NCBI GenBank assembly: GCA_036489235.1
Contig: DASXGC010000334.1
Location: 1,850 to 65,849 of the forward strand
DNA length: 64,000 nt
Direction: 5' to 3'
From: Vicinamibacterales bacterium
Lineage (GTDB): Bacteria > Acidobacteriota > Vicinamibacteria > Vicinamibacterales > CAVVIG01
The position numbers and the translations under genes are program-made. Shown piece after piece: positions 1 to 64,000 of this stretch. Each line of letters begins with the position of its first letter. Positions within the stretch are counted from its first letter, which is position 1. Under the pieces are notes generated by a model. The model did no database searches. It was not told the DNA's origin and was given only the letters and a program-made list of their open reading frames with translations.

Positions 1-1994
1 GCAACATCTGGAAGAGCCGTTACGCGGCCAGTCGCGATGTGCTGGGACGTCAGGTCTCGATCAACGGCGCCACGCCCGCGACCATCGTCGGCGTGATGCC
101 TGACGGCATCCGTTTCATCGACTTCACGGATGTCTGGCTGCCGCTGGCGCAGATGCCCGGATTGGCCGCGCAACGGCGCGACACCCGTCCGCTGATGATG
201 ATCGGCCGCCTGCCTGATAGCGCCGACCTCGAGCGCGTTCGAGCCGACCTCTCGCCGATCGCAGCGAACATCTCGGCTGCGCATCCGGACACGAACAAAG
301 ACATCCGGCCGCTCGTCAATACGCTGCTCGAGGCCTACAACGGCGGTGTGACGCTGACCAACTCGGCGATCTACATGCCGCTGCTGGCCGCCGCCTTCGT
401 CCTGCTCATCGCCGCCGCCAACCTCGCGAATCTTCTGCTGGCGCGCGCGGCCTATCGATCGCGCGAGATCGCGATTCGGCTGGCGATCGGCGCTACGCGG
501 TGGCGGATCGTACGGGGACTGTTGATCGAAAGCCTGGTGCTGGCGTTCGTGGCCTGGATTCTCGCGGTCGGAGGCTCTTGGCTCACGCTGACGATCTCGG
601 CATCGCAGGCCGCTCCGCAGCTGCCCTATTGGCACATCAAGATGGACGCCCGCCTGCTCGCCACGCTGGCGGCGATCGCTCTCGTCACGACCGGCCTCTT
701 CGGCCTGGCGCCGGCCATCTGGGCCTCGCGTCACGCTACCGCCGATGGATTGAAGGAAGGCGGCCGTCTAAGCACGCCGCCAAAAGTGCGGCGCTGGACC
801 ACTGCGTTGCTCATCGGGCAGTTCGCGGTCACGCTCGCGCTCCTCAACGGCGCCGGTCTGACGGCGCGACGGTTCTTCACTTTCTACTCGCTCGATCGCA
901 ACCTGCAGACCTCGGATGCGGTGACGACGACGGTTCGGCTGCCAGCACAAACGTATGCGACGCGCGAGAAGCGGATCGCGTTTCACGATCAGCTCAAGGC
1001 CCGCCTGCTGTCGGCGCCGGGCGTGACGGCGAGTACCGTGGCCAGTGCGGCGCCGTTCTCGGCGGCTGGAAGACGCCAGCTCACGTCGGTGGATGGGCGG
1101 CTGGAGACCGACCCACCGCCCGACGTCATGACCGTGACTGTGGATACCGACTACTTTCGCACCCTCGTCCCTGGTCTCGTTCTCGGCGACTCATTCTCCG
1201 AGTTGCACGGAACTCCGGGCCACGAGGCGGCAATCGTGAACCAGCGATTCGCCGACGTGTATCTCGGCACCGGGAATCCGATCGGCCGTCACATCGAACT
1301 TCGACCGCCCACGGTGCAACGGACCTATTTGAGGGAAGCTGAAGGCCCTGCGTCGCTGGTGTCGGTGGCGATCATCGGTGTCTCGCGGGACATTCGGCAG
1401 AGTCCGGGTGATCCAGTCCCCATGGTGTACCTGCCGTTTCGGGCCGAGGCGCCGGCTGCTGTCGCGTTGATCGTGCGAGGCTCCGACGGGTTGGGCGTCG
1501 TCGTTCAAACCGTCCGCCAGGCCGTGAACGACATCGATCCTGATCTTGCACTTGGCGTCGTGAGACCGCTCAACGAGCTCCGCGATCGATCGAGGTCGGG
1601 CCCCGCCGATATGGCAGCGCAGTTCGCGAGGATCGGCGGGCTGGCGCTCATCCTCTCTGGCGTTGGGCTGTATTCGGCGATGGCGTATGCCGTGAGACGT
1701 CGCACCCAGGAGATTGCCGTCAGGATGGCGCTCGGGGCTCAGGCCGCCCAGGTGCGTTGGCTGTTCCTCAAGTCCGGCGTATGGGTCATCATCGCCGGCG
1801 TCGCGATCGGCGTACCGGGTGCTCTCGTGGTCGGCCGGCTGCTGCAGAGGACCTTTGTGCGCACCGAGGCTCGCGACATCGTAACGCTAGTGGTGACCAT
1901 CGTCCTCCTGGCAATCGTCGCGCTGGTGGCGTCAATCATTCCGGCGCGGCGCGCCACCCGGCTCGAGCCGATCGCCGCGTTACGGATCGAGTAG
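1..1994 (+). CDS. ABC-type permease with duplicated FtsX domains (MacB-like, ADOP-type); 5' end lies outside the window
   Basis: ORF 39..1994 is open to the window edge. Two FtsX-like membrane modules are present (..LLIAAANLANLLLARAAYRSREIAIRLAIGATRWRIV.. and ..YAVRRRTQEIAVRMALGAQAAQVRWLF..), separated by a large periplasmic domain. Confidence 0.85.
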   Translation, partial: NIWKSRYAASRDVLGRQVSINGATPATIVGVMPDGIRFIDFTDVWLPLAQMPGLAAQRRDTRPLMMIGRLPDSADLERVRADLSPIAANISAAHPDTNKDIRPLVNTLLEAYNGGVTLTNSAIYMPLLAAAFVLLIAAANLANLLLARAAYRSREIAIRLAIGATRWRIVRGLLIESLVLAFVAWILAVGGSWLTLTISASQAAPQLPYWHIKMDARLLATLAAIALVTTGLFGLAPAIWASRHATADGLKEGGRLSTPPKVRRWTTALLIGQFAVTLALLNGAGLTARRFFTFYSLDRNLQTSDAVTTTVRLPAQTYATREKRIAFHDQLKARLLSAPGVTASTVASAAPFSAAGRRQLTSVDGRLETDPPPDVMTVTVDTDYFRTLVPGLVLGDSFSELHGTPGHEAAIVNQRFADVYLGTGNPIGRHIELRPPTVQRTYLREAEGPASLVSVAIIGVSRDIRQSPGDPVPMVYLPFRAEAPAAVALIVRGSDGLGVVVQTVRQAVNDIDPDLALGVVRPLNELRDRSRSGPADMAAQFARIGGLALILSGVGLYSAMAYAVRRRTQEIAVRMALGAQAAQVRWLFLKSGVWVIIAGVAIGVPGALVVGRLLQRTFVRTEARDIVTLVVTIVLLAIVALVASIIPARRATRLEPIAALRIE

Positions 1995-2001
1995 TCCGGG
2001 C

Positions 2002-2613
2002 TCATCGCCTCCTGCGGGTGTCGCCGCGGGTCAAATGAGGCCGGAGCATTGCGTCGAGATCCTCGCGCAACCATTTTGCGGCGGACCCTTCTCGATACAA
2101 TGTCCAGTTGAGGAACGACCCGCGAAGCGTGACCTCGGTCATCCGAGCCAGCGCCCTCACGTCCGTCCCCGCACGAAGCTCCCTCGCTGCCACGGCAGCC
2201 GAAATCAGTTCCTCGTACCATCGCCTCGCCGCGTGCGACAGCCGCAACAGGTGACGCCGCAACGCTGGATCCGCCAAATCGTTGTGAAGATAAGCCAGAT
2301 TCCTGACGGCGGCGCGTGGCGAGTCGGCCAACTGGGCGTACATCGCGGTGACGGACCGTAGCGTCTCCAGAGGCGATGACGTCCGCAGCCGAGGGACCGC
2401 CACACCAGTGTCTCCGGTGGCGGCGGCGTGGCGGGCGTGCGCGAGCAGCAACGCGCGCTTGGATCCAAACCGCTGCACAAGGGCGCCGGCGGTCAGGCCG
2501 GCTTCCGCCGCAATCTCCCGAAGCGTCAGCTCCGCCGGACCGCGACGGTGCATGACCCGCACCACACCCGCGAACACATCGGCGTCCTCCGCTTTTCGTC
2601 GTCTTGGACTCAT
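2002..2613 (-). CDS. TetR family transcriptional regulator
   Basis: N-terminal HTH (LTLREIAAEAGLTAGALVQRFGSKRALL). The track ORF begins at TTG 2625; I prefer the in-frame ATG at 2613. Confidence 0.8.
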   Translation of the reverse strand: MSPRRRKAEDADVFAGVVRVMHRRGPAELTLREIAAEAGLTAGALVQRFGSKRALLLAHARHAAATGDTGVAVPRLRTSSPLETLRSVTAMYAQLADSPRAAVRNLAYLHNDLADPALRRHLLRLSHAARRWYEELISAAVAARELRAGTDVRALARMTEVTLRGSFLNWTLYREGSAAKWLREDLDAMLRPHLTRGDTRRRR

Positions 2614-2618
2614 CCTGC

Positions 2619-2647
2619 TTGACAATATCTAAACATACGTTTAGTTT
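2619..2647 (+). promoter_or_regulatory. Sigma-70-like promoter overlapped by an inverted repeat (candidate TetR operator)
   Basis: TTGACA at 2619-2624, a 17-nt spacer, then TAGTTT at 2642-2647. The inverted repeat CTAAAC-ATAC-GTTTAG lies at 2629-2644, between the divergent tetR and the DHFR-like gene. Confidence 0.5.
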
Positions 2648-2721
2648 CATCGCAACAAAGCCACGAGCACCGTGTCCGGCAGCTGGACCGTGACCGGGGC
2701 ACTCAGTGTTGAGGACTGACG

Positions 2722-3288
2722 ATGGAGAACGGAGAGCCCCGGGTAACGATCCACATGGCCGCCAGCCTCGACGGTTTCATTGCGAGAAGAGATGGCAGCG
2801 TTGACTGGCTCGAGACGTCCGACAACTTCGACGGCGGCGACAGCCTGACGCCGGAGTCAGTCGCCGAATTCCTCGCGACGATCGACTGCTACGTCATGGG
2901 TTCGCGAACCTATGAAACAGCGTTGAAGTTCGAAGCGAAAGGACTGGGTTGGTCCTACGGCGACAAGCCGACCATCGTCCTCACCCATCGCGCCTTGCCG
3001 AAGACCAGGAGTACCGTCGAGTTCTACTCGGGCGATCTCGAGCGACTGGTTGGAGAGAGATTGAAGCCGACCTTCCGCAGCACCTGGTTTGTCGGCGGTG
3101 GCGAAGTGTCCGCTGAATGCCTGCGCCTCCGACTGGCCGACGAAGTGCGCTATTCGATCGTGCCTATGTTGATTGGCAACGGAATCTCGTTCTTTCAGGG
3201 GCTCGACAAAGACGTCGCCCTGCACCTTCTGGAGGCGACCGCGTACAAGAGCGGCATCGTGGCGCTTCGCTACGAGGTGCGGAAGTAG
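2722..3288 (+). CDS. Dihydrofolate reductase family protein (RibD C-terminal domain type)
   Basis: The N-terminus VTIHMAASLDGFIARRDGSVDWL and the overall length of 188 aa are typical of the RibD_C/DHFR-like family. Confidence 0.8.
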   Translation: MENGEPRVTIHMAASLDGFIARRDGSVDWLETSDNFDGGDSLTPESVAEFLATIDCYVMGSRTYETALKFEAKGLGWSYGDKPTIVLTHRALPKTRSTVEFYSGDLERLVGERLKPTFRSTWFVGGGEVSAECLRLRLADEVRYSIVPMLIGNGISFFQGLDKDVALHLLEATAYKSGIVALRYEVRK

Positions 3289-3376
3289 GCTCCGTCGGAA
3301 AACGCGTCGCGTGGATCCGATCCGCGATGACGGATTGATGCGAGCACCGGGAGTTGAAATAGCATCCCGATGGCGC

Positions 3377-3392
3377 TGGTATACGCCTTGCT
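3377..3392 (+). promoter_or_regulatory. -24/-12 (sigma-54-type) promoter-like site upstream of the methyltransferase gene
   Basis: TGGTATA-CGCC-TTGCT with GG-N10-GC spacing. The GC is 13 nt before ATG 3405. A CGGAAAACGCG element lies about 76 bp upstream (3293-3312). Confidence 0.3.
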
Positions 3393-3404
3393 GCGCAACC
3401 AGGC

Positions 3405-4196
3405 ATGTCGGTCAGTAGCAGTCTGAAACAGCAGTGGGAATCTGCTGAAATTCATCGAAGCGGAATCGAAGCCCAGCTCACTGACGACGCCAGGCTGGTG
3501 GCCAGCGAGCGCAACACGCGGCGATACCTCGATCCACCGCTAGAAACGCCGTATCCGCTCGAATATGCCTATGCCCTCCTCGGCGATGTCCGAGGCCGCA
3601 CCGTGCTGGATTTCGGATGCGGATCGGGCGAAAACGCCCTGCTTCTCGCCCGCCGAGGCGCCCGAGTCATCGGCGTGGACATCTCAGAATCGCTGATCTC
3701 GCTCGCGGAGCGTCGCTTACGGCTGAACGGTATGGCCGGCTGCGCGAAGTTCGTCGTCGGATCCGCACATGATCTGCCGATACGGAGTGGCTCAGTCGCC
3801 GTCGTATTTGGCATCGCGATTCTGCATCATCTAGATCTCTCCGCGACCTCTCGCGAAATCTATCGTGTGCTGGAAGAAAATGGACGCGCCATTTTCCAGG
3901 AGCCGGTGCGCGACTCGCGACTCGTGCGTGCGGTTCGGAAGTGCATCCCTTACCGAGCACCCGACATATCGCCGTTCGAGCGGCCGTTGATAAGTGCGGA
4001 ACTTCAGCAGTTCAGCCGCCCTTTCGCGTCATCAAGGACCCGGGCGTTCTCACTTCCATTTGTGAATGCTGCTCAGGCAATCCCATCCTTGCGACGTCAT
4101 CTGACGGCGGCTTACCGCTACGATCACAAATTGCTGACGCGCCTGCCGAGCTTGAAAGTGTTTTCCGGGATTCGAGTCTTGGAACTGGTCAAGTGA
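3405..4196 (+). CDS. Class I SAM-dependent methyltransferase
   Basis: SAM-binding motif I: VLDFGCGSGENALLLARRGARVIGVDIS. Confidence 0.85.
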   Translation: MSVSSSLKQQWESAEIHRSGIEAQLTDDARLVASERNTRRYLDPPLETPYPLEYAYALLGDVRGRTVLDFGCGSGENALLLARRGARVIGVDISESLISLAERRLRLNGMAGCAKFVVGSAHDLPIRSGSVAVVFGIAILHHLDLSATSREIYRVLEENGRAIFQEPVRDSRLVRAVRKCIPYRAPDISPFERPLISAELQQFSRPFASSRTRAFSLPFVNAAQAIPSLRRHLTAAYRYDHKLLTRLPSLKVFSGIRVLELVK

Positions 4197-4276
4197 TTCA
4201 TGGGATCGAGCGCATTTGGCTCCGAGCAATGCGACAATTTCCACGACGGCCTGGATGTGTTGGCGACGTCAGCTTG

Positions 4277-5284
4277 TCAGTCCAGGATGGCGTGATCGTC
4301 AAGTTTCGCACCGGGACCAGCGCGGAACCATCTCCCTGCCCGTTTCAGCGAATAAGCCCACATCAGTAAGAACGGCAATCGAGCGGCAGCGAAGGCCATG
4401 GCCGAATCGGTCATGGCACCCGTGCGCTTGTGAAGCGACGTGAAATGAACGGCTGCCGTCTGAAAGTCGCGGTCGATGATGGCCTGCTTCGCACGCGCCA
4501 TCAGCCGGCGTTCCTCGAATCGGTCGAGCCGTCGGTCAATCTCCAATGCTTCGACCGAGTCGTCGGGAACCAATCGCCGAAGGTTCTTCAGTGGTCGTTG
4601 AATGCCGAGGAGCATCTGTGCTTCATTTGCCGACAGGCTGCCTGTCGTTCGCCGGTAATACACAAGCGGCGTTGAGTTGAAGAGGATGCCCACACCGTCG
4701 GCGGCGGCGCGCAACCAGAAATCGTAATCCTCATTTCCGTCCATGTTCGCATCGAATCCCCTGAGTTGTTCCCAGACGCGGCGACGAAAAACGGACATGA
4801 TGGACACGGAGTCCTCGACGCGAATGAGCATCAGGAGAGACACTGGATGAAGGCCTGGTCTCACCGTTTTCCAGACGGTCCGGTCGAGTTCTCCGCCCAG
4901 GTTGATGGCGTTGGCGGAGACGACATCAATGTCCGGATGGTCGTGCAAGACCCGCAACTGCGCCGCGAGATAGCCGGGCATCCAGATGTCGTCGCTGTCC
5001 AGGAGCGCAAAGTAGGTTCCCTGCGCCGCAGCCATTGCCAGATTGCGTGCGGTAGAAACCCCCTGGCGCTGTTGACGAAGTAACCGGATCCGTGGGTCTC
5101 TGTTCGCGAAGTGCTGAGCGATACTCGCCGTGGCATCTGACGAACCGTCGTCCACGATCAGAATCTCGAAGTCGCTGGCCGTCTGTGCCAATGCGGATTC
5201 AAGCGTTTGTTCCAGGTAATGCTCCGCGTTGTAGGCGGGCAAAATGATGCTCACTGCAGGAAGTGATTTCCCGTTCCTGTCCAT
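4277..5284 (-). CDS. Glycosyltransferase family 2
   Basis: VSIILPAYNAEHYLEQTLESALAQT..FEILIVDDGSSD and the DSDD motif. The track ORF starts at TTG 5332; I prefer ATG 5284. Confidence 0.85.
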   Translation of the reverse strand: MDRNGKSLPAVSIILPAYNAEHYLEQTLESALAQTASDFEILIVDDGSSDATASIAQHFANRDPRIRLLRQQRQGVSTARNLAMAAAQGTYFALLDSDDIWMPGYLAAQLRVLHDHPDIDVVSANAINLGGELDRTVWKTVRPGLHPVSLLMLIRVEDSVSIMSVFRRRVWEQLRGFDANMDGNEDYDFWLRAAADGVGILFNSTPLVYYRRTTGSLSANEAQMLLGIQRPLKNLRRLVPDDSVEALEIDRRLDRFEERRLMARAKQAIIDRDFQTAAVHFTSLHKRTGAMTDSAMAFAAARLPFLLMWAYSLKRAGRWFRAGPGAKLDDHAILD

Positions 5285-5350
5285 CCGGGGGGCCTCAGCC
5301 GGCGTTTGACGCACGATTCGACACTTCAACAATCCTTCCGGCGTGTTGAT

Positions 5351-5366
5351 CGCAAACGCGCTGCCT
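5351..5366 (-). promoter_or_regulatory. -24/-12 promoter-like site upstream of the GT2 gene
   Basis: On the minus strand it reads AGGCAGC-GCGT-TTGCG (GG-N10-GC). GCGTATTTTTCGGGG lies at 5400-5416, further upstream. Confidence 0.3.
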
Positions 5367-5529
5367 GAATCACAGGATTCGACTCCAGGCCCGGCGACCA
5401 GGCGTATTTTTCGGGGTTCGGCTGCAACGCACCGTTCACTTACGGCAATGAAACAAAACGCCGGTCGGAGGCCATGGAGGAGTCGCCGGTGACGCGCGAC
5501 CTGCCGGAGATTGGTAACTCAGGCGTCGC

Positions 5530-7110
5530 TCACTGATTGTGCGGCACTGTGACGATAGCCATCGCCGATCCGATCGCGCCGGCGGTCGTCTGTGCGCTGA
5601 TCGTGATCGTGTATTTGCGTCCGTTCCGGTCGTCTCCCCTTCGCGACGCCAACAGTTGAACGTTGAAGGAGAACGTGCCGTCGTCGCCGATTGCAATCGT
5701 TCCCTGCGGCTGAACCTGTCCATACTCGTCCTGCACAACATATCGCGCGGAGGTCAGGTTCAGCGAGCAGCCGGACGCGACGATCGAGCCGGACAGTGAG
5801 ACCGGGATCGTCCTGCCATTCGGTGGCCACAGGGTGGTGGGCGCGGCGGCCGCCGTGACGATCGGCGCGGTGCTGCCGCACGGCGAACTGTTCAGCAGAA
5901 TCGCCATCAAGTTGTTCCCGACGGCGACCGCGAGATCAGGCCTGCCGTCCCGATTCATGTCGGCCGCGACGACTGACAGCGCGTCGCCAGGTATCGCGTA
6001 CGTCTCCGGCGGCTGCAGGGTCCCGTCGCCTTTTCCGAGCAGCACGCCGACCGCTCCTGCCGCGTTGGCTACGATGACATCGAGCTTGGAGTCGCCGTTC
6101 ACATCGGCAATCGTGTTGACCCACGCGAACCGCGAACCAGAGTCGTAGAGCACAGTGGAGCCGAAGGTTCCGTCGCCGTTGCCGAGAAGGACACCGGTGG
6201 TGCTATCCGGGTAGTTCGCGATGGCGAGATCGAGCGCGCCGTCCCCGTTGAGATCGCCGAGGGCCACAGAGTTCGCCCAACCGCCCGCCGACACGCCGGA
6301 GTCGTAGATCGTCGGCAAGATCTGAAATGTGCCATCGCCGTTGCCGAGCAGGACCCGAGCAACTCCGCGCGAGTGGCCACCGCTATTGCTTCCGGCTCCC
6401 GAGGCAACCACGTCGGGGCGGCCATCGCCGTTGACGTCGCCGACCGCTAGGGAATACATGTTCATGGCGCCGAGCAGCGCCAGGGTCGGTACTTGGAAGG
6501 TACCGTCACCCTTGCCGAGCAGAATTGCCACGGCGCCGTTGAAGGGAGCAGCCACGATCGCCAGGAGGTCCGGCTTGCCGTCTCCATTCACGTCTGCGAT
6601 CGCGATCTGCTGCGACGAGCTGCCGCCGAGGTTCACGGCAACGGCCGGCGCGAACGTCCCGTCGCCGCGACCGAGCAGCACGCCGGCCGTCGTCAACGAG
6701 CATGTGCCGCTCCCCCCACCGCAGACGTTCCCGACGATGATGTCCGGCGCGCCGTCGCCGTTGAGATCCGCGACAGCCACTGAAACGGCGTCGATGCCTG
6801 CGCTGTCGTAGGTGACAGGCGTGCCAAACGTGCCATCGCCGTTTCCGAGAAGAACACTCACCAGCCCGTTGGTCAGGTGTGCGCCGAACGGGTCGTTCTG
6901 GACTGCGACGACCAAGTCCGGCTTGCCGTCGCGATTGACATCGGCAACGGCCGCTGACTCCGTCGCAAAGGCGCCCGCGTCGACGAACGTCGGAAGATGA
7001 AAGATCGGCGGCGCGGCTTGGCTCGCGTGAGGTAGGAGCGAGAAGGACAGAGTAACGAGAACGATCAGCCAGGTCCGAAGAATGGGCGCGACAGAAGAGC
7101 TGCAGGACAT
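5530..7110 (-). CDS. Secreted FG-GAP/VCBS repeat protein
   Basis: Signal peptide (..LLPHASQAAP). Repeated D-x-N-x-D-G-x-x-D motifs (DVNRDGKPDLVV, DLNGDGAPDIIV, DVNGDGKPDLL, DVNGDGRPDVV, DLNGDGALDLAI, DVNGDSKLDVIV, DMNRDGRPDLAV). Confidence 0.85.
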   Translation of the reverse strand: MSCSSSVAPILRTWLIVLVTLSFSLLPHASQAAPPIFHLPTFVDAGAFATESAAVADVNRDGKPDLVVAVQNDPFGAHLTNGLVSVLLGNGDGTFGTPVTYDSAGIDAVSVAVADLNGDGAPDIIVGNVCGGGSGTCSLTTAGVLLGRGDGTFAPAVAVNLGGSSSQQIAIADVNGDGKPDLLAIVAAPFNGAVAILLGKGDGTFQVPTLALLGAMNMYSLAVGDVNGDGRPDVVASGAGSNSGGHSRGVARVLLGNGDGTFQILPTIYDSGVSAGGWANSVALGDLNGDGALDLAIANYPDSTTGVLLGNGDGTFGSTVLYDSGSRFAWVNTIADVNGDSKLDVIVANAAGAVGVLLGKGDGTLQPPETYAIPGDALSVVAADMNRDGRPDLAVAVGNNLMAILLNSSPCGSTAPIVTAAAAPTTLWPPNGRTIPVSLSGSIVASGCSLNLTSARYVVQDEYGQVQPQGTIAIGDDGTFSFNVQLLASRRGDDRNGRKYTITISAQTTAGAIGSAMAIVTVPHNQ

Positions 7111-7145
7111 GAGACTCCTCAGTAGAAGCGATGTCGCCTTGGCCT

Positions 7146-7385
7146 CTAGGCTCTCTTCAGCATTCTCGTGATGGCGACAAGAATCACGGCGCCGATGAAG
7201 GACACGAGGATGGAGCCGATCAGTCCGCCGCCAGGCCAGATCCCCATCGCCCCGAACAGCCAGCCTCCGAGGATCCCGCCGAGCAGCCCCAGGATGATGT
7301 CGACGATGACGCCGTAACCACCGCCCTTCATGACCTGACCTGCGAGCCAGCCGGCGATGAGCCCGACGATGATCGAATAAAGCAT
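7146..7385 (-). CDS. GlsB/YeaQ/YmgE family stress-response membrane protein
   Basis: 79 aa, Gly-rich with three TM segments (IIVGLIAGWLAGQVMKGGGYGVIVDIILGLLGGILGGWLFG). Confidence 0.85.
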   Translation of the reverse strand: MLYSIIVGLIAGWLAGQVMKGGGYGVIVDIILGLLGGILGGWLFGAMGIWPGGGLIGSILVSFIGAVILVAITRMLKRA

Positions 7386-7411
7386 AAGATTCTCCTTTTC
7401 AGGCGCGAGGT

Positions 7412-7912
7412 TTACTTGAGCACGCCGGCGAGCAGGCTGCCGACGTTCGCACCGCCGGACTTCGACACGAATGATGTAAGAACCGGGATCGCTTTGGCCA
7501 CCATCTCTGGTTTGAGACCGAGCTTCTCAAACGCGACCACGGCGGACGAGAGGCCCCCTGCCGATCCTGCGAGCTGCGACAGCGCTCCGGAGGCGCCGGT
7601 CGCGCCGCTTGCCTTGGGCGCCGCGCCGAGCAGCGCCGTCATACCTGGAACGGCGCTCGCCACCTTCGAGAAGTCTCCGGGCTCCAGGCGCGACTTCGCG
7701 ACCTCGAAGAGCGAGCCCGCTGCCCCTGCCGCCTGGTCCGGAGTGGAGCCAAGCTCCTTCGAGAGAATACCGACGAGCTCGGGGCTGGCCTTCGCGGCCG
7801 CCGCCTCCTTGGGGGTAGTCGCCTGGGTGGCGGCGCGTCCTGTCACACCGCTGCCCACTGCTATCAAGACGAGCGCGACGAACACCATTCCGAGTCGACG
7901 CTGCCGTGCCAT
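7412..7912 (-). CDS. DUF2780-like secreted protein
   Basis: Signal peptide, then LVGILSKELGSTPDQAAGAAGSLFEVAKSRL.., typical of DUF2780. It sits 26 nt upstream of the yeaQ-like gene. Confidence 0.65.
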   Translation of the reverse strand: MARQRRLGMVFVALVLIAVGSGVTGRAATQATTPKEAAAAKASPELVGILSKELGSTPDQAAGAAGSLFEVAKSRLEPGDFSKVASAVPGMTALLGAAPKASGATGASGALSQLAGSAGGLSSAVVAFEKLGLKPEMVAKAIPVLTSFVSKSGGANVGSLLAGVLK

Positions 7913-8086
7913 GGCTGCCTCTTTCTCAGTCGCTCCCAGGGAGCGTCGCGTCAGGCCCGCGACGATATGTCGTGAGTCGATCGCAGAATATAGATCCGCG
8001 CGCGAGAGATCTCCAGCAAATCCGAGCCTCGCGCGGATACGGCGGAGACGAAGGCACGACGTGTACCAGGGCCGGGCTCGTGGAAG

Positions 8087-9559
8087 TCAGCGCGCATCGG
8101 TCAGCCGAATGGATTCGCCGATTCGCCGAAATGTCTCCTGAAATGCGTCTGCTTCGCCCTCTGGCGAAACAGTCAGGTAGTAGAACAGGCTGCCGTCGGT
8201 CAGGAATGTCGTGTAGATGCCAATACGCTCCTCCCCGCCCAGAGGCGACGGGTTCACGAGATCGGTGGCGATGGCGGAACGTTGCGAGATACGAATCGCC
8301 CGTTGTGTGCCCGCCAGACGAAGGTCGGGATTGCCCTGCGCGACCGCATTCAGCCAGATGCGAGTCGCTTCGAGCAGATCGCGCGAGTTCGCGTTCGCGA
8401 CGCCGAACTCGATGCCGTGGCTGAACACCGTCTGGCCGTTGAGCTGGCCATAGCCGTTCTGCGGCACGACCTTGATCGCGCTCTTCGCCTGGAGCGCCGT
8501 CCAGTCGCTCGGCACTGCTGCGACAAACACGCCGCCGCCCTTGAGATCGCGGTATTGCGTCGACGGCCTCGCCACCGGCTGCCCGATCGCGCCGAGCGAC
8601 TTTGCGGTCCCGGTGCCGCCGGTGTTGTCACCGCCGTTGCCGCCGCCAGTCGACTTGCCTGCCCGCGCGAGATCGGCCATTGATTTCGCCGGTGGCTGCG
8701 CGGCGAATGCCGTCCTGATCGGCTGAAACTGGCTCGTGTCGGGGGCGGCTGCCACCGTCAGCGCCGCCGCCTCCTGGTTGATGTACGCCGTCCGGTTACC
8801 GGGGTTGGGGTGGCTGTTCATCCACTGTGGACCGCCGTCGCCGCTGCTCGCGGTCTCTTTCTCGATCGTCTCGAACATGTGCGCGAGCGCGCGGGGATCG
8901 TAGCCGGCGCGCGCCATGATCTGCGCGCCGAGAATGTCCGCCTGCTTCTCGAAGTCGCGGCTGTAGCGCAGCAGCAGTGTGCCGAGCCCGAACTGACTGC
9001 CCTGCGCGATCGCCGAGCCCATCGCTCCGCCGACCAGCGCGCCACCAACGGCGCCGGCCAGATGTCCGATCTGCAACCACGGGTTCTGCGCTTTCGACGC
9101 GTTGGCGGTGCCGTGCCGCAGCAGCACGTGAGACAGCTCGTGAGCCATGACGCCGGCGACCTCGCCTTCTTCCTTCGCGGCGTCGAACATGCCGCGGTAC
9201 ACGAACATCGGGCCGCCGGGAAGCGCAAACGCGTTGATCTCTTTCAGGTTGACCGGTGTGAACGAATACTCATAAACCGGATCGTTGAGCGCGGGAGGAG
9301 CGGCGGCGACGAGGCGGTCGCCGATGCCGGAAAGGTAGTGAGCGATTTTCTCGTCCGTGATGATCGGATACTGCTTGCGAATTTCATCGGCGGCTTCACG
9401 ACCGAGCTCAACGTCCTGCTTCGGTGTGTAATTGTTCTTCGGCGGCTTCACCACGGTTTGCGCGTCGAGACCAGCAGCCGAAACGTACGCGACCGCCACG
9501 AATGCCGCGGCGCGCATCGACGATGTGGCGCTCGCCATGGACAGGCAACTGCGGAACAT
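8087..9559 (-). CDS. M48 family metallopeptidase (secreted), with a C-terminal extension
   Basis: HEXXH motif (MAHELSHVLLRHG), an N-terminal signal peptide and a Gly-rich linker. Confidence 0.85.
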   Translation of the reverse strand: MFRSCLSMASATSSMRAAAFVAVAYVSAAGLDAQTVVKPPKNNYTPKQDVELGREAADEIRKQYPIITDEKIAHYLSGIGDRLVAAAPPALNDPVYEYSFTPVNLKEINAFALPGGPMFVYRGMFDAAKEEGEVAGVMAHELSHVLLRHGTANASKAQNPWLQIGHLAGAVGGALVGGAMGSAIAQGSQFGLGTLLLRYSRDFEKQADILGAQIMARAGYDPRALAHMFETIEKETASSGDGGPQWMNSHPNPGNRTAYINQEAAALTVAAAPDTSQFQPIRTAFAAQPPAKSMADLARAGKSTGGGNGGDNTGGTGTAKSLGAIGQPVARPSTQYRDLKGGGVFVAAVPSDWTALQAKSAIKVVPQNGYGQLNGQTVFSHGIEFGVANANSRDLLEATRIWLNAVAQGNPDLRLAGTQRAIRISQRSAIATDLVNPSPLGGEERIGIYTTFLTDGSLFYYLTVSPEGEADAFQETFRRIGESIRLTDAR

Positions 9560-9821
9560 TTTGCACTCCTGGTTTGACGCACATTGAAACGGCTTGTTCT
9601 TGAGCTTCCCGGAGAAAGGGCACTCTCGTGCAAGCTGTCGTTGTCGGTGCGTTCAGTGCGGCGGAAGAGAGCGGGATTCGGAGTGACACTTCTTCTCCCG
9701 CGAACGGTTTACCGGGCATTGTAAGCGGCAGACCTGCCGAATCCAAAGAAAAGTCGAAGCGCTGAGTCATCGCCGTCGCCGCGACGATCTGGCCCTTCGC
9801 GCGGATTGGTCGACGAACGAA

Positions 9822-10994
9822 CTACGAGTCGGGTCGGGGATCCTTGACGCGCACTTCCGTCCCTGGGCGGATCTGATCCGTGCCGCGAACCGCAACCTTG
9901 TCGCCCGCTTCTACCCCCCCGAATATTTCCACGGTATTGCCGACACGCGTGCCCGTCTTGACGTCGACCCATTCCGTGCGATTGCCGCGGATGCGAATGA
10001 CAAACGTGCGCTGCAAATTGCTCGCGACGCTCGACTGCGGCACGAACAGCGTCGGGTAGGTCCGTCGAATCGGCCACTCCACGTCGCAGAACGAACCCGG
10101 CGCAAGTTCCCGCCGAGGATCCTTGACGTCAAGTTCAACCGGCATCGTGCGTGTCTTGTTGTCCACCTCGCGCGCAATCCGCGCGATCGGCGCCTGAAAG
10201 CGGCGGCCCGGAAATGCCGGCACCGTGAAGTGGACGATGGTCCCCTCAGGGATGCCCGCGATGTCATTTTCCGGCACGGGTACGACCAGACGGTGGTGGT
10301 CCGACGTCTGGACGCGGACGATAGGAGTCATCGCGCCAGGTCCTCCGTATGGCCCGACGAGCGCGCCAGGATGCAGGTATCGCGCGGTCACCTGACCGTC
10401 GAACGGCGCCGTGATCTTGAGGTACGACTCGAGCTGTATCGTCGCGCGCAGGCCCTCTTGTGCCGCTTCCACTGTTTTCTGCAGGGCGGCAACACTCGCT
10501 TCGGCGGATTCAGCTACCCGCTTCGCCACTTCAAGGTCATTGCCGGCCACCACACCTGGCGTCTTCGCAGCTTCGGCCATCCGCTCGAACGTCCCGCGAT
10601 CGGCGGCAGACTTGGCCTGGGCTGACGCCAGCTGCGACTGTGCGCTTTGATAGACGGCGCTCGTTTGCGCCCGCTGCGCGACCAGCTCGGGGGCTTCGAG
10701 CTCTGCGAGCAACTCACCGCGTCTGACCGTGGAACCGCGATCGACCCGAATCGATTTCACGAAACCGGTTTGCTTTGCGTAGAGATCGACCGACTCGAAA
10801 GGCAGAAGTTCGGCTGGCAGATTGACCGTGGTCTCGAGGATGACGGCCGTCACCGTCGCCACCTCGAGCGTCGGCGGCTGGGACGAGGCGGTTGCGTTGG
10901 GAATCTGTGCCACCGCCACTTCACTGCGGCCGCAGCCGGTCAGCGCCACGCTGACGACGAGCAGAGGAACGAGGCCTGTGCTCAAATGTGCCAT
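9822..10994 (-). CDS. Efflux RND transporter periplasmic adaptor subunit
   Basis: Lipoprotein-like signal (LTGC). HlyD/MFP architecture (lipoyl, coiled-coil and beta-barrel). Its start codon lies 4 nt after the RND gene's stop. Confidence 0.85.
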   Translation of the reverse strand: MAHLSTGLVPLLVVSVALTGCGRSEVAVAQIPNATASSQPPTLEVATVTAVILETTVNLPAELLPFESVDLYAKQTGFVKSIRVDRGSTVRRGELLAELEAPELVAQRAQTSAVYQSAQSQLASAQAKSAADRGTFERMAEAAKTPGVVAGNDLEVAKRVAESAEASVAALQKTVEAAQEGLRATIQLESYLKITAPFDGQVTARYLHPGALVGPYGGPGAMTPIVRVQTSDHHRLVVPVPENDIAGIPEGTIVHFTVPAFPGRRFQAPIARIAREVDNKTRTMPVELDVKDPRRELAPGSFCDVEWPIRRTYPTLFVPQSSVASNLQRTFVIRIRGNRTEWVDVKTGTRVGNTVEIFGGVEAGDKVAVRGTDQIRPGTEVRVKDPRPDS

Positions 10995-10997
10995 TCC

Positions 10998-13900
10998 CTA
11001 TCCCTTCGTCGCGTACCGGCTGCCAGGGTCGTCGGGATCGAGCGATGGTGATGCGGTGGAAGCGCGGCGCTGCGCCGAGGCGAACACGAATGGCAGCACA
11101 GTGAGGTTGGCGAACGTGGCGGCGATCAGGCCACCGATCACGGCGCGCCCGAGCGACGCCGTCACCTGGGCTGCAAGCGCGATCGGAATCATGCCTGCGA
11201 TCATTGCCGCGCTGGTCATCAGAATCGGCCGCATCCGCTCTCTGGCGCCTGCGATGCCGGCTTCGAGGGACGCAGTGCCCGTGCGGCGGTACTCGTCCGC
11301 AAAGGTGACGAGCAGAATGGCGTTCGCGGTTCCGACGCCGACGGCCATAATCGCGCCCATGTAGGATTCGATGTTCAGACTGGTGCCCGTCAGGAGCAGC
11401 ATGAGAATAACGCCGGCAATCGTCGCCGGCGCTGTCGTGAGCACGACGGCGGCGAGGCGAACCGACTGATAGTTCGCCGCGAGCAGCAGGAAGATGACGA
11501 CGACCGCGAGCCCGAGGCCGATACTCAGATTCGCGAATGTCTCGCGCATCGGGGCGATCTGGCCACGAACCTGCACCGTCGTCCCGCGCGGCGGCGTGCC
11601 GGCGAGACGAATCGCCGCGTTGATGTTGCGCGAGACCGCACCGAGGTCATTTCCGGCGATGTTGGCGGACAACGTCAGCATCCGGAAACCGTTTCGGCGA
11701 TCGTACTCACCCATCACGGTCCCCTCACCGACCGTGGCGACATCGCCGAGCAGTGGATGCTGCCCGTGTCCCGGCATCACCGGAATGCTCTCCACGTCGC
11801 GTAGCGATGCGATTTGCGGCTGCGGATACTGGAGCTGGACCTGATACGCGATGCCGGTGTTCGGGTCGGCCCAGTAATTCGGCGTGGTGAAGCGGCTCGA
11901 GTAGGTCGCCTCCGAGAGCGATCGGGCCACCTGGCCGGCGGTCACGCCGAGCTGTCCCGCGAGGCGGCGATCGATCTGCACTTCCACACTTGGGTAGTCG
12001 AGAGGCAGCTCGTACTTGAGATCGCGCAGATTTGCGATCGCGCGCAGTTCGTCGAGCAGGTGGTCGGTATAGGCACGACTCGCCGACAAATCCGGTCCGA
12101 TCACGGCCACCTCGACCGGCGTTGGCGCGCCGAAGTTCATGATCTGGTTCACGAGATCGCCAGGTTCAAACGAAAACGAGCAGCCTGCGAACTTCGGTGG
12201 CAGCACCTCGCGAAGTGTGGCTTCGATCGACCTGACATCGAGATGCGCCTCGGGTCGGAGGGCGATATCCATAATCGCTTCATGGGGGCCCGAGGACCAG
12301 AGGAACACGGTATTGATCGGATAGCTCGCCCCCTGCGTGCCGACATACCCGAGCGTGATCAGGACGTTCTCGGCGCCGACGACTTTTCGGATCTCGTCGA
12401 GCACCTGCGTTGTCAACACCTCGGTTTCCTCGGCACGCGTACCAGTGGGCGCGTCGAACCGCAGCCGGAACTGCGTCACGCCGGCACTCGGGAATAGTTC
12501 CTGGCTGAGGCGCGGGCCAAGGAGCACGAGAATCAGCGCAACGCCCAGCCCGTAGGCACCAAGAACGGCCCACCGAACGCGGCCCAGTCGTTCGAGCGCG
12601 GCCACCCACCGATCGCGCCAGCGCTCGAATCCCCATCGTCCCGCGACCAGCACGTGGCGACTGAGGTCGACCTGCCGGTGAATCCAGAGAAACAAGACTG
12701 GGAGCAGTGAGCTCGAAAGGATGAACGACGCGATCATCGCGAACGCTACGGCCAGCGAGAGCGGCACGAACAGGTTCTGCGCGACACCGGTCATCAGGAA
12801 TGACGGTACGAAGACCGCGACGACGGCGAGCATCGACAGGAAACGTGCGACCACGGTCCTCTGGGTCGCCACCAGCACGCTCCGAGCTGGCGACATGTCT
12901 GGGTGCTGCCGCAGGGTGGCATGGATGTTCTCGACCTCGACGACGCCTTCGTCAACCAGGATGCCAACCGCGAGCGCCAGGCCGCCGAGCGTCATCACGT
13001 TGATGGTTTGGCCCGTCAACCACAGCGCGACCACCGACGTCAGCAGCGCGAACGGAATGGTGGTCAGGACGATAAGCGCGCTGCGCCAATCCCCAAGAAA
13101 CAGCAGCACGATCAGTCCCGCCAGCACCGCCCCAAGCAATCCTTCGCGGACCACGGCCCAGAGTGCGTCGGTGACGAACGACGATTGATCGAGCTCGTAG
13201 GTGACCTTGATGTCATCCGGCACCAGCGAGCGAAAATACGGCAGATTGTCCCGAACCGACTTCACGACTGTGACCGTGGACGCATCCGGGCGTTTCGTGA
13301 CCGGAATGTAGACCGACCGGCGGCCGTTGACGAGCGCGTAGCCGGTCGGGATGTCGCTCGTGTCCTGAATCGTGCCAACATCGCGCAGGAACACCGTGGG
13401 ACCGGCGCCGGTACGAATCGGCAAGTCGTTCAGCGACTGGATATTCGGCGTGACCGCATTGCTTTCCGCGATCCGCGTCAGCGTGCCCGTCCGCACGTTA
13501 CCGGCAGGCTGCAGGGTGTTGCCGTTGTTGATCGCCTGCGCCACTTCGTCCGGCGACATGTTGTACGCGCGCAGTCGATCGGGCTTCACGGTCACGACCA
13601 TGGTCCGCTGGTTGCCCCCGAACGGAGGCGGCGAGGTCAACCCCGGAAGTGTCGCGAACGCCGGGCGGACGCGATTCAGCGCAAGATCCTGAATTTCGCC
13701 GACGGTGCGCGTCTCGCTCGAGAAGACGACATAACCAACCGGCACTGTGCCGGCGTCGAAACGGATCACGAATGGCGAGACCGTGCCGGGCGGCATGAAC
13801 GCGCGCGCGCGATTCACGTACGAAATCGTCTGCGCCAGAGCGTCGCTCATGTTCGTGTCGGGATAGAACGTGAGCTTCAGCAGACCGTTGCCCTGGATCG

Positions 13901-14150
13901 ACTTGTCTTCAACGCTCTGGATGCCGTTGATGTAGAGGAAGTGGTACTCGTAGTAATAGACCAGGTAACCTTCCATCTGCGCCGGACTCATGCCGCCGTA
14001 CGGCTGTGCGACGTAAATCACCGGGAGGTTCAAATTCGGGAAGATATCGACGCGCATCCGCGCGATTGCCAGCACGGAAGCGAGCGCCACGCCAATCGCG
14101 ATCACAAGCGTCGCGATCGGCCGCCGCAACGCGGTTCGGATCAGCCACAT
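10998..14150 (-). CDS. Efflux RND transporter permease (AcrB/CzcA superfamily)
   Basis: 1050 aa, 12-TM RND layout, N-terminus [23 protein letters not shown]. Confidence 0.9.
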
Positions 14151-14162
14151 ACCAGGGTCTCT

Positions 14163-15581
14163 CTAGGGCTGCCGGGCCATATTCACAAAGGCGGTCAAGT
14201 CACCCTGTGCGGCTGCGGCCGCCAGGAGAGCCCGCCAGACATCGACCCGGGCCAGTTGGTCCTGCACCTCGGACTGGGCGAGCAGACTCTCGGCGTCCGC
14301 GACTTCGACGAGACTGGTCAGACCGGCGTTATAGCGGGCGCGCGCCAGGCTTTCACTCTGCTGCGCCGCCGCGAGCTGGATCGGGGTGTTCGCGGCCACC
14401 GCGCGCACCGCCTGAAGCATCGCCGCGGCCATCTGTTGTTCGCTCGTCACGGAGAGCACCGCATCATCATGGAGTGCCGCCTGGGCGCGCGTCGTCGCGG
14501 ACGCCGCGGCTTTGCGTGCCCGCAACGTGCCGAAGTCAAACACATTCGGAAAAACGATCTGCACGCCCGCGGCCCAGTTTGCGCGATCGAGGCCGAGGCC
14601 ATCGACGCCGCCATCGAGAACACCATTGGCGTTCGCACCACTTCCGCGCGCGAATACACTCGACTGGAGATAGATGCGCGGATAGTCGGTGCGCGACAGG
14701 ATGTCTTCCTGCGCTCGCGCTTGATCCACCGCGGCCTGATGCATCTGAGCCAGTGGATGGGCGTCGGCCACACCGCCGGTGATGTCGGCGTCCGGCATTC
14801 TGTTTATCAGTGCGTCGCTGACCACCGTCACGGAACCGGTCGTCACGCCCAGATCACGTTTCAGGATCGCCTCCGCGACCGCGACAGTCTGCTGCGACCG
14901 GATCAGACGCGTCTGTGCCGCCGCGCGCTCGGCGGCCACGCGCGACGCATCCGCGCCGGGACGCAACTGGTTGTCGACGAGTGTCTGCACCATGCGGCGC
15001 AAGACGTCGCGACGATCGACGTCAGCCTGCGCCGCGGCGACAGCGCGCTGGGCAGCGACCAGGTCGAGAAACGCCTCGGCGACGCCGCTCGCCACCTCCA
15101 GGCGCGTCAACGTCTCGCCCGCGCGCGCGCGGGTGAGGGCGGCCTCGGCGCCGGCGACGCCGGCGCCGCGCAGACCGAAGTCAAACGCTTCCCATGAAAA
15201 CATCGCGCCGGCTGCACTTCCCCAGACGCTCTGCGTGGAGGCGGACGACAGCACGGGTCCCGACATCGCGGGAATCACCGATTGCGGCATCAATTGGCCG
15301 AAGACGTTGTTGACTGTCCCGCGGTTCGACTGCCACAACGAGTCCAGGCGCGGAAGATACGCACCATGAGCGACATCGATGTCTGCACTCGACGAAGTGA
15401 CCTGCTCGAGCGCGGCACGCACGGTCGGGTAGTGATCGACCGCGTATTGAATCGCGCGATCGAGCGTCAACACCGGCGGTGGGTCGGACGGGGCCTGTGC
15501 AGCGAGGGGGACGGACACAAGCAGACTCCCACAGACCATCGATACCAACCGGACTCGAGTCATGTATTCGTCGGCGGTCAC
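14163..15581 (-). CDS. TolC-family outer membrane efflux protein
   Basis: 472 aa with a signal peptide and a duplicated alpha-helical/beta-barrel OEP repeat pattern. It overlaps padR by 4 nt. Confidence 0.85.
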   Translation of the reverse strand: MTADEYMTRVRLVSMVCGSLLVSVPLAAQAPSDPPPVLTLDRAIQYAVDHYPTVRAALEQVTSSSADIDVAHGAYLPRLDSLWQSNRGTVNNVFGQLMPQSVIPAMSGPVLSSASTQSVWGSAAGAMFSWEAFDFGLRGAGVAGAEAALTRARAGETLTRLEVASGVAEAFLDLVAAQRAVAAAQADVDRRDVLRRMVQTLVDNQLRPGADASRVAAERAAAQTRLIRSQQTVAVAEAILKRDLGVTTGSVTVVSDALINRMPDADITGGVADAHPLAQMHQAAVDQARAQEDILSRTDYPRIYLQSSVFARGSGANANGVLDGGVDGLGLDRANWAAGVQIVFPNVFDFGTLRARKAAASATTRAQAALHDDAVLSVTSEQQMAAAMLQAVRAVAANTPIQLAAAQQSESLARARYNAGLTSLVEVADAESLLAQSEVQDQLARVDVWRALLAAAAAQGDLTAFVNMARQP

Positions 15582-15901
15582 GAGTGTTCGAACATTTCGC
15601 CGAACAGCTCCTGGACGCGCTTTCGCGCGGTTCGGAGCGCCTTGCGGCCAAGCGGTGTGGCACGGTAGACACGGCGATTACGGCCGCCCGTTTGTGTCAC
15701 TTGAGACCGGAGATACCCCTGCTTCTCCATCCCGTGCAGGATGGGATAGAGGGTCCCGGCGCTGAGGCGATGGTCATGCCGCCCGAGCTCGTCGATCATC
15801 CATTGGCCAAAGATGGCGCTCTCGGCCGCGTGATGCAGGATGTGCATCCGGATCAGACCGTTGAACAGGCTCCGATCTTCAATCGCCTTCAGATGTCTCA
15901 T
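15578..15901 (-). CDS. PadR family transcriptional regulator
   Basis: 107 aa; the motif GTLYPILHGMEKQGYL..RRVYRATPLG is diagnostic of PadR. First gene of the padR-tolC-RND-MFP operon. Confidence 0.9.
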   Translation of the reverse strand: MRHLKAIEDRSLFNGLIRMHILHHAAESAIFGQWMIDELGRHDHRLSAGTLYPILHGMEKQGYLRSQVTQTGGRNRRVYRATPLGRKALRTARKRVQELFGEMFEHS

Positions 15902-16172
15902 TCCGATATCGCAATACGACTATAGGAGGATGGCTTGGACGTGTCAAAGCATTCATCCACTGTTCATCTACGAAACTGGAAGGTATAGGCGAGCGCTACC
16001 TGGCGACGCCGAAGAGCATCCCGACACCAGCCGTGATCGCCATTGCGAGTGCGCCCAGAACATGGCGCGCAAAGCGCGGCCAGGCCGCCCGATAACGCGA
16101 GCGCCAGCGGCGAGATTCCAAAGACAACGGGAATCAGGCGCTCAGTTGTCGCTCTGCGACACGTGGGGTCGG

Positions 16173-16188
16173 AGCAAGGAGCACGCCC
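16173..16188 (-). promoter_or_regulatory. -24/-12 promoter-like site pointing toward the padR-efflux operon
   Basis: On the minus strand it reads GGGCGTG-CTCC-TTGCT (GG-N10-GC, TTGCT). It lies about 72 bp from the motif at 16251-16267 and about 270 nt upstream of padR. Confidence 0.4.
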
Positions 16189-16250
16189 GCTTTTCGCTAA
16201 CGTGCTCAAGCAGGCGAGCCGTAACTACCCTCCCGCAGCGTTACAGTCGG

Positions 16251-16267
16251 TGGGGATTTTTCCGCGC
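16251..16267. promoter_or_regulatory. Candidate enhancer (UAS) motif shared by a divergent -24/-12 pair
   Basis: TGGGGATTTTTCCGCGC (minus strand: GCGCG-GAAAAATC-CCCA). Related GATTCC elements lie at 16275-16286 and 16307-16318. Confidence 0.35.
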
Positions 16268-16335
16268 TCTGGTGAAGGATTCCCCACGGCAGTGGTCTAC
16301 GGTGACGAGATTCCGCGGCTTTGATCAAATCTTGC

Positions 16336-16351
16336 GGGCATGCGTATTGCG
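16336..16351 (+). promoter_or_regulatory. -24/-12 (sigma-54-type) promoter-like site for the USP gene
   Basis: GGGCATG-CGTA-TTGCG with GG-N10-GC spacing. It overlaps the track's ATG at 16340, which argues for GTG 16364 as the true start. Confidence 0.5.
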
Positions 16352-16363
16352 AACCGGTCTCTG

Positions 16364-16873
16364 GTGATTGCACTCGAGCGGATTCTAGTCGCGACCGATT
16401 TCAGTGACGAGGCGAAGGCGGCATTGACCTGGGGACTCGAGTTCGCCGGTCGATTCGGTGCCGCCCTGCACGTACTGCACGTCTCCCAGAACTTCTGTAT
16501 CAATACGTTCGGGGCCGAAAACTGTGCCGCGATCGCTCCCGGCCGACAGCGACAAATAGAAGAGGACGCGCGCCGACATCTCGACGAGTGGCTCGACGCC
16601 GCCAACGCGACCGGCCCTTCGATGGTTCCGGCCATCCTCACATCCGCCGCACCCGCCCTGGCGATTATGGACTATGCCAGGGACCACGACATTGACTTGA
16701 TCGTGATGGGCACACAGGGACGTGACGCGTGGGCTCGTCTCGTCGTGGGTAGCGTCGCCGAACGGGTGGTGCGGCGGGCGCCGTGCCCAGTGCTCACGCT
16801 GAAGCGTTCCGGGCACGTTTTGCCTTCTGATGAACCACCAACCGCAGGCCAATGCAGCCGGAGGGCGAGTTGA
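16364..16873 (+). CDS. Universal stress protein (UspA family)
   Basis: ERILVATDFSDEAKAALTWGLEFA..LHVLHV; C-terminal ATP-binding motif DLIVMGTQGRDAWARLVVGSVAERVVRRAPCPVLTL. Alternative start at ATG 16340. Confidence 0.85.
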   Translation: MIALERILVATDFSDEAKAALTWGLEFAGRFGAALHVLHVSQNFCINTFGAENCAAIAPGRQRQIEEDARRHLDEWLDAANATGPSMVPAILTSAAPALAIMDYARDHDIDLIVMGTQGRDAWARLVVGSVAERVVRRAPCPVLTLKRSGHVLPSDEPPTAGQCSRRAS

Positions 16874-16966
16874 CGCCCGACATTTTCACGAAAGCCGCGC
16901 TCTTGTCCGAAACCACCCAGCGAACCGATCGTCGACACAATATGGGCGAACCGTCGTGAAGCGCGC

Positions 16967-18673
16967 GTGACGGCCCACTCCGCTCTCGATCCCTGGCTGC
17001 CGAAATCGATCCGGGTTCTTCGGCACTACGATCTGCCGACGTTTCGCGCCGATGTGATTGCCGGCGTCACCGTCGGCCTCGTCGCCCTGCCGCTCGCGAT
17101 GGCCTTCTCCATCGCCTCGGGCCTCACGCCACAGGCCGGCATCTACTGCGCCATCGTCACGGGCTTTCTGATTTCGGCGCTCGGTGGCTCACGGGTGCAG
17201 ATCGGCGGCCCGACGGGCGCGTTCGTCGTGGTCGTCGCGGGCATCGTCGCCAAGTACGGAGTGTCGGGCCTCTATGTCTGCACCATGATGGCCGGCGTCT
17301 TCCTCGTGCTGCTCGGGGCGACAGGCAGCGGCACGGTCGTCCGCTTCATCCCTCGGCCCGTCGTCGTCGGATTCACGAACGGCATTGCAGTGCTGATCGC
17401 CAGCACGCAGATTCGTGACTTCCTCGGAATGCGCATGACCGAAAATCCCGGCGAGTTCGCCGCGCGCATGGCGGCGATTGCGCGCCATCTGGATTCGATC
17501 ACGCCGGCAGCCACCGGCTTGGCGCTACTGACGTTGTTGCTGGTCGTTTCAGTCAACCGTTTCGTGAAGAGTGTTCCGGGCACGATCGTCGGCCTGGTTG
17601 GCGGAACGGCGATCGCCTGGCTCGGCCAGCTGCCGATCGACACCGTGGGTTCGCGCTTTGGCGGCGTGCCATCTGGCCTGCCTGCCTTCCATCTCCCGCC
17701 GTTCGAGCCGTCGCTGATGCTGACGCTGCTGGCGCCGGCGCTGACGGTCGCGATGCTCGGCGCGATCGAATCGCTGATGTCCGCCGTCGTGGCGGATCGT
17801 ATGAGCGGCGATCATCACAACTCGAATGTCGAGTTGATCGGTCAGGGGATCGCAAACATTGTCTCGCCGTTGTTCGGCGGACTTCCGGCAACGGGCGCGA
17901 TCGCGCGGACCGCCACCAACATTCGATCGGGCGCGCGCACGCCGGTCGCGGGGATGGTGCACTCCCTCACGCTGCTGATCATCCTCTTGGTCGGGGCGCC
18001 GCTCGCGAACCATGTGCCCATGGCCGTGCTGGCCGCGATCCTGTTCGTCGTCGCCGCCAACATGGGCGAGTGGCATGAAATTCCGGCGCTGATGAAGCAG
18101 ACGCGGGCCGACATCGCCGTGTGGGTGGTCACGTTCGGCTTGACCGTGTTCGCGGATCTGACCGTCGCGGTGGAGGTGGGCATGATCCTGGCCGCACTCC
18201 TCTACATCCGGCGCGTGTCGAACACGACGACAGTGTCTCGCGTCACCTCCGCATATCTGGATGAAGGTCGGGTGCACGTCCTGCATGACAAGCCCATTCC
18301 GGACTTCGTGACGATCATCCGGATTCATGGCCCGTTGCTCTTCGGCGCCACCGACAAGGTGCACCGGGTGATGGACGGACTGGACGGACTGCCACCGGTT
18401 GTCATCGTGCGCCTGCGGAACATGACCGCGATCGACGCCACCGGGCTCCGTGCGCTGGAAGATCTGAGCCTCAGGCTTCGCGAGTCGGGACGAGCTGCGA
18501 TCTTCTGTGGTGCGCGTGACCAGCCGCGTGCGGTAATGGCGCAGGCGGGTTTCGGACAGATCGTCGGCGTGGACAACGTCTGCGCCAATATCGACGCCGC
18601 GCTCGTGCGGGCCAACGCCATCATTGCTTCGATGCAACCTGCCCAGGTCTCTCCCGCGCTCAGGTCCGAGTAA
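16967..18673 (+). CDS. SulP family inorganic anion transporter with a C-terminal STAS domain
   Basis: 568 aa, N-terminus ..ADVIAGVTVGLVALPLAMAFSIASG; STAS-like C-terminus (VVIVRLRNMTAIDATGLRALEDL). Confidence 0.9.
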   Translation: MTAHSALDPWLPKSIRVLRHYDLPTFRADVIAGVTVGLVALPLAMAFSIASGLTPQAGIYCAIVTGFLISALGGSRVQIGGPTGAFVVVVAGIVAKYGVSGLYVCTMMAGVFLVLLGATGSGTVVRFIPRPVVVGFTNGIAVLIASTQIRDFLGMRMTENPGEFAARMAAIARHLDSITPAATGLALLTLLLVVSVNRFVKSVPGTIVGLVGGTAIAWLGQLPIDTVGSRFGGVPSGLPAFHLPPFEPSLMLTLLAPALTVAMLGAIESLMSAVVADRMSGDHHNSNVELIGQGIANIVSPLFGGLPATGAIARTATNIRSGARTPVAGMVHSLTLLIILLVGAPLANHVPMAVLAAILFVVAANMGEWHEIPALMKQTRADIAVWVVTFGLTVFADLTVAVEVGMILAALLYIRRVSNTTTVSRVTSAYLDEGRVHVLHDKPIPDFVTIIRIHGPLLFGATDKVHRVMDGLDGLPPVVIVRLRNMTAIDATGLRALEDLSLRLRESGRAAIFCGARDQPRAVMAQAGFGQIVGVDNVCANIDAALVRANAIIASMQPAQVSPALRSE

Positions 18674-18726
18674 GCGTCTGGAACTCCAGCGGTACCGCTC
18701 GCGACCAGATCCGGGCCACCGCAGGT

Positions 18727-19854
18727 TCAAGGATTCACCATCGCGGAGTCGTGCGCGTGAAGGAACCAGCGTTCGAGCAGAAGACGCCGAGTGAACCAGC
18801 GACTCCCCAGCAGCCACGGCAGTAGCCGATTTGCGACGGCTGATCTCATCGTCCGCGGGCGCAGTTGACGCATCCGCCGACTGCCAAATCGTTCTCGAAG
18901 CTGACGGACGTAGGGCTCGAGTCGATCCCGAGAGTAGTGTCCTCTCGCTGCCACCAGGGTCGATGCGGCGAGCAATCCGGACTCGATGGCCGGCCGGATG
19001 CCTTCCCCGCTTTCCGGATACGCAAGGCCGGCGGCGTCGCCCAGCAGCATGACGCCGTCGTCGATTGCCTGGCGGTGCGGCGATGCGGCAACCAGATAGG
19101 CGTGCCCGTGCCAGCGGCCGGACATCTCTTCGGGAGCCCTGCGCTGTCCGCGTAGAAACTCGACGAACTCCGCTGTTGCCTTGGGGAGCGCGCGACGGCC
19201 GAGAAGACCGAACCCGATGTTCAGATGCTGCGCTTTGCGGAAACACCAGCCGTAGCCGCTCAAGTCACGACAGAAATAGAGCTCCGGCACGCCGGACGCC
19301 GTCGGCCACGCTTTGGCGTCCCGGTCCTCCAGACGGAATTCCGTTTCCTGCGCGACGACCAGCGGCGGCGCGCCGTCGATCGTCGGGTTCAGCCAGCGTG
19401 CCACCGGGCAAAAATGTCCGCCGGCTCCGATGACCACGTCCGCCTTGATCGAATCGTTGACGATCCAGCAGGTGCCGTCGCGGACGATCGACGAGAGCAC
19501 CATGCCAAGCCGCAAATCAGCACCGGATCGCAGGAGCAGGTAATGATCGAACTCGCAGCGGCGGATGCCGAAGCTGACGGGTCGGTCGTACACGGTTTCC
19601 AGTGCCTTCGCCGAACCGATGACACCCGTGCGAAAGCCGGTGATCGGCTGGAAGGTGCGGCCGCGGCGATAATCGTCGCAGTCGAGCTCCAGATCGTCGA
19701 TGACCTGCGGCGTGATCCAGCCGGCACACACCTTGTCGCGTGGAAACACCGATCGATCCAGCACGATGACGCCCATGCCGGCCTGGTGCAGTCGTCGCGC
19801 GCACGAGGACCCTGCCGGACCACCACCGACGACGAGCACGTCACATCGTTCCAT
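18727..19854 (-). CDS. NAD(P)/FAD-dependent oxidoreductase, geranylgeranyl reductase family
   Basis: Start taken at MERCDVLVVGGGPAGSSCARRL (GxGxxG dinucleotide fold). The upstream part of track ORF 18727..20085 overlaps the preceding gene. There is a 14-nt overlap with the stop of the cfa-like gene. Confidence 0.8.
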   Translation of the reverse strand: MERCDVLVVGGGPAGSSCARRLHQAGMGVIVLDRSVFPRDKVCAGWITPQVIDDLELDCDDYRRGRTFQPITGFRTGVIGSAKALETVYDRPVSFGIRRCEFDHYLLLRSGADLRLGMVLSSIVRDGTCWIVNDSIKADVVIGAGGHFCPVARWLNPTIDGAPPLVVAQETEFRLEDRDAKAWPTASGVPELYFCRDLSGYGWCFRKAQHLNIGFGLLGRRALPKATAEFVEFLRGQRRAPEEMSGRWHGHAYLVAASPHRQAIDDGVMLLGDAAGLAYPESGEGIRPAIESGLLAASTLVAARGHYSRDRLEPYVRQLRERFGSRRMRQLRPRTMRSAVANRLLPWLLGSRWFTRRLLLERWFLHAHDSAMVNP

Positions 19855-21094
19855 GCGGCGCCCCACTGAACAGGTTCGGCCCGGCGGGTCGCGTCCAGGG
19901 AATCGCATTGCTCGCGCCAGGCGCGAACACCACTTGGAACAGCTGCATCGATCCCGTCGTGAATGCCGCTTCCGACCCGGCCAGATACAAGCGCCACGCG
20001 CGAACGAACGATTCGTCGAACATGTCTGTGACCTGATCTGCGGCCTCGTCAAACCGATGGTGCCAATGCTCCAGGGTCTTCGCATAGTGCAGCCGAAGAT
20101 TCTCGACGTCGAGCACCGACAAACCGCGGGGCTCGAGCACCTGCTCGAACACTTCGCGAAGCGCCGGCGGGTACGCGCCCGGAAAGATGCGCTTCCGGAT
20201 CCACCGATTCAGGAGCATCGGCTGATTCCGGCCGATGAAGTGCAAGAGGCCGCGTCCACGTGCGCCAAGACTGCGATCGATCACATCGCCCAGCGTCCGA
20301 AAGTCCGCGAGACCGACGTGTTCGAGCATGCCGACAGAGACAAACGCATCGTACCGGCCGCGAACGTTACGATAGTCGTCCTCAACGAACTCGATCCGTC
20401 CGGTGAGTCCTTCTTGCCTCGCGCGCTCGCGGGCGTAGGCAGTCTGCTCGGACGAAAGATTGAACGCTTTCACCGTGACGCCGTATCTCTTCGCCATGAA
20501 CAGCGCCAGCGATCCCCAGCCGCAACCCGCTTCAACGACGCGCTCGCCGGGCTGGAGATTGAGCTTGCGGCAAACGAGATCCATCTTGGCAATCTGCGCC
20601 TCTTCCAGCGTGCAGTCCGGGGTCGGAAAATACGCGCAGGTGTAGACCAGCTCCCGATCCAGCCAGAGCCTATAGAAGTCGTTGCCGAGGTCGTAGTGCT
20701 CGTGAACGTTTTCCTTGGCGGCAGATTCGTCGTTCGCCGAGGGCGACAGCCACCACGGGCGCGGCTTCGTGCCGAGCGCCCGGTAGGCGACTTCCAGCAG
20801 GCGCACGAGATCGCCGTGAATCTCGATCGCGCCGCTCATGTACGCCTCACCGAAGTTGAGTTCGGCATCCCAGACCCAACCGAAGAGCGCGCGGCGATTC
20901 TTGAACGCCACGGTGGTCATAGGCGAACCAGCGTCCGACGGCAACTCGAAGCCGTCCCACAACCGGAACCGAATGGGAGCGGATGAGACGGTCTGCTGAA
21001 TTCGCCTGAGCGCCCAGCGGTCGAGCGCCGTCGACCGAACGGCCGCCGTGTCACTCGAAAACGTCCGGTGTCCAAGGGCAGCACTCGCTCTCAT
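19841..21094 (-). CDS. Cyclopropane-fatty-acyl-phospholipid synthase family SAM-dependent methyltransferase
   Basis: CMAS-family motifs (VVEAGCGWGSLALFMAKRYGVTVKAFNLSSEQ). Start chosen at ATG 21094, preceded by GAGGGGAGGG. ATG 21199 lies upstream of the predicted promoter. Confidence 0.85.
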   Translation of the reverse strand: MRASAALGHRTFSSDTAAVRSTALDRWALRRIQQTVSSAPIRFRLWDGFELPSDAGSPMTTVAFKNRRALFGWVWDAELNFGEAYMSGAIEIHGDLVRLLEVAYRALGTKPRPWWLSPSANDESAAKENVHEHYDLGNDFYRLWLDRELVYTCAYFPTPDCTLEEAQIAKMDLVCRKLNLQPGERVVEAGCGWGSLALFMAKRYGVTVKAFNLSSEQTAYARERARQEGLTGRIEFVEDDYRNVRGRYDAFVSVGMLEHVGLADFRTLGDVIDRSLGARGRGLLHFIGRNQPMLLNRWIRKRIFPGAYPPALREVFEQVLEPRGLSVLDVENLRLHYAKTLEHWHHRFDEAADQVTDMFDESFVRAWRLYLAGSEAAFTTGSMQLFQVVFAPGASNAIPWTRPAGPNLFSGAPHGTM

Positions 21095-21182
21095 CGAACC
21101 CTCCCCTCTTGATCCTTCGGCGTCCTCTTCATCTGAACGTGTCTGGTCCGCGCATCGACGTCGGCCTGAACGAACATCCCGT

Positions 21183-21209
21183 TGCAGTTTGCCTGCCACT
21201 CGATTGCCA
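21183..21209 (-). promoter_or_regulatory. Two overlapping -24/-12 promoter-like sites for the cfa-like operon
   Basis: On the minus strand: TGGCAGG-CAAA-CTGCA (21183-21198) and TGGCAAT-CGAG-TGGCA (21194-21209). Both have GG-N10-GC spacing. Confidence 0.45.
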
Positions 21210-21274
21210 GCCGTGGCCCAGATCGTGGGATTTTAGGCTCGAGCGAGTTGAGCGGCCCGAAAAACCCCTGGGCA

Positions 21275-21292
21275 CCGCGCATTATTTCGCGG
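21275..21292. promoter_or_regulatory. Inverted repeat CCGCG-N8-CGCGG, candidate shared UAS
   Basis: CCGCG-CATTATTT-CGCGG. Its centre is about 87 bp from the minus-strand -24 (21197) and about 90 bp from the plus-strand -24 (21373). Confidence 0.4.
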
Positions 21293-21371
21293 CGCTCGAC
21301 CGTAGTTATGGCGTCAAATCATTCGAACCTTCTGACGACCGTCTCGGCAATGGTCTAGCCCATTGGTCTCC

Positions 21372-21387
21372 CGGCCTTCGGCTTGCA
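21372..21387 (+). promoter_or_regulatory. -24/-12 promoter-like site upstream of the USP-fragment ORF
   Basis: CGGCCTT-CGGC-TTGCA (GG-N10-GC, TTGCA), 39 nt before ATG 21426. Confidence 0.45.
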
Positions 21388-21425
21388 ACAGTCGACGTGG
21401 ACACTGCAAGAAGTGGTCGGTCGGC

Positions 21426-21854
21426 ATGACGTCAAGTCGTCGCGTGCTCTTCGCCTCGGATTTTTCAAAGGCATCACGGCGTGCGTTTACGACGGCCGTA
21501 GCGACGGCAAAAGCGTCGCGGTCGGGGCCCCGGCGTCGGGCCACGACCGGGTGGCGGCATTGGCGGCGTCTATCGACCGGGCGGCGCGGTGACGACGCCG
21601 AGGGTTATCGTGCGGTGAAGCCGGCGTACACGACCGAAGCGCTGTCCGAGAAGATCCACGGCACGGTCGTGCTCGAGTTCGTCGTGCAGGCCGACGGCCG
21701 GCCCGCCGACATTCGAGTCGCTCGTTCCCTGGATCGCGGATTGGACGAACAGGCGGTTCTTGCCGCACGCCAGTGGCGATTCGAACCTGGACGCCTCGCG
21801 GGTCGGCCGGTCGATGTCCTTGTCACGCTGGTCCTCGACTTCAATATTCGATGA
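21426..21854 (+). pseudogene. Chimeric or decayed ORF: a USP N-terminal fragment fused to a 5'-truncated, frameshifted TonB C-terminal domain
   Basis: The first ~30 aa (RRVLFASDFSKASRRAFTTAVATAKA) match USP N-termini. The TonB linker GGIGGVYRPGGAVTTPRVIVR is readable only in another frame (21502-21615, ending TGA 21616). The TonB_C domain VKPAYTTEALSEKIHGTVVLEFVV..ARQWRFEPG resumes in the ORF frame. A 1-nt loss in cgg(g)tg at about 21613-21617 explains the shift. No TM or Pro-rich N-terminus is present. Confidence 0.6.
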
Positions 21855-21862
21855 ATTGCGGA

Positions 21863-21880
21863 AGGGGCGGTCCTCTTTTT
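21863..21880 (+). terminator. Weak intrinsic terminator candidate
   Basis: AGGGG-CGGT-CCTCT stem (one G-U pair) followed by TTTT, 9 nt after the stop at 21854. Confidence 0.25.
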
Positions 21881-21905
21881 CGGGTCAGCGAAAGCGATAA
21901 GGCGG

Positions 21906-21933
21906 GCGTGCGCGTCACGCGTGGCGCGCACGC
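21906..21933. other. 28-nt near-perfect GC-rich palindrome between convergent genes
   Basis: GCGTGCGCG-T-CACGCGTG-G-CGCGCACGC. The only non-complementary pair is T/G. Confidence 0.6.
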
Positions 21934-22105
21934 AACCTTGCTTCCGTGTGTTCACGGTTCGGAAACGACGCGACCGCCACGGCAGCCGCCGATACGACGA
22001 CGATTGGTGGAAGGAACAACGAGATGAGAAAGATCCATTCAGCCGTGACGGCGACGCGAGGACGATTCCACGGCGGGCCGGCAAATTCCCGGCGCAAGCG
22101 CCCGG

Positions 22106-23473
22106 TCATGACGGCGTCGGGCGTTCCAGCTTGAACTTCTCTATCCGGTAGCGAATCTGGTCGCGATTGAGCCCGAGCAGCGTGGCGGCCTTCGTCTGGT
22201 TCCAGCCGCTTCGCTCCAGCGCCTGCACGACCAGCGAACGCTCGAGTTGTTCGAGGTCGACGCCGGTCGGCGGCAGGGGCACTCCCTCGGTGAGGCGCGA
22301 GCCCTCGCCGCCCACGGTGAAGTCCGCCGCGGTCAGTTCGGGGCCGTCGGCCAGCAGCATCGCGCGTTCGACGACGTTTCGGAGTTCGCGGATGTTTCCC
22401 GGCCACCCATACGTCTGAAGCCGCTTCATCGCGTCGTCCGACACCGAGCGGATGCGCTTGCGAAATTCCGTGTTGTAGCCGTCGATAAAGTAGTGCACCA
22501 GCGCGGGTATGTCGTCGGCCCTGGCGCGCAGCGGCGGAAGTACGATCGGCAGGACATTCAAGCGGTAATAGAGGTCCTCGCGAAAGCGTCCCTTCTTCAC
22601 TTCGTCTTCGAGCAGACGATTGGTCGCAGCGACCACTCGGACATCGACTTTGATGTCGGTCACGCCACCGACTCGCTTGAACGTCTTCTCTTCGAGGAAT
22701 CGCAGCATCTTGGCTTGTAGGCCGGGCGCCATCTCTCCGATCTCGTCGAGGAACACTGTGCCACCGTCAGCCGACTCGAGGAGGCCGCGCTTCTGCTGAC
22801 GCGCATCTGTGAAGGCGCCCCGCTCGTGGCCGAAGAGCTCGCTCTCGAGAATCTGCTCGGGGATCGCCGAGCAGGTGATATTCATGAAGGGCCGCGACGC
22901 ACGGTCGCTGGCGTAGTGCAGCACCTTGGCCGCCAGGTCCTTGCCGGTGCCGCTCTCGCCTGTCAGCAGCACGGTGGACGAGGGGCTGGACGCCACCTTC
23001 TGCAGGAGCGCCTTGGCGTTCGTGATCGCCTGGCTGTGCCCGACGATGCGATCGACGCTATAAGGCCGCGCCTGACTGGCGCGGAGCGTGCGCACTTCCC
23101 GGCGCAGTCGCGTGGTTTCGAGCGCTTTCTCGACCAGGAGCGCAATTTCATCGAGGTTGAACGGCTTATTGGCGTAGTGATACGCGCCCGCCTTCATCGC
23201 TTCGACCGCGGTCTCTACGCTCGAGAATCCGGTCAGCAGAATGACCAGCGTCTCTGCATCCGCAGCCTTGATCTTCCTGAGCACGTCGAGGCCGTCGCCA
23301 TCGGGCAGCTTGTAATCGAGGAGTACGAGGTCGACGCCTTCGGCGTGGCGCTCGAGCGCCGCGGCAGCAGTGTCGGCTTCAACCACCCGGTAGCCCATCG
23401 CAGAAAGGCGCTCGCTCAGCGACCAGCGAATCAGCTGCTCGTCGTCGACGACGAGGATCGTCGGTGTTGGCAT
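22106..23473 (-). CDS. Sigma-54-dependent Fis-family response regulator (NtrC-type enhancer-binding protein)
   Basis: Receiver domain ([21 protein letters not shown]), AAA+ domain ([18 protein letters not shown] variant of GAFTGA), Fis-type HTH ([23 protein letters not shown]). Confidence 0.9.
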
Positions 23474-23479
23474 GCGTGC

Positions 23480-23902
23480 CTAGTATATGCGTCCGTTCAG
23501 GGCGCGTTCGACCGCCGCGGCCAGGCCGGTCAGGTCGAAAGGCTTCGACACGATGCCCGAACCGAGTGCCGTCGCCTGCTGTGCGATCTCGGGCGTCATG
23601 AACGCGCTCATTATGATGACCGGCAGGGCCGGCGCCGCGGCGCGAATCCGCGACAGCACACCCAGATTTTGTGCGTCCGGCATGTCGAGCAGTACGAGAT
23701 CGCAACCAGTCCCCAGCGCCAGCGCGGACTGCGCATCGGCCGCTTCGATGACGTCAAATCCCCGCGTGCGCAAGGTTTCGCTCACCGCCCACCGGACCAG
23801 CCATTCGTCATCGACCACGAGCACGCGCGCTGCGAATTGTTGCCCGGAGTCCGCGGGATTTCCCGGCGTCTCCAGTCGCATACTCGTGTTTTCGCCCAGC
23901 AT
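23480..23902 (-). CDS. Single-domain response regulator (receiver only)
   Basis: ARVLVVDDEWLVRW..DLVLLDMPD..VIIMSAF..SKPFD. Its stop lies 6 nt upstream of the bEBP gene's start codon. Confidence 0.8.
   Translation of the reverse strand: MLGENTSMRLETPGNPADSGQQFAARVLVVDDEWLVRWAVSETLRTRGFDVIEAADAQSALALGTGCDLVLLDMPDAQNLGVLSRIRAAAPALPVIIMSAFMTPEIAQQATALGSGIVSKPFDLTGLAAAVERALNGRIY
23740..23876. repeat. Copy 1 of an imperfect ~135-bp direct repeat (5' part of the receiver gene)
   Basis: Aligns by eye with 24207-24341 at roughly three-quarters identity, e.g. GCTGCGAATTgTTgCCC..TCCGCgGGATTTCCCGG..CCAGT. Confidence 0.6.
23851..23866. promoter_or_regulatory. CGCG-N8 AT-core motif (candidate UAS) inside the receiver gene's 5' end
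   Basis: CCGCG-GGATTTCC-CGG, about 105 bp upstream of the -24 element at 23964. Confidence 0.3.
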
Positions 23903-23962
23903 TTCACTTCCCCAAACCTGCTAATCAAGAAGCCGGCCATGCATGGGGCGCGACGTGCGAAT

Positions 23963-23978
23963 CTGGCATCGCACTTGC
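23963..23978 (+). promoter_or_regulatory. -24/-12 (sigma-54-type) promoter-like site for the 64-aa membrane ORF
   Basis: TGGCATC-GCAC-TTGCG, the best consensus match in the window (TGGCA..TTGC, GG-N10-GC). It lies 33 nt before ATG 24011. Confidence 0.6.
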
Positions 23979-24010
23979 GGGTGTGCCGGCAGGAACGTCA
24001 AGGAGGGGTT

Positions 24011-24205
24011 ATGTCACACACTCTCACGGCAAATGTGCTCGGCTTCTTCGAGCATCTCGCGGCGATCGTCGTCGGATTCGTGCTGATGGTGATCGGGTTG
24101 GGCCTGGGCGTCACGATGATCATGCTGCCGCTCGGCCTCGTCATCGGTTTCATCGGCCTCGCGATGTTCGTCGCGGGTATGTGCGTCCGATTCGACTGGA
24201 TCTGA
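24011..24205 (+). CDS. Small membrane protein (64 aa, two predicted TM helices)
   Basis: AGGAGG sits 4 nt before the ATG. Sequence: MSHTLTANVLGFFEHLAAIVVGFVLMVIGLGLGVTMIMLPLGLVIGFIGLAMFVAGMCVRFDWI. It is preceded by a -24/-12 site and sits antisense within the kinase-receiver-bEBP gene string. Confidence 0.5.
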   Translation: MSHTLTANVLGFFEHLAAIVVGFVLMVIGLGLGVTMIMLPLGLVIGFIGLAMFVAGMCVRFDWI

Positions 24206-24206
24206 A

Positions 24207-24341
24207 ACCGCGTCGATCTCGTCGACCCCCGCGCGCAGGGTTCGTCCACTGTCCACAGGACGAGCCCTTTCGTGGGCGATCACGACGACGCCCGCTGCGA
24301 ATTCTTACCCAGCGTCCGCAGGATTTCCCGGTATCCCAGTG
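24207..24341 (-). pseudogene. Degenerate copy of the receiver gene's 5' end (repeat copy 2)
   Basis: Reads PGNPADAG*EFAAGVVVIAHERARPV.. against ETPGNPADSGQQFAARVLVVDDEWLVRW in the intact gene. It has an in-frame stop and has lost the DD acidic pocket. Confidence 0.55.
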
Positions 24342-24417
24342 GCAGAGTCGCACCCTGCCACTTCACGATCCCAACCAGCAGAATCACGAAACCGGCATCG
24401 GGAGAAACGACTCGAGA

Positions 24418-24810
24418 TCAGTGAATGGGGAGCGCCTCGGTGACGAGGTCAGCCATCTGATGGACTTCGAACGGCTTGTTGACCACGTGACGCGCGCCCA
24501 GTGCCAGCGCCTGCTCGATCATCTCCGCAGTGCTGTATGCCGTCATCATGATGACCGGAACGGATGGCGCATCGTGCCGAATGGAGGCGAGGAGTTGAAG
24601 GTCGTTGGAATCCGGCAGATGGTAGTCCAGCACCACGGCATCCGGCCTGGGGTGACCGTCCACGAAGGCGCTCCGCGCCGCGGTCGCGTCGACCGCCTCG
24701 GCAACAAGGTATCCCTTGGCCTCGAGTACCTCGCGCAACGCCCAGCGAATGAGCAGTTCGTCGTCGACAACGAGGACCAGGAGTCGTGGATCCGAACTTT
24801 TCAACGCCAA
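24418..24810 (-). CDS. Single-domain response regulator (receiver only)
   Basis: LLVLVVDDELLIRW..AVVLDYHLPDSND..VIMMTAY..NKPFE. TTG start with GGAG upstream. Confidence 0.8.
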   Translation of the reverse strand: MALKSSDPRLLVLVVDDELLIRWALREVLEAKGYLVAEAVDATAARSAFVDGHPRPDAVVLDYHLPDSNDLQLLASIRHDAPSVPVIMMTAYSTAEMIEQALALGARHVVNKPFEVHQMADLVTEALPIH

Positions 24811-24894
24811 TGGGAAAAATCTCCGATCGGCGGAGCAAAAACGACGTTATTCGGTCGCATGAACCGAGGGCGATCCAAGAAGCGGGCCGTACCG

Positions 24895-26355
24895 CTAGGG
24901 TTGAGCCTTAAGCGGCAGCTGAAGCAGGACCGTCGTGCCGCCGCTGTCCGGGCACAGCAATGCCATTGAACCGTTTTGGGCTTCCATAAACCGCCTGGCG
25001 GTGGAGAGTCCAAGTCCGGTACCGCGCGACTTGGTCGTGAAAAACGGGGTGAAGAGCTTTTCGCGCACCTCTGGGAGAATGCCCGGCCCTGAATCGACGA
25101 CCGCAATCGTGCCGCAGTCCCCAGAGGACCCGAGCTCGATCCGGACGCCGCCGCTCCCCTTCATCGCCTGCACGGCGTTCAAGAGGAGGTTCTGCAGGAT
25201 CAACTTCAGCAGCTCCGCATCTGCCGCCACAGGCGCAGACGTGCCCGTCACGGCGAATCCCACGCCGCGTGCCGTGGGATCCTGTCGCACCAGCTCAATC
25301 GCCGACAGCACAATTGGCTGGAGCTCGATCGACGCGATCTTCGGCCGCGGCGGTCGCGCGAACAGCAGCAAATCCTTCATCAGCTCGTTCAGCGCATCGA
25401 TCCGGGCGACGATCTCCTTGATCACCTCGGCGTCGCGGCTGCCCGCCGGCAGCCGTCCGCCGATGATCTGCACGGCGCCTCGGATCCCGGTCAGCGGATT
25501 CTTGACCTCATGTGCGACCACGGCGGCCATCTCGCCCAGTCGCTTCAACGCCTCCTGTTCACGTAACTGCGTCTCGAGCCGTACCCGCTCGGTCAGGTCG
25601 TGCAGGATGCCGGTGAACTTCTTCTCGCCGTCAATGGTCATTTCTCCGACCGAGAGCTGCAGCGGAAACGTCGACCCGTCCTTCCGGCGTCCCGTCACCT
25701 CCCGGCCGATGCCGATGATGTGCCGTTCACCGGTCGAAAGATGCCGCTTCAAGTACTGATCGTGTTCGGAACGGTACGGCTCCGGCATCAGCATGTTCAC
25801 GTTCTGTCCGACGACTTCCGCCGCGGAGAACCCGAAGAGCCGCGTGGCGGCGACATTCAACGATTCGACGCGACCCAGGTGATCGATCACGATGATCGCA
25901 TCCACCGCCGAGTCCACGACCGATCGATACCGTTCTTCGCTCGCATCGAACGCCGCGTGGATTCGCCTGGATTCGGTGATATCGCGGGCAATCGCCGACG
26001 CGCCGAGAATGCGTCCAGTGACGTCGAGAATGGGCGAGACAGTCAACGAGACCGTCAGCAATCGGCCGGCGCGAGTGCGCCGGACCGTCTCGTGCGAGGG
26101 GACTCGCCGGCCCGCCCGAATTTCGTCGAGGATCCGCCGAAACTCGCGCTGGTGCTCCTCGGGGATGATCAGGCTGATCGATCGCCCGATGGCGTCGGCG
26201 GCGCTGTAGCCGTACATCCGCTCCGCGGCCGCGTTCCAGCTGACGATCGTACCGTCCAGCGCCTTGCCGATGATCGCGTCATCCGATGACTCGACGATGG
26301 CGCGCAGCAGGCCGCCCGGCTCGTCGTCGGGCAGGAAACCGGGAGGAGAAGGCAT
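24895..26355 (-). CDS. Cytoplasmic PAS-PAS histidine kinase with a FixL-type haem-binding PAS domain
   Basis: The second PAS, GQNVNMLMPEPYRSEHDQYLKRHLSTGERHIIGIGREVTGRRKDGSTFPLQLSVGEM, closely resembles the haem-PAS of rhizobial FixL as I recall it (..ILMPEP.R..HD.Y..RY..T....IIGI.R.V.G.RKDG.TFPM.L..GEM). Candidate proximal His198 is at codon 25762-25764. HisKA motif AHEVKNPLTGI and an HATPase_c domain are present. No TM segment. Confidence 0.85.
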   Translation of the reverse strand: MPSPPGFLPDDEPGGLLRAIVESSDDAIIGKALDGTIVSWNAAAERMYGYSAADAIGRSISLIIPEEHQREFRRILDEIRAGRRVPSHETVRRTRAGRLLTVSLTVSPILDVTGRILGASAIARDITESRRIHAAFDASEERYRSVVDSAVDAIIVIDHLGRVESLNVAATRLFGFSAAEVVGQNVNMLMPEPYRSEHDQYLKRHLSTGERHIIGIGREVTGRRKDGSTFPLQLSVGEMTIDGEKKFTGILHDLTERVRLETQLREQEALKRLGEMAAVVAHEVKNPLTGIRGAVQIIGGRLPAGSRDAEVIKEIVARIDALNELMKDLLLFARPPRPKIASIELQPIVLSAIELVRQDPTARGVGFAVTGTSAPVAADAELLKLILQNLLLNAVQAMKGSGGVRIELGSSGDCGTIAVVDSGPGILPEVREKLFTPFFTTKSRGTGLGLSTARRFMEAQNGSMALLCPDSGGTTVLLQLPLKAQP

Positions 26356-26405
26356 CGGGCGTCCCTATGATAGCGGGGGTTTCATCGGATTGGCCGCCGC
26401 CGGAG

Positions 26406-26444
26406 GCGTGCGAAATACTCCGCAGGACCGCGGGAAATTCCCAC
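26406..26444. promoter_or_regulatory. Two adjacent AT-core motifs (candidate UAS) upstream of the tandem USP promoter
   Basis: GCGTGCGAAATACTCCGCAGG (26406-26426) and CCGCG-GGAAATTC-CCAC (26428-44, containing the palindrome GGGAA-A-TTCCC). They lie about 71-91 bp upstream of the -24 GG at 26507. Confidence 0.35.
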
Positions 26445-26505
26445 TTGCTGTTTCGGCGCGGTCCCTGGCTGCCTTGGGCATTCGCTCTGCCCGTGCCCAA
26501 AAGGA

Positions 26506-26521
26506 CGGCACGCAGAATGCT
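26506..26521 (+). promoter_or_regulatory. -24/-12 (sigma-54-type) promoter-like site for the tandem USP genes
   Basis: CGGCACG-CAGA-ATGCT (GG-N10-GC). Candidate starts are ATG 26532 (near-leaderless) and ATG 26544 (GGAGGA at 26534-39). Confidence 0.5.
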
Positions 26522-26543
26522 CCGTCGGTCCATGGAGGACAAG

Positions 26544-27023
26544 ATGATTGCGGTGAAAGACATTATGGTGGCGACCGACTTCGATCCAGCCTCTGAGGCG
26601 GCGCTCGCCTACGGTCGGACGCTCGCGCGAGCGTTCGGCGCCACGCTGCACCTGTTCCACGCGTCGGAGAACTTCTTCCTGCGCCCGTCCGCGATAGACC
26701 CGGCCGCCTTGAAGGCGAGCACCCAGCGGCGTCTCGAAGAGCGTCTGACGGACGTCGAACGCCGTAACCGGAGTGCCTGCGCTGCCCTGGTCACGTCCGA
26801 TCAGCCGGCCGACGCGATTATCGAGTACGCGAAGAGTGCCCAGATCGATCTGATCGTCATGGGCACTCACGGACGCACCGGCATTTCGCACGTGCTCATG
26901 GGAAGCGTTGCCGAGCATGTTGTACGCAGCGCCCCCTGCCCGGTCCTGACCGTGCGGCATCCGGAGCGCACATTCCTGGTGTCCGACGAGGCACCGGCGA
27001 CAAGGGAAACGAGGCCATCATGA
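26544..27023 (+). CDS. Universal stress protein
   Basis: MIAVKDIMVATDFDPASEAALAYGRTLA..LHLFHA; DLIVMGTHGRTGISHVLMGSVAEHVVRSAPCPVLTV. The upstream part of track ORF 26286.. is not USP-like. Confidence 0.85.
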   Translation: MIAVKDIMVATDFDPASEAALAYGRTLARAFGATLHLFHASENFFLRPSAIDPAALKASTQRRLEERLTDVERRNRSACAALVTSDQPADAIIEYAKSAQIDLIVMGTHGRTGISHVLMGSVAEHVVRSAPCPVLTVRHPERTFLVSDEAPATRETRPS

Positions 27024-27517
27024 CTCCGCTCAGGAAGATTCTCGTTGCGACGGACTTCAGCGAACCGTCGGAAGCGGCGCTGGCTTACGGCCGCGAGCTC
27101 GCGCGCACGTTCGGCGCCAAGCTGACGCTGCTGCACATCGTCGATGACGTCACCGCGCACACATTCGCCACCGACGGTGCCATGCTGATCGATGCCGAGG
27201 CACAGAGTGTGGCGGACGCTGCCGCTCACCGGCGACTGGAATCGTCGCTCTCCGAGGACGATCGCCGCGAACTCCAGGCGACGACAGCCCTGGTCATGTC
27301 GATGAAACCAGCGACCGCCATCGTGTCGTACGCGCAGGAGTCAGGCGTCGACTTGATTGTGATGGGCACGCACGGTCGTGGCGGCGTCGCGCACTTCCTG
27401 ATGGGCAGCGTCGCCGAGCAGGTGGTGCGAACGGCGCCCGCACCGGTGTTGACGATCCGCTGCCCCGGGCGTGACCTGCTGCGGCCCGACGCGTTGGTCG
27501 CGGTGGCGAAAGCGTGA
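27020..27517 (+). CDS. Universal stress protein
   Basis: KILVATDFSEPSEAALAYGRELA..LLHIV; DLIVMGTHGRGGVAHFLMGSVAEQVVRTAPAPVLTI. ATGA overlap with the preceding USP gene. Confidence 0.9.
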   Translation: MTPLRKILVATDFSEPSEAALAYGRELARTFGAKLTLLHIVDDVTAHTFATDGAMLIDAEAQSVADAAAHRRLESSLSEDDRRELQATTALVMSMKPATAIVSYAQESGVDLIVMGTHGRGGVAHFLMGSVAEQVVRTAPAPVLTIRCPGRDLLRPDALVAVAKA

Positions 27518-27518
27518 T

Positions 27519-27699
27519 GTGATCGAAACCAGCCTGCCGCTGCCCGCAGGCGACGAAGTGCCGGATCACGTGGTGCTCCGTGACGGCTCCGTCGCCCGGC
27601 TGCGTTTTGCGCGCGAGCGTGTCGGATGATCCGTCGTTCAATTCACTTGTCGTGTTCGGACTCGACGGCATTTTCGTCGAGGTGCTGGCGGACGATTAA
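27519..27699 (+). pseudogene. Short remnants resembling a GNAT / NDP-forming acyl-CoA synthetase (Pat-like) gene
   Basis: Frame 1: VIETSLPLPAGDEVPDHVVLRDGSVARLRFARERVG* (GNAT-start-like LRDGS..LR). Frame 2: ..SLVVFGLDGIFVEVLADD* (matches the FGLGGIFVEVL.D motif of the ATP-grasp_5 domain). Each is far too short to be functional. Confidence 0.35.
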
Positions 27700-27914
27700 G
27701 CTCGAATTGCGCCGCTGGGGCGGCGATACATCCCGTCCGCCGAGTGCTGCAGAAGGCCTTCGGCTTCCAGCTGGTTCAGGACGCGGACGGCGGCTGCCCG
27801 ATCAACGTCGAGCAGCCGCGCAACCTGCTGAAGCGTCAGCGTAAGCCCCGGCAGCGAAACGAACTCTTCCCGCAGACTTTCGCAGGCGCCATCGACATAG
27901 AGTGTGGTGTTCAC
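27696..27914 (-). CDS. Small winged-helix-like DNA-binding protein (72 aa)
   Basis: GTG start. ..LPGLTLTLQQVARLLDVDRAAAVRVLNQLEAEGLLQHSADGMYRR. The longer track ORF (to 28076) has an implausible Ser/Cys/Arg-rich N-terminus. Confidence 0.45.
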   Translation of the reverse strand: MNTTLYVDGACESLREEFVSLPGLTLTLQQVARLLDVDRAAAVRVLNQLEAEGLLQHSADGMYRRPSGAIRA

Positions 27915-27921
27915 AGTGCCC

Positions 27922-28065
27922 TCACCAATCCCCACGCGCCAACCATGGTACGCCGTGGACTTCCGGACCGCCGGCGAACTGATACACGCGATCGGCCGAT
28001 GCCAACAGCCCCGAACCGAGCCCGACGACGAGCAGCGCGACGCTGACGAACGTTCGGGTGCGCAT
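27922..28065 (-). CDS. Small signal-peptide-bearing peptide (47 aa)
   Basis: GGAGGA sits just upstream of the ATG. MRTRTFVSVALLVVGLGSGLLASA | DRVYQFAGGPEVHGVPWLARGDW. Third-position GC is higher than in the overlapping frame. Confidence 0.4.
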   Translation of the reverse strand: MRTRTFVSVALLVVGLGSGLLASADRVYQFAGGPEVHGVPWLARGDW

Positions 28066-28109
28066 ATCTCCTCCATCCGATCGACTTGATACCGTTCCCG
28101 CCTCGCCGC

Positions 28110-28571
28110 TCACATCTCCGTGCCGCGCGGCAGCACCGGATGCATTACGCCGCAACCGTCGACGCCTTCAACGGCTGGCGTCCACGCCGGCTTGCCGTCG
28201 CTGGTGCGCAGCGTCAGGGTCCTGCCGTCCTTGGTGATGGTGCGCACGATGAACGACTTGTTGCCGTCGATGAACGCCTTCACGCCGACCATCGTGACCT
28301 CGTCTCCGGCGTTGAACCAGAAGTTCTGGTCGCCGATGTACTTTGCGGGGCCGAGATGCACGTTCACCATGCTCGACGTAGTCGAGAAATCAAGGTGCAC
28401 ACCGACATTGCTGTCCGCGGCCGGCATGGCGACGAGCGTGACGATCTTGCCCGAGACGGTCTCTTCTGCCGACCGGTCGTAGTCGAAGCCGCCGACCTGC
28501 GCGAACATCACCGCCGAAAGACCGAGCCACAGACTGCAACCAATCGCCGGGGCCACGTAGTCACGAGTCAT
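28110..28571 (-). CDS. Exported protein of unknown function (beta-rich, OB-fold-like pattern)
   Basis: AAGGAGG sits 5 nt before ATG 28571. Signal/TM segment (APAIGCSLWLGLSAVMFAQV), then VSGKIVTLV..VGVHLDF..VNVHLGPAKYIGDQNFWFNAGDEVTMVG...TLTLRTSDGKPAW. Confidence 0.65.
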   Translation of the reverse strand: MTRDYVAPAIGCSLWLGLSAVMFAQVGGFDYDRSAEETVSGKIVTLVAMPAADSNVGVHLDFSTTSSMVNVHLGPAKYIGDQNFWFNAGDEVTMVGVKAFIDGNKSFIVRTITKDGRTLTLRTSDGKPAWTPAVEGVDGCGVMHPVLPRGTEM

Positions 28572-28583
28572 GCCGTCCTCCTT

Positions 28584-28604
28584 GTGACTGCTGTTGGCAG
28601 TCAC
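28584..28604 (-). other. Perfect 8-bp inverted repeat at the predicted transcription start / 5' UTR
   Basis: GTGACTGC-TGTTG-GCAGTCAC, between the -12 element (28609-10) and the Shine-Dalgarno of the 28571 gene. Confidence 0.5.
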
Positions 28605-28607
28605 AGG

Positions 28608-28623
28608 GGCAAAGGCAATGCCG
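28608..28623 (-). promoter_or_regulatory. -24/-12 (sigma-54-type) promoter-like site for the 28571-27696 operon
   Basis: On the minus strand it reads CGGCATT-GCCT-TTGCC (GG-N10-GC). Confidence 0.5.
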
Positions 28624-28703
28624 AGTCGATCGAGGCGTTTTGCTGATGTTTCTGAAGAAATCGGCGAGATAGGCGACCGCGCGGTCCGAGTTTTTCGGCA
28701 GGG

Positions 28704-28721
28704 GCGCGAAATTTTCCGGGG
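28704..28721. promoter_or_regulatory. CGCG-N8 AT-core motif, candidate UAS shared by a divergent -24/-12 pair
   Basis: GCGCG-AAATTTTC-CGGGG. Its centre is about 90 bp from the minus-strand -24 (28622) and about 100 bp from the plus-strand -24 (28812). Confidence 0.4.
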
Positions 28722-28810
28722 CCCGGACGGTTACCAGAAATACGTCAAAGGTGGCCGATCGCGGTGTTCGCCCTGTATGGGCCGTCGAACTATCCAGGCA
28801 TCATCAGGGA

Positions 28811-28826
28811 CGGCTCAACTCTTGCT
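28811..28826 (+). promoter_or_regulatory. -24/-12 promoter-like site for the DHOD-like gene
   Basis: CGGCTCA-ACTC-TTGCT (GG-N10-GC, TTGCT), 25 nt before ATG 28851. Confidence 0.45.
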
Positions 28827-28850
28827 CTTCGAGTCATCAGGAACAACCTG

Positions 28851-29900
28851 ATGCCTGACCTGTCGACAACTTACCTTGGTCTTCAATTGGCCAACCCGTT
28901 CATGGTTGGCGCATCGCCATTGGCGGATCGTCTCGATTCGATCAAGCGACTGGAGGATGCCGGCTGCGCCGCCATCGTCTTGCACTCGCTGTTCGAAGAA
29001 CAGGTGACGCAGTCGGCGTCCGGAAGAATCCGCGAGATGGATCCGCTGGACGCGAAATTCGCCGGAATCGTCTCCTATTTCCCCGAGTCGAACGCGTACA
29101 GCATGAGCCCGGACGCATATCTCGAACACCTGCATCGCGCCAAGAGCGCGGTGCAGATACCCATCATCGGGTCCATCAATGGGACGACACCGGCCGAATG
29201 GTTGTCCGTCGCGCTGCGGATGGAACAGGCGGGAGCCGATGCAATCGAACTCAATACCTACCAAGTCGCGACTGATGCGGATCAGTCCGCCTCGTCACTC
29301 GAGAATGACTTGCGTCAGATGGTGCTCGATCTCAAGCACGAGCTGAAGATTCCGCTGGCGGTCAAGCTGTCGCCGTTTTACACGGCGTTTGCGCATGTGG
29401 CCCGTCAACTGGAGCACGCCGGCGCCGATGGCCTGGTCATCTTCAATCGCTTTCTGCAGCCGGATATCGATGTCCGGCACATGGCGGTCTGGCCGCGTCT
29501 CGAGCTCTCGGATAGTTCAGAGCTGTTGTTGCGGCTACGCTGGCTGGCGATCCTGCATGGTCACGTACGCTGCTCGCTCGCGGTCACCGGCGGCGTCGCG
29601 ACGCCAATCGATGGCATCAAGGCGATTCTGGCGGGTGCGCACGTAGTGCAAATGGTGTCCGCGATCATGCGACATGGCCCGGCACATTTCCGTTCGATGC
29701 GTGAGGAGCTCGCACATTGGATGGAGGGAGCGAACTTCGCGCGACTCGATGACGTCCGCGGACGACTGAGCCTTCTCACTTCCGAGGATCCGGCCGCATT
29801 CGAGCGCGCGCAATACATCCACACGGTCAGCAACTGGAGCTCCTGGCTTGGCTACCAGGCCCACCTCAAGGCACACAAGGACGATGCGCTTCGCTCCTAG
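28851..29900 (+). CDS. Dihydroorotate dehydrogenase-like protein (class 1 DHOD/DHPD TIM-barrel family)
   Basis: MPDLSTTYLGLQLANPFMVGASPL..; the FMN-barrel pattern runs to ..VTGGVATPIDGIKAILAGAHVVQMVSA. The track ORF's upstream extension (28764) is not family-like. Confidence 0.8.
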   Translation: MPDLSTTYLGLQLANPFMVGASPLADRLDSIKRLEDAGCAAIVLHSLFEEQVTQSASGRIREMDPLDAKFAGIVSYFPESNAYSMSPDAYLEHLHRAKSAVQIPIIGSINGTTPAEWLSVALRMEQAGADAIELNTYQVATDADQSASSLENDLRQMVLDLKHELKIPLAVKLSPFYTAFAHVARQLEHAGADGLVIFNRFLQPDIDVRHMAVWPRLELSDSSELLLRLRWLAILHGHVRCSLAVTGGVATPIDGIKAILAGAHVVQMVSAIMRHGPAHFRSMREELAHWMEGANFARLDDVRGRLSLLTSEDPAAFERAQYIHTVSNWSSWLGYQAHLKAHKDDALRS

Positions 29901-30243
29901 CGAGGGTACTTCAGGACTGTCCACCGCGGATCGTTCGTGAGCCGCTCCAGCTCGCAGCTTTCGGTTTCGAGAGCCGGCCAGTCTCTCGTAACGACGCCCT
30001 CGAGAATCTCTGAACGCATGCGTCCGGAGGCCTCCGAACGGCTGCGGAGCAGCCCGCGACCAACCTCGTCCAGGGTTCGCCGTGTCCGGTGCTCAGCGTG
30101 TAGGCGGTCAGGCACTTCGAAGAAGAATAAGTCCGTTACGAGGCTTTATCTTCGACGTGGATCGAACGGGAATACACTGCGAGCGAGGCCGTGGAAGATG
30201 AAAGCGATTGTTGTCCACCGACGCCTATCGAAAGGAGTCATCA

Positions 30244-30696
30244 GTGAGCACCGTACAAACCGAGCAGAAGAGCTATGAGATGCCGCCGCGCGACGGGTTC
30301 ACCGTCACACATTTTCTCACCGTCGCCGACATCGACCGATCGGCCCGCTTCTATGAAACAGTGTTCGGCGGTCGCATTGTGAGCAGGGGCGACAGCAAAG
30401 GCGCGCCTGGGTACATTCAAATCGCGAACACGTGGCTTCTTGTCAACGTCGGGGGCGGGCCGACCCCTGACAAGCCGTCGGTCACGCTCAGCGTCCTCGC
30501 CGACCCGGACAAGATCAGCAGCTTCATGAACATCCGCGTCGCGGATATTCAAGCCTGCTACAAATTATGGAAAAGTCGAGGAGCCGAGTTCCTCACCGAG
30601 CCGATCCCGAAGTATGGCGAGACGCGCTGCTACATCCGCGATCCTGATGGTTACATTATCGAGGTCGGACAAAGCACCGAACTCAAATACGGCTAG
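30244..30696 (+). CDS. VOC (glyoxalase/bleomycin-resistance/dioxygenase) family protein
   Basis: AAGGAG sits 7 nt before GTG 30244. FTVTHFLTVADIDRSARFYETVFGG..CYIRDPDGYIIEVGQ. Confidence 0.8.
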   Translation: MSTVQTEQKSYEMPPRDGFTVTHFLTVADIDRSARFYETVFGGRIVSRGDSKGAPGYIQIANTWLLVNVGGGPTPDKPSVTLSVLADPDKISSFMNIRVADIQACYKLWKSRGAEFLTEPIPKYGETRCYIRDPDGYIIEVGQSTELKYG

Positions 30697-30746
30697 CGCT
30701 CGGTCCAATCGTGCATCGCTACGAATGTGCGGTCAGCGGTGGAGTC

Positions 30747-31196
30747 TTACCCCTGGAGTCCGTCCCATGACCAGCGTGGGATGCTGAGGCCGCTGGGCAC
30801 ATCATCAGCGGACCGGTGGTAGCGGGACATCGTGGTCGTAGTGGTCCAGGCGAAGTAATCGTGCAGCACTTGTCGCAGAGCACCGTCGTCGGCGAGGCCG
30901 ACATCGGCCAGGGCCTGGTCGAAGCAGGCAATCGCACGGCGATCCATTTCGCCCTGCTCGCCGTTTCCACTGTGCATCCTGACGACGGTGGTCTCGTCAC
31001 CAAAGGAGTCGGAATAGGTGCTCGGGCCACCGAGCGCCTCGGCCCAGTAAGCAGCGAGTCGTTCAACATGCTGGGGGTGGAAGCCGTGGCTGAATGCATG
31101 GCCGACCACCTCGTCGGCCACGGCCCGCCGATGCCAGGCGCTGGCAAGACGACGCAGGCCGTCGTTGCCACCCGCCGCGTCGAAGACAGTTCGCAT
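30747..31196 (-). CDS. Group II truncated haemoglobin (GlbO-like globin)
   Basis: MRTVFDAAGGNDGLRRLASAWH..HAF...HVERLAAYWAEALGGPSTYS...RMHSGNG.., matching the trHbO pattern. The N-terminal part of the track ORF (to 31343) is rejected. Confidence 0.8.
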   Translation of the reverse strand: MRTVFDAAGGNDGLRRLASAWHRRAVADEVVGHAFSHGFHPQHVERLAAYWAEALGGPSTYSDSFGDETTVVRMHSGNGEQGEMDRRAIACFDQALADVGLADDGALRQVLHDYFAWTTTTTMSRYHRSADDVPSGLSIPRWSWDGLQG

Positions 31197-31261
31197 GCCT
31201 CCATGATGACCATCGTTCCGTGTCCAGGCAAGACGATCGTTGCGGCGTTCAGCGAGAGGAG

Positions 31262-32662
31262 TCAGCTCTTGGGTCTGCGCACAAACTGCCCCTGGAGTGG
31301 CACCCCGCGATCGACTTTGACCCAGTTGTGCTCCTTCGTCCAATCAAGACCGGCCGGACACATCTCGTAGTTGCTGAAGGCAACGGGAAACGTCACGCCG
31401 GTCACCAGATCGCTGAGAAACGCGTTCGGGTTCGCGCTTTGACTCGCGATGTGCAGATGACAGTTGTTCGCGCATCGACTTCCGACTCTGGCGATGAGAT
31501 CGCCCTCGCTCACAGGAATGCCGGCGCTCCACTTGGGCGGAGGGGGCGGCGGCAGGTGTGGATGCATCTCTTTGATCGATCCGATCAGGGTGTGCATGTA
31601 GGTGACGATCTCGTCTTTGGCGAGCTCGATGTGAAACCAGTCGTGTCCGTCGATCGACTCGGTGCACCCAGCGGGCGGCGTGCCTCCGCCCTGATCCCAG
31701 TAGTCGAACACGTGGCCGCCGCCCACCGCGTGCAGGCGCTCGCCGCACGCCTGGCCATTGGGATCAGGGGGCTTGCCCGGCGTTGGTGCGCTGGCCAGCG
31801 TGTAGTCCCACGCAAAGTTCGCGTCCGCCCCGTTGTGCGAGCTCGTCGGGTCGCCGTTACCCTGGACGACACGCCAGACGTCGCCCTTGTCGAAGGGTAG
31901 AATCCACGCCACTTTCTGGAACGGCAGGATGCCCTGGAGTATTTTCGCGTCGAATGCATCGTCCCGCGACTCGCTGACGATCCCGAGACTCGCGCGTTTT
32001 CCGTCGGGGTTGCTGTTGAACGTGTAGGGCCGGCTGAAATGCGGTGGAAGCGGATCGCCGGACGGCAACGTGTGATCGAAGATCCACGCAGCGACGAGGT
32101 GATCCTGGTTCCCATGCAGCCGATGATCAGGCTCGTTGATGATCGCCTTGATCTCCTGCTTAGTCAGCGCCCGGTCGAACACCGCGACGTCGTCAACGTA
32201 GCCGTAGAACTGGGTCTCGCGATCGTTGATGGTAAAGCCGTCGACGGTGCGGCCCATGCGCAGCGTGGCGTTGGCGTCGGGAAGGTTCGTGGATGGAAGC
32301 GTGATCGTGGGTGACTGTGGCGCGCCGTCGAGGAACAGCGTGAACGTGTGGCCTGATCTGACCAGCGCGACATGGATCCAGTGTCCGTCGTCGGCCGACG
32401 GATAGTCCTGCTGCTGCCCGCCAATCGCAACCAAGAACTTCGATCCGACTGGTGCGCCGGAGAAATCTCCGCGAAATTCGCCCTGGCCCACGAAGTAGTT
32501 CCCCGTCTTCGCGGCGACGACCGGCCCGGGGCCGGCATTCGGGTACTGCCGCATGCAGCGGAACATCACAGTGTGATCGCCGAAGAAGAACTCGGAGAAC
32601 TTGAGATCGGTGTCGAGTGAGCCGCGCCAGCCGAACCAGGCGGCAAGATTGATTGTGCTCAT
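31262..32662 (-). CDS. LamG (concanavalin-A-like) domain fused to an M23-type metallopeptidase domain; no signal peptide
   Basis: LamG_3 pattern: WIHVALVRSGHTFTLFLDG...LRMGR...FYGYVDDVAVFDRALTKQEI. M23 motifs: HNGAD (HxxxD), WFHIELAKDEIVTYMHTL, GDLIARVGSRCANNCHLHIA (HxH). GGGAGG sits 6 nt before the ATG. Confidence 0.75.
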   Translation of the reverse strand: MSTINLAAWFGWRGSLDTDLKFSEFFFGDHTVMFRCMRQYPNAGPGPVVAAKTGNYFVGQGEFRGDFSGAPVGSKFLVAIGGQQQDYPSADDGHWIHVALVRSGHTFTLFLDGAPQSPTITLPSTNLPDANATLRMGRTVDGFTINDRETQFYGYVDDVAVFDRALTKQEIKAIINEPDHRLHGNQDHLVAAWIFDHTLPSGDPLPPHFSRPYTFNSNPDGKRASLGIVSESRDDAFDAKILQGILPFQKVAWILPFDKGDVWRVVQGNGDPTSSHNGADANFAWDYTLASAPTPGKPPDPNGQACGERLHAVGGGHVFDYWDQGGGTPPAGCTESIDGHDWFHIELAKDEIVTYMHTLIGSIKEMHPHLPPPPPPKWSAGIPVSEGDLIARVGSRCANNCHLHIASQSANPNAFLSDLVTGVTFPVAFSNYEMCPAGLDWTKEHNWVKVDRGVPLQGQFVRRPKS

Positions 32663-32760
32663 CGGAGACCTCCCGGTCTTGGAAAAAAAACGCCGTCAAT
32701 GGCTGATGGCTGATGGCTAGTTTCAGCGCGGCAATTGCGCCAGCCGGACGCGCCGCGACC

Positions 32761-33123
32761 TTAGATGTCGGCCTGCCACCAGAGCACGACGTCGGCGACG
32801 CCGACGTAGCGAAAATCGCCAGTGTCACTATCGATCGTCAATCGATTAGTGCCCGGTACTGCCAGGCCCTTGGGGACGACCTCCTGAATGTAGCGACGGT
32901 CCAGTTCGCCGGTGGCTGGAACCGTCCAGTGCCACACGGAGACCGAGTTCAGGCGAATCGTGACCGTCATTTTGGCTGCGTTCCAGTACTGGAACTTGAA
33001 TCCGAGGATCGATCTGGAGTCTTTGTTGATGTTCTTCGGGATCGTGACTTCGATCGGGTTGGGGCTGAACCCTTCGGTCCACCAATTGTCGGCAAGAATG
33101 CTGTAGTCCGCTACACGCGACAT
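32761..33123 (-). CDS. Hypothetical 120-aa protein (beta-rich, Trp-rich), upstream partner of the LamG-M23 gene
   Basis: GGAGG sits 8 nt before ATG 33123. MSRVADYSILADNWWTEGF..FKFQYWNAAKMTVTIRLNSVSVWHWTVP..VADVVLWWQADI. I recognise no family. Confidence 0.6.
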   Translation of the reverse strand: MSRVADYSILADNWWTEGFSPNPIEVTIPKNINKDSRSILGFKFQYWNAAKMTVTIRLNSVSVWHWTVPATGELDRRYIQEVVPKGLAVPGTNRLTIDSDTGDFRYVGVADVVLWWQADI

Positions 33124-33512
33124 GACTGGTACCTCCATGACGGACGACACGCAAAAGCTCATCCGTTCCTGCGTGTGTTTCCATGCTCTTGCCAAGACAA
33201 GCGGAATCGCCGCCGATTTCTTGCGCGGCTTCGATTGCGGGCCTCGACGAATGGCTGAGGACGCCGCTCACCTGATCCTCATGAATCCGGGCCCAGCTTC
33301 GACGACGGCTCGACTAGAATCGGTTCTATCGGGCTGGCGACGACTTGATCAGCGTGCAGGTGAAGACGACGCCGACGCTCGTCGTCGGGGAACGGCGCAA
33401 GCTACTTGATTCTCCTGATTCGCACGGAGCCCGCGTCGCGGCCGTTACGGCTGAACGTCATAGTCAACTGGGTCGCCGATCTGAAGGCGCATGTGCGGAC
33501 GAAATAGCAGCG

Positions 33513-34382
33513 TCAGTGAGTCATCACCCAGACCGCGACGTTGACGCCGAGCGCGTACCCCGCCGGCGAGAATCGGTGAAAGTAGTCGGGACTGTCGCCC
33601 TCCCGTTCCCAGCTGTCGGAGGTGTCGCAGTTGAGGCTCACCAGCACCATTAGCCGGCTGTTCTCCCCGAAGATCGCGTACAGATGCGGCGGACCGGACC
33701 CGAACTCGTCTGCCTGCCCGCCGCTCCGACGCCACGATTCGATGCTCGGGATCTGCGGGATCTCGGACACGTTGTACAGCACCGAGAGGAGAGGGTGACC
33801 GGGCGTGATCTCCACAACCGGGTATTCCGGAAGAACCCTGACCAGGTTCGCCCTGATGTAGTCCCAGTCGGCGTCGGTCCAGTTGTCGTCCTGCCAGAGA
33901 AAGCCGCCCTTGAGGAAGTACCGGCGCAGCGTGGCGATCTCTTCAGGCGTGAAATCGTAGTTCGCCGCACCCTGCATCTTCAGGAACGGACAGCGGAACA
34001 GGTCCGGATCCTGCAGCGTGACTTGGGCAAATCCCGGGTCGCCGTTCGCCCAGCGGCTGATCGTCACGGTGCTGAGTTCCTCGAAGCGGCTCAGGAAGTT
34101 GAAGTCCGAAGCCGGGTAGTCGTCCCACCATCCGCTCTTGCGCTGGCGGCGAGTGCGCTCATAGCGCAGGCGACAGAGCGTGAAGCCGAGCCGGCGATCA
34201 GGGAGTCCGTGGTTCACCGGCGTGTTCATCTGGCGCGCGTAGCGCATGATCACCTGCGCGGCAACCGGACGGAGCGATACTGCCAACGAAACACCGAAGA
34301 ACAGGGCGACCGCGATGAGAAAACGCAGGCGCGCTGTTCTGTTTCGTCGGGGTCGACGATCGAGATCCGCGAGCACGCACAA
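33513..34382 (-). CDS. DUF4159 domain-containing protein
   Basis: N-terminal TM segment, then FTLCRLRYE...GWWDDYPASDFNFL...LFRCPFLKMQG...FLKGGFLWQDDNW, typical of DUF4159. Confidence 0.8.
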   Translation of the reverse strand: MCVLADLDRRPRRNRTARLRFLIAVALFFGVSLAVSLRPVAAQVIMRYARQMNTPVNHGLPDRRLGFTLCRLRYERTRRQRKSGWWDDYPASDFNFLSRFEELSTVTISRWANGDPGFAQVTLQDPDLFRCPFLKMQGAANYDFTPEEIATLRRYFLKGGFLWQDDNWTDADWDYIRANLVRVLPEYPVVEITPGHPLLSVLYNVSEIPQIPSIESWRRSGGQADEFGSGPPHLYAIFGENSRLMVLVSLNCDTSDSWEREGDSPDYFHRFSPAGYALGVNVAVWVMTH

Positions 34383-34400
34383 ATTGTACTGCCGGTTGTC

Positions 34401-34829
34401 CTACGAATTGCGGTTTCGCGGATCGTCTTTCGCGCTGAGGTATTCCAGTCCCAGCGGCCCGATCGCTGTGACTTGCGTGACGTACTCACCGGACTTCGCC
34501 CAGTGGAAGTGCGATGTATTCGCAGGCAGAACGATCACCGCACCAGGCGGATACGCCTGCAGTTTGTCGGCGTCGAATTCGTCGCCAAGGCCGATATAGA
34601 ACACGCCTGATATGACGGTGTAGATCCGGTCCTCGGAATGGCGATGCGGCATCAACTTCACGCCTCCGGGTACTTTGACTCTGACCAAGTAGGGACCCGG
34701 CTCCGTCGGCTGGCCAACAACCACGGCGAGTCGCGCCGCTGGTGGAAACGCCGGGAACGGTTTCCAATCCACCTCCTCAGGCAGAATCGCTCTGAACTCT
34801 CCCTGGCCAGGTTGGTGGAACTCTGTCAT
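34401..34829 (-). CDS. Cupin domain-containing protein
   Basis: ..VKLMPHRHSEDRIYTVISGVFYIGLGDEF...VLPANTSHFHW. Alternative start at ATG 34856. Confidence 0.8.
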   Translation of the reverse strand: MTEFHQPGQGEFRAILPEEVDWKPFPAFPPAARLAVVVGQPTEPGPYLVRVKVPGGVKLMPHRHSEDRIYTVISGVFYIGLGDEFDADKLQAYPPGAVIVLPANTSHFHWAKSGEYVTQVTAIGPLGLEYLSAKDDPRNRNS

Positions 34830-35062
34830 GTGCCCCCCGCTGAGATCGTTTCTCATTTGAGTCTGGGTTTTAGGGGCGCTTTCCGCGCCATTTGATCAAC
34901 ATGCCGATCAGCGTACTCCACGGCGGGCGAGCCCACCGTGATGTCGCAAATGGGCCTATGTATGCGGGCGTGATGGTCCTCGTGCTGTGCGAAAATCCGG
35001 CCTAACGCAGACGCCGCCCAACAGTCACAGGCCTACACACACGACATTTTGAAGGAGCCATC

Positions 35063-35488
35063 ATGTCGAGAGAATCGCGAATGTCAGCGGGCATCATCCT
35101 GGTCGTGCTGCCATCGGTGATGTACGGAGGTGTGTCCCTGCTCACCTTTCTGGTGGGCAACACGCCGGGGTACGCGGACAATCCGCTGCGTCAGAACCTG
35201 TGGCGTGCCGGGCACGCCCACGCTGGCGTCTATCTCGTGCTGTCACTCGTCATGCTGCGTTATGTGGACGAGGCGTCGCTATCGCCGTTCTGGAAATGGA
35301 TCGCCAGGACCGGCACCCCGACCGCGGCGATTCTCATTCCGGGCGCGTTCTTTCTTTCCGTTGCGTCGCCAACGGCAACGGCACCGAACGGCCTGCTGAA
35401 TCTCGCCTATCTCGGCGCCGCCTTGATGGCGGCATCGGTGCTGTCCCTCGGGGTCGGACTCATTCGCGCCGCACGGCGCATGGCCTGA
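35063..35488 (+). CDS. Integral membrane protein of unknown function (4 TM)
   Basis: GAAGGAG sits 6 nt before the ATG. Four hydrophobic segments and a conserved-looking WRAGHAHAGVYL. Confidence 0.7.
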   Translation: MSRESRMSAGIILVVLPSVMYGGVSLLTFLVGNTPGYADNPLRQNLWRAGHAHAGVYLVLSLVMLRYVDEASLSPFWKWIARTGTPTAAILIPGAFFLSVASPTATAPNGLLNLAYLGAALMAASVLSLGVGLIRAARRMA

Positions 35489-35543
35489 TGCGGCTGCGAG
35501 CTGCTTCCGCACGCGAAGGGCGTCACGTCCTCCTGAATGCGCA

Positions 35544-37586
35544 TCATCGATCGAAGACGATAAACGCGATTCGCTGCCGATACAGAACCAGCCGGTCGCG
35601 CATATCGGCGGCGCCCACCGGATTCTGGGCCCGCTCGGCGAGCCGCACCGCGGCCGTACCCGCAGCGATGGCGGCGTCGAATCGGCCGTCAGCTGCATAT
35701 GCTGCAGCCAATGCATCCAACGCCTCGGCATTGGCGCGATCGGTCAGCGCCACGGCACGCTCGGCAAGGAGGATCGCCTCCGCTGGCCGTCGAATCGTCG
35801 CCTCACGATGCGCGCTCAGGAGCCAGGCAAAGTTGATCAGACACGGAACTGAGTCGGCTTCGACGTTCAGCGCCAACCGATACTCCGCGACTGCGTCCAT
35901 TGGCCGGTTCGTTTCGATCAGCGCGCGCGCCAGGCTGCAGCGCGCCATCACCATCGTGTTGTCGTTTTTGAGCGCTGCCCGATACTCCGCGATCGCCTCG
36001 TCGAGTCGCTGACGGCGGTACCACAGGTTGGCCATCGCGTTGTGCGCGTTCGCGTATGACGGATCGAGGCGAATCGCCTGCGCGTACGCCGCTTCCGCCT
36101 GACTCTCTCGGCCGAGCGCTTCAAGCGTCACACCCTCGTTGTAGTGCGCCACGGCCGAATTCGGCTGCAACCGGGTGACGGCGGCGAAGTGCGTCAAGGC
36201 GCGGTCAAACAGACCAAGTTCGCGATAGATGAGCGCCGCGTCGTTACGGAGCGCAACGTAATCAGGATCGCGCGCAATCAACACCTCGGATCCGACGGCG
36301 TCCTCCTTGGTCATCTTACGCCGGGCGGCCTCGGTGAACAGTCGCCGGTCGGCCTCGTCCCTGGTCAGCACCTGGATCCACACGTCGGCCATTTCGTCCG
36401 ATGAGCGCCAGCCCCATGACACACGCGAGGGCGGCTGACTCGGATTTCGCGGGTTGCTCGCCGAGTTATCAAAGACATACGTCATCTGCAGGACGGTCCC
36501 GGCCCGCAGCTGAATGGGATTGGCGAGCCGATATTGGTCCTGCCAGCCGAAGTCCCAATCGCTGATGTGCATCAGCGGAACCCTTGAGCCGTCAGGAGCG
36601 GTCGCCCACGCGGCGACTTCGCGCGCCCGGTAATGCGCGTGCGGCTGCACCGTAATGACCCGCGCATCAACGGGCAACTGAAACGTGTCGGTGACTCGAT
36701 ACGCCGGCGCCTCGGCAGGGATATCCAGATTCTGCCGACCAAGCCGCACAATCGCCGGGGTTCGGCGCGGCGGATCGGGAGCGAAGTAGAGTCCGATGAG
36801 CGGTGCGATCTGCTCGACGCGGCCGGTCGGCCGCATGTGCATCTGGACGACGAAGTCAGTGCCACCGGCGAGCGTCCATGCGGCCTCCTTCGAGGGCGGA
36901 GCCGCCTGCCCAGGCGTCCATCCGAGAAACTGACCGTCCGGATAGTCCGCCGAATGCAGGATCATGCCCTCGTACCCGGGCGCCGGATCGGCATCGTCCA
37001 GGGCGCGGGATGCCGGAGTGCGATCGACGCGGATGTTCGCGTGGTGGACGGCGCGGTTGGCCGGGCGAAAAATCAACCCTCGCACGTATCGATTGCCCTT
37101 GCCGGGCACTGGGACCACGAAATTGCGGAAGACATCGGTGCCGTCGGCGCGCAAGGTGTAGGTCGGGAGCGTGAGCACGAGATCGGGCGTGCCCCACAGC
37201 CAGCCGCCGGTGGGCGCCGGCGGCGTTGGGAGGTCCTCGGGGCGACCTTCGGGTGCGCCGGCCCTGGCCCATCGGTCGATCACACCGATCTCGTCGACGG
37301 TCAATCGGCGAGCGCCGACGAACGCCGGAGAGTCGCCGTCGGGTTTCCACGGCGGCATGATGCGTTTCGCCGTCACCTCCGCGATCTGGCGTGAGCGTCG
37401 GCGGACCTCGTCGTAGCTGACGAGGCTGAACGGCGCGTCGCCGTCGCGCTGATGGCAGGAGACGCAGCGGGTATAGACGATCGGCGCGATGTCCCTTGTG
37501 AACGTCGGCGGGTCATTCGCGGCTGCTCCGCCAAGGCACGAAGCTGCGAGCACCGATCCACAAACAAGACGGGCCACGTTACTCAT
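35544..37586 (-). CDS. Secreted c-type-cytochrome-motif / beta-sandwich / TPR repeat protein
   Basis: Signal peptide. CxxCH haem motif (CVSCH) in the context FTRDIAPIVYTRCVSCHQRDG. A central His-rich beta domain (..VQPHAHYRAREV..DWDFGWQDQY). The C-terminal ~250 aa are TPR repeats. Confidence 0.75.
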   Translation of the reverse strand: MSNVARLVCGSVLAASCLGGAAANDPPTFTRDIAPIVYTRCVSCHQRDGDAPFSLVSYDEVRRRSRQIAEVTAKRIMPPWKPDGDSPAFVGARRLTVDEIGVIDRWARAGAPEGRPEDLPTPPAPTGGWLWGTPDLVLTLPTYTLRADGTDVFRNFVVPVPGKGNRYVRGLIFRPANRAVHHANIRVDRTPASRALDDADPAPGYEGMILHSADYPDGQFLGWTPGQAAPPSKEAAWTLAGGTDFVVQMHMRPTGRVEQIAPLIGLYFAPDPPRRTPAIVRLGRQNLDIPAEAPAYRVTDTFQLPVDARVITVQPHAHYRAREVAAWATAPDGSRVPLMHISDWDFGWQDQYRLANPIQLRAGTVLQMTYVFDNSASNPRNPSQPPSRVSWGWRSSDEMADVWIQVLTRDEADRRLFTEAARRKMTKEDAVGSEVLIARDPDYVALRNDAALIYRELGLFDRALTHFAAVTRLQPNSAVAHYNEGVTLEALGRESQAEAAYAQAIRLDPSYANAHNAMANLWYRRQRLDEAIAEYRAALKNDNTMVMARCSLARALIETNRPMDAVAEYRLALNVEADSVPCLINFAWLLSAHREATIRRPAEAILLAERAVALTDRANAEALDALAAAYAADGRFDAAIAAGTAAVRLAERAQNPVGAADMRDRLVLYRQRIAFIVFDR

Positions 37587-38283
37587 CGGCGATCTTGTAT
37601 CCGTCGCCCCAGACCGTGAGGATGTAAGTCGGGACCGCTGGATCGGGCTCGATCTTCAGACGCAGCCGGCGCACGAGGGTGTCGATGCTCCGTTCCGTTA
37701 CGTACGCCTCGCCTTGCCAGATATCCGCGAGCAGGCGCTCGCGAGTGAAGACTTCACCCGGACTCGCGGCCAGCCGGTACAGCAAACGGAACTCGTGCGG
37801 CGTCACCGGCACCGCCGCCCCGCGAACGGCCACACTTCGGCGCGCCGGGTCGAGTCGCAAGGCGCGGACGACAAGCGGCGGCGCCGCGGCCAGCGTATCG
37901 ACGGGCGTCCTCCTGACGCGCCGGGTAAGCGCGCCAACACGCGCGCTCAGTTCCTTCATGCTGAACGGCTTGGTCAGGTAGTCGTCAGCGCCCTGGCCGA
38001 ACCCCGCGAGCTTGTCCGGTTCTTCGCACCGAGCCGTGAGGAACAGGATCGGGACGTCCCGATTAGGGCTGTGGGTCCTGATCGCACGACAGACCGCAAG
38101 TCCGTCCATCCCGGGCAGCATGACGTCGAGGAGGATGACGTCGAACGCCTGGCGATTCGCGATCTTGAGGGCGTCGTGTCCATCGGGAGCGGAGACGCAC
38201 TTGTAGCCTTCCATTTCGAAATGCGAGCGCAACAGATCTCGGATGGTTCGCTCGTCCTCGACGATCAGGAGCTGCAGCGCCAT
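37579..38283 (-). CDS. OmpR/PhoB-family response regulator
   Basis: Receiver domain (LLIVEDE..VILLDVMLPGMDG) plus a winged-helix trans_reg_C domain (..LTPHEFRLLYRLA..VWGDGYK). Its stop region overlaps the start of the downstream TPR gene by 8 nt. Confidence 0.9.
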   Translation of the reverse strand: MALQLLIVEDERTIRDLLRSHFEMEGYKCVSAPDGHDALKIANRQAFDVILLDVMLPGMDGLAVCRAIRTHSPNRDVPILFLTARCEEPDKLAGFGQGADDYLTKPFSMKELSARVGALTRRVRRTPVDTLAAAPPLVVRALRLDPARRSVAVRGAAVPVTPHEFRLLYRLAASPGEVFTRERLLADIWQGEAYVTERSIDTLVRRLRLKIEPDPAVPTYILTVWGDGYKIADE

Positions 38284-38476
38284 TAGATCAGCTGCCGGAG
38301 GATGTGCACCGAGTGTTCAAGCTTCTGGACAAGTAGTCAGGCATCGGCGCTGCCACCGGCGTATTTTCGGCCTGGTAACACTCTTTTAACAATTCCTTTC
38401 TTGCCTCCCGGCAGGACGACGTTAGTCTACGTTCGCCAAACACGGCTGGACGAAAAACACGCCCAAGGAGGTCGCG

Positions 38477-41464
38477 ATGCGACGAGTTGTCGGTCTCTCC
38501 TTCGTAGCTCTGCTGTGGTTCGTCGTTTCGCCCGGGGCTGCGTTTGGGCAGACCACCGGTATTGCTGGCGTCGTGAAGGACGCGACCGGAGCCATATTGC
38601 CCGGCGTGACCGTCGAGGCAACCAGTGACGCGCTCATCGAGCGGAGCCGGACCGCGACCACTGACTCAAGGGGGGAGTACAAGATTCTCGATCTGCGGCC
38701 AGGGGCCTACACAGTTATGTTCACGTTGACGGGATTCACGTCCTTCAAGCGTGAAGGCATCGAACTGCCAGCGCAGTTCACCGCGACGGTCAACGCGGAT
38801 CTGAGGGTCGGCACGCTCGAGGAAACGGTCGTTGTCAGCGCCGCGTCACCCGTCGTCGACGTCCAGAACGTGATCAAGCGTCAGGTGATCGGCGCGGACG
38901 TCATCGCCGCGATGCCGACTTCGAAGAACTGGTCGACGATCGGCATCATGACCGTCGGCGTATACAGCAATCAGAACGACGTCGGCGGATCGGCCGGCGA
39001 GCACCAGAATCAGCTGAAGGCGCACGGCGGATCTTTCAACGACAGGCTCGTGCAGCTCGACGGCCTGATGAACGCGAATATGGCCTGCAACTATTCGTGT
39101 ACCGGGTTGTCGACCAACGACGCGTCCACACAGGAGCTCAGTTATGAGTTCGGCGCCATCTCATCGGAGGTCGGCGGCGGCGGCGTGCGCGTGAACATCA
39201 TCCCGAAAGAAGGCGGCAACCGCTTCAGCGGCTCGGCGTTTGGAAATTTCGCGAACAACAACCTGCAGGCAAACAACATCGACGACACGCTGCGTGCGCA
39301 GGGCATTACCACCGGGGACAGCATCCGCAAGATTTGGGACTCGAGTTTTGCCATCGGCGGCCCAATCATGAAAGACAAGCTCTGGTTCTGGACGGCGCAT
39401 CGATACTGGGGCTACGAGCAGGTGCGAACCAACACGTTCTACGAATCCAGCCAGTCAACGTTCGTCTTCACGCCTGATCTGAGCCGGCCGGGCACCGAGA
39501 CCCAGCAGAACGAGAGCAGCGACATTCGCCTGACGTGGCAGATCAGCCCGCGGAACAAGCTGTCGGGCTACGCGAACATCGGTCCGCGCAAGACTGAGCA
39601 CTGGACACTCGTGAGCACCGAGCAGCCGGACGCGTCCAATTTGCAGAACCTTCCGAAGAACAACTTCGAGACGCTGCGGTTCACCTCGACGATCTCGTCG
39701 AAGCTGCTGTTCGAGGCCGCCGCTGGCGTGATGAACGAGACGTGGACGCGCGAGCCGGTCACGGATTCGGCGACCTCCCTCGGCTATCCGGTCACCGAAC
39801 TGACCACCGGCGTGAACTTCCGTGCGTATTCGGGAACGTTCTCGCGCAACTACACCTCCTTGCGCTCGTACCGCAGTTCGCTCAACTACGTTACTGGATC
39901 GCATGCTTTGAAAGTCGGGACGACGCTGCAGAACGGGCCCGCCGATACCGACATCTGGACGAACAAAGACACCGGGCTGATCGTGCGCAACGGTCAACCT
40001 TTTCAGGTCACCGTGCGGACGACGCCGTACACGACGCACGAGGTGCTGGTGGCGGACCTCGGACTGTACGCTCAGGATACGTGGACCTTGAAGCGTCTCA
40101 CCGTCAATGCCGGACTGCGGTTCGACTATCTGAACAACCGCGTGGACCCACAGAGCGCTCCTGGCGGAACGTGGATTGGTCCCCGCACGTATCCCGAGCT
40201 GGACAATGTTCCTGACTACAAGGATCTGTCGCCGCGGCTCGGGATCGCTTACGACGTCTTTGGGAACGGAAAGACCGCATTGAAGGCCACCTTGAGCCGC
40301 TACGTAGTGACATCCACGGTCGGCACAGCGCGGCTGCTGAATCCGATTAACACGTCGGTCAACACGGCCACCCGATCCTGGATTGACACCAATGGCGACG
40401 GCATCCCCCAGGTCTCGGAGCTCGGCCCGCTCAGCAACAGCGCCTTCGGACAGATCAACGCCGCCACCCAGTACGATCCGGCAACGATCTCCGGCTTCGA
40501 CAAACGACCCAACAATTGGGAAGTCTCCACGACCCTCAGTCACGAAATCGTGTCGCGGGTGTCGGCCGAGGTTTCGTACTTCCGCCGCGCGTACGGTCAC
40601 TTCACGACGACCGACAACCTCGACGTGACCCCGGCCGATTTCTCGCCGTATTGCGTGACTGCGCCGACGGATTCCAGGCTGCCCGGCGGCGGCGGTTATC
40701 CAGTGTGCGGACTCTACGACATTTCGGCCCCGAAGTTCGGGCTTGCCACGCATAACCTGGTCACGTTCGTGGACAACTACGGCAAGCAGACTCAGGTCTT
40801 CAACGGTGTCGATCTCTCAGTCAACGCCCGGGTGCGGAGCGACCTGTTCATGACTGGCGGATTCTCGACCGGCAACACGCACTTCAACAACTGCGCGGCG
40901 TTCGTCGACAATCCCTCCACGCAGTTCGGGATTTCAACGGTGGCGACGTACCCGTCCAATCCCGGCACAGCGACCAACTTCGCCTACTGCAACTACAACA
41001 CGAGCTGGCTTGCGCAACTGAAGCTGACCGGCGCCTACACGCTTCCGTGGCAGAAGATCCAGATCAGCAGCGTGCTGCAGAACCTGCCGGGGCAGATGGT
41101 TCTTGCCCAGTGGAATATCACGCAGGCTGATGTGGCGGCCAATGGATCGCTCGGGCGCGCGTTGTCGGGTGGCGCGAACACGTCGCGCGTTGTGCCGCTC
41201 ATCCAGCCTGGCACTGAATACACGCCGCGACGAACTCAGGTGGACTTCCGGTTCGCGAAAACCGTCAACGTGGCGGGCTCGAAGAAGCTCCAGGTCATGG
41301 CCGACCTGTTCAATGCGTTCAACTCGAACGCGGCGGTCGGCGCGACGTCGAACGCCGGCGAACCACCCGCCGCGATCAACACTACATACGGCTCCGCCTG
41401 GCTGAAGCCCCTCAACATTCTGCAAGCGAGGTATGTGAAATTTGGTGCACAGTTTCAGTTCTGA
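38477..41464 (+). CDS. TonB-dependent receptor-like outer membrane protein with an N-terminal carboxypeptidase-regulatory-like domain
   Basis: Signal peptide. GIAGVVKDATGAILPGVTVEATS..TDSRGEYKILDLRPGAYTVMFTLTGF. 995 aa, ending in a terminal aromatic residue (..FGAQFQF). Confidence 0.85.
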   Translation: MRRVVGLSFVALLWFVVSPGAAFGQTTGIAGVVKDATGAILPGVTVEATSDALIERSRTATTDSRGEYKILDLRPGAYTVMFTLTGFTSFKREGIELPAQFTATVNADLRVGTLEETVVVSAASPVVDVQNVIKRQVIGADVIAAMPTSKNWSTIGIMTVGVYSNQNDVGGSAGEHQNQLKAHGGSFNDRLVQLDGLMNANMACNYSCTGLSTNDASTQELSYEFGAISSEVGGGGVRVNIIPKEGGNRFSGSAFGNFANNNLQANNIDDTLRAQGITTGDSIRKIWDSSFAIGGPIMKDKLWFWTAHRYWGYEQVRTNTFYESSQSTFVFTPDLSRPGTETQQNESSDIRLTWQISPRNKLSGYANIGPRKTEHWTLVSTEQPDASNLQNLPKNNFETLRFTSTISSKLLFEAAAGVMNETWTREPVTDSATSLGYPVTELTTGVNFRAYSGTFSRNYTSLRSYRSSLNYVTGSHALKVGTTLQNGPADTDIWTNKDTGLIVRNGQPFQVTVRTTPYTTHEVLVADLGLYAQDTWTLKRLTVNAGLRFDYLNNRVDPQSAPGGTWIGPRTYPELDNVPDYKDLSPRLGIAYDVFGNGKTALKATLSRYVVTSTVGTARLLNPINTSVNTATRSWIDTNGDGIPQVSELGPLSNSAFGQINAATQYDPATISGFDKRPNNWEVSTTLSHEIVSRVSAEVSYFRRAYGHFTTTDNLDVTPADFSPYCVTAPTDSRLPGGGGYPVCGLYDISAPKFGLATHNLVTFVDNYGKQTQVFNGVDLSVNARVRSDLFMTGGFSTGNTHFNNCAAFVDNPSTQFGISTVATYPSNPGTATNFAYCNYNTSWLAQLKLTGAYTLPWQKIQISSVLQNLPGQMVLAQWNITQADVAANGSLGRALSGGANTSRVVPLIQPGTEYTPRRTQVDFRFAKTVNVAGSKKLQVMADLFNAFNSNAAVGATSNAGEPPAAINTTYGSAWLKPLNILQARYVKFGAQFQF

Positions 41465-41495
41465 GGTTGCGAATGCCCGCGGTGACGAACGCCTC

Positions 41496-42371
41496 ATGAT
41501 TCGTGTGCTCACACTCAGCCTGCTTGTCGTCGTTGGCGTGTCGGCGACGGCGTTTCAGAACGTTGCACCGCCGGCAGCGCATTTCCATCACGTCCACGTC
41601 AACTCGACCAACCCGTTGAAGACGCAACAGTTCTACGAGAGCACCTTCGGCGCCCAACCTGTCAAGTTCAAGGACACGACGGACGCGCTGTTTGTCAGTC
41701 GCGGCTTCATCCTGATCAACAAGGTCAGCGAGACGCCGAAGGATCTCGAGAGCACCGCTATCCGCCACATCGGTTGGGCAGGCGTCGACGGCCCAAATGA
41801 GTTCGCACATCTGAAAGAAAAGGGGGCGCAGTTCCACACCCCCCTCACGCCGCTCGGGTCCAACTGGTTTTTCTATGTCTTCGGGCCCGATCGCGAGATC
41901 GCCGAGGTCTATACCGGCGATCAGAATCACCTGTTCAACCACGTCCACTTGTCGGTGGACAACATCGCGACGACGGCCGATTGGTACGAGCGGATGGTCG
42001 GGATGAAATTTCCCGCGACCGCCAGGAGTCCCCGTCCGACCGATCCGAATGCGCGGTGGGGAACGAGCTCACGGCTCGATGGCGTGAGCTTCGTGTTCAT
42101 CTACAAAGATCACTACTATGCCGACTCGGAGCACCGCCTGCCGGTTGGACGGCAGCTGCAGAACACGCAGGGCAGCGCGGTAGACCACATTGCGTTCTCA
42201 TACGAGAACATCGCGCCAGAGCTGGCCCGGATGAAGGCGGCTGGCGCAACGATCCTGCAGCCTATTGCCGATCGTCCTGATGGTGTGAAGAGCTTCTTCG
42301 TCGCTGGACCGGACTCAGTGCTGGTCGAGGTGGTCGAGGCGAAGCCGATTCCTGACGGTCTGTGGCGCTAG
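41496..42371 (+). CDS. Secreted tandem VOC-domain protein
   Basis: Signal peptide MIRVLTLSLLVVVGVSATA. Two glyoxalase-like halves (HFHHVHVNS.., LFNHVHLSVDN..). Confidence 0.7.
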   Translation: MIRVLTLSLLVVVGVSATAFQNVAPPAAHFHHVHVNSTNPLKTQQFYESTFGAQPVKFKDTTDALFVSRGFILINKVSETPKDLESTAIRHIGWAGVDGPNEFAHLKEKGAQFHTPLTPLGSNWFFYVFGPDREIAEVYTGDQNHLFNHVHLSVDNIATTADWYERMVGMKFPATARSPRPTDPNARWGTSSRLDGVSFVFIYKDHYYADSEHRLPVGRQLQNTQGSAVDHIAFSYENIAPELARMKAAGATILQPIADRPDGVKSFFVAGPDSVLVEVVEAKPIPDGLWR

Positions 42372-42399
42372 GAGAGTTCCTGGTCCCGAGCAACAGGTC

Positions 42400-42984
42400 C
42401 TACGGTGCGTCCAGGACACTGAGGGCAAGTTTGGCGACCTGCCGCAGCGCGCGTCGATCAGATTTCAGCCTCGCCATCGCCCGCATACCCTGAATCGTGC
42501 TCGCGAAGAATTTCGCCAGGGCCTGCGGATCATGCTTTTTTGACAACTCGCCCCGCGACTGTCCCTCGGCAATCGCAGTCGCGAAGATCGCCTCGACTGA
42601 TGCCTGATTGTCGCGGAGAAAGGCGGCGACGACACGGTCGCTTGCATCGCGCTCGAGATTCGCGCTGAGAAGGAGGCATCCTCTGGCATGTTGCTCCTCG
42701 GATTCCGCACTCATGCCGAGTAGCAGCCGCGAAAAGCCGTCCCGCGTCTTCGTGACCGACTCAAACAGTTCTCGCATGGAGGTGAGGGTCTGGTCGCGGT
42801 AATACACCAACGCCTTGAGGTACAAGGCGCGCTTGTCGCCGAACGTGTCGTACAGACTCTGCTTGGAAATCCCCATCGCCAGCAGCAGGACGTCCAACGA
42901 GGCGCGCTCGTACCCTGCGCGCCAAAATACCTCCATCGCAGCGGCTAACGCCTGCCGTTCGTCAAACGCCTTGGGCCGAGCCAT
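42400..42984 (-). CDS. TetR/AcrR family transcriptional regulator
   Basis: HTH: YERASLDVLLLAMGISKQSLYDTFGDKRALY. Confidence 0.9.
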   Translation of the reverse strand: MARPKAFDERQALAAAMEVFWRAGYERASLDVLLLAMGISKQSLYDTFGDKRALYLKALVYYRDQTLTSMRELFESVTKTRDGFSRLLLGMSAESEEQHARGCLLLSANLERDASDRVVAAFLRDNQASVEAIFATAIAEGQSRGELSKKHDPQALAKFFASTIQGMRAMARLKSDRRALRQVAKLALSVLDAP

Positions 42985-43021
42985 GCAAACCTGCGATCAG
43001 TCTACCGCCGGGCGACCTACG

Positions 43022-43055
43022 TTGACTTGGCTTAATTCCAGACTGTATAGTCCGG
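43022..43055 (+). promoter_or_regulatory. Sigma-70-like promoter with an overlapping imperfect palindrome (candidate TetR operator)
   Basis: TTGACT at 43022-27, an 18-nt spacer, then TG-TATAGT at 43044-51. Near-palindrome CCAGACTGT/ATAGTCCGG at 43038-55. Confidence 0.5.
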
Positions 43056-43061
43056 AATAAC

Positions 43062-44465
43062 ATGAATAGCAGCCAGAGGATTACAGGAGTGACCCGGCGA
43101 ATTGTCCGCGGTGTCGGGTTCGTTTTCGTGGCATTGCTCGCTTCGCCATCTCCGCGTGCGATGCAGGCGCCGGCGGCACCGACGTCAATCGCGGTTCGCA
43201 CCGCGGTCGTCGACGGGCTGACACTCCAGTATCTGGAGGCCGGCCGTGGACCAGCGGTCGTACTCCTCCACGGGTACGCCGAGACATCGCGGATGTGGCG
43301 TCCGCTGATGCCGCAACTGGCAGCGAACCACCGGGTCATTGCGCCGGATCTGCCCGGCATTGGCGGGTCGGCAGTCCCGAAAGACGGTCTCGACATGAAG
43401 AACGCGGCCGTGCGCATGCACGCGCTCGTACGGCAGCTCGGGGTCGACCACGCAGTGGTCGTGGGCCACGACATCGGGCTGATGGTCGCGTACGCTTATG
43501 CCGCGCAATTCCCGAACGAGGTGGACAAGCTGATCCTGATGGACGCGTTTCTGCCAGGCGTGGAAGGTTGGGAAGCGATTTACAACAATCCGGCGATCTG
43601 GCATTTCCGGTTCAACGGTCCCACGCCCGAGGCGTTGGTGAAAGGTCGCGAGCGCACCTACTTCGAACACTTCTGGAACGACTTCGCCGCCGACCAAACC
43701 CGCTCCATCCCTGAGACCGACCGCCAGGCCTACACCACGGCCTATGCGCGTCCGGGCCGGATGCGAGCGGCGTGGTCCTACTTCGTTTCCTTTCAGCAGG
43801 CTGCCACCGACTTCGCGCAGCTCTCCCGGTCGAAGCTGCCCATGCCGCTGCTGACGATCGGCGGAGAGAAGGCGAACGGCACGGCGCTCATCGCGCAGGG
43901 GAAGATCGTCGCCACGAACGTGACGTCGGTCGTCTTGGCGAACACCGGCCATTGGCTCATGGAAGAAAACCGGGAGGAGACCATAGCGGCGATCACCCGC
44001 TTTGTCGCTGGGGCGACCCAACCAGTTTCCCCATCATCGTCTCCTCAGTCGTCTGCTCTCCCCGAGATGCGGCTGACGCCGACCGAGATTAGCGCGCGGG
44101 CTGCCGGCGCAAGCCAGATCGGCAGTTCATTTCTACCGGGCGTCACCACGACGGTCCTGTTCGGCGACCCGTCGAAGGCAGGTTTCTATACGATCGTGCT
44201 GTTCGTGCCGGCCAACACGACCATCCCGGCGCATTCCCACCGTGACGACCGCATGGCCACCGTCATGTCGGGCACGTGGCAATTTGGCTACGGCGACCGT
44301 TTCAGTGAGCCGGCGCTCAAGAACCTCCCGCCAGGCAGCGTGTACTCGGAGCCCGGTGCAGCCAATCATTTCGCTCGGACAGGTGCTGAGGCTGTCCTGG
44401 TCCAAATCTCGGGATTTGGTCCGACGGACACGCGGTATGTTGATCAGTCCGCCGCGCCAAAATGA
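43062..44465 (+). CDS. Alpha/beta hydrolase (epoxide hydrolase / haloalkane dehalogenase-like) with a C-terminal cupin domain
   Basis: VVLLHGYAETSRMW..VVGHDIGLMVAY (nucleophile elbow). C-terminal region ..IPAHSHRDDRMATVMSGTWQFGYGD. Confidence 0.8.
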   Translation: MNSSQRITGVTRRIVRGVGFVFVALLASPSPRAMQAPAAPTSIAVRTAVVDGLTLQYLEAGRGPAVVLLHGYAETSRMWRPLMPQLAANHRVIAPDLPGIGGSAVPKDGLDMKNAAVRMHALVRQLGVDHAVVVGHDIGLMVAYAYAAQFPNEVDKLILMDAFLPGVEGWEAIYNNPAIWHFRFNGPTPEALVKGRERTYFEHFWNDFAADQTRSIPETDRQAYTTAYARPGRMRAAWSYFVSFQQAATDFAQLSRSKLPMPLLTIGGEKANGTALIAQGKIVATNVTSVVLANTGHWLMEENREETIAAITRFVAGATQPVSPSSSPQSSALPEMRLTPTEISARAAGASQIGSSFLPGVTTTVLFGDPSKAGFYTIVLFVPANTTIPAHSHRDDRMATVMSGTWQFGYGDRFSEPALKNLPPGSVYSEPGAANHFARTGAEAVLVQISGFGPTDTRYVDQSAAPK

Positions 44466-44472
44466 CCGCAGC

Positions 44473-45399
44473 TCAGGCATCCTCGTGGTTCTCGTCATCG
44501 CGTAAGGTGGGACGCGCTCGTGCGATCAAATCATCGATTCTCGAGAGGAACAGCGTCAGGATCGGTGATGCGTTGGCAACGTTGTACCCGACGACCAGAT
44601 CGATCGTCGGCACCGCGCCGCTCAGAGGGCGGCTGATGACCGACCACGGGAGAAACGGTTGCACGTACGCGGGTAACAACGAGACGCTGCGAGTCGAGGC
44701 GATCAGGGACATCGCCATGGCAAGATTGTCGGCTTCGTGCTCCGGCTTGGCGTCGATTCCGAAACTCTTCAGGTAATCGTCGACCACCTTCCGCAGCACC
44801 GGAGCCGCCGACACGCTGAGGAGTCTCTCGCCGGCGATCTCCGTCGGGTCGATAGCTTCTCGCGCGGCAAGACGGTGATCGCTCGGAAGGATGACGACAA
44901 GTGGTTCCCTGGTGACGACCCTGTAGATCAGATCTGGCGCCTCGATCTCGGCTCTTAGGAACGCGACATCGAGCGTGCCTCTCAGCACATCCTCTCCAAG
45001 GTCATGAGAGGAAGACCGGCTCGAGACGGTGACATCGATCCTCGGCAACTGGTCGCGAAGAACACGCATCACCTCAGGCAACCAGTCGATCTCCTGTCCG
45101 GTCAGGAATCCAACAGCAAACGAAGGCTTGTTCGGTTTGGCCGCCCGGCGCGCCGCTTCACTGGCGGCGTCGACCTGAATCAGCGCCAGCCGCGCATGAT
45201 CGAGAAAGGCCTTCCCTGCCGCCGTCAACTCAATGCCGCGGGCGTTGCGAGTCAGGAGCTGCGTGCCCACTTCGTTTTCCAGATCGCGGATTTGACGACT
45301 GAGAGACGGCTGCGCGGTGTGGAGTAATTTCTGAGCGGCCACGGTCAGGCTTCCAGCCTCCGCAACGGCAACGAAATAGCGAAGATGCCGTAGTTCCAT
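44473..45399 (-). CDS. LysR family transcriptional regulator
   Basis: MELRHLRYFVAVAEAGSLTVAAQKLLHTAQPSLSRQIRDLE. Confidence 0.9.
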   Translation of the reverse strand: MELRHLRYFVAVAEAGSLTVAAQKLLHTAQPSLSRQIRDLENEVGTQLLTRNARGIELTAAGKAFLDHARLALIQVDAASEAARRAAKPNKPSFAVGFLTGQEIDWLPEVMRVLRDQLPRIDVTVSSRSSSHDLGEDVLRGTLDVAFLRAEIEAPDLIYRVVTREPLVVILPSDHRLAAREAIDPTEIAGERLLSVSAAPVLRKVVDDYLKSFGIDAKPEHEADNLAMAMSLIASTRSVSLLPAYVQPFLPWSVISRPLSGAVPTIDLVVGYNVANASPILTLFLSRIDDLIARARPTLRDDENHEDA

Positions 45400-45404
45400 T
45401 CAGC

Positions 45405-45429
45405 GTCCCATACCTGACAGATATGGGAC
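45405..45429. promoter_or_regulatory. LysR-type binding site candidate
   Basis: Perfect inverted repeat GTCCCATA-N9-TATGGGAC in the lysR/SDR divergent intergenic region. Confidence 0.55.
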
Positions 45430-45492
45430 GCAGCATACAAGGTATTTGTTGACGGGCCAATTTCCACGTATACATGCTGGCGAGGTATACGT

Positions 45493-46239
45493 ATGGCCAG
45501 TCTCTCGGGAAAAACCGCTCTTGTCACCGGCGCTTCCCGCGGCATTGGCCGCGCCAGCGCTTTGGCCCTCGCCGAGCGAGGCGCGCAGGTGCTGATTCAC
45601 TATGGCCGCGGTAAAGCGGAAGCCGAATCGGTCGTCGCCGCGATTCGCAACGGTGGCGGCCAGGCTCAGGCGGTCGGCTCGGATCTCTCGGCGCCTGACG
45701 GGGCGCACAACCTGGCGAACCAGGTTCGCCCGATCGTCGGCGACCGGCTGGACATCCTCGTTGCGAATGCAGGCGTGTCGAAGTCAGCCAAGCTCGAAGA
45801 AATGACGGTTGAGGATTTCGACCGTCTCTTCGCGGTGAATGTCCGCTCGCCGTTCTTTTTGATTCAGCAGACCCTTCCCATTCTGGGCAGTGGCAGCAGC
45901 ATTGTCTTCATTTCGTCGCTCGGCGCCCATGCGGTCGTGGGCGAGCTGGCGGCTTATGCGGCGACCAAGGGAGCCATCGACACGCTGGTCAAACACCTGG
46001 CCGCCGCGCTTGGCCCGCGCGGGATTCGGGTCAATGCCGTGGCCCCCGGCATCGTCGACACCGAGATGTCGAACTTCACGAAGACAGATGCCGGTCAGAA
46101 ATACGCCTTGAACATGCAAGCGCTCCAGCGTCTGGCGCGACCCGAGGACATTGGTCCTGTCGTCGCGTTTCTTGCGTCCGACGACGCCCGCTGGATCACC
46201 GGCGATACCGTTCGCGTTGACGGCGGCTCGAAGCTTTGA
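45493..46239 (+). CDS. SDR family oxidoreductase
   Basis: TGASRGIGRA (TGxxxGxG) and the catalytic YxxxK (YAATKGA). Confidence 0.9.
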   Translation: MASLSGKTALVTGASRGIGRASALALAERGAQVLIHYGRGKAEAESVVAAIRNGGGQAQAVGSDLSAPDGAHNLANQVRPIVGDRLDILVANAGVSKSAKLEEMTVEDFDRLFAVNVRSPFFLIQQTLPILGSGSSIVFISSLGAHAVVGELAAYAATKGAIDTLVKHLAAALGPRGIRVNAVAPGIVDTEMSNFTKTDAGQKYALNMQALQRLARPEDIGPVVAFLASDDARWITGDTVRVDGGSKL

Positions 46240-46396
46240 AGGACCGACAAGACATGTTGAGTGGGCCGGTCCGTTCCTTCAAGAGACACTCGCCGGGCTC
46301 TCGTAATCTGAGCAATTGCCAGCGGGAGCCAGGACGTGTCGCACCGCGATGAGCGACGATAGCTCCCTCGTACTCGAGCAGGAAAAGGAGTCTCCC

Positions 46397-46825
46397 ATGC
46401 CGATGATCGACATTTACGCTGCCGCTGGTACGTTCGGCGACACCAGGAAGCTCGCGGCCGACGCCGCCGCTCTGGTGAAGTCGGTCGAACAGGTTCCGGA
46501 CATTCCGATGTTCCGGAAGAACACGGCGGCCTTTGTCCATGAGATGCCAGCGGCCGCCATCTCCAACGTGGACGGCGACAGCAACTATGTGCGGGTTCAG
46601 GTTTTGACCAACGCCGGCGCACTGGACCGCAACAAGCAAATCGCCCTCGTCGGAGGGCTGACCGACCTCATCGCCGCCGCGGCCAATGACCCCGAGCTGA
46701 AGACTCGCACCTGGGTGCTGTTGACGGAGGCGGCTCCGGGCGGCTGGGGCTTGTGGGGACACGCGCAGACCAACGAGGAACTCGTCAGCGCGGCCCGGGC
46801 CGAGATTGGGCGCCTTCGTGGATGA
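46397..46825 (+). CDS. Tautomerase (4-oxalocrotonate tautomerase superfamily) protein
   Basis: AAGGAG sits 6 nt before the ATG. The N-terminal MPMIDIY with Pro after Met is typical of the family. Confidence 0.65.
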   Translation: MPMIDIYAAAGTFGDTRKLAADAAALVKSVEQVPDIPMFRKNTAAFVHEMPAAAISNVDGDSNYVRVQVLTNAGALDRNKQIALVGGLTDLIAAAANDPELKTRTWVLLTEAAPGGWGLWGHAQTNEELVSAARAEIGRLRG

Positions 46826-47624
46826 GAAGTGGCGAACCATCGACGGGCTCAACGTGCGTTATGCGACGAACGGCAGCGGCGTCGAGAAGGTTGTGCTGTT
46901 CAGCCCGTGGCCGGAGAGCATCTTTGCGTTCGCCCCTGTGTGGGACGGGCTGACCAGGCAGTTCGAGGTGCTGGCCTTTGACCTTCCTGGTTTCGGACGC
47001 TCGGAGGCCCGTGAGGATCTGTTCGCGCCGCAGAAGATGGGCGAGTTCATCGCAAAGGCGATCGACGCGTTCGGGCTCTCGTCCGTCCACGCCGTCGGGC
47101 TTGACGTCGGCGCACCTTCCCTTCTGTTTGCCGCACTGGCGCGTCCGGAACTGTTCCGGAGCCTCGTCGTCGGCGCCGGCGCCTCGACCTACCCGCTTAT
47201 CGTGGACGGCGTCCTCAAGTCGATGATCGAAGCGGAGACGCTACCACCATTGAACGCCGTTGACGTCGTGGGCGGGTTTCTGAGTTCGATTCACGGGTAC
47301 GCCGTGCCGCCGTTTGTCCGCGACGATTATCTCGCCTCCTACGAGGGCGATCGACTGACGCGATCCGCGGCGCTCGTCCGGGCGTACCCGAAAGATCTGG
47401 CGGTCCTCGCGCCACGGCTTGCATCCATCAAGCTGCCCGTCGCGATCGTTGTCGGTCGGAATGACCCGTACGGGCTCGCTCGAGATGCGGCAGTGCTGCG
47501 CGAACGGCTGCCGCATGCGCGCCTGGATGTGCTCGAGGCCGGTCACTGTTTCTGGGAGGAGCGGGCGCCCGAGTTCGAATCAATCGTCACCGAGTGGGTG
47601 AACGGCGGCTTTCGTTTGTCGTAG
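46806..47624 (+). CDS. Alpha/beta hydrolase
   Basis: ..VVLFSPWPESIFAF..PGFGRSE..HAVGLDVGA..EAGHCFWEE. The alternative GTG start at 46818 overlaps the preceding stop. Confidence 0.8.
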   Translation: MGAFVDEKWRTIDGLNVRYATNGSGVEKVVLFSPWPESIFAFAPVWDGLTRQFEVLAFDLPGFGRSEAREDLFAPQKMGEFIAKAIDAFGLSSVHAVGLDVGAPSLLFAALARPELFRSLVVGAGASTYPLIVDGVLKSMIEAETLPPLNAVDVVGGFLSSIHGYAVPPFVRDDYLASYEGDRLTRSAALVRAYPKDLAVLAPRLASIKLPVAIVVGRNDPYGLARDAAVLRERLPHARLDVLEAGHCFWEERAPEFESIVTEWVNGGFRLS

Positions 47625-47677
47625 ACGCAGTTCCTCCAGGCGAACGGTCATTCGTACGCGTACCGGCGGTGGCGAAG

Positions 47678-47824
47678 CCTCTCCAGGACCCGACCAATCT
47701 GCCGAACGCCGTATTGCTGACCTACCCCGACGCGGGGCACGGCTCGCTCTTCCAGTATCCTGATGCCTTCACGAGGCAGGCGGCCGTGTTCCGGTCCTCC
47801 GACTCCGAGTCGGCCGCCTTCTGA
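47678..47824 (+). pseudogene. Orphan C-terminal fragment of an alpha/beta hydrolase
   Basis: ..LPNAVLLTYPDAGHGSLFQYPDAFTRQAAVF matches the catalytic-His end of alpha/beta hydrolases. No upstream core is present. Confidence 0.55.
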
Positions 47825-47839
47825 ACGCGAGGAATTGCG

Positions 47840-48694
47840 ATGAGCCCGATCGACGCCAACGCTTCCGGCCAGTTCAAGATCGGAGACACTACGGTCAATC
47901 GTCTCGGCTACGGAGCCATGCGGATCACGGGCCGCGGCATCTGGGGACCGCCTGCCGACCGTGATGCCGCGCTCGCCACGCTGCGCAGGCTCCCGGAGAT
48001 CGGCGTCAACTTCATCGACACGGCCGACAGCTACGGCCCCGACGTGTCGGAGCAACTGATCCATGAGGCACTTCATCCCTATGACGGCCTGCTGATCGCC
48101 ACGAAGGCGGGCCTTACGCGCCAGGGACCGGACCAGTGGGCGTCCAACGGGCGCCCCGCCTACCTGATTGCGCAGGCGAAGGGCAGTCTGAGGAAGCTCG
48201 GTGTCGAACAGATCCAGCTGTGGCAGCTTCATCGGATCGACCCGCGCGTGCCGCGTGACGAACAGTTTGGCGCCGTGCGTCAGCTGTTGGATGAAGGCCT
48301 CATCCGCCATGCGGGGCTGAGCGAGGTTTCGGTGGACGACATCAAGGCCGCTGGTCAGGTATTTCCGGTGGCGACAGTCCAGAACCGCTACAACCTTGTC
48401 GATCGCGGCAGCGCCGATGTGCTGGTCTATTGCACCACTAACAACATCGGCTTCATCCCCTGGTTTCCGCTCGCGGCCGGCGAGCTGACCCGACCCGGTG
48501 GTCTCGTCGATCGCATCGCCTCCGCGCACGGCGCGACCGCCGGCCAGATCGCGCTTGCGTGGCTGCTGCAGCGGAGCCCCGTCATTCTGCCGATCCCCGG
48601 CACGCTGCGGGTTGCCCACCTGGAAGAAAACGTCGCGGCGGCAGACCTGTCGCTGTCGCCTGAAGAAATCGCGGAGCTCGACGCGGCGGCCTGA
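47840..48694 (+). CDS. Aldo/keto reductase
   Basis: ..[28 protein letters not shown].. Confidence 0.9.
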
Positions 48695-48726
48695 AACTCG
48701 CCGCGCGTGTGGTTCGGAGGTGTGAC

Positions 48727-49038
48727 GTGAGCACCATCGATCGCATCGGCATTCGTCGCGTCACCGTTGAACGGGCGACCGTCATCTCCGGACAGTCGTT
48801 CGATGCCGTCCTCGCGAAGCTCTCGGCCGCCGTCGGCCATCCCGACATGTCAGCGTTTGTGCGAAACATCGCAGCGGCTTACAACAATCTCTATCACGTC
48901 GATTCGAGCTGAATGGCGGCAAGATCGTGGGCGCTCGTAAGTACAACGACACGGCACACATCTTCGAAACGTTGCGCGCTGGAGACCGCCCGCGGCCACG
49001 CACCGCCAGCAGCATCGCGAAGGACAAGGCGGCGCATG
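48727..49038 (+). pseudogene. Mosaic of short gene remnants
   Basis: The DUF302-like start (..SGQSFDAVLAKLSAAVGHPDMSAFVRNIAAA) ends at 48912. A shifted frame then reads FELNGGKIVGARKYNDTAHIFETL, which looks like the C-terminus of an NTF2/SnoaL-like protein. Confidence 0.35.
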
Positions 49039-49677
49039 CTACCGACCCTTTGAGGACCTGCGCCGCGAAGGGCTCGCCGTCCGCACACGCACAGGCGACG
49101 TGCCCGTGCCGGTGGCAACGGCTTTGAGCTCCTCGACCGCCGCCTGGATGTGTCGCGAGAGGGGGCGCTGCTCTTTGTCATCGACCCAGCGCTCGAGCGC
49201 GTTCTTGAATATCGCGATTCCCAACTCCGCGACCAGATCGGCGGCGGAGGCGGCGACGCCACGTCGTCGCAAGCCGTGTGCAGTCGCAGACGCCAATGTC
49301 GCCAGCTTGATCAGCTCGCGTTCTTGAAGATCGGCGTGAGTGGTGATGATACCGCGTCGCTTCCGTGCGTAGCCGCGGCGCTCCTCGAAGATCGACGCGG
49401 TCGCCTGGACGGCCGCGATGACCGCGTCGAACGGTACGGTCGCGGCCGGAACGTTCGCGATGGTGTCGACGATCAACCGCTCGAGATCCTTCGCGCCACC
49501 GAACAGCACTTCACGCTTGTCGGCAAAGTAGCGGAAGAAGGTGCGTTCCGTCACGCCCGCGCGCGCGGCGATCTCCTCCACGGTCGTGCGGTCGTAGCCG
49601 CGCGTCTCGAACAGCGCCATGGCCGCCTGCTCGAGCCGTCCGCGCGCGTTCGGTTCCCAGCGGCCCATCTCATCCAT
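49039..49677 (-). CDS. TetR family transcriptional regulator
   Basis: HTH: YDRTTVEEIAARAGVTERTFFRYFADKREVL. Confidence 0.9.
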   Translation of the reverse strand: MDEMGRWEPNARGRLEQAAMALFETRGYDRTTVEEIAARAGVTERTFFRYFADKREVLFGGAKDLERLIVDTIANVPAATVPFDAVIAAVQATASIFEERRGYARKRRGIITTHADLQERELIKLATLASATAHGLRRRGVAASAADLVAELGIAIFKNALERWVDDKEQRPLSRHIQAAVEELKAVATGTGTSPVRVRTASPSRRRSSKGR

Positions 49678-49692
49678 GGTACCCGATCTGAT

Positions 49693-49740
49693 TGTCAGAA
49701 ACTGACATCACATGCTATGGTTGATGTCAGAGTCTGACAT
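49693..49740. promoter_or_regulatory. Two copies of a TGTCAG-N3-CTGACA palindrome (candidate TetR operators)
   Basis: TGTCAGAAACTGACA at 49693-49707 and ATGTCAGAGTCTGACAT at 49724-49740, between tetR and the SDR gene. Confidence 0.65.
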
Positions 49741-49755
49741 CAGGAGAACAACATC

Positions 49756-50706
49756 ATGCGCGTATTCATCACCGGCGCCTCCGGCCACATCGGCTCCGCC
49801 GTCGTCCCCGAACTCCTCGCGGCTGGCCATCAAGTGATCGGCCTGGCGCGGTCCGACGCCTCGGCGGCTGCGCTTACTGCTGCCGGCGCCACGGTACGCG
49901 GCGGCGACCTCGACGACCTCGTGGGACTCCAGGAGGCCGCGGCCGCTGCGGACGGCGTCATCCACCTTGCGTTCAAACACGAGGTGGCGTTCACCGGCGA
50001 CTTCGCCGGCGCCGCCGCCGCGGACCTGCGCGCCGTCGATGCGATCGGCGCCGCGCTCGAGGGCTCGGGCAAGCCGTTCGTCGGCACGTCGGGAACGCTG
50101 CTGCTCACGAGGGCCGCGGCCGGCCGCGTCGGCACCGAACAGGACCATCTCGATGCTGGACCGCGGATCGATTCGGAAAACGCCGTAATTGCAATGGCCG
50201 ATCGGGGCGTGCGATCGTCGGTGATCCGGCTCGCACCGACCGTGCACAGCTCGCTCGATCATCACGGCTTCGTGCCGACTTTGATCGCGATGGCGCGAAA
50301 GAACCGCACCGCCGCCTACGTCGGCGATGGGTCGAACCGCTGGCCCGCCGTGCACACGCTCGACGCCGCGCGCCTGTACCGACTGGCGCTGGAGAACGCG
50401 CCCGCCGGCTCACGGCTGCACGGAGTGGCGGACGAGGGCGTCCCGTTTCGGGTGATCGCTGAAGCGATCGGCCGCGGTCTTGGCGTGCCGACGATCGGCG
50501 TCACGGCGGAGGACGCTCCGCAACACCTCGGCTTTCTAGCGATGTTCGCGCAGCTCGATAATCCGACGTCCAGCGCGCAGACGCAGGCGCTGCTCGGCTG
50601 GCGGCCAACGCACTCGGGACTGCTCGCCGACCTCGCCGAACGTCACTACTTCGAGGTGGCGCCGGATCCGCTATGGGACGCTCGACCACAAGGAGCCACG
50701 TCATGA
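49756..50706 (+). CDS. SDR family (NmrA / atypical SDR-like) NAD(P)-binding oxidoreductase
   Basis: MRVFITGASGHIGSAVVPELLAAGHQV. Confidence 0.85.
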   Translation: MRVFITGASGHIGSAVVPELLAAGHQVIGLARSDASAAALTAAGATVRGGDLDDLVGLQEAAAAADGVIHLAFKHEVAFTGDFAGAAAADLRAVDAIGAALEGSGKPFVGTSGTLLLTRAAAGRVGTEQDHLDAGPRIDSENAVIAMADRGVRSSVIRLAPTVHSSLDHHGFVPTLIAMARKNRTAAYVGDGSNRWPAVHTLDAARLYRLALENAPAGSRLHGVADEGVPFRVIAEAIGRGLGVPTIGVTAEDAPQHLGFLAMFAQLDNPTSSAQTQALLGWRPTHSGLLADLAERHYFEVAPDPLWDARPQGATS

Positions 50707-51593
50707 GTGAAGTGAAGCTCGGTGGCCGGTTCACATTCCCCGGCACATCGCTGACCGTTCATCGGATCGGATATGGCGCGATGCAGCTGGCCGGCCCAGG
50801 TGTGTTTGGGCCTCCGAAGGATCCGGACGCCGCTCTCGCCGTGCTCCGCGCGGCGGTCGCCGCCGGCGTGAACCATATCGACACGTCGGACTATTACGGC
50901 CCGCACGTGACCAATCAGATCATCCGCCAGGCGCTCCATCCCTATCCGCCGGACCTGGTCATCGTCACCAAGCTCGGTGGCCGTCGGCCAGCGGACGGAT
51001 CGTGGCAGCCGGCGATCTCGCCGGCGGAACTGGCCGCCGGCGTTCACGACAACCTCCGCAATCTTGGGCTGGAGGCGGTCGACATCGCCAACTACCGCAG
51101 GATGGGATCAGGCCACGGTCCCTCGGAGGGATCGATCGCCGAGCAGGTGACGGTGCTGGCCGATCTCCAACGCCAGGGATTGATCCATCACATCGGCTTG
51201 AGCAATGTCACGGCCGCGCAAGTGATCGAGGCGCAGGCGATCACCGACATCGTCTGCGTGCAAAACCACTACAACCTCGCCCACCGCGAAGACGACGCCC
51301 TGATCGACGACTTGGCCAAACGAGGGATCGCATACGTGCCGTTCTTCCCTCTCGGCGGTTTCACACCGCTGCAGTCGTCCACGCTGTCGGACGTCGCGAG
51401 GCAACTCGGGGCGACGCCGATGCAGGTCGCACTTGCCTGGCTGTTACACCGCTCGCCAAACATTCTGCTGATCCCCGGCACCTCGTCGGTCGCCCATCTC
51501 CGCGAGAACCTGGCGGCTGAGACTCTGACGCTGTCGCCGAGTACAGTGGCGGAGTTGGACGGAATCGCCGCGGCAGCGGCGGCCGAGAACTAG
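50703..51593 (+). CDS. Aldo/keto reductase
   Basis: ATGA overlap with the preceding gene. ..IGYGAMQLAGPGVFGPP..VNHIDTSDYYGP.. Confidence 0.9.
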   Translation: MSEVKLGGRFTFPGTSLTVHRIGYGAMQLAGPGVFGPPKDPDAALAVLRAAVAAGVNHIDTSDYYGPHVTNQIIRQALHPYPPDLVIVTKLGGRRPADGSWQPAISPAELAAGVHDNLRNLGLEAVDIANYRRMGSGHGPSEGSIAEQVTVLADLQRQGLIHHIGLSNVTAAQVIEAQAITDIVCVQNHYNLAHREDDALIDDLAKRGIAYVPFFPLGGFTPLQSSTLSDVARQLGATPMQVALAWLLHRSPNILLIPGTSSVAHLRENLAAETLTLSPSTVAELDGIAAAAAAEN

Positions 51594-51607
51594 TCGCAAA
51601 GTTCTTG

Positions 51608-52990
51608 TCACTGCACGCCACCGACCGCTCGATAGAGGCCGACGATTCCCGTGAACACGTCGGCCTCCGCCTGTGCGACGCCGTCTTCCGCCTGCAGGGC
51701 GGTTCGTTCGGCGTCGAGCAGCTGGAGAAAGTCGGCGAGACCCTCTCGGAAGCGCACGCGCGCGATCGCCGCGGCCCGCGCGCTCTCGCGCGCTTCATCC
51801 GCGAGCTTCACGAGACGCTCCTGCCGTTGCCGATAGGCGACGAGCGCCGTTTCGGTCTCTTCGAGCGCCAGCAGCATCGTCTGCTCATATTGGGCGAGGC
51901 CCTCCTGCGTCGCGGCATGCGCGCCGCGTAGCCGCGCCCGCGCGCTTCCCAGATCGAAGGCACTCCATTGCAGCGCCGGCGTGACGGCCCACATTCGTGA
52001 ATCGCTGGTGCCGAAAATGTTGCCGCGTCCCGCGAGCAGACCGAGCGCGCCTGCCAGAGTGATGCGGGGATACAGATCGGCCGCAGCGACCCCTTCCCTC
52101 GCCGCGATCGCGGCGAGGCGGCGCTCGGCCGCTCGAACGTCGGGGCGGCGGTCCAACAGTTTGTCGGGCGGACCGAGCGCAATCGACGTCGCCAGGATCG
52201 GGTAGGCACGAGGCGCGAGGTCCACCGTCAGTTGTCCCGGTGCCCGGCCGACCAGTACCGCGAGACGATGCGCTCTCGCCGCAAAGGCCGCGCGCAGCGG
52301 CGGCAGGTCGGCTTCAATCGCGGCCACGCGAGCGCGCGCGCTGGCGACGTCCTGCTCCTCGCCGTAGCCCGCATCGCGACGCACTTCGGTCAGGCGCAGC
52401 GTCTCGCGCTGGTTCGTCAGGCTGCGATCGAGGACCGACAGCCGCTGCTGGATGCCCCGGAGCTCGAAGTAGGTGAACCCCACGTCGGCGGCGACGCTCA
52501 CCCGCACGTTCGCCAGCGCTGCCTCGAAGCTCTCCGCGTTGGCGGATGCGGCGGCGATCGCCGCTCGCACCCGGCCGAACAGATCGAGCTCCCACGACGC
52601 GTCGAAGCCGACCCGGTAGGTGTTGGTCCGAATCGGCTGGTCGGTGAATCCGGGAATCGCCTGTTCGCGGACATCGACGTAGGCACCAGCCGTGACCGTC
52701 GGATAGAGACGGCGTCGATCCTCGTCAAACACTGCCCGGGACTGATCGTAGCGCGCAACTGCGGACCGCACGTCACGGTTGGCATCGACAGCGGCGTCCT
52801 CGAGCGCTTCCAGGACGGGGTCCTGGAACTGACGCCACCACCGCGGATCGTAGGTCTCGTCCGACGCGAACGACGCATCCCAGTTGGTCAACGGCGTCCT
52901 CGCGAGAGTCGATGCCGGCGGCGCGGTTCGGACGGCGCATGCGGCCACAGACAGCGTCATCACGAGCAGGAAGAATTTATTGGCACGCAT
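51608..52990 (-). CDS. Efflux transporter outer membrane lipoprotein (NodT/OprM family)
   Basis: Start at MRANKFFLLVMTLSVAAC (lipobox), 2 nt after the RND gene's stop. The longer track ORF (to 53587) overlaps the RND gene and is rejected. Confidence 0.85.
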   Translation of the reverse strand: MRANKFFLLVMTLSVAACAVRTAPPASTLARTPLTNWDASFASDETYDPRWWRQFQDPVLEALEDAAVDANRDVRSAVARYDQSRAVFDEDRRRLYPTVTAGAYVDVREQAIPGFTDQPIRTNTYRVGFDASWELDLFGRVRAAIAAASANAESFEAALANVRVSVAADVGFTYFELRGIQQRLSVLDRSLTNQRETLRLTEVRRDAGYGEEQDVASARARVAAIEADLPPLRAAFAARAHRLAVLVGRAPGQLTVDLAPRAYPILATSIALGPPDKLLDRRPDVRAAERRLAAIAAREGVAAADLYPRITLAGALGLLAGRGNIFGTSDSRMWAVTPALQWSAFDLGSARARLRGAHAATQEGLAQYEQTMLLALEETETALVAYRQRQERLVKLADEARESARAAAIARVRFREGLADFLQLLDAERTALQAEDGVAQAEADVFTGIVGLYRAVGGVQ

Positions 52991-52992
52991 GA

Positions 52993-55900
52993 TCAGTGAC
53001 CCTCGGCTTGAACGGGAATCTGAGAAGCGATCTCGGCGTGGGGCCGCCGGCGCGCCACGCGATCCGCGAGACCCTGAACGGTGACGTAGAAGACCGGCGT
53101 CAGAAACACGCCGAACATCGTGACGCCGAGCATGCCCGAGAACACCGCGATTCCCATCGCCCGCCGTACTTCGGCACCGGGTCCCGTCGCCAGCACGAGC
53201 GGGATGACGCCCATGATGAACGCCACCGACGTCATGAGCACCGGGCGCAGTCGGATCCGGCAGGCGTCGAGAATCGCCGTGAGCCGCGCCGCGCCCTCGG
53301 CCTCGCGCTGCCGCGCGAACTCGACAATCAGGATCGCGTTCTTGCAGGCGAGGCCGGCGAGGACGAGGAAGCTGATCTGCGTGAAGATGTTGTTGTCGCC
53401 GCCGGTGAGCCACACGCCGGCGACCGCCGAGAGTAGCGTCATCGGCACAATCAGAATCACCGTGATCGGCAGCGACCAGCTCTCGTACTGCGCCGCCAGG
53501 ACGCCGTAGACGAGCAACACGCACAGCGGGAAGATCAGGAACATCGTGTTGCCAGAGACCGCGTCCTGATACGCGAGCTCGGTCCACTCGAACGCCATGC
53601 CGTTGGGCAGGGTGCGATGAAGCAGATCGGCCATCGCCGCCTGCGCCTGACCCGAACTGTGGCCGGGCGCGGGACCGCCATTGAGCTCGGCGGCGGGATA
53701 GCCGTTGTAGTGCATCAGCTGATCCGGCCCGTACGTCCTGCTGACGTGCAGCACCGATCCGAGCGGCACCATCTCGCCTCGCGCGTTTCGCGTCTTCAGC
53801 TGGACGATCTGTTCCGGCTGCATGCGGAACGATGATTCCGCCTGCACGTTCACCTGGTAGGTGCGCCCGAAGCGGTTGAAGTCGTTCGCGTAGAGCGAGC
53901 CGAGATACACCTGGAGCGTGTCGAAGACGTCGGTCAATGGAATGCCGTAGGACTTCACACGCTCGCGATCGACCTGCACGTCGATCTGCGGTACGCTCAC
54001 CTGGAAGCTCGAGAACAATCCTGCCAGCGACGGTACCTTTTGGCCGTCAGCAGCCGCGCGCTGCACCTGCCGATACAACTCCTCGAATCCGAGGCCTGCG
54101 CGATCTTCGACGTACAGCTTGAACCCGCCGACCGTCCCGAGACCCTGCACCGGCGGAGGCGGGAAGATCGCGACAAACGCGTCCTGAATGGCGCCGAACC
54201 GCTGGTTCAGCTCCGCCACGATGCTGTTTGCATCCATCCCGCGCATCTTCGTCCGCTCGTCCGACGGCTTGAGCCCGACGAATGCGATGCCGGTGTTCGG
54301 CGCGTTCACGAAGCCGTTGATCGACAGGCCAGGAAACGCGATCGAGTTGGCCACACCCGGATGCGCGAGCGCCAGCGCCGTCATCTGCCGGACGACGCGT
54401 TCCGTGCGATCCAGGGTCGCTCCGTCGGGCAGCTGCGCAAACGCCACCAGGTAGTCCTTATCCTGCGGCGGAATGAAGCCCTGCGGTACTTTCGCAAACC
54501 CGACGCCCGTGAGGCCGAGGAGGCCGGCATAGAGCACGAGCACCACGGCCGACACACGCAACACGCGCGAGACACCACCGGCGTAGATCGACGATCCGCT
54601 CGTGAACGCCCGGTTGAATCCGCGGAAGAACCAGCCGAACACGCGATCGATGCCGCGTTGCACGACGTCGCGCGGCGCGCCGTGTCCGCGCAACAGCCGC
54701 GAGGCGAGCGCCGGGCTCAGGGTGAGCGAGTTGAACGCCGAGATGAACGTCGAGATCGCAATGGTCAACGCGAACTGACGATAGAACTGTCCCGTGAGCC
54801 CGCTGATGAATGCGGTTGGCACGAACACCGCGCCCAGGACCAGCGCGATCGCGATGATCGGGCCTGACACTTCCTCCATCGCGCGCCGCGTCGCCTCCAT
54901 CGGAGGCTGCCCGAGCTCGATATGCCGCTCCACGTTCTCCACCACGACGATCGCATCGTCCACGACGATGCCGATCGCGAGGACCAGGCCGAAAAGCGAA
55001 AGCGTATTGAGCGAGAAGCCGAGGCCGAGCATCACCGCGAACGTGCCGACCAGGGAGACCGGCACTGCGACCAGCGGGATGATCGACGCGCGCCAGGTCT
55101 GCAGGAAGATCACGACGACAATGACGACGAGGAGGATCGCTTCGAGCAGCGTGTGAGCGACCGCCCTGATCGACTCGCGGACGAACACCGTGGGGTCGTA
55201 CACGATCCGGTAGTCCACGCCAGGTGGGAAGCTCTGTTTCAAGCGCTCCATCGTCGCGTGGACTTCGTCGGACGCCTGCAGCGCGTTGGTGCCGGGCCGC
55301 TGAAAGATGCCCATGGCCACCGCTGGCTTGTTGTTGAGCAGACTCCGAAGCGAGTAGCTGCTGGCGCCGAGCTCCAGGCGGGCCACGTCCGACAGCCGTG
55401 TGATCTGACCCTCGTCGGTCGCGCGGACGACGATGTCGCGGAACTCAGACTCGGTGGTGAGGCGTCCTTGGGTGTTGATCGACAGCTGGAACGTGGCGTC
55501 GGACGGCGCGGGCGGTGCCCCCAGGACGCCGGCTGCCACCTGAATATTCTGCTCGCGGATCGCGCGCACGACGTCGCTCGTCGTCAGGTGCCGAGACGCG
55601 AGCCGGTTCGGATCGAGCCAGACGCGCATGCTGTACTCGCCGGCGCCGAACACCTGAACGGCCCCGACGCCGCCGATGCGCGTGATCTCGTCCTTCACTC
55701 GCAGATGCGCATAGTTCGACAGGTAGAGCATGTCGTAGCGATCGTCCGGCGAGACGAGGTGCACGACCATGATGAAATCCGGCGAGGCCTTCTCGGTGGT
55801 CACGCCGATGCGCTGCACGTCCTGCGGCAGGCGCGGGAGCGTCTGCGCGACGCGGTTCTGCACCTGGACTTGCGCGTTGTCGAGGTCAGTGCCGAGCGCG

Positions 55901-56187
55901 AATGTGATCGTCAGCGTGAGCGCGCCGTCAGACGTGGCCTGCGAGTACATGTAGAGCAAGCCGTCGACGCCGTTCATCTGCTGTTCCAGCGGAGACGCGA
56001 CCGTCTCGCCGATCACTTTGGGGTTCGCGCCGGGGAATGCCGCGCGCACCACAACGGTCGGCGGCACGACGCCGGGGTACTCGCTGATCGGCAGCTGGAG
56101 GAGCGCCAGCAGTCCGCCCACGACAATCAGCAGCGAGAGGACGATGGCGAAGATCGGCCGCGTGATGAAGAAGGAGGAGAATTTCAT
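52993..56187 (-). CDS. Multidrug efflux RND permease (HAE1/AcrB-like)
   Basis: 1064 aa. MKFSSFFITRPIFAIVLSLLIVVGG.., typical of the AcrB family. Confidence 0.9.
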   Translation of the reverse strand: MKFSSFFITRPIFAIVLSLLIVVGGLLALLQLPISEYPGVVPPTVVVRAAFPGANPKVIGETVASPLEQQMNGVDGLLYMYSQATSDGALTLTITFALGTDLDNAQVQVQNRVAQTLPRLPQDVQRIGVTTEKASPDFIMVVHLVSPDDRYDMLYLSNYAHLRVKDEITRIGGVGAVQVFGAGEYSMRVWLDPNRLASRHLTTSDVVRAIREQNIQVAAGVLGAPPAPSDATFQLSINTQGRLTTESEFRDIVVRATDEGQITRLSDVARLELGASSYSLRSLLNNKPAVAMGIFQRPGTNALQASDEVHATMERLKQSFPPGVDYRIVYDPTVFVRESIRAVAHTLLEAILLVVIVVVIFLQTWRASIIPLVAVPVSLVGTFAVMLGLGFSLNTLSLFGLVLAIGIVVDDAIVVVENVERHIELGQPPMEATRRAMEEVSGPIIAIALVLGAVFVPTAFISGLTGQFYRQFALTIAISTFISAFNSLTLSPALASRLLRGHGAPRDVVQRGIDRVFGWFFRGFNRAFTSGSSIYAGGVSRVLRVSAVVLVLYAGLLGLTGVGFAKVPQGFIPPQDKDYLVAFAQLPDGATLDRTERVVRQMTALALAHPGVANSIAFPGLSINGFVNAPNTGIAFVGLKPSDERTKMRGMDANSIVAELNQRFGAIQDAFVAIFPPPPVQGLGTVGGFKLYVEDRAGLGFEELYRQVQRAAADGQKVPSLAGLFSSFQVSVPQIDVQVDRERVKSYGIPLTDVFDTLQVYLGSLYANDFNRFGRTYQVNVQAESSFRMQPEQIVQLKTRNARGEMVPLGSVLHVSRTYGPDQLMHYNGYPAAELNGGPAPGHSSGQAQAAMADLLHRTLPNGMAFEWTELAYQDAVSGNTMFLIFPLCVLLVYGVLAAQYESWSLPITVILIVPMTLLSAVAGVWLTGGDNNIFTQISFLVLAGLACKNAILIVEFARQREAEGAARLTAILDACRIRLRPVLMTSVAFIMGVIPLVLATGPGAEVRRAMGIAVFSGMLGVTMFGVFLTPVFYVTVQGLADRVARRRPHAEIASQIPVQAEGH

Positions 56188-57320
56188 CGGGCTTCACCCA
56201 TCGAGACGAGGGTCGCATTCGCCTGCGCACCAGGACGCACCCGCTGCAGGCCGTTGACGACGACCAGTTCCCCAGGCTTCAGCCCGTCGCGCACGACGCG
56301 CAGCCCATCGATGACCGGGCCGAGCGTGACCGTCCGCGAGGCGATCGTCTTGTCGGCGCCGACAACCAGCACGAACCGCCGGTTGAGATCGGTGCCGACC
56401 GCGGCGTCCTCGACGAGCACGCCCTGGTACGACACGGTGCCGGGCAGGCGCAGGCGGACGAACAGGCCGGGTGTCAGTCGATGATCCGGATTGCGAAAAA
56501 TCGCCCGTCCGTTGATCGTTCCGGTCGAGGGATCGAGCCGATTGTCGAGGAACTGCAGCGAGCCGTGGTGCAGGAAGGCCTGTTCATCAGCCAGCGCCAT
56601 CTGAATCGGCAGGTCTTGCGACGCGCCCCTGCCGTGCCGCCGCACCCGATCGCCATAGCGCAAAAACGTCTGCTCGTCGGCGTCAAACGACGCGTAGATT
56701 GGATCGACCGACACCACGGTCGTGAGCAGCGTCGCTTCTCCCTGTCCACCAGTCACGAGGTTCCCGCGCGTGACCAGCGCACGGCTGACGCGTCCGGCGA
56801 TCGGCGACACCACCCGCGTGAACTCGAGATCGAGTTCGGCGGCGCGGAGCGCGGCGGCGACGGCGTCGATGTGCGCCTTCGCTTCGGCTGCGGCCCCGGC
56901 GCGGCGCTCGCGCTCCTCGAGCGACATGGCGTTGTCGGCGCCGAGCCGATCGGCGCGCTGCCGCTCCGAGCCGGCGCGATCGCCCGCGGCCTTTGCCTGG
57001 GCGAGCTCGGCGCGAAGCCGTTCCACCTGCGCGACGTACGGGCGATCGTCGAGCTGAAACAGCAGCTGACCCTGCCGAACGATGCTGCCTTCCTCGAACA
57101 TCACCGTCGAAATGAGGCCGGAGACGCGAGGCTTGACGCCAACCGACTGGACCGGTTCGAGGCGTCCTGTGAACTCGTCCCATTCGGTCACCGGGCGGAC
57201 GACCGCCGGTGCGGCGGTCACTTGCGGCAGTGCGGGTGGAGCGGCGGCCGTCTCCACTTTTGTGCAGGCGGCGAAGCCGCCGAGAGCGATGAACAGCGCG
57301 AGAGAAAAACGATTCAACAT
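56184..57320 (-). CDS. Efflux RND periplasmic adaptor subunit
   Basis: Lipoprotein signal (LGGFAAC) and MFP architecture. 4-nt overlap with the RND gene. Confidence 0.9.
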   Translation of the reverse strand: MLNRFSLALFIALGGFAACTKVETAAAPPALPQVTAAPAVVRPVTEWDEFTGRLEPVQSVGVKPRVSGLISTVMFEEGSIVRQGQLLFQLDDRPYVAQVERLRAELAQAKAAGDRAGSERQRADRLGADNAMSLEERERRAGAAAEAKAHIDAVAAALRAAELDLEFTRVVSPIAGRVSRALVTRGNLVTGGQGEATLLTTVVSVDPIYASFDADEQTFLRYGDRVRRHGRGASQDLPIQMALADEQAFLHHGSLQFLDNRLDPSTGTINGRAIFRNPDHRLTPGLFVRLRLPGTVSYQGVLVEDAAVGTDLNRRFVLVVGADKTIASRTVTLGPVIDGLRVVRDGLKPGELVVVNGLQRVRPGAQANATLVSMGEAR

Positions 57321-57437
57321 GCCGTCAGCTTGGTGCCTGGCGAGGGGCCGTCACAATCCGGCAGAGGGTTGAGGAGCCGTTGGACTGAACGGCCGCCGGC
57401 TGGCTCGGCCAAGCTGGCCACGCAGGGATCGGCCAAA

Positions 57438-57459
57438 AGGACGAGATTGTTCTCGTCCT
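57438..57459. other. Perfect 9-bp inverted repeat between the efflux operon and the kinase gene
   Basis: AGGACGAGA-TTGT-TCTCGTCCT. Confidence 0.5.
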
Positions 57460-57485
57460 GATGCGCCGGTGACTCACCCGTCGAA

Positions 57486-58829
57486 GTGGTTGATAATCGA
57501 CGCATGGCCACCTCCGAAAATCCCGGCCCCGTCGCACTTCGCGAGCCGCTTCCCGTCGAGGACGAGATCGCGCAGCTCAAAGCCGAGCTGAGCTCGCTCC
57601 GCGACGATCGTCAGCGCGCCGAATGCATGGCCACAATCCAGAGCGACGCGGTGCAGCTCGCGCTCGATCTGCTGGTCACCCATCCAGACCTGCGCGGCTT
57701 TTTCCGGATGTTCATCAAGCGTCTCGTCGACGAGTCCGAATCACACGCCTGCGGTGTGTGGCTGTTGGACGACGCCACCGGGGCGGCGAACTTGTGGATG
57801 GCCAACATCGGCGGCGAAACTCTTGTGCCCGGCAGCGCGGACTGGCGGTCACTTGACGTGTCGCGCGAGAGCATGAGCCGTCATCTCTCGGAGTCCGAAC
57901 ACACCACTGCTCACGACAGAATCGCCGAGTACGAGGGCGACGACGAACGTCTGCCCGAAGCCGTCCGCGAGTTTCACCGCGCCGCGGGTGTGCGCTCGTT
58001 TCTCATCGCCGGGCTATGGCTGCCGCCGCGTAAGCTCGGCTGGATCACCCTCTCGAGCGTTCCGGATTCCAGCTGCGAGCGTCAGTGGCGCTACGCACTG
58101 CTCGATGCCACGGCGAAGCAGGCGACGCTCGCGGTGTACTACAGCCGCATGGTCGAGAACAGCCTGCTCGAGGCGCGTCGGCAAGCGGTACTCGAGGAGC
58201 GGAACCGGATCGCCTGCGACATTCACGACACGCTCGCCCAGGGGTTTGGCGCGATCCTGATGCAGCTTCAGGCGGCGCAGCGCGGCGGCGCGGCGAGCCT
58301 CGCGCCAGCTGCAGGCCGGAGCCTCGAGACCGCGGTGGACCTCGCCCGCACGCACTTGATTGAGGCGCGCCGGTCGGTCGCGGCGCTGCGGCCGCACTCC
58401 ACCGAACGCGAAGACGTGCCAACGGGGCTGCACCGCCTCGTCGATCTCGCGCAGCGGACAAGCGACGTGCCGGTCGAACTGGTGATCGATGACGTGCCTG
58501 CATTTACCGACGGCGTCGAACGGGAAATCATCGGCATCTGCCAGGAAGCGGTCACCAACGCCGTCCGACATGCACGCGCTCGGCGCATTGTCGTCCGCGC
58601 CGGCGCGGTTCGCGGTGTTGGATTCCACCTGTCGGTCGCCGACGACGGGCGCGGCATCAGCGGGGACCATGGCTCGGCCGGATTCGGGATGACGATCATG
58701 CGGGAGCGCGCCGAACGCATCGGCGCGTCGCTCACGTTCGTCACCGCCGCGCGATCCGGCACCGAAGTCGTGCTCGCGTGGCAGCCGGCGGCGTTCTCGA
58801 TCCCACGAGCGGCCGATGGTGACCGCTGA
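57486..58829 (+). CDS. Cytoplasmic GAF-domain histidine kinase (HisKA_3 / NarX-DegS type)
   Basis: Coiled-coil N-terminus and a GAF-like region. H-box ERNRIACDIHDTLAQ and an HATPase_c domain. Alternative ATG at 57504. Confidence 0.85.
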   Translation: MVDNRRMATSENPGPVALREPLPVEDEIAQLKAELSSLRDDRQRAECMATIQSDAVQLALDLLVTHPDLRGFFRMFIKRLVDESESHACGVWLLDDATGAANLWMANIGGETLVPGSADWRSLDVSRESMSRHLSESEHTTAHDRIAEYEGDDERLPEAVREFHRAAGVRSFLIAGLWLPPRKLGWITLSSVPDSSCERQWRYALLDATAKQATLAVYYSRMVENSLLEARRQAVLEERNRIACDIHDTLAQGFGAILMQLQAAQRGGAASLAPAAGRSLETAVDLARTHLIEARRSVAALRPHSTEREDVPTGLHRLVDLAQRTSDVPVELVIDDVPAFTDGVEREIIGICQEAVTNAVRHARARRIVVRAGAVRGVGFHLSVADDGRGISGDHGSAGFGMTIMRERAERIGASLTFVTAARSGTEVVLAWQPAAFSIPRAADGDR

Positions 58830-59472
58830 TCCGCCGATCGCGGCGGCGCCGCGTCACGCGCGCGTGATGGTGGTGGACGACCATTCGCTCCTGCGAACGG
58901 GCGTGGCGAACATCATCAACCTGGAGCCCGATCTCGAAGTCGTTGCCGAGGCGGCGAACGGGCGGGAGGCGATCGACGCGTTCCTGCTGCATCACCCGGA
59001 CGTTGTGCTGATGGACCTTCGCATGCCCGAGATGGAAGGGGTCGAAGCGATCAGGCGGATCCGTGAGATCGATCCCCAGGCTCGCGTCGTCGTGCTCACG
59101 ACCTACGATGCCGACGAAGATATCGCACGCGCGCTTCAGGTCGGCGCCAAGGCGTATATCCTCAAGGATATCGACGCAGACGCGCTCGTCGCCTGCATCC
59201 GCGCCGTGCTCGATGGGAAGACCTACCTCGCTCCCGCGGCGGCGGCCAAGCTGGCCGAACACGTGACCCAGGTGCAACTGACGCCGCGGGAGCTCGCGGC
59301 GATCCGGCTGGTGGCGAGCGGCCAGAGCAACAAGGAAATCGCCACGGCGCTCGACATCTCCGAGCGGACGGTCAAGAGCCACCTCGCGCATCTCTTCGAG
59401 AAACTTCAGGTCACGAGCCGGACTGAGGCAGTCCGCGTTGCAACTCGGCGTGGCCTGGTGCGGTTCGACTGA
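58816..59472 (+). CDS. NarL/FixJ-family (LuxR-type HTH) response regulator
   Basis: VMVVDDHSLLR..VVLMDLRMPEMEG..; LTPRELAAIRLVASGQSNKEIATALDISERTVKSH. Confidence 0.9.
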   Translation: MVTADPPIAAAPRHARVMVVDDHSLLRTGVANIINLEPDLEVVAEAANGREAIDAFLLHHPDVVLMDLRMPEMEGVEAIRRIREIDPQARVVVLTTYDADEDIARALQVGAKAYILKDIDADALVACIRAVLDGKTYLAPAAAAKLAEHVTQVQLTPRELAAIRLVASGQSNKEIATALDISERTVKSHLAHLFEKLQVTSRTEAVRVATRRGLVRFD

Positions 59473-59486
59473 CAAGGACACGAGCT

Positions 59487-59942
59487 CTAGCCCCCTCCAT
59501 TCACGCCGCTGAGAAATCCGCCGAGATGGCCCGTCAATCCGACGACCAACACGGCGACGGCTTCGATGGGCAGGCGGTACGTCGGCAGGACTCTCTCCGG
59601 ATCACTCCGCACGCGCCAGTGGATCCACAACACAAGCCAGATCAGCACACTTGATACAGATCCCTGAACGAGGTGCATCAGCAGAATCCCTTTCAGTTTT
59701 TGTCCCTCGAGCGCCCACTGCCAGGCGACGAATCCCGTGGCGACGACGGGCACGGTGGAGAACGCGGCGATCATCAGATTGAAAAATGCCGCTGCGGCGA
59801 GCGTTCGGTTCCTTGTCCACTGCGCGAGACAGTCAAACGCCACCGCCGTGGGAAGCAGTGCAATCGGTAAATGAATCAGCACGACATGCTGTGCGTGCTT
59901 CGCCAGAAGCACGCTGTTGACGCTGTAAGGGTTCACGCGCAT
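59487..59942 (-). CDS. DUF2231 domain-containing membrane protein
   Basis: HVVLIHLPIALLPTAVAFD.. and four TM segments. Confidence 0.75.
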   Translation of the reverse strand: MRVNPYSVNSVLLAKHAQHVVLIHLPIALLPTAVAFDCLAQWTRNRTLAAAAFFNLMIAAFSTVPVVATGFVAWQWALEGQKLKGILLMHLVQGSVSSVLIWLVLWIHWRVRSDPERVLPTYRLPIEAVAVLVVGLTGHLGGFLSGVNGGG

Positions 59943-59949
59943 CGTCGCC

Positions 59950-60318
59950 TCACCGCACTACAACCTTGCCGGTCATCTTGGGGTGAATCGAACAGAAGTA
60001 GGCATACGTTCCCGGCTTGGCGAACGTGTGCGAGAACCGCTCGTCCGTGTCCATCACCCTGGACTTGAATGCGCCCTCGGTGGAGACCACGTTGTGGGGA
60101 ATATCGTCACGGTTCGTCCACGTCACCGTCGTACCAGCGGCGACGGTCGCAGTCCCCGGGCCGAAGCTGAAGTTGTCGATCTTTACTTCCGCAGCGACCG
60201 GCGCCTGCGGTTGAGCGTTCGCGGCGATGCCGGTCGATCTTGCGCCGAGCGCCGTCGCCAACGCTATGACGACCGCCACGCCTGTCAGGTACACACGTTT
60301 CTTCATCATCATCCTCAA
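59950..60318 (-). CDS. Cupredoxin (plastocyanin/amicyanin-like blue copper protein)
   Basis: Signal peptide. GTTVTWTNRDDIPHNV...GTYAYFCSIHPKMTGKVVV (His, Cys, His, Met copper ligands). Confidence 0.9.
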   Translation of the reverse strand: MRMMMKKRVYLTGVAVVIALATALGARSTGIAANAQPQAPVAAEVKIDNFSFGPGTATVAAGTTVTWTNRDDIPHNVVSTEGAFKSRVMDTDERFSHTFAKPGTYAYFCSIHPKMTGKVVVR

Positions 60319-60319
60319 T

Positions 60320-61294
60320 TCATCCGATGGTTGTGGGTTGGCTTGATTCTTCGAGTGCGACGTCGGTGATGGCGATCGGGTGTCGGACGCTCTGGAACGA
60401 GACCTGCGTAATGCCCAGCACCTTTTTCAATCGCTCCGGCTCGACCTTCATGGGACCGGGCGAAGGAGCCGTGCCTGGTGCGGGCTGCGGAAATGCGGTG
60501 GACATCGCCGTGTGAAATGTGACGTGCCCCTCCACCTTCTGCATCACCTGGTGAATATGCCCGTTCAGCACCGACACCGATCCGAAGCGCTTCAGGTAGG
60601 CCAACGCGCGCGCGCTGTCGTCTGTCCCCCAACCCCATTCCGGGTAGACGGACCAGAGTGGAATGTGGGCAAACACGACGATGGGCGTGCTGCTTTTCAG
60701 GTGCTTGACGTCGCGCTCGAGCCACTCGAGCTGCTCCGCGCCAAGGGTGCCCAACCCTCCGGCCTTCAAGTTGACTACGTTGACCAGGCCGATGAAATGC
60801 ACGCCGCTGTGGTCGAAGCTGTGCCATCCCGCGCCCTTCGTGTTCTTGCCGAATCGGTCAAGAAAGCTCCGGCCGTCGTCTTCAAGGACGTCGTGTTCGC
60901 CCGGGACGTAGAACACCGGTCGTTTCACTTCCGTCAGGACCTGCTGCAGCGTGTCGAATTCGGCCGGCTTCGAGAGATGGGTCAGGTCGCCGGTGTGCAG
61001 CAGGAACGCCGGCGGCTGGCTCGCGCTGTTGATTTTCGCGATCGCGGCGCGCAGCGTCGCTGTCACATCGGAATTCGCCGGCTTATCGAAGCCGATATGG
61101 CTGTCGCTGATTTGCACGAATTGCAAACCACCCGACATCCCGCCCTTCGCCGCTCCACCGCGGGCGACGTTTTCGATCGGCGCCCCCTTGAGCACGCCGC
61201 CGCTCAGGGTCCACACCGCGGCCGTACCGACCCAGGCCATGCAGTGCAGAAATCTCCGGCGGTCCAGTTCCTTGTCGTCATCGAACATACTCAC
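60320..61294 (-). CDS. Tat-exported metallophosphoesterase
   Basis: Twin-arginine signal (DRRRFLHCMAWVGTAA). Motifs QISDSHIG, HTGDLTH, VPGEHD, GHIH. Confidence 0.85.
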   Translation of the reverse strand: MSMFDDDKELDRRRFLHCMAWVGTAAVWTLSGGVLKGAPIENVARGGAAKGGMSGGLQFVQISDSHIGFDKPANSDVTATLRAAIAKINSASQPPAFLLHTGDLTHLSKPAEFDTLQQVLTEVKRPVFYVPGEHDVLEDDGRSFLDRFGKNTKGAGWHSFDHSGVHFIGLVNVVNLKAGGLGTLGAEQLEWLERDVKHLKSSTPIVVFAHIPLWSVYPEWGWGTDDSARALAYLKRFGSVSVLNGHIHQVMQKVEGHVTFHTAMSTAFPQPAPGTAPSPGPMKVEPERLKKVLGITQVSFQSVRHPIAITDVALEESSQPTTIG

Positions 61295-61387
61295 GCGACC
61301 TCCTTCACGACTGTTTCCGTGTCACTCTCATAGACTGAGGACCCGGTCGGTTTATTCCGGTACGGTGCGGTCGCGGACGGACGAGGG

Positions 61388-61954
61388 ATGGCGGGAATAA
61401 ATCTGCCGGCAGATCAGTCTTTACCTGTGGCTATGGGCCAACGGAGCTTCGAGGCAGTCGTCGTCCCTCATTTGGACGCAGCGTTCAACTACGCGCGGTG
61501 GCTTGCCGGCAACGACGCCGACGCCGAAGATGTCGTGCAGGACGCCGCCGTCCGCGCATTCCGATTCTTTTCGTCCCTGCGCGGCGAAGACGCGCGAGCG
61601 TGGCTCCTGACGATTGTCCGGCATGCCTGGTACGCGCGCCTCTCCTCGCAACGAGCGCGAGCGGTTTCAACGGAGTACGACGAAATGGCGGATCCCCGAC
61701 CAGACGAGAGCCTTGGGCCGGAGGCCCTCGTCATGCAGCGACAGACGGTGGAGCGCGTGCGTCGCGCGGTGGATCAGCTCCCGGTCGACTTCCGGGAGGT
61801 CATCGTCCTGCGCGAGCTCGAAGGGCTTTCCTACAAGGAAATTGCCGCAGTCGTTGGCATCCCGACCGGGACGGTGATGTCGAGACTTGCGCGAGCACGC
61901 GAGCGGCTGCTCGCCATGCTCGATCCGGCACTGGCGACGGGAGACGCATCATGA
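61388..61954 (+). CDS. ECF-type RNA polymerase sigma-70 family factor
   Basis: Region 2 (DAEDVVQDAAVRAF) and region 4 (LSYKEIAAVVGIPTGTVMSRLARAR). Possible later start at 61433. Confidence 0.9.
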   Translation: MAGINLPADQSLPVAMGQRSFEAVVVPHLDAAFNYARWLAGNDADAEDVVQDAAVRAFRFFSSLRGEDARAWLLTIVRHAWYARLSSQRARAVSTEYDEMADPRPDESLGPEALVMQRQTVERVRRAVDQLPVDFREVIVLRELEGLSYKEIAAVVGIPTGTVMSRLARARERLLAMLDPALATGDAS

Positions 61955-62679
61955 CCTGCCATGAACTCGGACGTCTGATCGATCCGTACGTGGATGACGA
62001 ACTGGGTCCAGACGAGGCGGCGCGCTTCGCCGAACATGTTGAACAGTGCGAGGCGTGTCGACGACGGCTCGATGAGCGGGAGGCGCTGGGACGGCTGATC
62101 CGCGCCGTTCCGTATCATCGTGCTCCCGAACATCTCCGCCAGTCCGTGATGACGAGCCGCCGAGGCGCCGGGCCGCGTCGCGCGATCGTCTGGGCCGCCG
62201 CCGCGATGATCGTCATCGGCCTCGGAAGCGCCGCGGGTTTTCGTGTGTGGAGGTTGTCCCAGGCGACGTCCGCCATCGCGGACACGATCGTCGCACGTCA
62301 CGTTGACGCGTTCACGACTGGTCTCATCTCCGTTCCATCATCGGATCAACACACGGTGAAGCCGTGGTTCCAGGGCAAGCTCGATTTCTCACCACCGGTG
62401 TGGGATCTCGGCGCCGCCGGGTTTCCGCTGCTCGGGGGCCGCGTGGATACGGTGAATGGACGGAAGGTCGCGGCGCTTGTGTACCAGCGTCGCCTCCATA
62501 TGATTAGCGTAATGATCTGGCCGCTCGATAATCGCACTGCCGCGAACGATGCACGCACGATTCGAGGGTTTCACGAACGGCATTGGGTCGAAGACGGCAT
62601 GTCGATCTGGGCCGTGTCGGATGTCAACGACAGCGACTTAACGGAGTTCGTCCGAGCGTTTCGTTCAGCACATCCGTAG
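61951..62679 (+). CDS. Anti-sigma factor (zf-HC2, single TM, periplasmic domain)
   Basis: ATGA overlap with the sigma gene. Motif H-x3-C-x2-C (FAEHVEQCEACRRRL), a TM segment (AIVWAAAAMIVIGLGSAAG) and a periplasmic ..HTVKPWFQGKLDF.. domain. Confidence 0.85.
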   Translation: MTCHELGRLIDPYVDDELGPDEAARFAEHVEQCEACRRRLDEREALGRLIRAVPYHRAPEHLRQSVMTSRRGAGPRRAIVWAAAAMIVIGLGSAAGFRVWRLSQATSAIADTIVARHVDAFTTGLISVPSSDQHTVKPWFQGKLDFSPPVWDLGAAGFPLLGGRVDTVNGRKVAALVYQRRLHMISVMIWPLDNRTAANDARTIRGFHERHWVEDGMSIWAVSDVNDSDLTEFVRAFRSAHP

Positions 62680-62811
62680 TCGCCGCACTGCTGAGCTCTT
62701 GTCGACTCTACACATACCCGGCCAGATCGAAATTATTCCAGGACTGAAATACCGACCCAGACCTCTAATCGGCGGGAATATTTCGCCGCGATTCGACATT
62801 GGTGTCTAAGC

Positions 62812-62834
62812 GGCCTCGACATCATGTCGAGGCC
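62812..62834. other. 23-nt perfect palindrome / strong hairpin
   Basis: GGCCTCGACAT-C-ATGTCGAGGCC, 42 nt upstream of ATG 62876 and about 130 nt downstream of the anti-sigma gene. Confidence 0.6.
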
Positions 62835-62875
62835 CATGCGCGCCGCTCGCGGCGCAGCCCCAGAAGGAGCACACC

Positions 62876-63958
62876 ATGTCACGAGTGGTAAGACTGTTTT
62901 GTATCGCGGCCCTGCTTGGCGTTGGATCGGGCGCGGCAGTTGATGCGGCCCCACACGATCGCACGTTGGCGATCGTCATGACCAACGACACTGTCGAGAA
63001 TCGCATTCTCGTCTATGACGCCAACACCCACGCCCTGATTCAGACGCTCTCGACGCAAGGCAAGGGCGGCGTCGGCGGGAACGGGCACGGGATCCGGCAG
63101 AACGACGACGGCATCGTCGCCGTCGTGAACTACGGCTCGGGGACGGTGGCCGTCTTTCGCCGCGCGCATAACGGCCTCACCTTCGACTCACTCGTGAGCA
63201 CGACGAGCGCGCCGGTCAGCATCGACTTCGGCAATGACCACATGTACGTCGCCGGCGACACGTCGGTCGACTCGTTTGTTCTCCATCACCAGAACATCGG
63301 GGGGCTCGACGGCACGACGACCCTGGCACTCGCGGACGGTGCGGGCGTCCCCGCGGCCGGCAGCACCGCCGAGGTCGGCGTCATCAGCGACACGCGCCTG
63401 CTCGTGACGCTGAAGACCGATCCGACGCCGGGCACGGTCGACGTCGTCTCACTGCGCGACGGCGCGATCAAGTCAACCACGCCAACGGCGGTATCCGCGC
63501 CCGATGGCACGCTCACGCCCTTCGGCTTCTCGGTCCTCGATGACGGCACGGCGCTCATCACGCTGGCGCATTCAAATGAAGACGGGCTGTTCCGTGATGG
63601 CGCATTCAAGGCGGTGATCGGTTCCGGCCAGACCGCACCGTGCTGGACCACCAGGGCCGGGAAGTATGTGTTCACCGTCAATACGGCGAGCCGTACGATC
63701 AGCCGGCTGGTGACGACGGGCGACAACATCTTCATCGACAACCAGGTGGAGGCCAGCGTGACGACGGGCTCCCCCACGGACGCTGACGCCAATGGCGGAG
63801 TCTTTGGTGTGATCGACCATGGCACCAATCAGTCGCACCTGACTTTCTTCAGCTACAACGTCTTCGGCGAATTGCAGGCGGCGGGCGGGCCAATTACGCT
63901 GGGCGTACCGAACGCCAACGGTGTCGCGATCATGGCGCCTGGCGACGACAACGACTGA
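62876..63958 (+). CDS. Secreted beta-propeller protein (lactonase-like 7-bladed propeller pattern)
   Basis: GAAGGAG sits before the ATG, followed by a signal peptide. Repeated blade-like motifs (NRILVYD, GSGTVAVFR, GKYVFTVNTASRTISRL). Confidence 0.65.
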   Translation: MSRVVRLFCIAALLGVGSGAAVDAAPHDRTLAIVMTNDTVENRILVYDANTHALIQTLSTQGKGGVGGNGHGIRQNDDGIVAVVNYGSGTVAVFRRAHNGLTFDSLVSTTSAPVSIDFGNDHMYVAGDTSVDSFVLHHQNIGGLDGTTTLALADGAGVPAAGSTAEVGVISDTRLLVTLKTDPTPGTVDVVSLRDGAIKSTTPTAVSAPDGTLTPFGFSVLDDGTALITLAHSNEDGLFRDGAFKAVIGSGQTAPCWTTRAGKYVFTVNTASRTISRLVTTGDNIFIDNQVEASVTTGSPTDADANGGVFGVIDHGTNQSHLTFFSYNVFGELQAAGGPITLGVPNANGVAIMAPGDDND

Positions 63959-64000
63959 TTTGGACGCTCTCGTGTGGCGCGGCGCTCTCGATTGCCTGAG

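Follow-up and report, generated by a model that had tools for sequence, protein, structure and literature searches.

A probable low-oxygen stress regulon: putative sigma-54 promoters sharing two-part enhancer modules beside an NtrC-type activator and a FixL-like kinase

Between 16.2 and 29.9 kb of the 64-kb stretch of DNA analysed here (the window), which comes from a soil acidobacterium of the Vicinamibacterales type, a two-component system lies among genes for three USPs, a SulP transporter, a cyclopropane-fatty-acid (CFA) synthase, a geranylgeranyl-reductase-family flavoprotein, a tiny membrane protein, a 153-aa protein, a small HTH protein and a dihydroorotate-dehydrogenase-like (DHOD-like) flavoenzyme. 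This raises the question of whether these genes are controlled together, and by which signal. A preliminary description had proposed sigma-54 promoters with a shared enhancer, control by the locally encoded bacterial enhancer-binding protein (bEBP), and a gene set like that of hypoxia or dormancy regulons. This core idea is supported computationally, as the enhancer motif was rediscovered and tracks orthologues of the bEBP. A low-oxygen stress regulon is probable because sigma-54-type promoters sharing a two-part enhancer are found beside an activator and a FixL-like haem kinase. With a probability of about 0.7, the island is a compact regulon in which one two-component system acts through sigma-54 by the low-oxygen mechanism set out below.

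Putative sigma-54 promoters and the genes behind them

The eight -24/-12 16-mers of the preliminary description are all present as quoted, apart from one coordinate slip (the site given at 23963 is 23964-23979). Their bit scores rest on an approximate sigma-54 matrix, based on the Barrios consensus, by which six sites are convincing and two are weak. The best putative promoter, 28811-28826(+) (12.6 bits), precedes the DHOD-like gene (28851-29900; NCBIfam PRK07565, 405 bits, above the cut-off of 303). The next, 21183-21198(-) (12.3 bits), is directed at the genes for CFA synthase (19841-21094; Pfam CMAS; ribosome-binding site GGGAGGG, ATG at 21094) and the flavoprotein (18727-19776; NCBIfam GG-red-SF). 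The predicted target of 23964-23979(+) (12.1 bits) is a two-helix membrane protein of 64 aa (24011-24205; AAGGAGG, ATG at 24011), the gene for which was likewise called on metagenome contig L001. Tandem USP genes (26544-27023 and 27020-27517; Pfam Usp, E 1e-32 and 3e-34; GGAGGA, ATG at 26544) follow the site at 26506-26521(+) (11.7 bits). The site at 28608-28623(-) (10.4 bits) lies upstream of the gene for the 153-aa protein, to which no family was assigned (28110-28571; AAGGAGG, ATG at 28571), and of that for the small HTH protein (within 27696-28076), homologues of which also lie behind sigma-54 sites in the orthologous loci L006 (tblastn) and L008 (by eye). The remaining convincing site, 16336-16351(+) (10.9 bits), precedes the genes for USP1 and SulP (16364-18673; USP and SulP/STAS by Pfam). 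With its GTG start codon at 16364, just 12 nt past this 16-mer, USP1 must either be translated from a nearly leaderless, GTG-initiated mRNA or have another promoter.

The two weak sites have less certain targets. No convincing ORF was found for 270 bp downstream of 16173-16188(-) (9.3 bits), which lies 106 bp from enhancer module 1 (see below). The padR-tolC-RND efflux operon had been placed behind this site, a doubtful assignment; the operon has its own sigma-70-like promoter, TTGACA-17-TATAGT, at 15947-15919. The other site, 21372-21387(+) (8.1 bits), precedes an ORF at 21363-21854 (from 21426 after the site) that had been described as a USP fragment. The USP-like N-terminus is present, but it is fused to a TonB_C domain; in Pfam searches with ORF 21426-21854, the Usp match was sub-threshold and TonB_C reached E 1e-17. 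In L007, a full TonB_C gene is accompanied by an 11.8-bit site and a module.

The earlier warning that so short a motif recurs by chance was justified, since neither the bare patterns, nor the matrix matches, nor the single enhancer consensus exceed chance. The whole 64-kb window contains 71 matches to GGC-N8-TGC, where 65.9 +/- 7.8 would be expected, and seven matrix matches of at least 10 bits, where the expectation is 11.9. These seven, however, favour intergenic DNA: all of them lie in its 8.6 kb (1.76 in shuffles, p ~0.007) and none in the 55.6 kb of coding DNA, and six of the seven fall in the 16-29 kb region.

Two-palindrome modules upstream of the promoters

The five CGCG-N8 elements that had been noted upstream of the sites are all in the sequence as quoted. 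The element is real but not single: each instance makes up half of a module in which two 16-bp palindromes (consensus CGCGGRAWWTYCCGCG) are 20-21 bp apart, centre to centre, a spacing that places both palindromes on the same helix face. Module 1 (16251-16286; 20.3 bits, spacing 20) is located between two divergent sites, and module 2 (21256-21291) scores 20.4-20.8 bits at spacings of 20-21. Module 3 (23831-23867; 20.3 bits, spacing 21) lies inside the first codons of the receiver gene REC2, and module 4 (26409-26444; 23.6 bits, spacing 20) precedes the kinase start codon by 54 bp. Module 5 (28685-28720; 24.7 bits, spacing 20), the best pair of the window, again lies between two divergent promoters. 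As had been observed, an element sits between divergent sites at three loci; three modules would thus be bidirectional, and the five together would serve the six convincing and the two weak promoters.

The single consensus with at most three mismatches is found 11 times in the 64-kb window against 9.6 expected, whereas five two-site modules with a spacing of 20-21 bp were seen against 0.04 expected in random sequence. When spacings from 12 to 40 were scanned, pairs of at least 20 bits occurred at 20 or 21 only. A matrix trained on seven orthologous Vicinamibacterales/Acidobacteriota loci (L002-L008), with the window left out, again picked out these five modules: they were the five top-scoring pairs of the 64 kb (spacings 15-35), all of them spaced by 20-21. 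A de novo EM search of 35 non-redundant upstream regions recovered the palindrome with an LL of 99.9, compared with 22-29 for shuffled input, and the same motif emerged without the palindrome constraint.

Modules and promoters are also associated with each other. Of the 23 sigma-54 matches that reach 8 bits, nine are directed away from a module at a distance of 80-150 bp, against 0.13 expected (p ~4e-15), and the module-promoter distances show a phasing of roughly 10-10.5 bp (Rayleigh p 0.001-0.005), both the distance window and the phasing test having been picked post hoc with the data already seen. Predicted transcription starts lie some 95-140 bp downstream of the modules; from the centres of modules 1 and 4 to the predicted starts of the 16336(+) and 26506(+) promoters, the distances are 93 bp and 105 bp. 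It is position and pairing that carry the signal, the bare patterns being at chance level. The orthologous loci repeat the order of module, about 105-117 bp, -24/-12 site and gene, the genes in question coding for USPs, BON, OsmC, PEP synthase, P-type ATPase and TonB_C proteins. In L006, it is a DHOD-like orthologue that lies downstream of a module and a sigma-54 site.

These observations suggest that the promoters are read by sigma-54. The -24/-12 matches might instead be chance or non-functional occurrences, with sigma-70-type promoters reading the genes and the palindromes being ordinary activator or repressor sites. This explanation would account for the lack of global enrichment of both GGC-N8-TGC and the matrix matches, for the site that leaves USP1 almost no leader, and for the fact that no rpoN gene was found within the 64-kb window. 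It is nevertheless highly improbable, because the strong matches are all intergenic and correctly oriented, nine of the 23 lie beside modules, equivalent sites precede USP genes in six other genomes, and the island encodes a sigma-54-dependent AAA+ activator. In addition, a sigma-70 scan of 15 kb yielded one good site, which is that of padR.

The activator, the kinase and the predicted signal

The bEBP at 22106-23473(-), recognised as such in the preliminary description, is an NtrC-type protein consisting of REC, sigma-54 AAA+ and HTH_8 domains (Pfam Response_reg, Sigma54_activat with E 1e-66, AAA_lid_14 and HTH_8). Its translation carries GESGTGK, FLDEIGE and GAFTDA, the last of which is found in 25 of the 81 bEBPs of the fetched loci. 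The same operon encodes two single-domain receivers and the kinase. REC1 (24418-24810(-)) was identified by tblastn and by the L001 gene call as Response_reg, and its translation shows the receiver residues DD / D / T / K; REC2 (23480-23902(-)) is a Pfam Response_reg match (E 6e-15).

Binding of the modules by this activator is suggested by their co-occurrence. With a window-only matrix, 0.89 pairs per 10 kb were found near orthologous bEBPs and 0.04 near 73 other bEBPs, an approximately 22-fold difference. The motif travels with the HTH region NRDQ(I/V)RYR(I/L)EKF, which is invariant across the bEBP orthogroup and different outside it. Another factor, such as the small HTH protein or a regulator encoded elsewhere, could bind the palindrome pairs, leaving the bEBP to act at other sites or at only some of the promoters. 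Binding by the bEBP is a prediction from co-occurrence, the gene set includes the small HTH protein in the window, L006 and L008 alike, and in L006 one strong module has a sigma-54-like site on one side and the start codon of the activator itself on the other, a position more suggestive of an operator than of an enhancer. Another binder is nevertheless improbable: across genomes, the modules go with the orthologous bEBP but are rare near other bEBPs, the recognition region of this bEBP is invariant within the orthogroup, and the standard bEBP arrangement (PMC11841059) is one of phased dyad pairs that precede a -24/-12 promoter by about 100-140 bp.

The sensor histidine kinase (24895-26355(-)) comprises PAS-A, a FixL-type haem-PAS (PAS-B, residues ~140-266) and an AtoS/ZraS-like HisKA-HATPase core (Pfam PAS twice, HisKA and HATPase_c). 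Its matches in the PDB include FixL (8js5, E 5e-43) and the haem domain of BjFixL (1dp6, E 4e-40), and in its alignment to FixL, PAS-B retains the ligands of haem and O2, namely His200, Arg206 and the HIIGIGR loop with Arg220. The transmitter core is nearest to ZraS/AtoS, and the NCBIfam FixL equivalog model gives 271 bits, below its cut-off of 850. A kinase with such a domain in the operon of the activator strengthens the earlier guess of a hypoxia response.

By analogy with FixL, the cytoplasmic kinase would sense O2 through its haem-PAS, be active with deoxy haem and phosphorylate the activator, REC1 and REC2 probably competing as phosphate acceptors. The phosphorylated activator would bind the palindrome pairs, oligomerise and, with ATP and through DNA looping, open the sigma-54 promoters. 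Low oxygen would thus lead to transcription of the genes for USPs, lipid-modifying enzymes and small envelope proteins.

Promoters, enhancer and activator may be real and yet answer to something other than O2 limitation (NO, CO, redox or another PAS ligand), or the kinase may be active when oxygenated, so that the island would be a general or nitrosative-stress regulon. CO and NO are further ligands of FixL-type haem, and the first PAS domain is a Pfam PAS without an assigned ligand. In L003, L005 and L008, the orthologous activators likewise have haem-PAS kinases as neighbours, but none of the FixL type was detected beside those in L002, L006 and L007, so that the link to O2 may hold in certain lineages only. 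USP, BON and OsmC are, moreover, generic stress proteins. A different signal is still rather unlikely, as Arg220 and the FG-loop residues behind the O2 response of FixL are conserved and hypoxia responses are typically USP-rich (as cited in PMC11841059).

Comparison with known systems

The closest published analogue of the island is the NmpRSTU system of Myxococcus xanthus, in which the path from a haem kinase via an NtrC-like activator to a sigma-54 regulon with a USP has been established experimentally (McAllister et al. 2025, PMC11841059). Wiring through sigma-54, which had been presented as a departure from known regulons, is therefore not unprecedented. In NmpRSTU, O2 is sensed through haem by a kinase pathway whose last member is the activator, and sigma-54 promoters are preceded by two dyad sites that the activator binds. 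The regulon, with its single-domain USP, is a proposed oxygen-limitation response of a soil bacterium (PMC11841059); for the island, a like pathway is read from the DNA and like binding is predicted. The sensors differ, NmpU being a globin-coupled kinase that acts via the hybrid kinase NmpS, whereas the island has a FixL-type haem-PAS kinase beside the activator and two stand-alone receivers. NmpR recognises GCGCA-N5-TGCGC at sites that are for the most part separated by 14-15 nt, compared with CGCGGRAWWTYCCGCG at 20-21 bp centre to centre. The phylum differs as well, and so do the genes: cbb3 oxidase, hemN and CBS proteins in one case, and USPs, CFA synthase, the DHOD-like protein and small envelope proteins in the other.

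With the rhizobial and Caulobacter FixL-FixJ(-FixK, FixT) systems, the island shares the sensor layout of PAS-A and a haem-PAS-B that aligns with the BjFixL haem domain, ligands included. FixT is a single-domain receiver, of the kind also found in the island. Unlike FixL, the island kinase has an AtoS/ZraS-like transmitter and is partnered by an NtrC-type sigma-54 activator rather than the LuxR-type FixJ, and the targets lie at -24/-12 promoters, not at FixK boxes.

The mycobacterial DosR/DevR regulon and the lxa locus of Burkholderia cenocepacia are clustered, USP-rich and hypoxia-induced gene sets under haem-sensor kinases, as the island is presumed to be. Both the DosR/DevR regulon and the low-oxygen-activated (lxa) locus are cited in PMC11841059. 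DosR differs in being a LuxR-type regulator that works with sigma-70-type promoters and haem-GAF kinases, without sigma-54 or a bEBP.

The enteric NtrB-NtrC/glnAp2 system offers the model for a phosphorylated REC-AAA+-HTH activator acting from paired upstream dyads at about -100 to -140 on a -24/-12 promoter by DNA looping. The sites of its activator can coincide in part with a divergent sigma-70 promoter, which recalls the closeness of module 4 to the kinase gene. The signal (nitrogen status), the DNA motif (TGCACC-N5-GGTGCA) and the regulon content are different. Taken against these systems, the island probably represents a familiar kind of low-oxygen stress regulon in which sensor and activator are newly paired.

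Sigma-54-type sites and a putative bipartite enhancer

The region between 16.2 and 29.9 kb of the window, here called the island, can be read as a regulon, well supported in silico and familiar in kind, composed of a two-component system, an enhancer-binding protein (bEBP) and sigma-54. The preliminary description had proposed a sigma-54 regulon with eight -24/-12 sites (each a 16-mer) and five upstream CGCG-N8 elements. All thirteen sequences are present in the window as quoted, and the sole coordinate error concerns the site placed at 23963, whose true span is 23964-23979. The consensus of Barrios et al. is reportedly TGGCACG-N4-TTGCW, or YTGGCACG-N4-TTGCW in its extended form. The GG and GC doublets, 10 nt apart in the extended consensus, are also found in the sites. 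The position matrix used for scoring is approximate, as it was built from this consensus and is not a curated model. It gives six of the sites 10.4-12.6 bits, and the remaining two, 16173(-) and 21372(+), are weak at 9.3 and 8.1 bits. After re-calling of start codons, seven of the eight lie upstream of a gene and are oriented towards it, as had been claimed for all of them; 16173(-) is without a clear target.

A match by itself is meaningless, because neither the pattern nor the matrix matches occur more often than in shuffled sequence. GGC-N8-TGC is found 71 times against 65.9 +/- 7.8 in shuffles, which bears out the caveat on chance matches made at the outset, and the matrix reaches 10 bits or more seven times only, where shuffles give 11.9. 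Bare pattern counts and global matrix enrichment were both dropped as arguments, and tests based on position and pairing were used instead. Genes were re-called with Pfam, NCBIfam and ribosome-binding sites, after which all seven of these matches proved to be intergenic (8.6 kb in total; 1.76 in shuffled intergenic DNA, p ~ 0.007), with none in the coding 55.6 kb, and six of them lie within 16-29 kb. The strongest sigma-54-like site of the whole window, 3377-3392(+) (TGGTATACGCCTTGCT, 14.7 bits), precedes the start codon (ATG) of a class-I SAM methyltransferase gene (3405-4196) by 12 nt. As this site is outside the island and lacks an enhancer module, a different activator probably serves it. 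No rpoN gene was found among the larger ORFs of the window that were scanned.

DNA upstream of candidate promoters was searched with an EM motif finder written for this analysis. From many seeds it arrived at the 16-bp palindrome CGCGGAAWWTTCCGCG, also given as CGCGGRAWWTYCCGCG, with a log-likelihood of 99.9 on 35 non-redundant sequences against 22-29 on shuffled input, and the identical palindrome was recovered when the palindrome constraint was removed. A motif shared by the upstream regions was thus found de novo. For a non-circular test, a matrix was built solely from L002-L008, the seven fetched loci with clear orthologues of the island's activator, and the full 64-kb window was scanned for two sites at spacings of 15-35. 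The five best pairs begin at 28685, 26409, 21255/6, 16251 and 23831, all with a spacing of 20 or 21, and random sequence of the same first-order composition yields 0.04 such pairs. Among spacings of 12-40, pairs of at least 20 bits occur at 20-21 only. These five pairs are exactly the five CGCG-N8 elements read by eye. The recurring motif is therefore real, but each element is just one half of a bipartite module consisting of two dyads, two helical turns apart. Counts of the single enhancer consensus were discarded as an argument, being at chance level: with up to three mismatches it occurs 11 times against 9.6 expected, not enriched overall, and six of the 11 occurrences are in promoter regions. 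A possible sixth pair (22057-22094, 19 bits, spacing 19-22) is found immediately beyond the activator gene's stop codon; it is treated as an orphan, as there is no sigma-54-like site within 200 bp.

Modules and promoters are arranged in a defined geometry. The window has 23 sigma-54 matches scoring 8 bits or more, and nine of them are directed away from a module whose centre is 80-150 bp distant, where 0.13 would be expected (p ~ 4e-15, for a distance range picked post hoc on data already seen). These nine are the eight sites plus one overlapping alternative. In the window and the orthologous loci, predicted starts are concentrated at 105-107 and 115-117 bp from the module centre, and the Rayleigh p of 0.001-0.005 for a period of 10-10.5 bp, in a test chosen after the data had been seen, suggests a face-of-helix dependence. 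In four cases the start codon follows the 16-mer by 12-13 nt (window 16336-16366 and 3377-3407; L005 3612-3642; L003 2189-2220), so that the predicted transcripts would be essentially leaderless, which is unusual for sigma-54 promoters. After the 465 matrix matches of all loci, the start-codon offsets show only a weak bump at 12-14 nt.

Genes of the island and the neighbouring efflux operon

The first gene of the island, USP1 (16364-16873(+)), starts at GTG 16364 (MIALERILVATDFS, in agreement with other USP N-termini), just 12 nt past its 16-mer. It is followed by genes for a SulP/STAS transporter (16967-18673(+)), a geranylgeranyl-reductase-family flavoprotein (18727-19776(-)) and a cyclopropane-fatty-acid synthase (19841-21094(-)). 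The next ORF, 21426-21854(+), joins a USP-like N-terminus (MTSSRRVLFASDFS...) to a C-terminal TonB_C domain. In the orthologous locus L002 a USP gene and a TonB_C gene are consecutive, and the window ORF may thus be a deletion-fusion remnant; of the eight sigma-54 sites, the one before this ORF is the weakest.

The regulatory genes occupy the centre of the island: the activator with REC, sigma-54-type AAA+ and HTH_8 domains (22106-23473(-)), the single-domain receivers REC2 (23480-23902(-)) and REC1 (24418-24810(-)), and a PAS-PAS-HisKA-HATPase kinase (24895-26355(-)). Within the 515-bp gap between the two minus-strand receiver genes (23903-24417) lies a plus-strand gene for a 64-aa two-helix membrane protein (24011-24205) with an AAGGAGG ribosome-binding site, and an extra single enhancer-like site is present at 24317-24332. 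Induced transcription of the 64-aa gene could run head-on into any read-through towards REC2 and the activator and so exert feedback. No useful homologues of this ORF were found in the fetched loci. The fourth module is merely 54 bp upstream of the kinase start codon (26356-26444), and no -24/-12 site faces the kinase. NtrC represses or modulates glnAp1, and by analogy the activator might act likewise on the promoter of its own operon.

Beyond the kinase follow the tandem genes USP2 (26544-27023(+)) and USP3 (27020-27517(+)), a small HTH protein gene (within 27696-28076(-)), a gene for a 153-aa protein for which no family is named (28110-28571(-)) and a DHOD-like gene of the PRK07565 family (28851-29900(+)). 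Rfam gave no RNA family match over 15-31 kb, and the composition profile showed no sign of a foreign island.

The efflux operon at the left border had been included in the regulon, and this assignment is doubtful. The operon begins with padR (15578-15901(-)) and a gene for a TolC-like outer-membrane protein (14163-15581(-)), with the RND and MFP genes further downstream. Directly upstream of padR, at 15919-15947(-), is a near-consensus sigma-70-type promoter, TTGACA-17-TATAGT, which has 11 of 12 matches and is the only such site in the 15 kb scanned. It argues that the operon is transcribed independently of the island. The weak site 16173(-) is followed by 270 bp without a convincing ORF, and efflux is for both reasons not to be counted in the regulon. 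On the same strand, 15964-16172 contains hydrophobic peptide stretches in two different reading frames and may be a frameshifted gene for a small membrane protein; no homologues of the region from 16173 to padR were found in the fetched loci.

Orthologues of the activator

According to Pfam, the activator has the receiver, AAA+ sigma-54 activation and C-terminal Fis-type HTH domains of the NtrC family. Its translation contains GESGTGK, FLDEIGE and GAFTDA, the last a common variant present in 25 of the 81 bEBPs in the fetched loci. Among 80 loci fetched with relatives of the activator, seven carry clear orthologues (63-79% identity; the rest are at most 52% identical), all in MAGs labelled Vicinamibacterales, Acidobacteria or Acidobacteriota. 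In these loci too, strong -24/-12 matches directly precede genes for USPs, receivers, activators and TonB_C proteins, in many cases arranged as divergent pairs. A matrix made from the ten sites of the window finds 12 pairs in the 135 kb around the orthologous activators (0.89 per 10 kb) and four pairs in the 1.1 Mb around 73 other bEBPs (0.04 per 10 kb). The HTH recognition region, NRDQ(I/V)RYR(I/L)EKF, does not vary within the orthogroup, and other bEBPs differ from it. The paired dyads are thus candidate sites of this activator, a proposal based on their co-occurrence with the orthogroup.

The units of module and sigma-54 site in the orthologous loci precede single and tandem USP genes and genes for a three-BON-domain protein, OsmC, PEP synthase, a P-type cation ATPase and full-length TonB. 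The same small HTH protein also recurs behind them (by a tblastn match in L006 and by-eye resemblance in L008), and in L006 a DHOD-like orthologue is found farther downstream of such a unit. This gene content is a stress and persistence set. The strongest module of all (31-33 bits) is at L006 9900-10001, between a weak sigma-54-like site and the activator start codon, and at L004 1-146 a module and a 12.9-bit site stand ahead of the activator gene; these arrangements suggest autoregulation. Two activator copies, 66-68% identical to the query, are close together in L006 (10001-12886) and L007 (5139-9391), which points to a lineage-specific duplication of the regulator. The motif may extend beyond Vicinamibacterales, as the Blastocatellia locus L010, whose activator is 48% identical and has an RDQLRYR recognition helix, contains three phased enhancer-like sites (7829-7924). 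Downstream of these sites follow a sigma-54 site of 15.8 bits and a 645-aa ORF whose C-terminal part is CBS-like by eye.

The sensor kinase and known systems

The sensor half of the kinase resembles FixL (8js5, E 5e-43), and its transmitter half resembles ZraS and AtoS. Over residues 140-266 the kinase can be aligned with 1dp6, the haem domain of Bradyrhizobium FixL (E 4e-40), with conservation of the proximal His200 (RSEHDQY), Arg206, Ile215, Ile216 and the HIIGIGR loop with Arg220, in BjFixL numbering. The kinase therefore has the predicted hallmarks of a haem-PAS sensor, a proximal His and an FG-loop Arg contacting O2. Kinases of the same haem-PAS type are found beside the orthologous activators of L003, L005 and L008, and none was detected beside those in L002, L006 and L007. 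By analogy with FixL, the kinase would be active when deoxygenated, so that hypoxia would switch the island on. REC1 and REC2, whose receiver domains and that of the activator are 44-47% identical to one another, would compete for phosphate.

Acidobacteriota belong to the most abundant bacteria in soil; their gene regulation is to our knowledge little characterised, and a comparable study did not turn up in the literature search. Although the assignment of efflux and the single-element enhancer needed correction, the sites and elements first noticed are real, and their interpretation as a sigma-54 regulon with a shared enhancer was largely right. The locus offers a complete predicted circuit of sensor, activator, DNA code and about a dozen target genes, with which such organisms may survive the frequent changes in oxygen level within soil aggregates. 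At a probability of roughly 0.4, the Vicinamibacterales, a widespread and little-cultured soil lineage, have a FixL-type haem sensor that exchanged its partner FixJ for an NtrC-type sigma-54 activator and governs a portable "hypoxia island" by way of a bipartite enhancer not described before, in which two 16-bp palindromes are separated by two helical turns. The same reading includes some essentially leaderless sigma-54 mRNAs (USP1 and three further sites) and, as far as we know from a limited literature search, the first bEBP regulon and enhancer code to be defined in the lineage. Prediction of the full regulon in any Vicinamibacterales genome is immediately possible with the bipartite matrix.

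A limited literature search found no such regulon described in Acidobacteria, no FixL-like kinase paired with an NtrC-type regulator and no report of USPs with sigma-54 in Acidobacteria. The literature on RpoN and enhancer-binding proteins held nothing on Acidobacteria; the Desulfovibrio sigma-54 regulome paper does not mention USPs, and the sigma-54 survey of Francke mentions neither USPs nor Acidobacteria.

A FixLJ system was ruled out, because the partner is not FixJ and the NCBIfam equivalog sens_FixL_Rhizob scores 271 bits, far below its cut-off of 850; the best full-length model is AtoS. In place of the LuxR-type FixJ, the kinase has an NtrC-type bEBP and two bare receivers as neighbouring regulators. 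At the domain level, a FixL sensor module appears to have been combined with a transmitter of the NtrB/AtoS kind and an output through sigma-54. The DosR/DevR system, with its LuxR-type DosR regulator and haem-GAF kinases, resembles the island only in its USP-rich content and was likewise rejected, the regulator here being a sigma-54 bEBP and the kinase using PAS domains.

The nearest published system is NmpRSTU of Myxococcus, proposed for oxygen limitation, in which signalling runs from the haem-containing, globin-coupled kinase NmpU through the hybrid kinase NmpS to the NtrC-like NmpR; the latter binds two GCGCA-N5-TGCGC boxes upstream of sigma-54 promoters, and its regulon includes a USP (PMC11841059). 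The regulatory logic is alike, whereas sensor family, pathway wiring, DNA motif, gene content and phylum all differ: the predicted sensor of the island is haem-PAS and not globin, a hybrid kinase is absent from the operon, and the de novo motif CGCGGRAWWTYCCGCG is not the NmpR box. The island reveals no new principle of regulation; what is new lies in the enhancer code and in the pairing of this sensor with this output, and the Nmp system reaches the same output by a different haem sensor.
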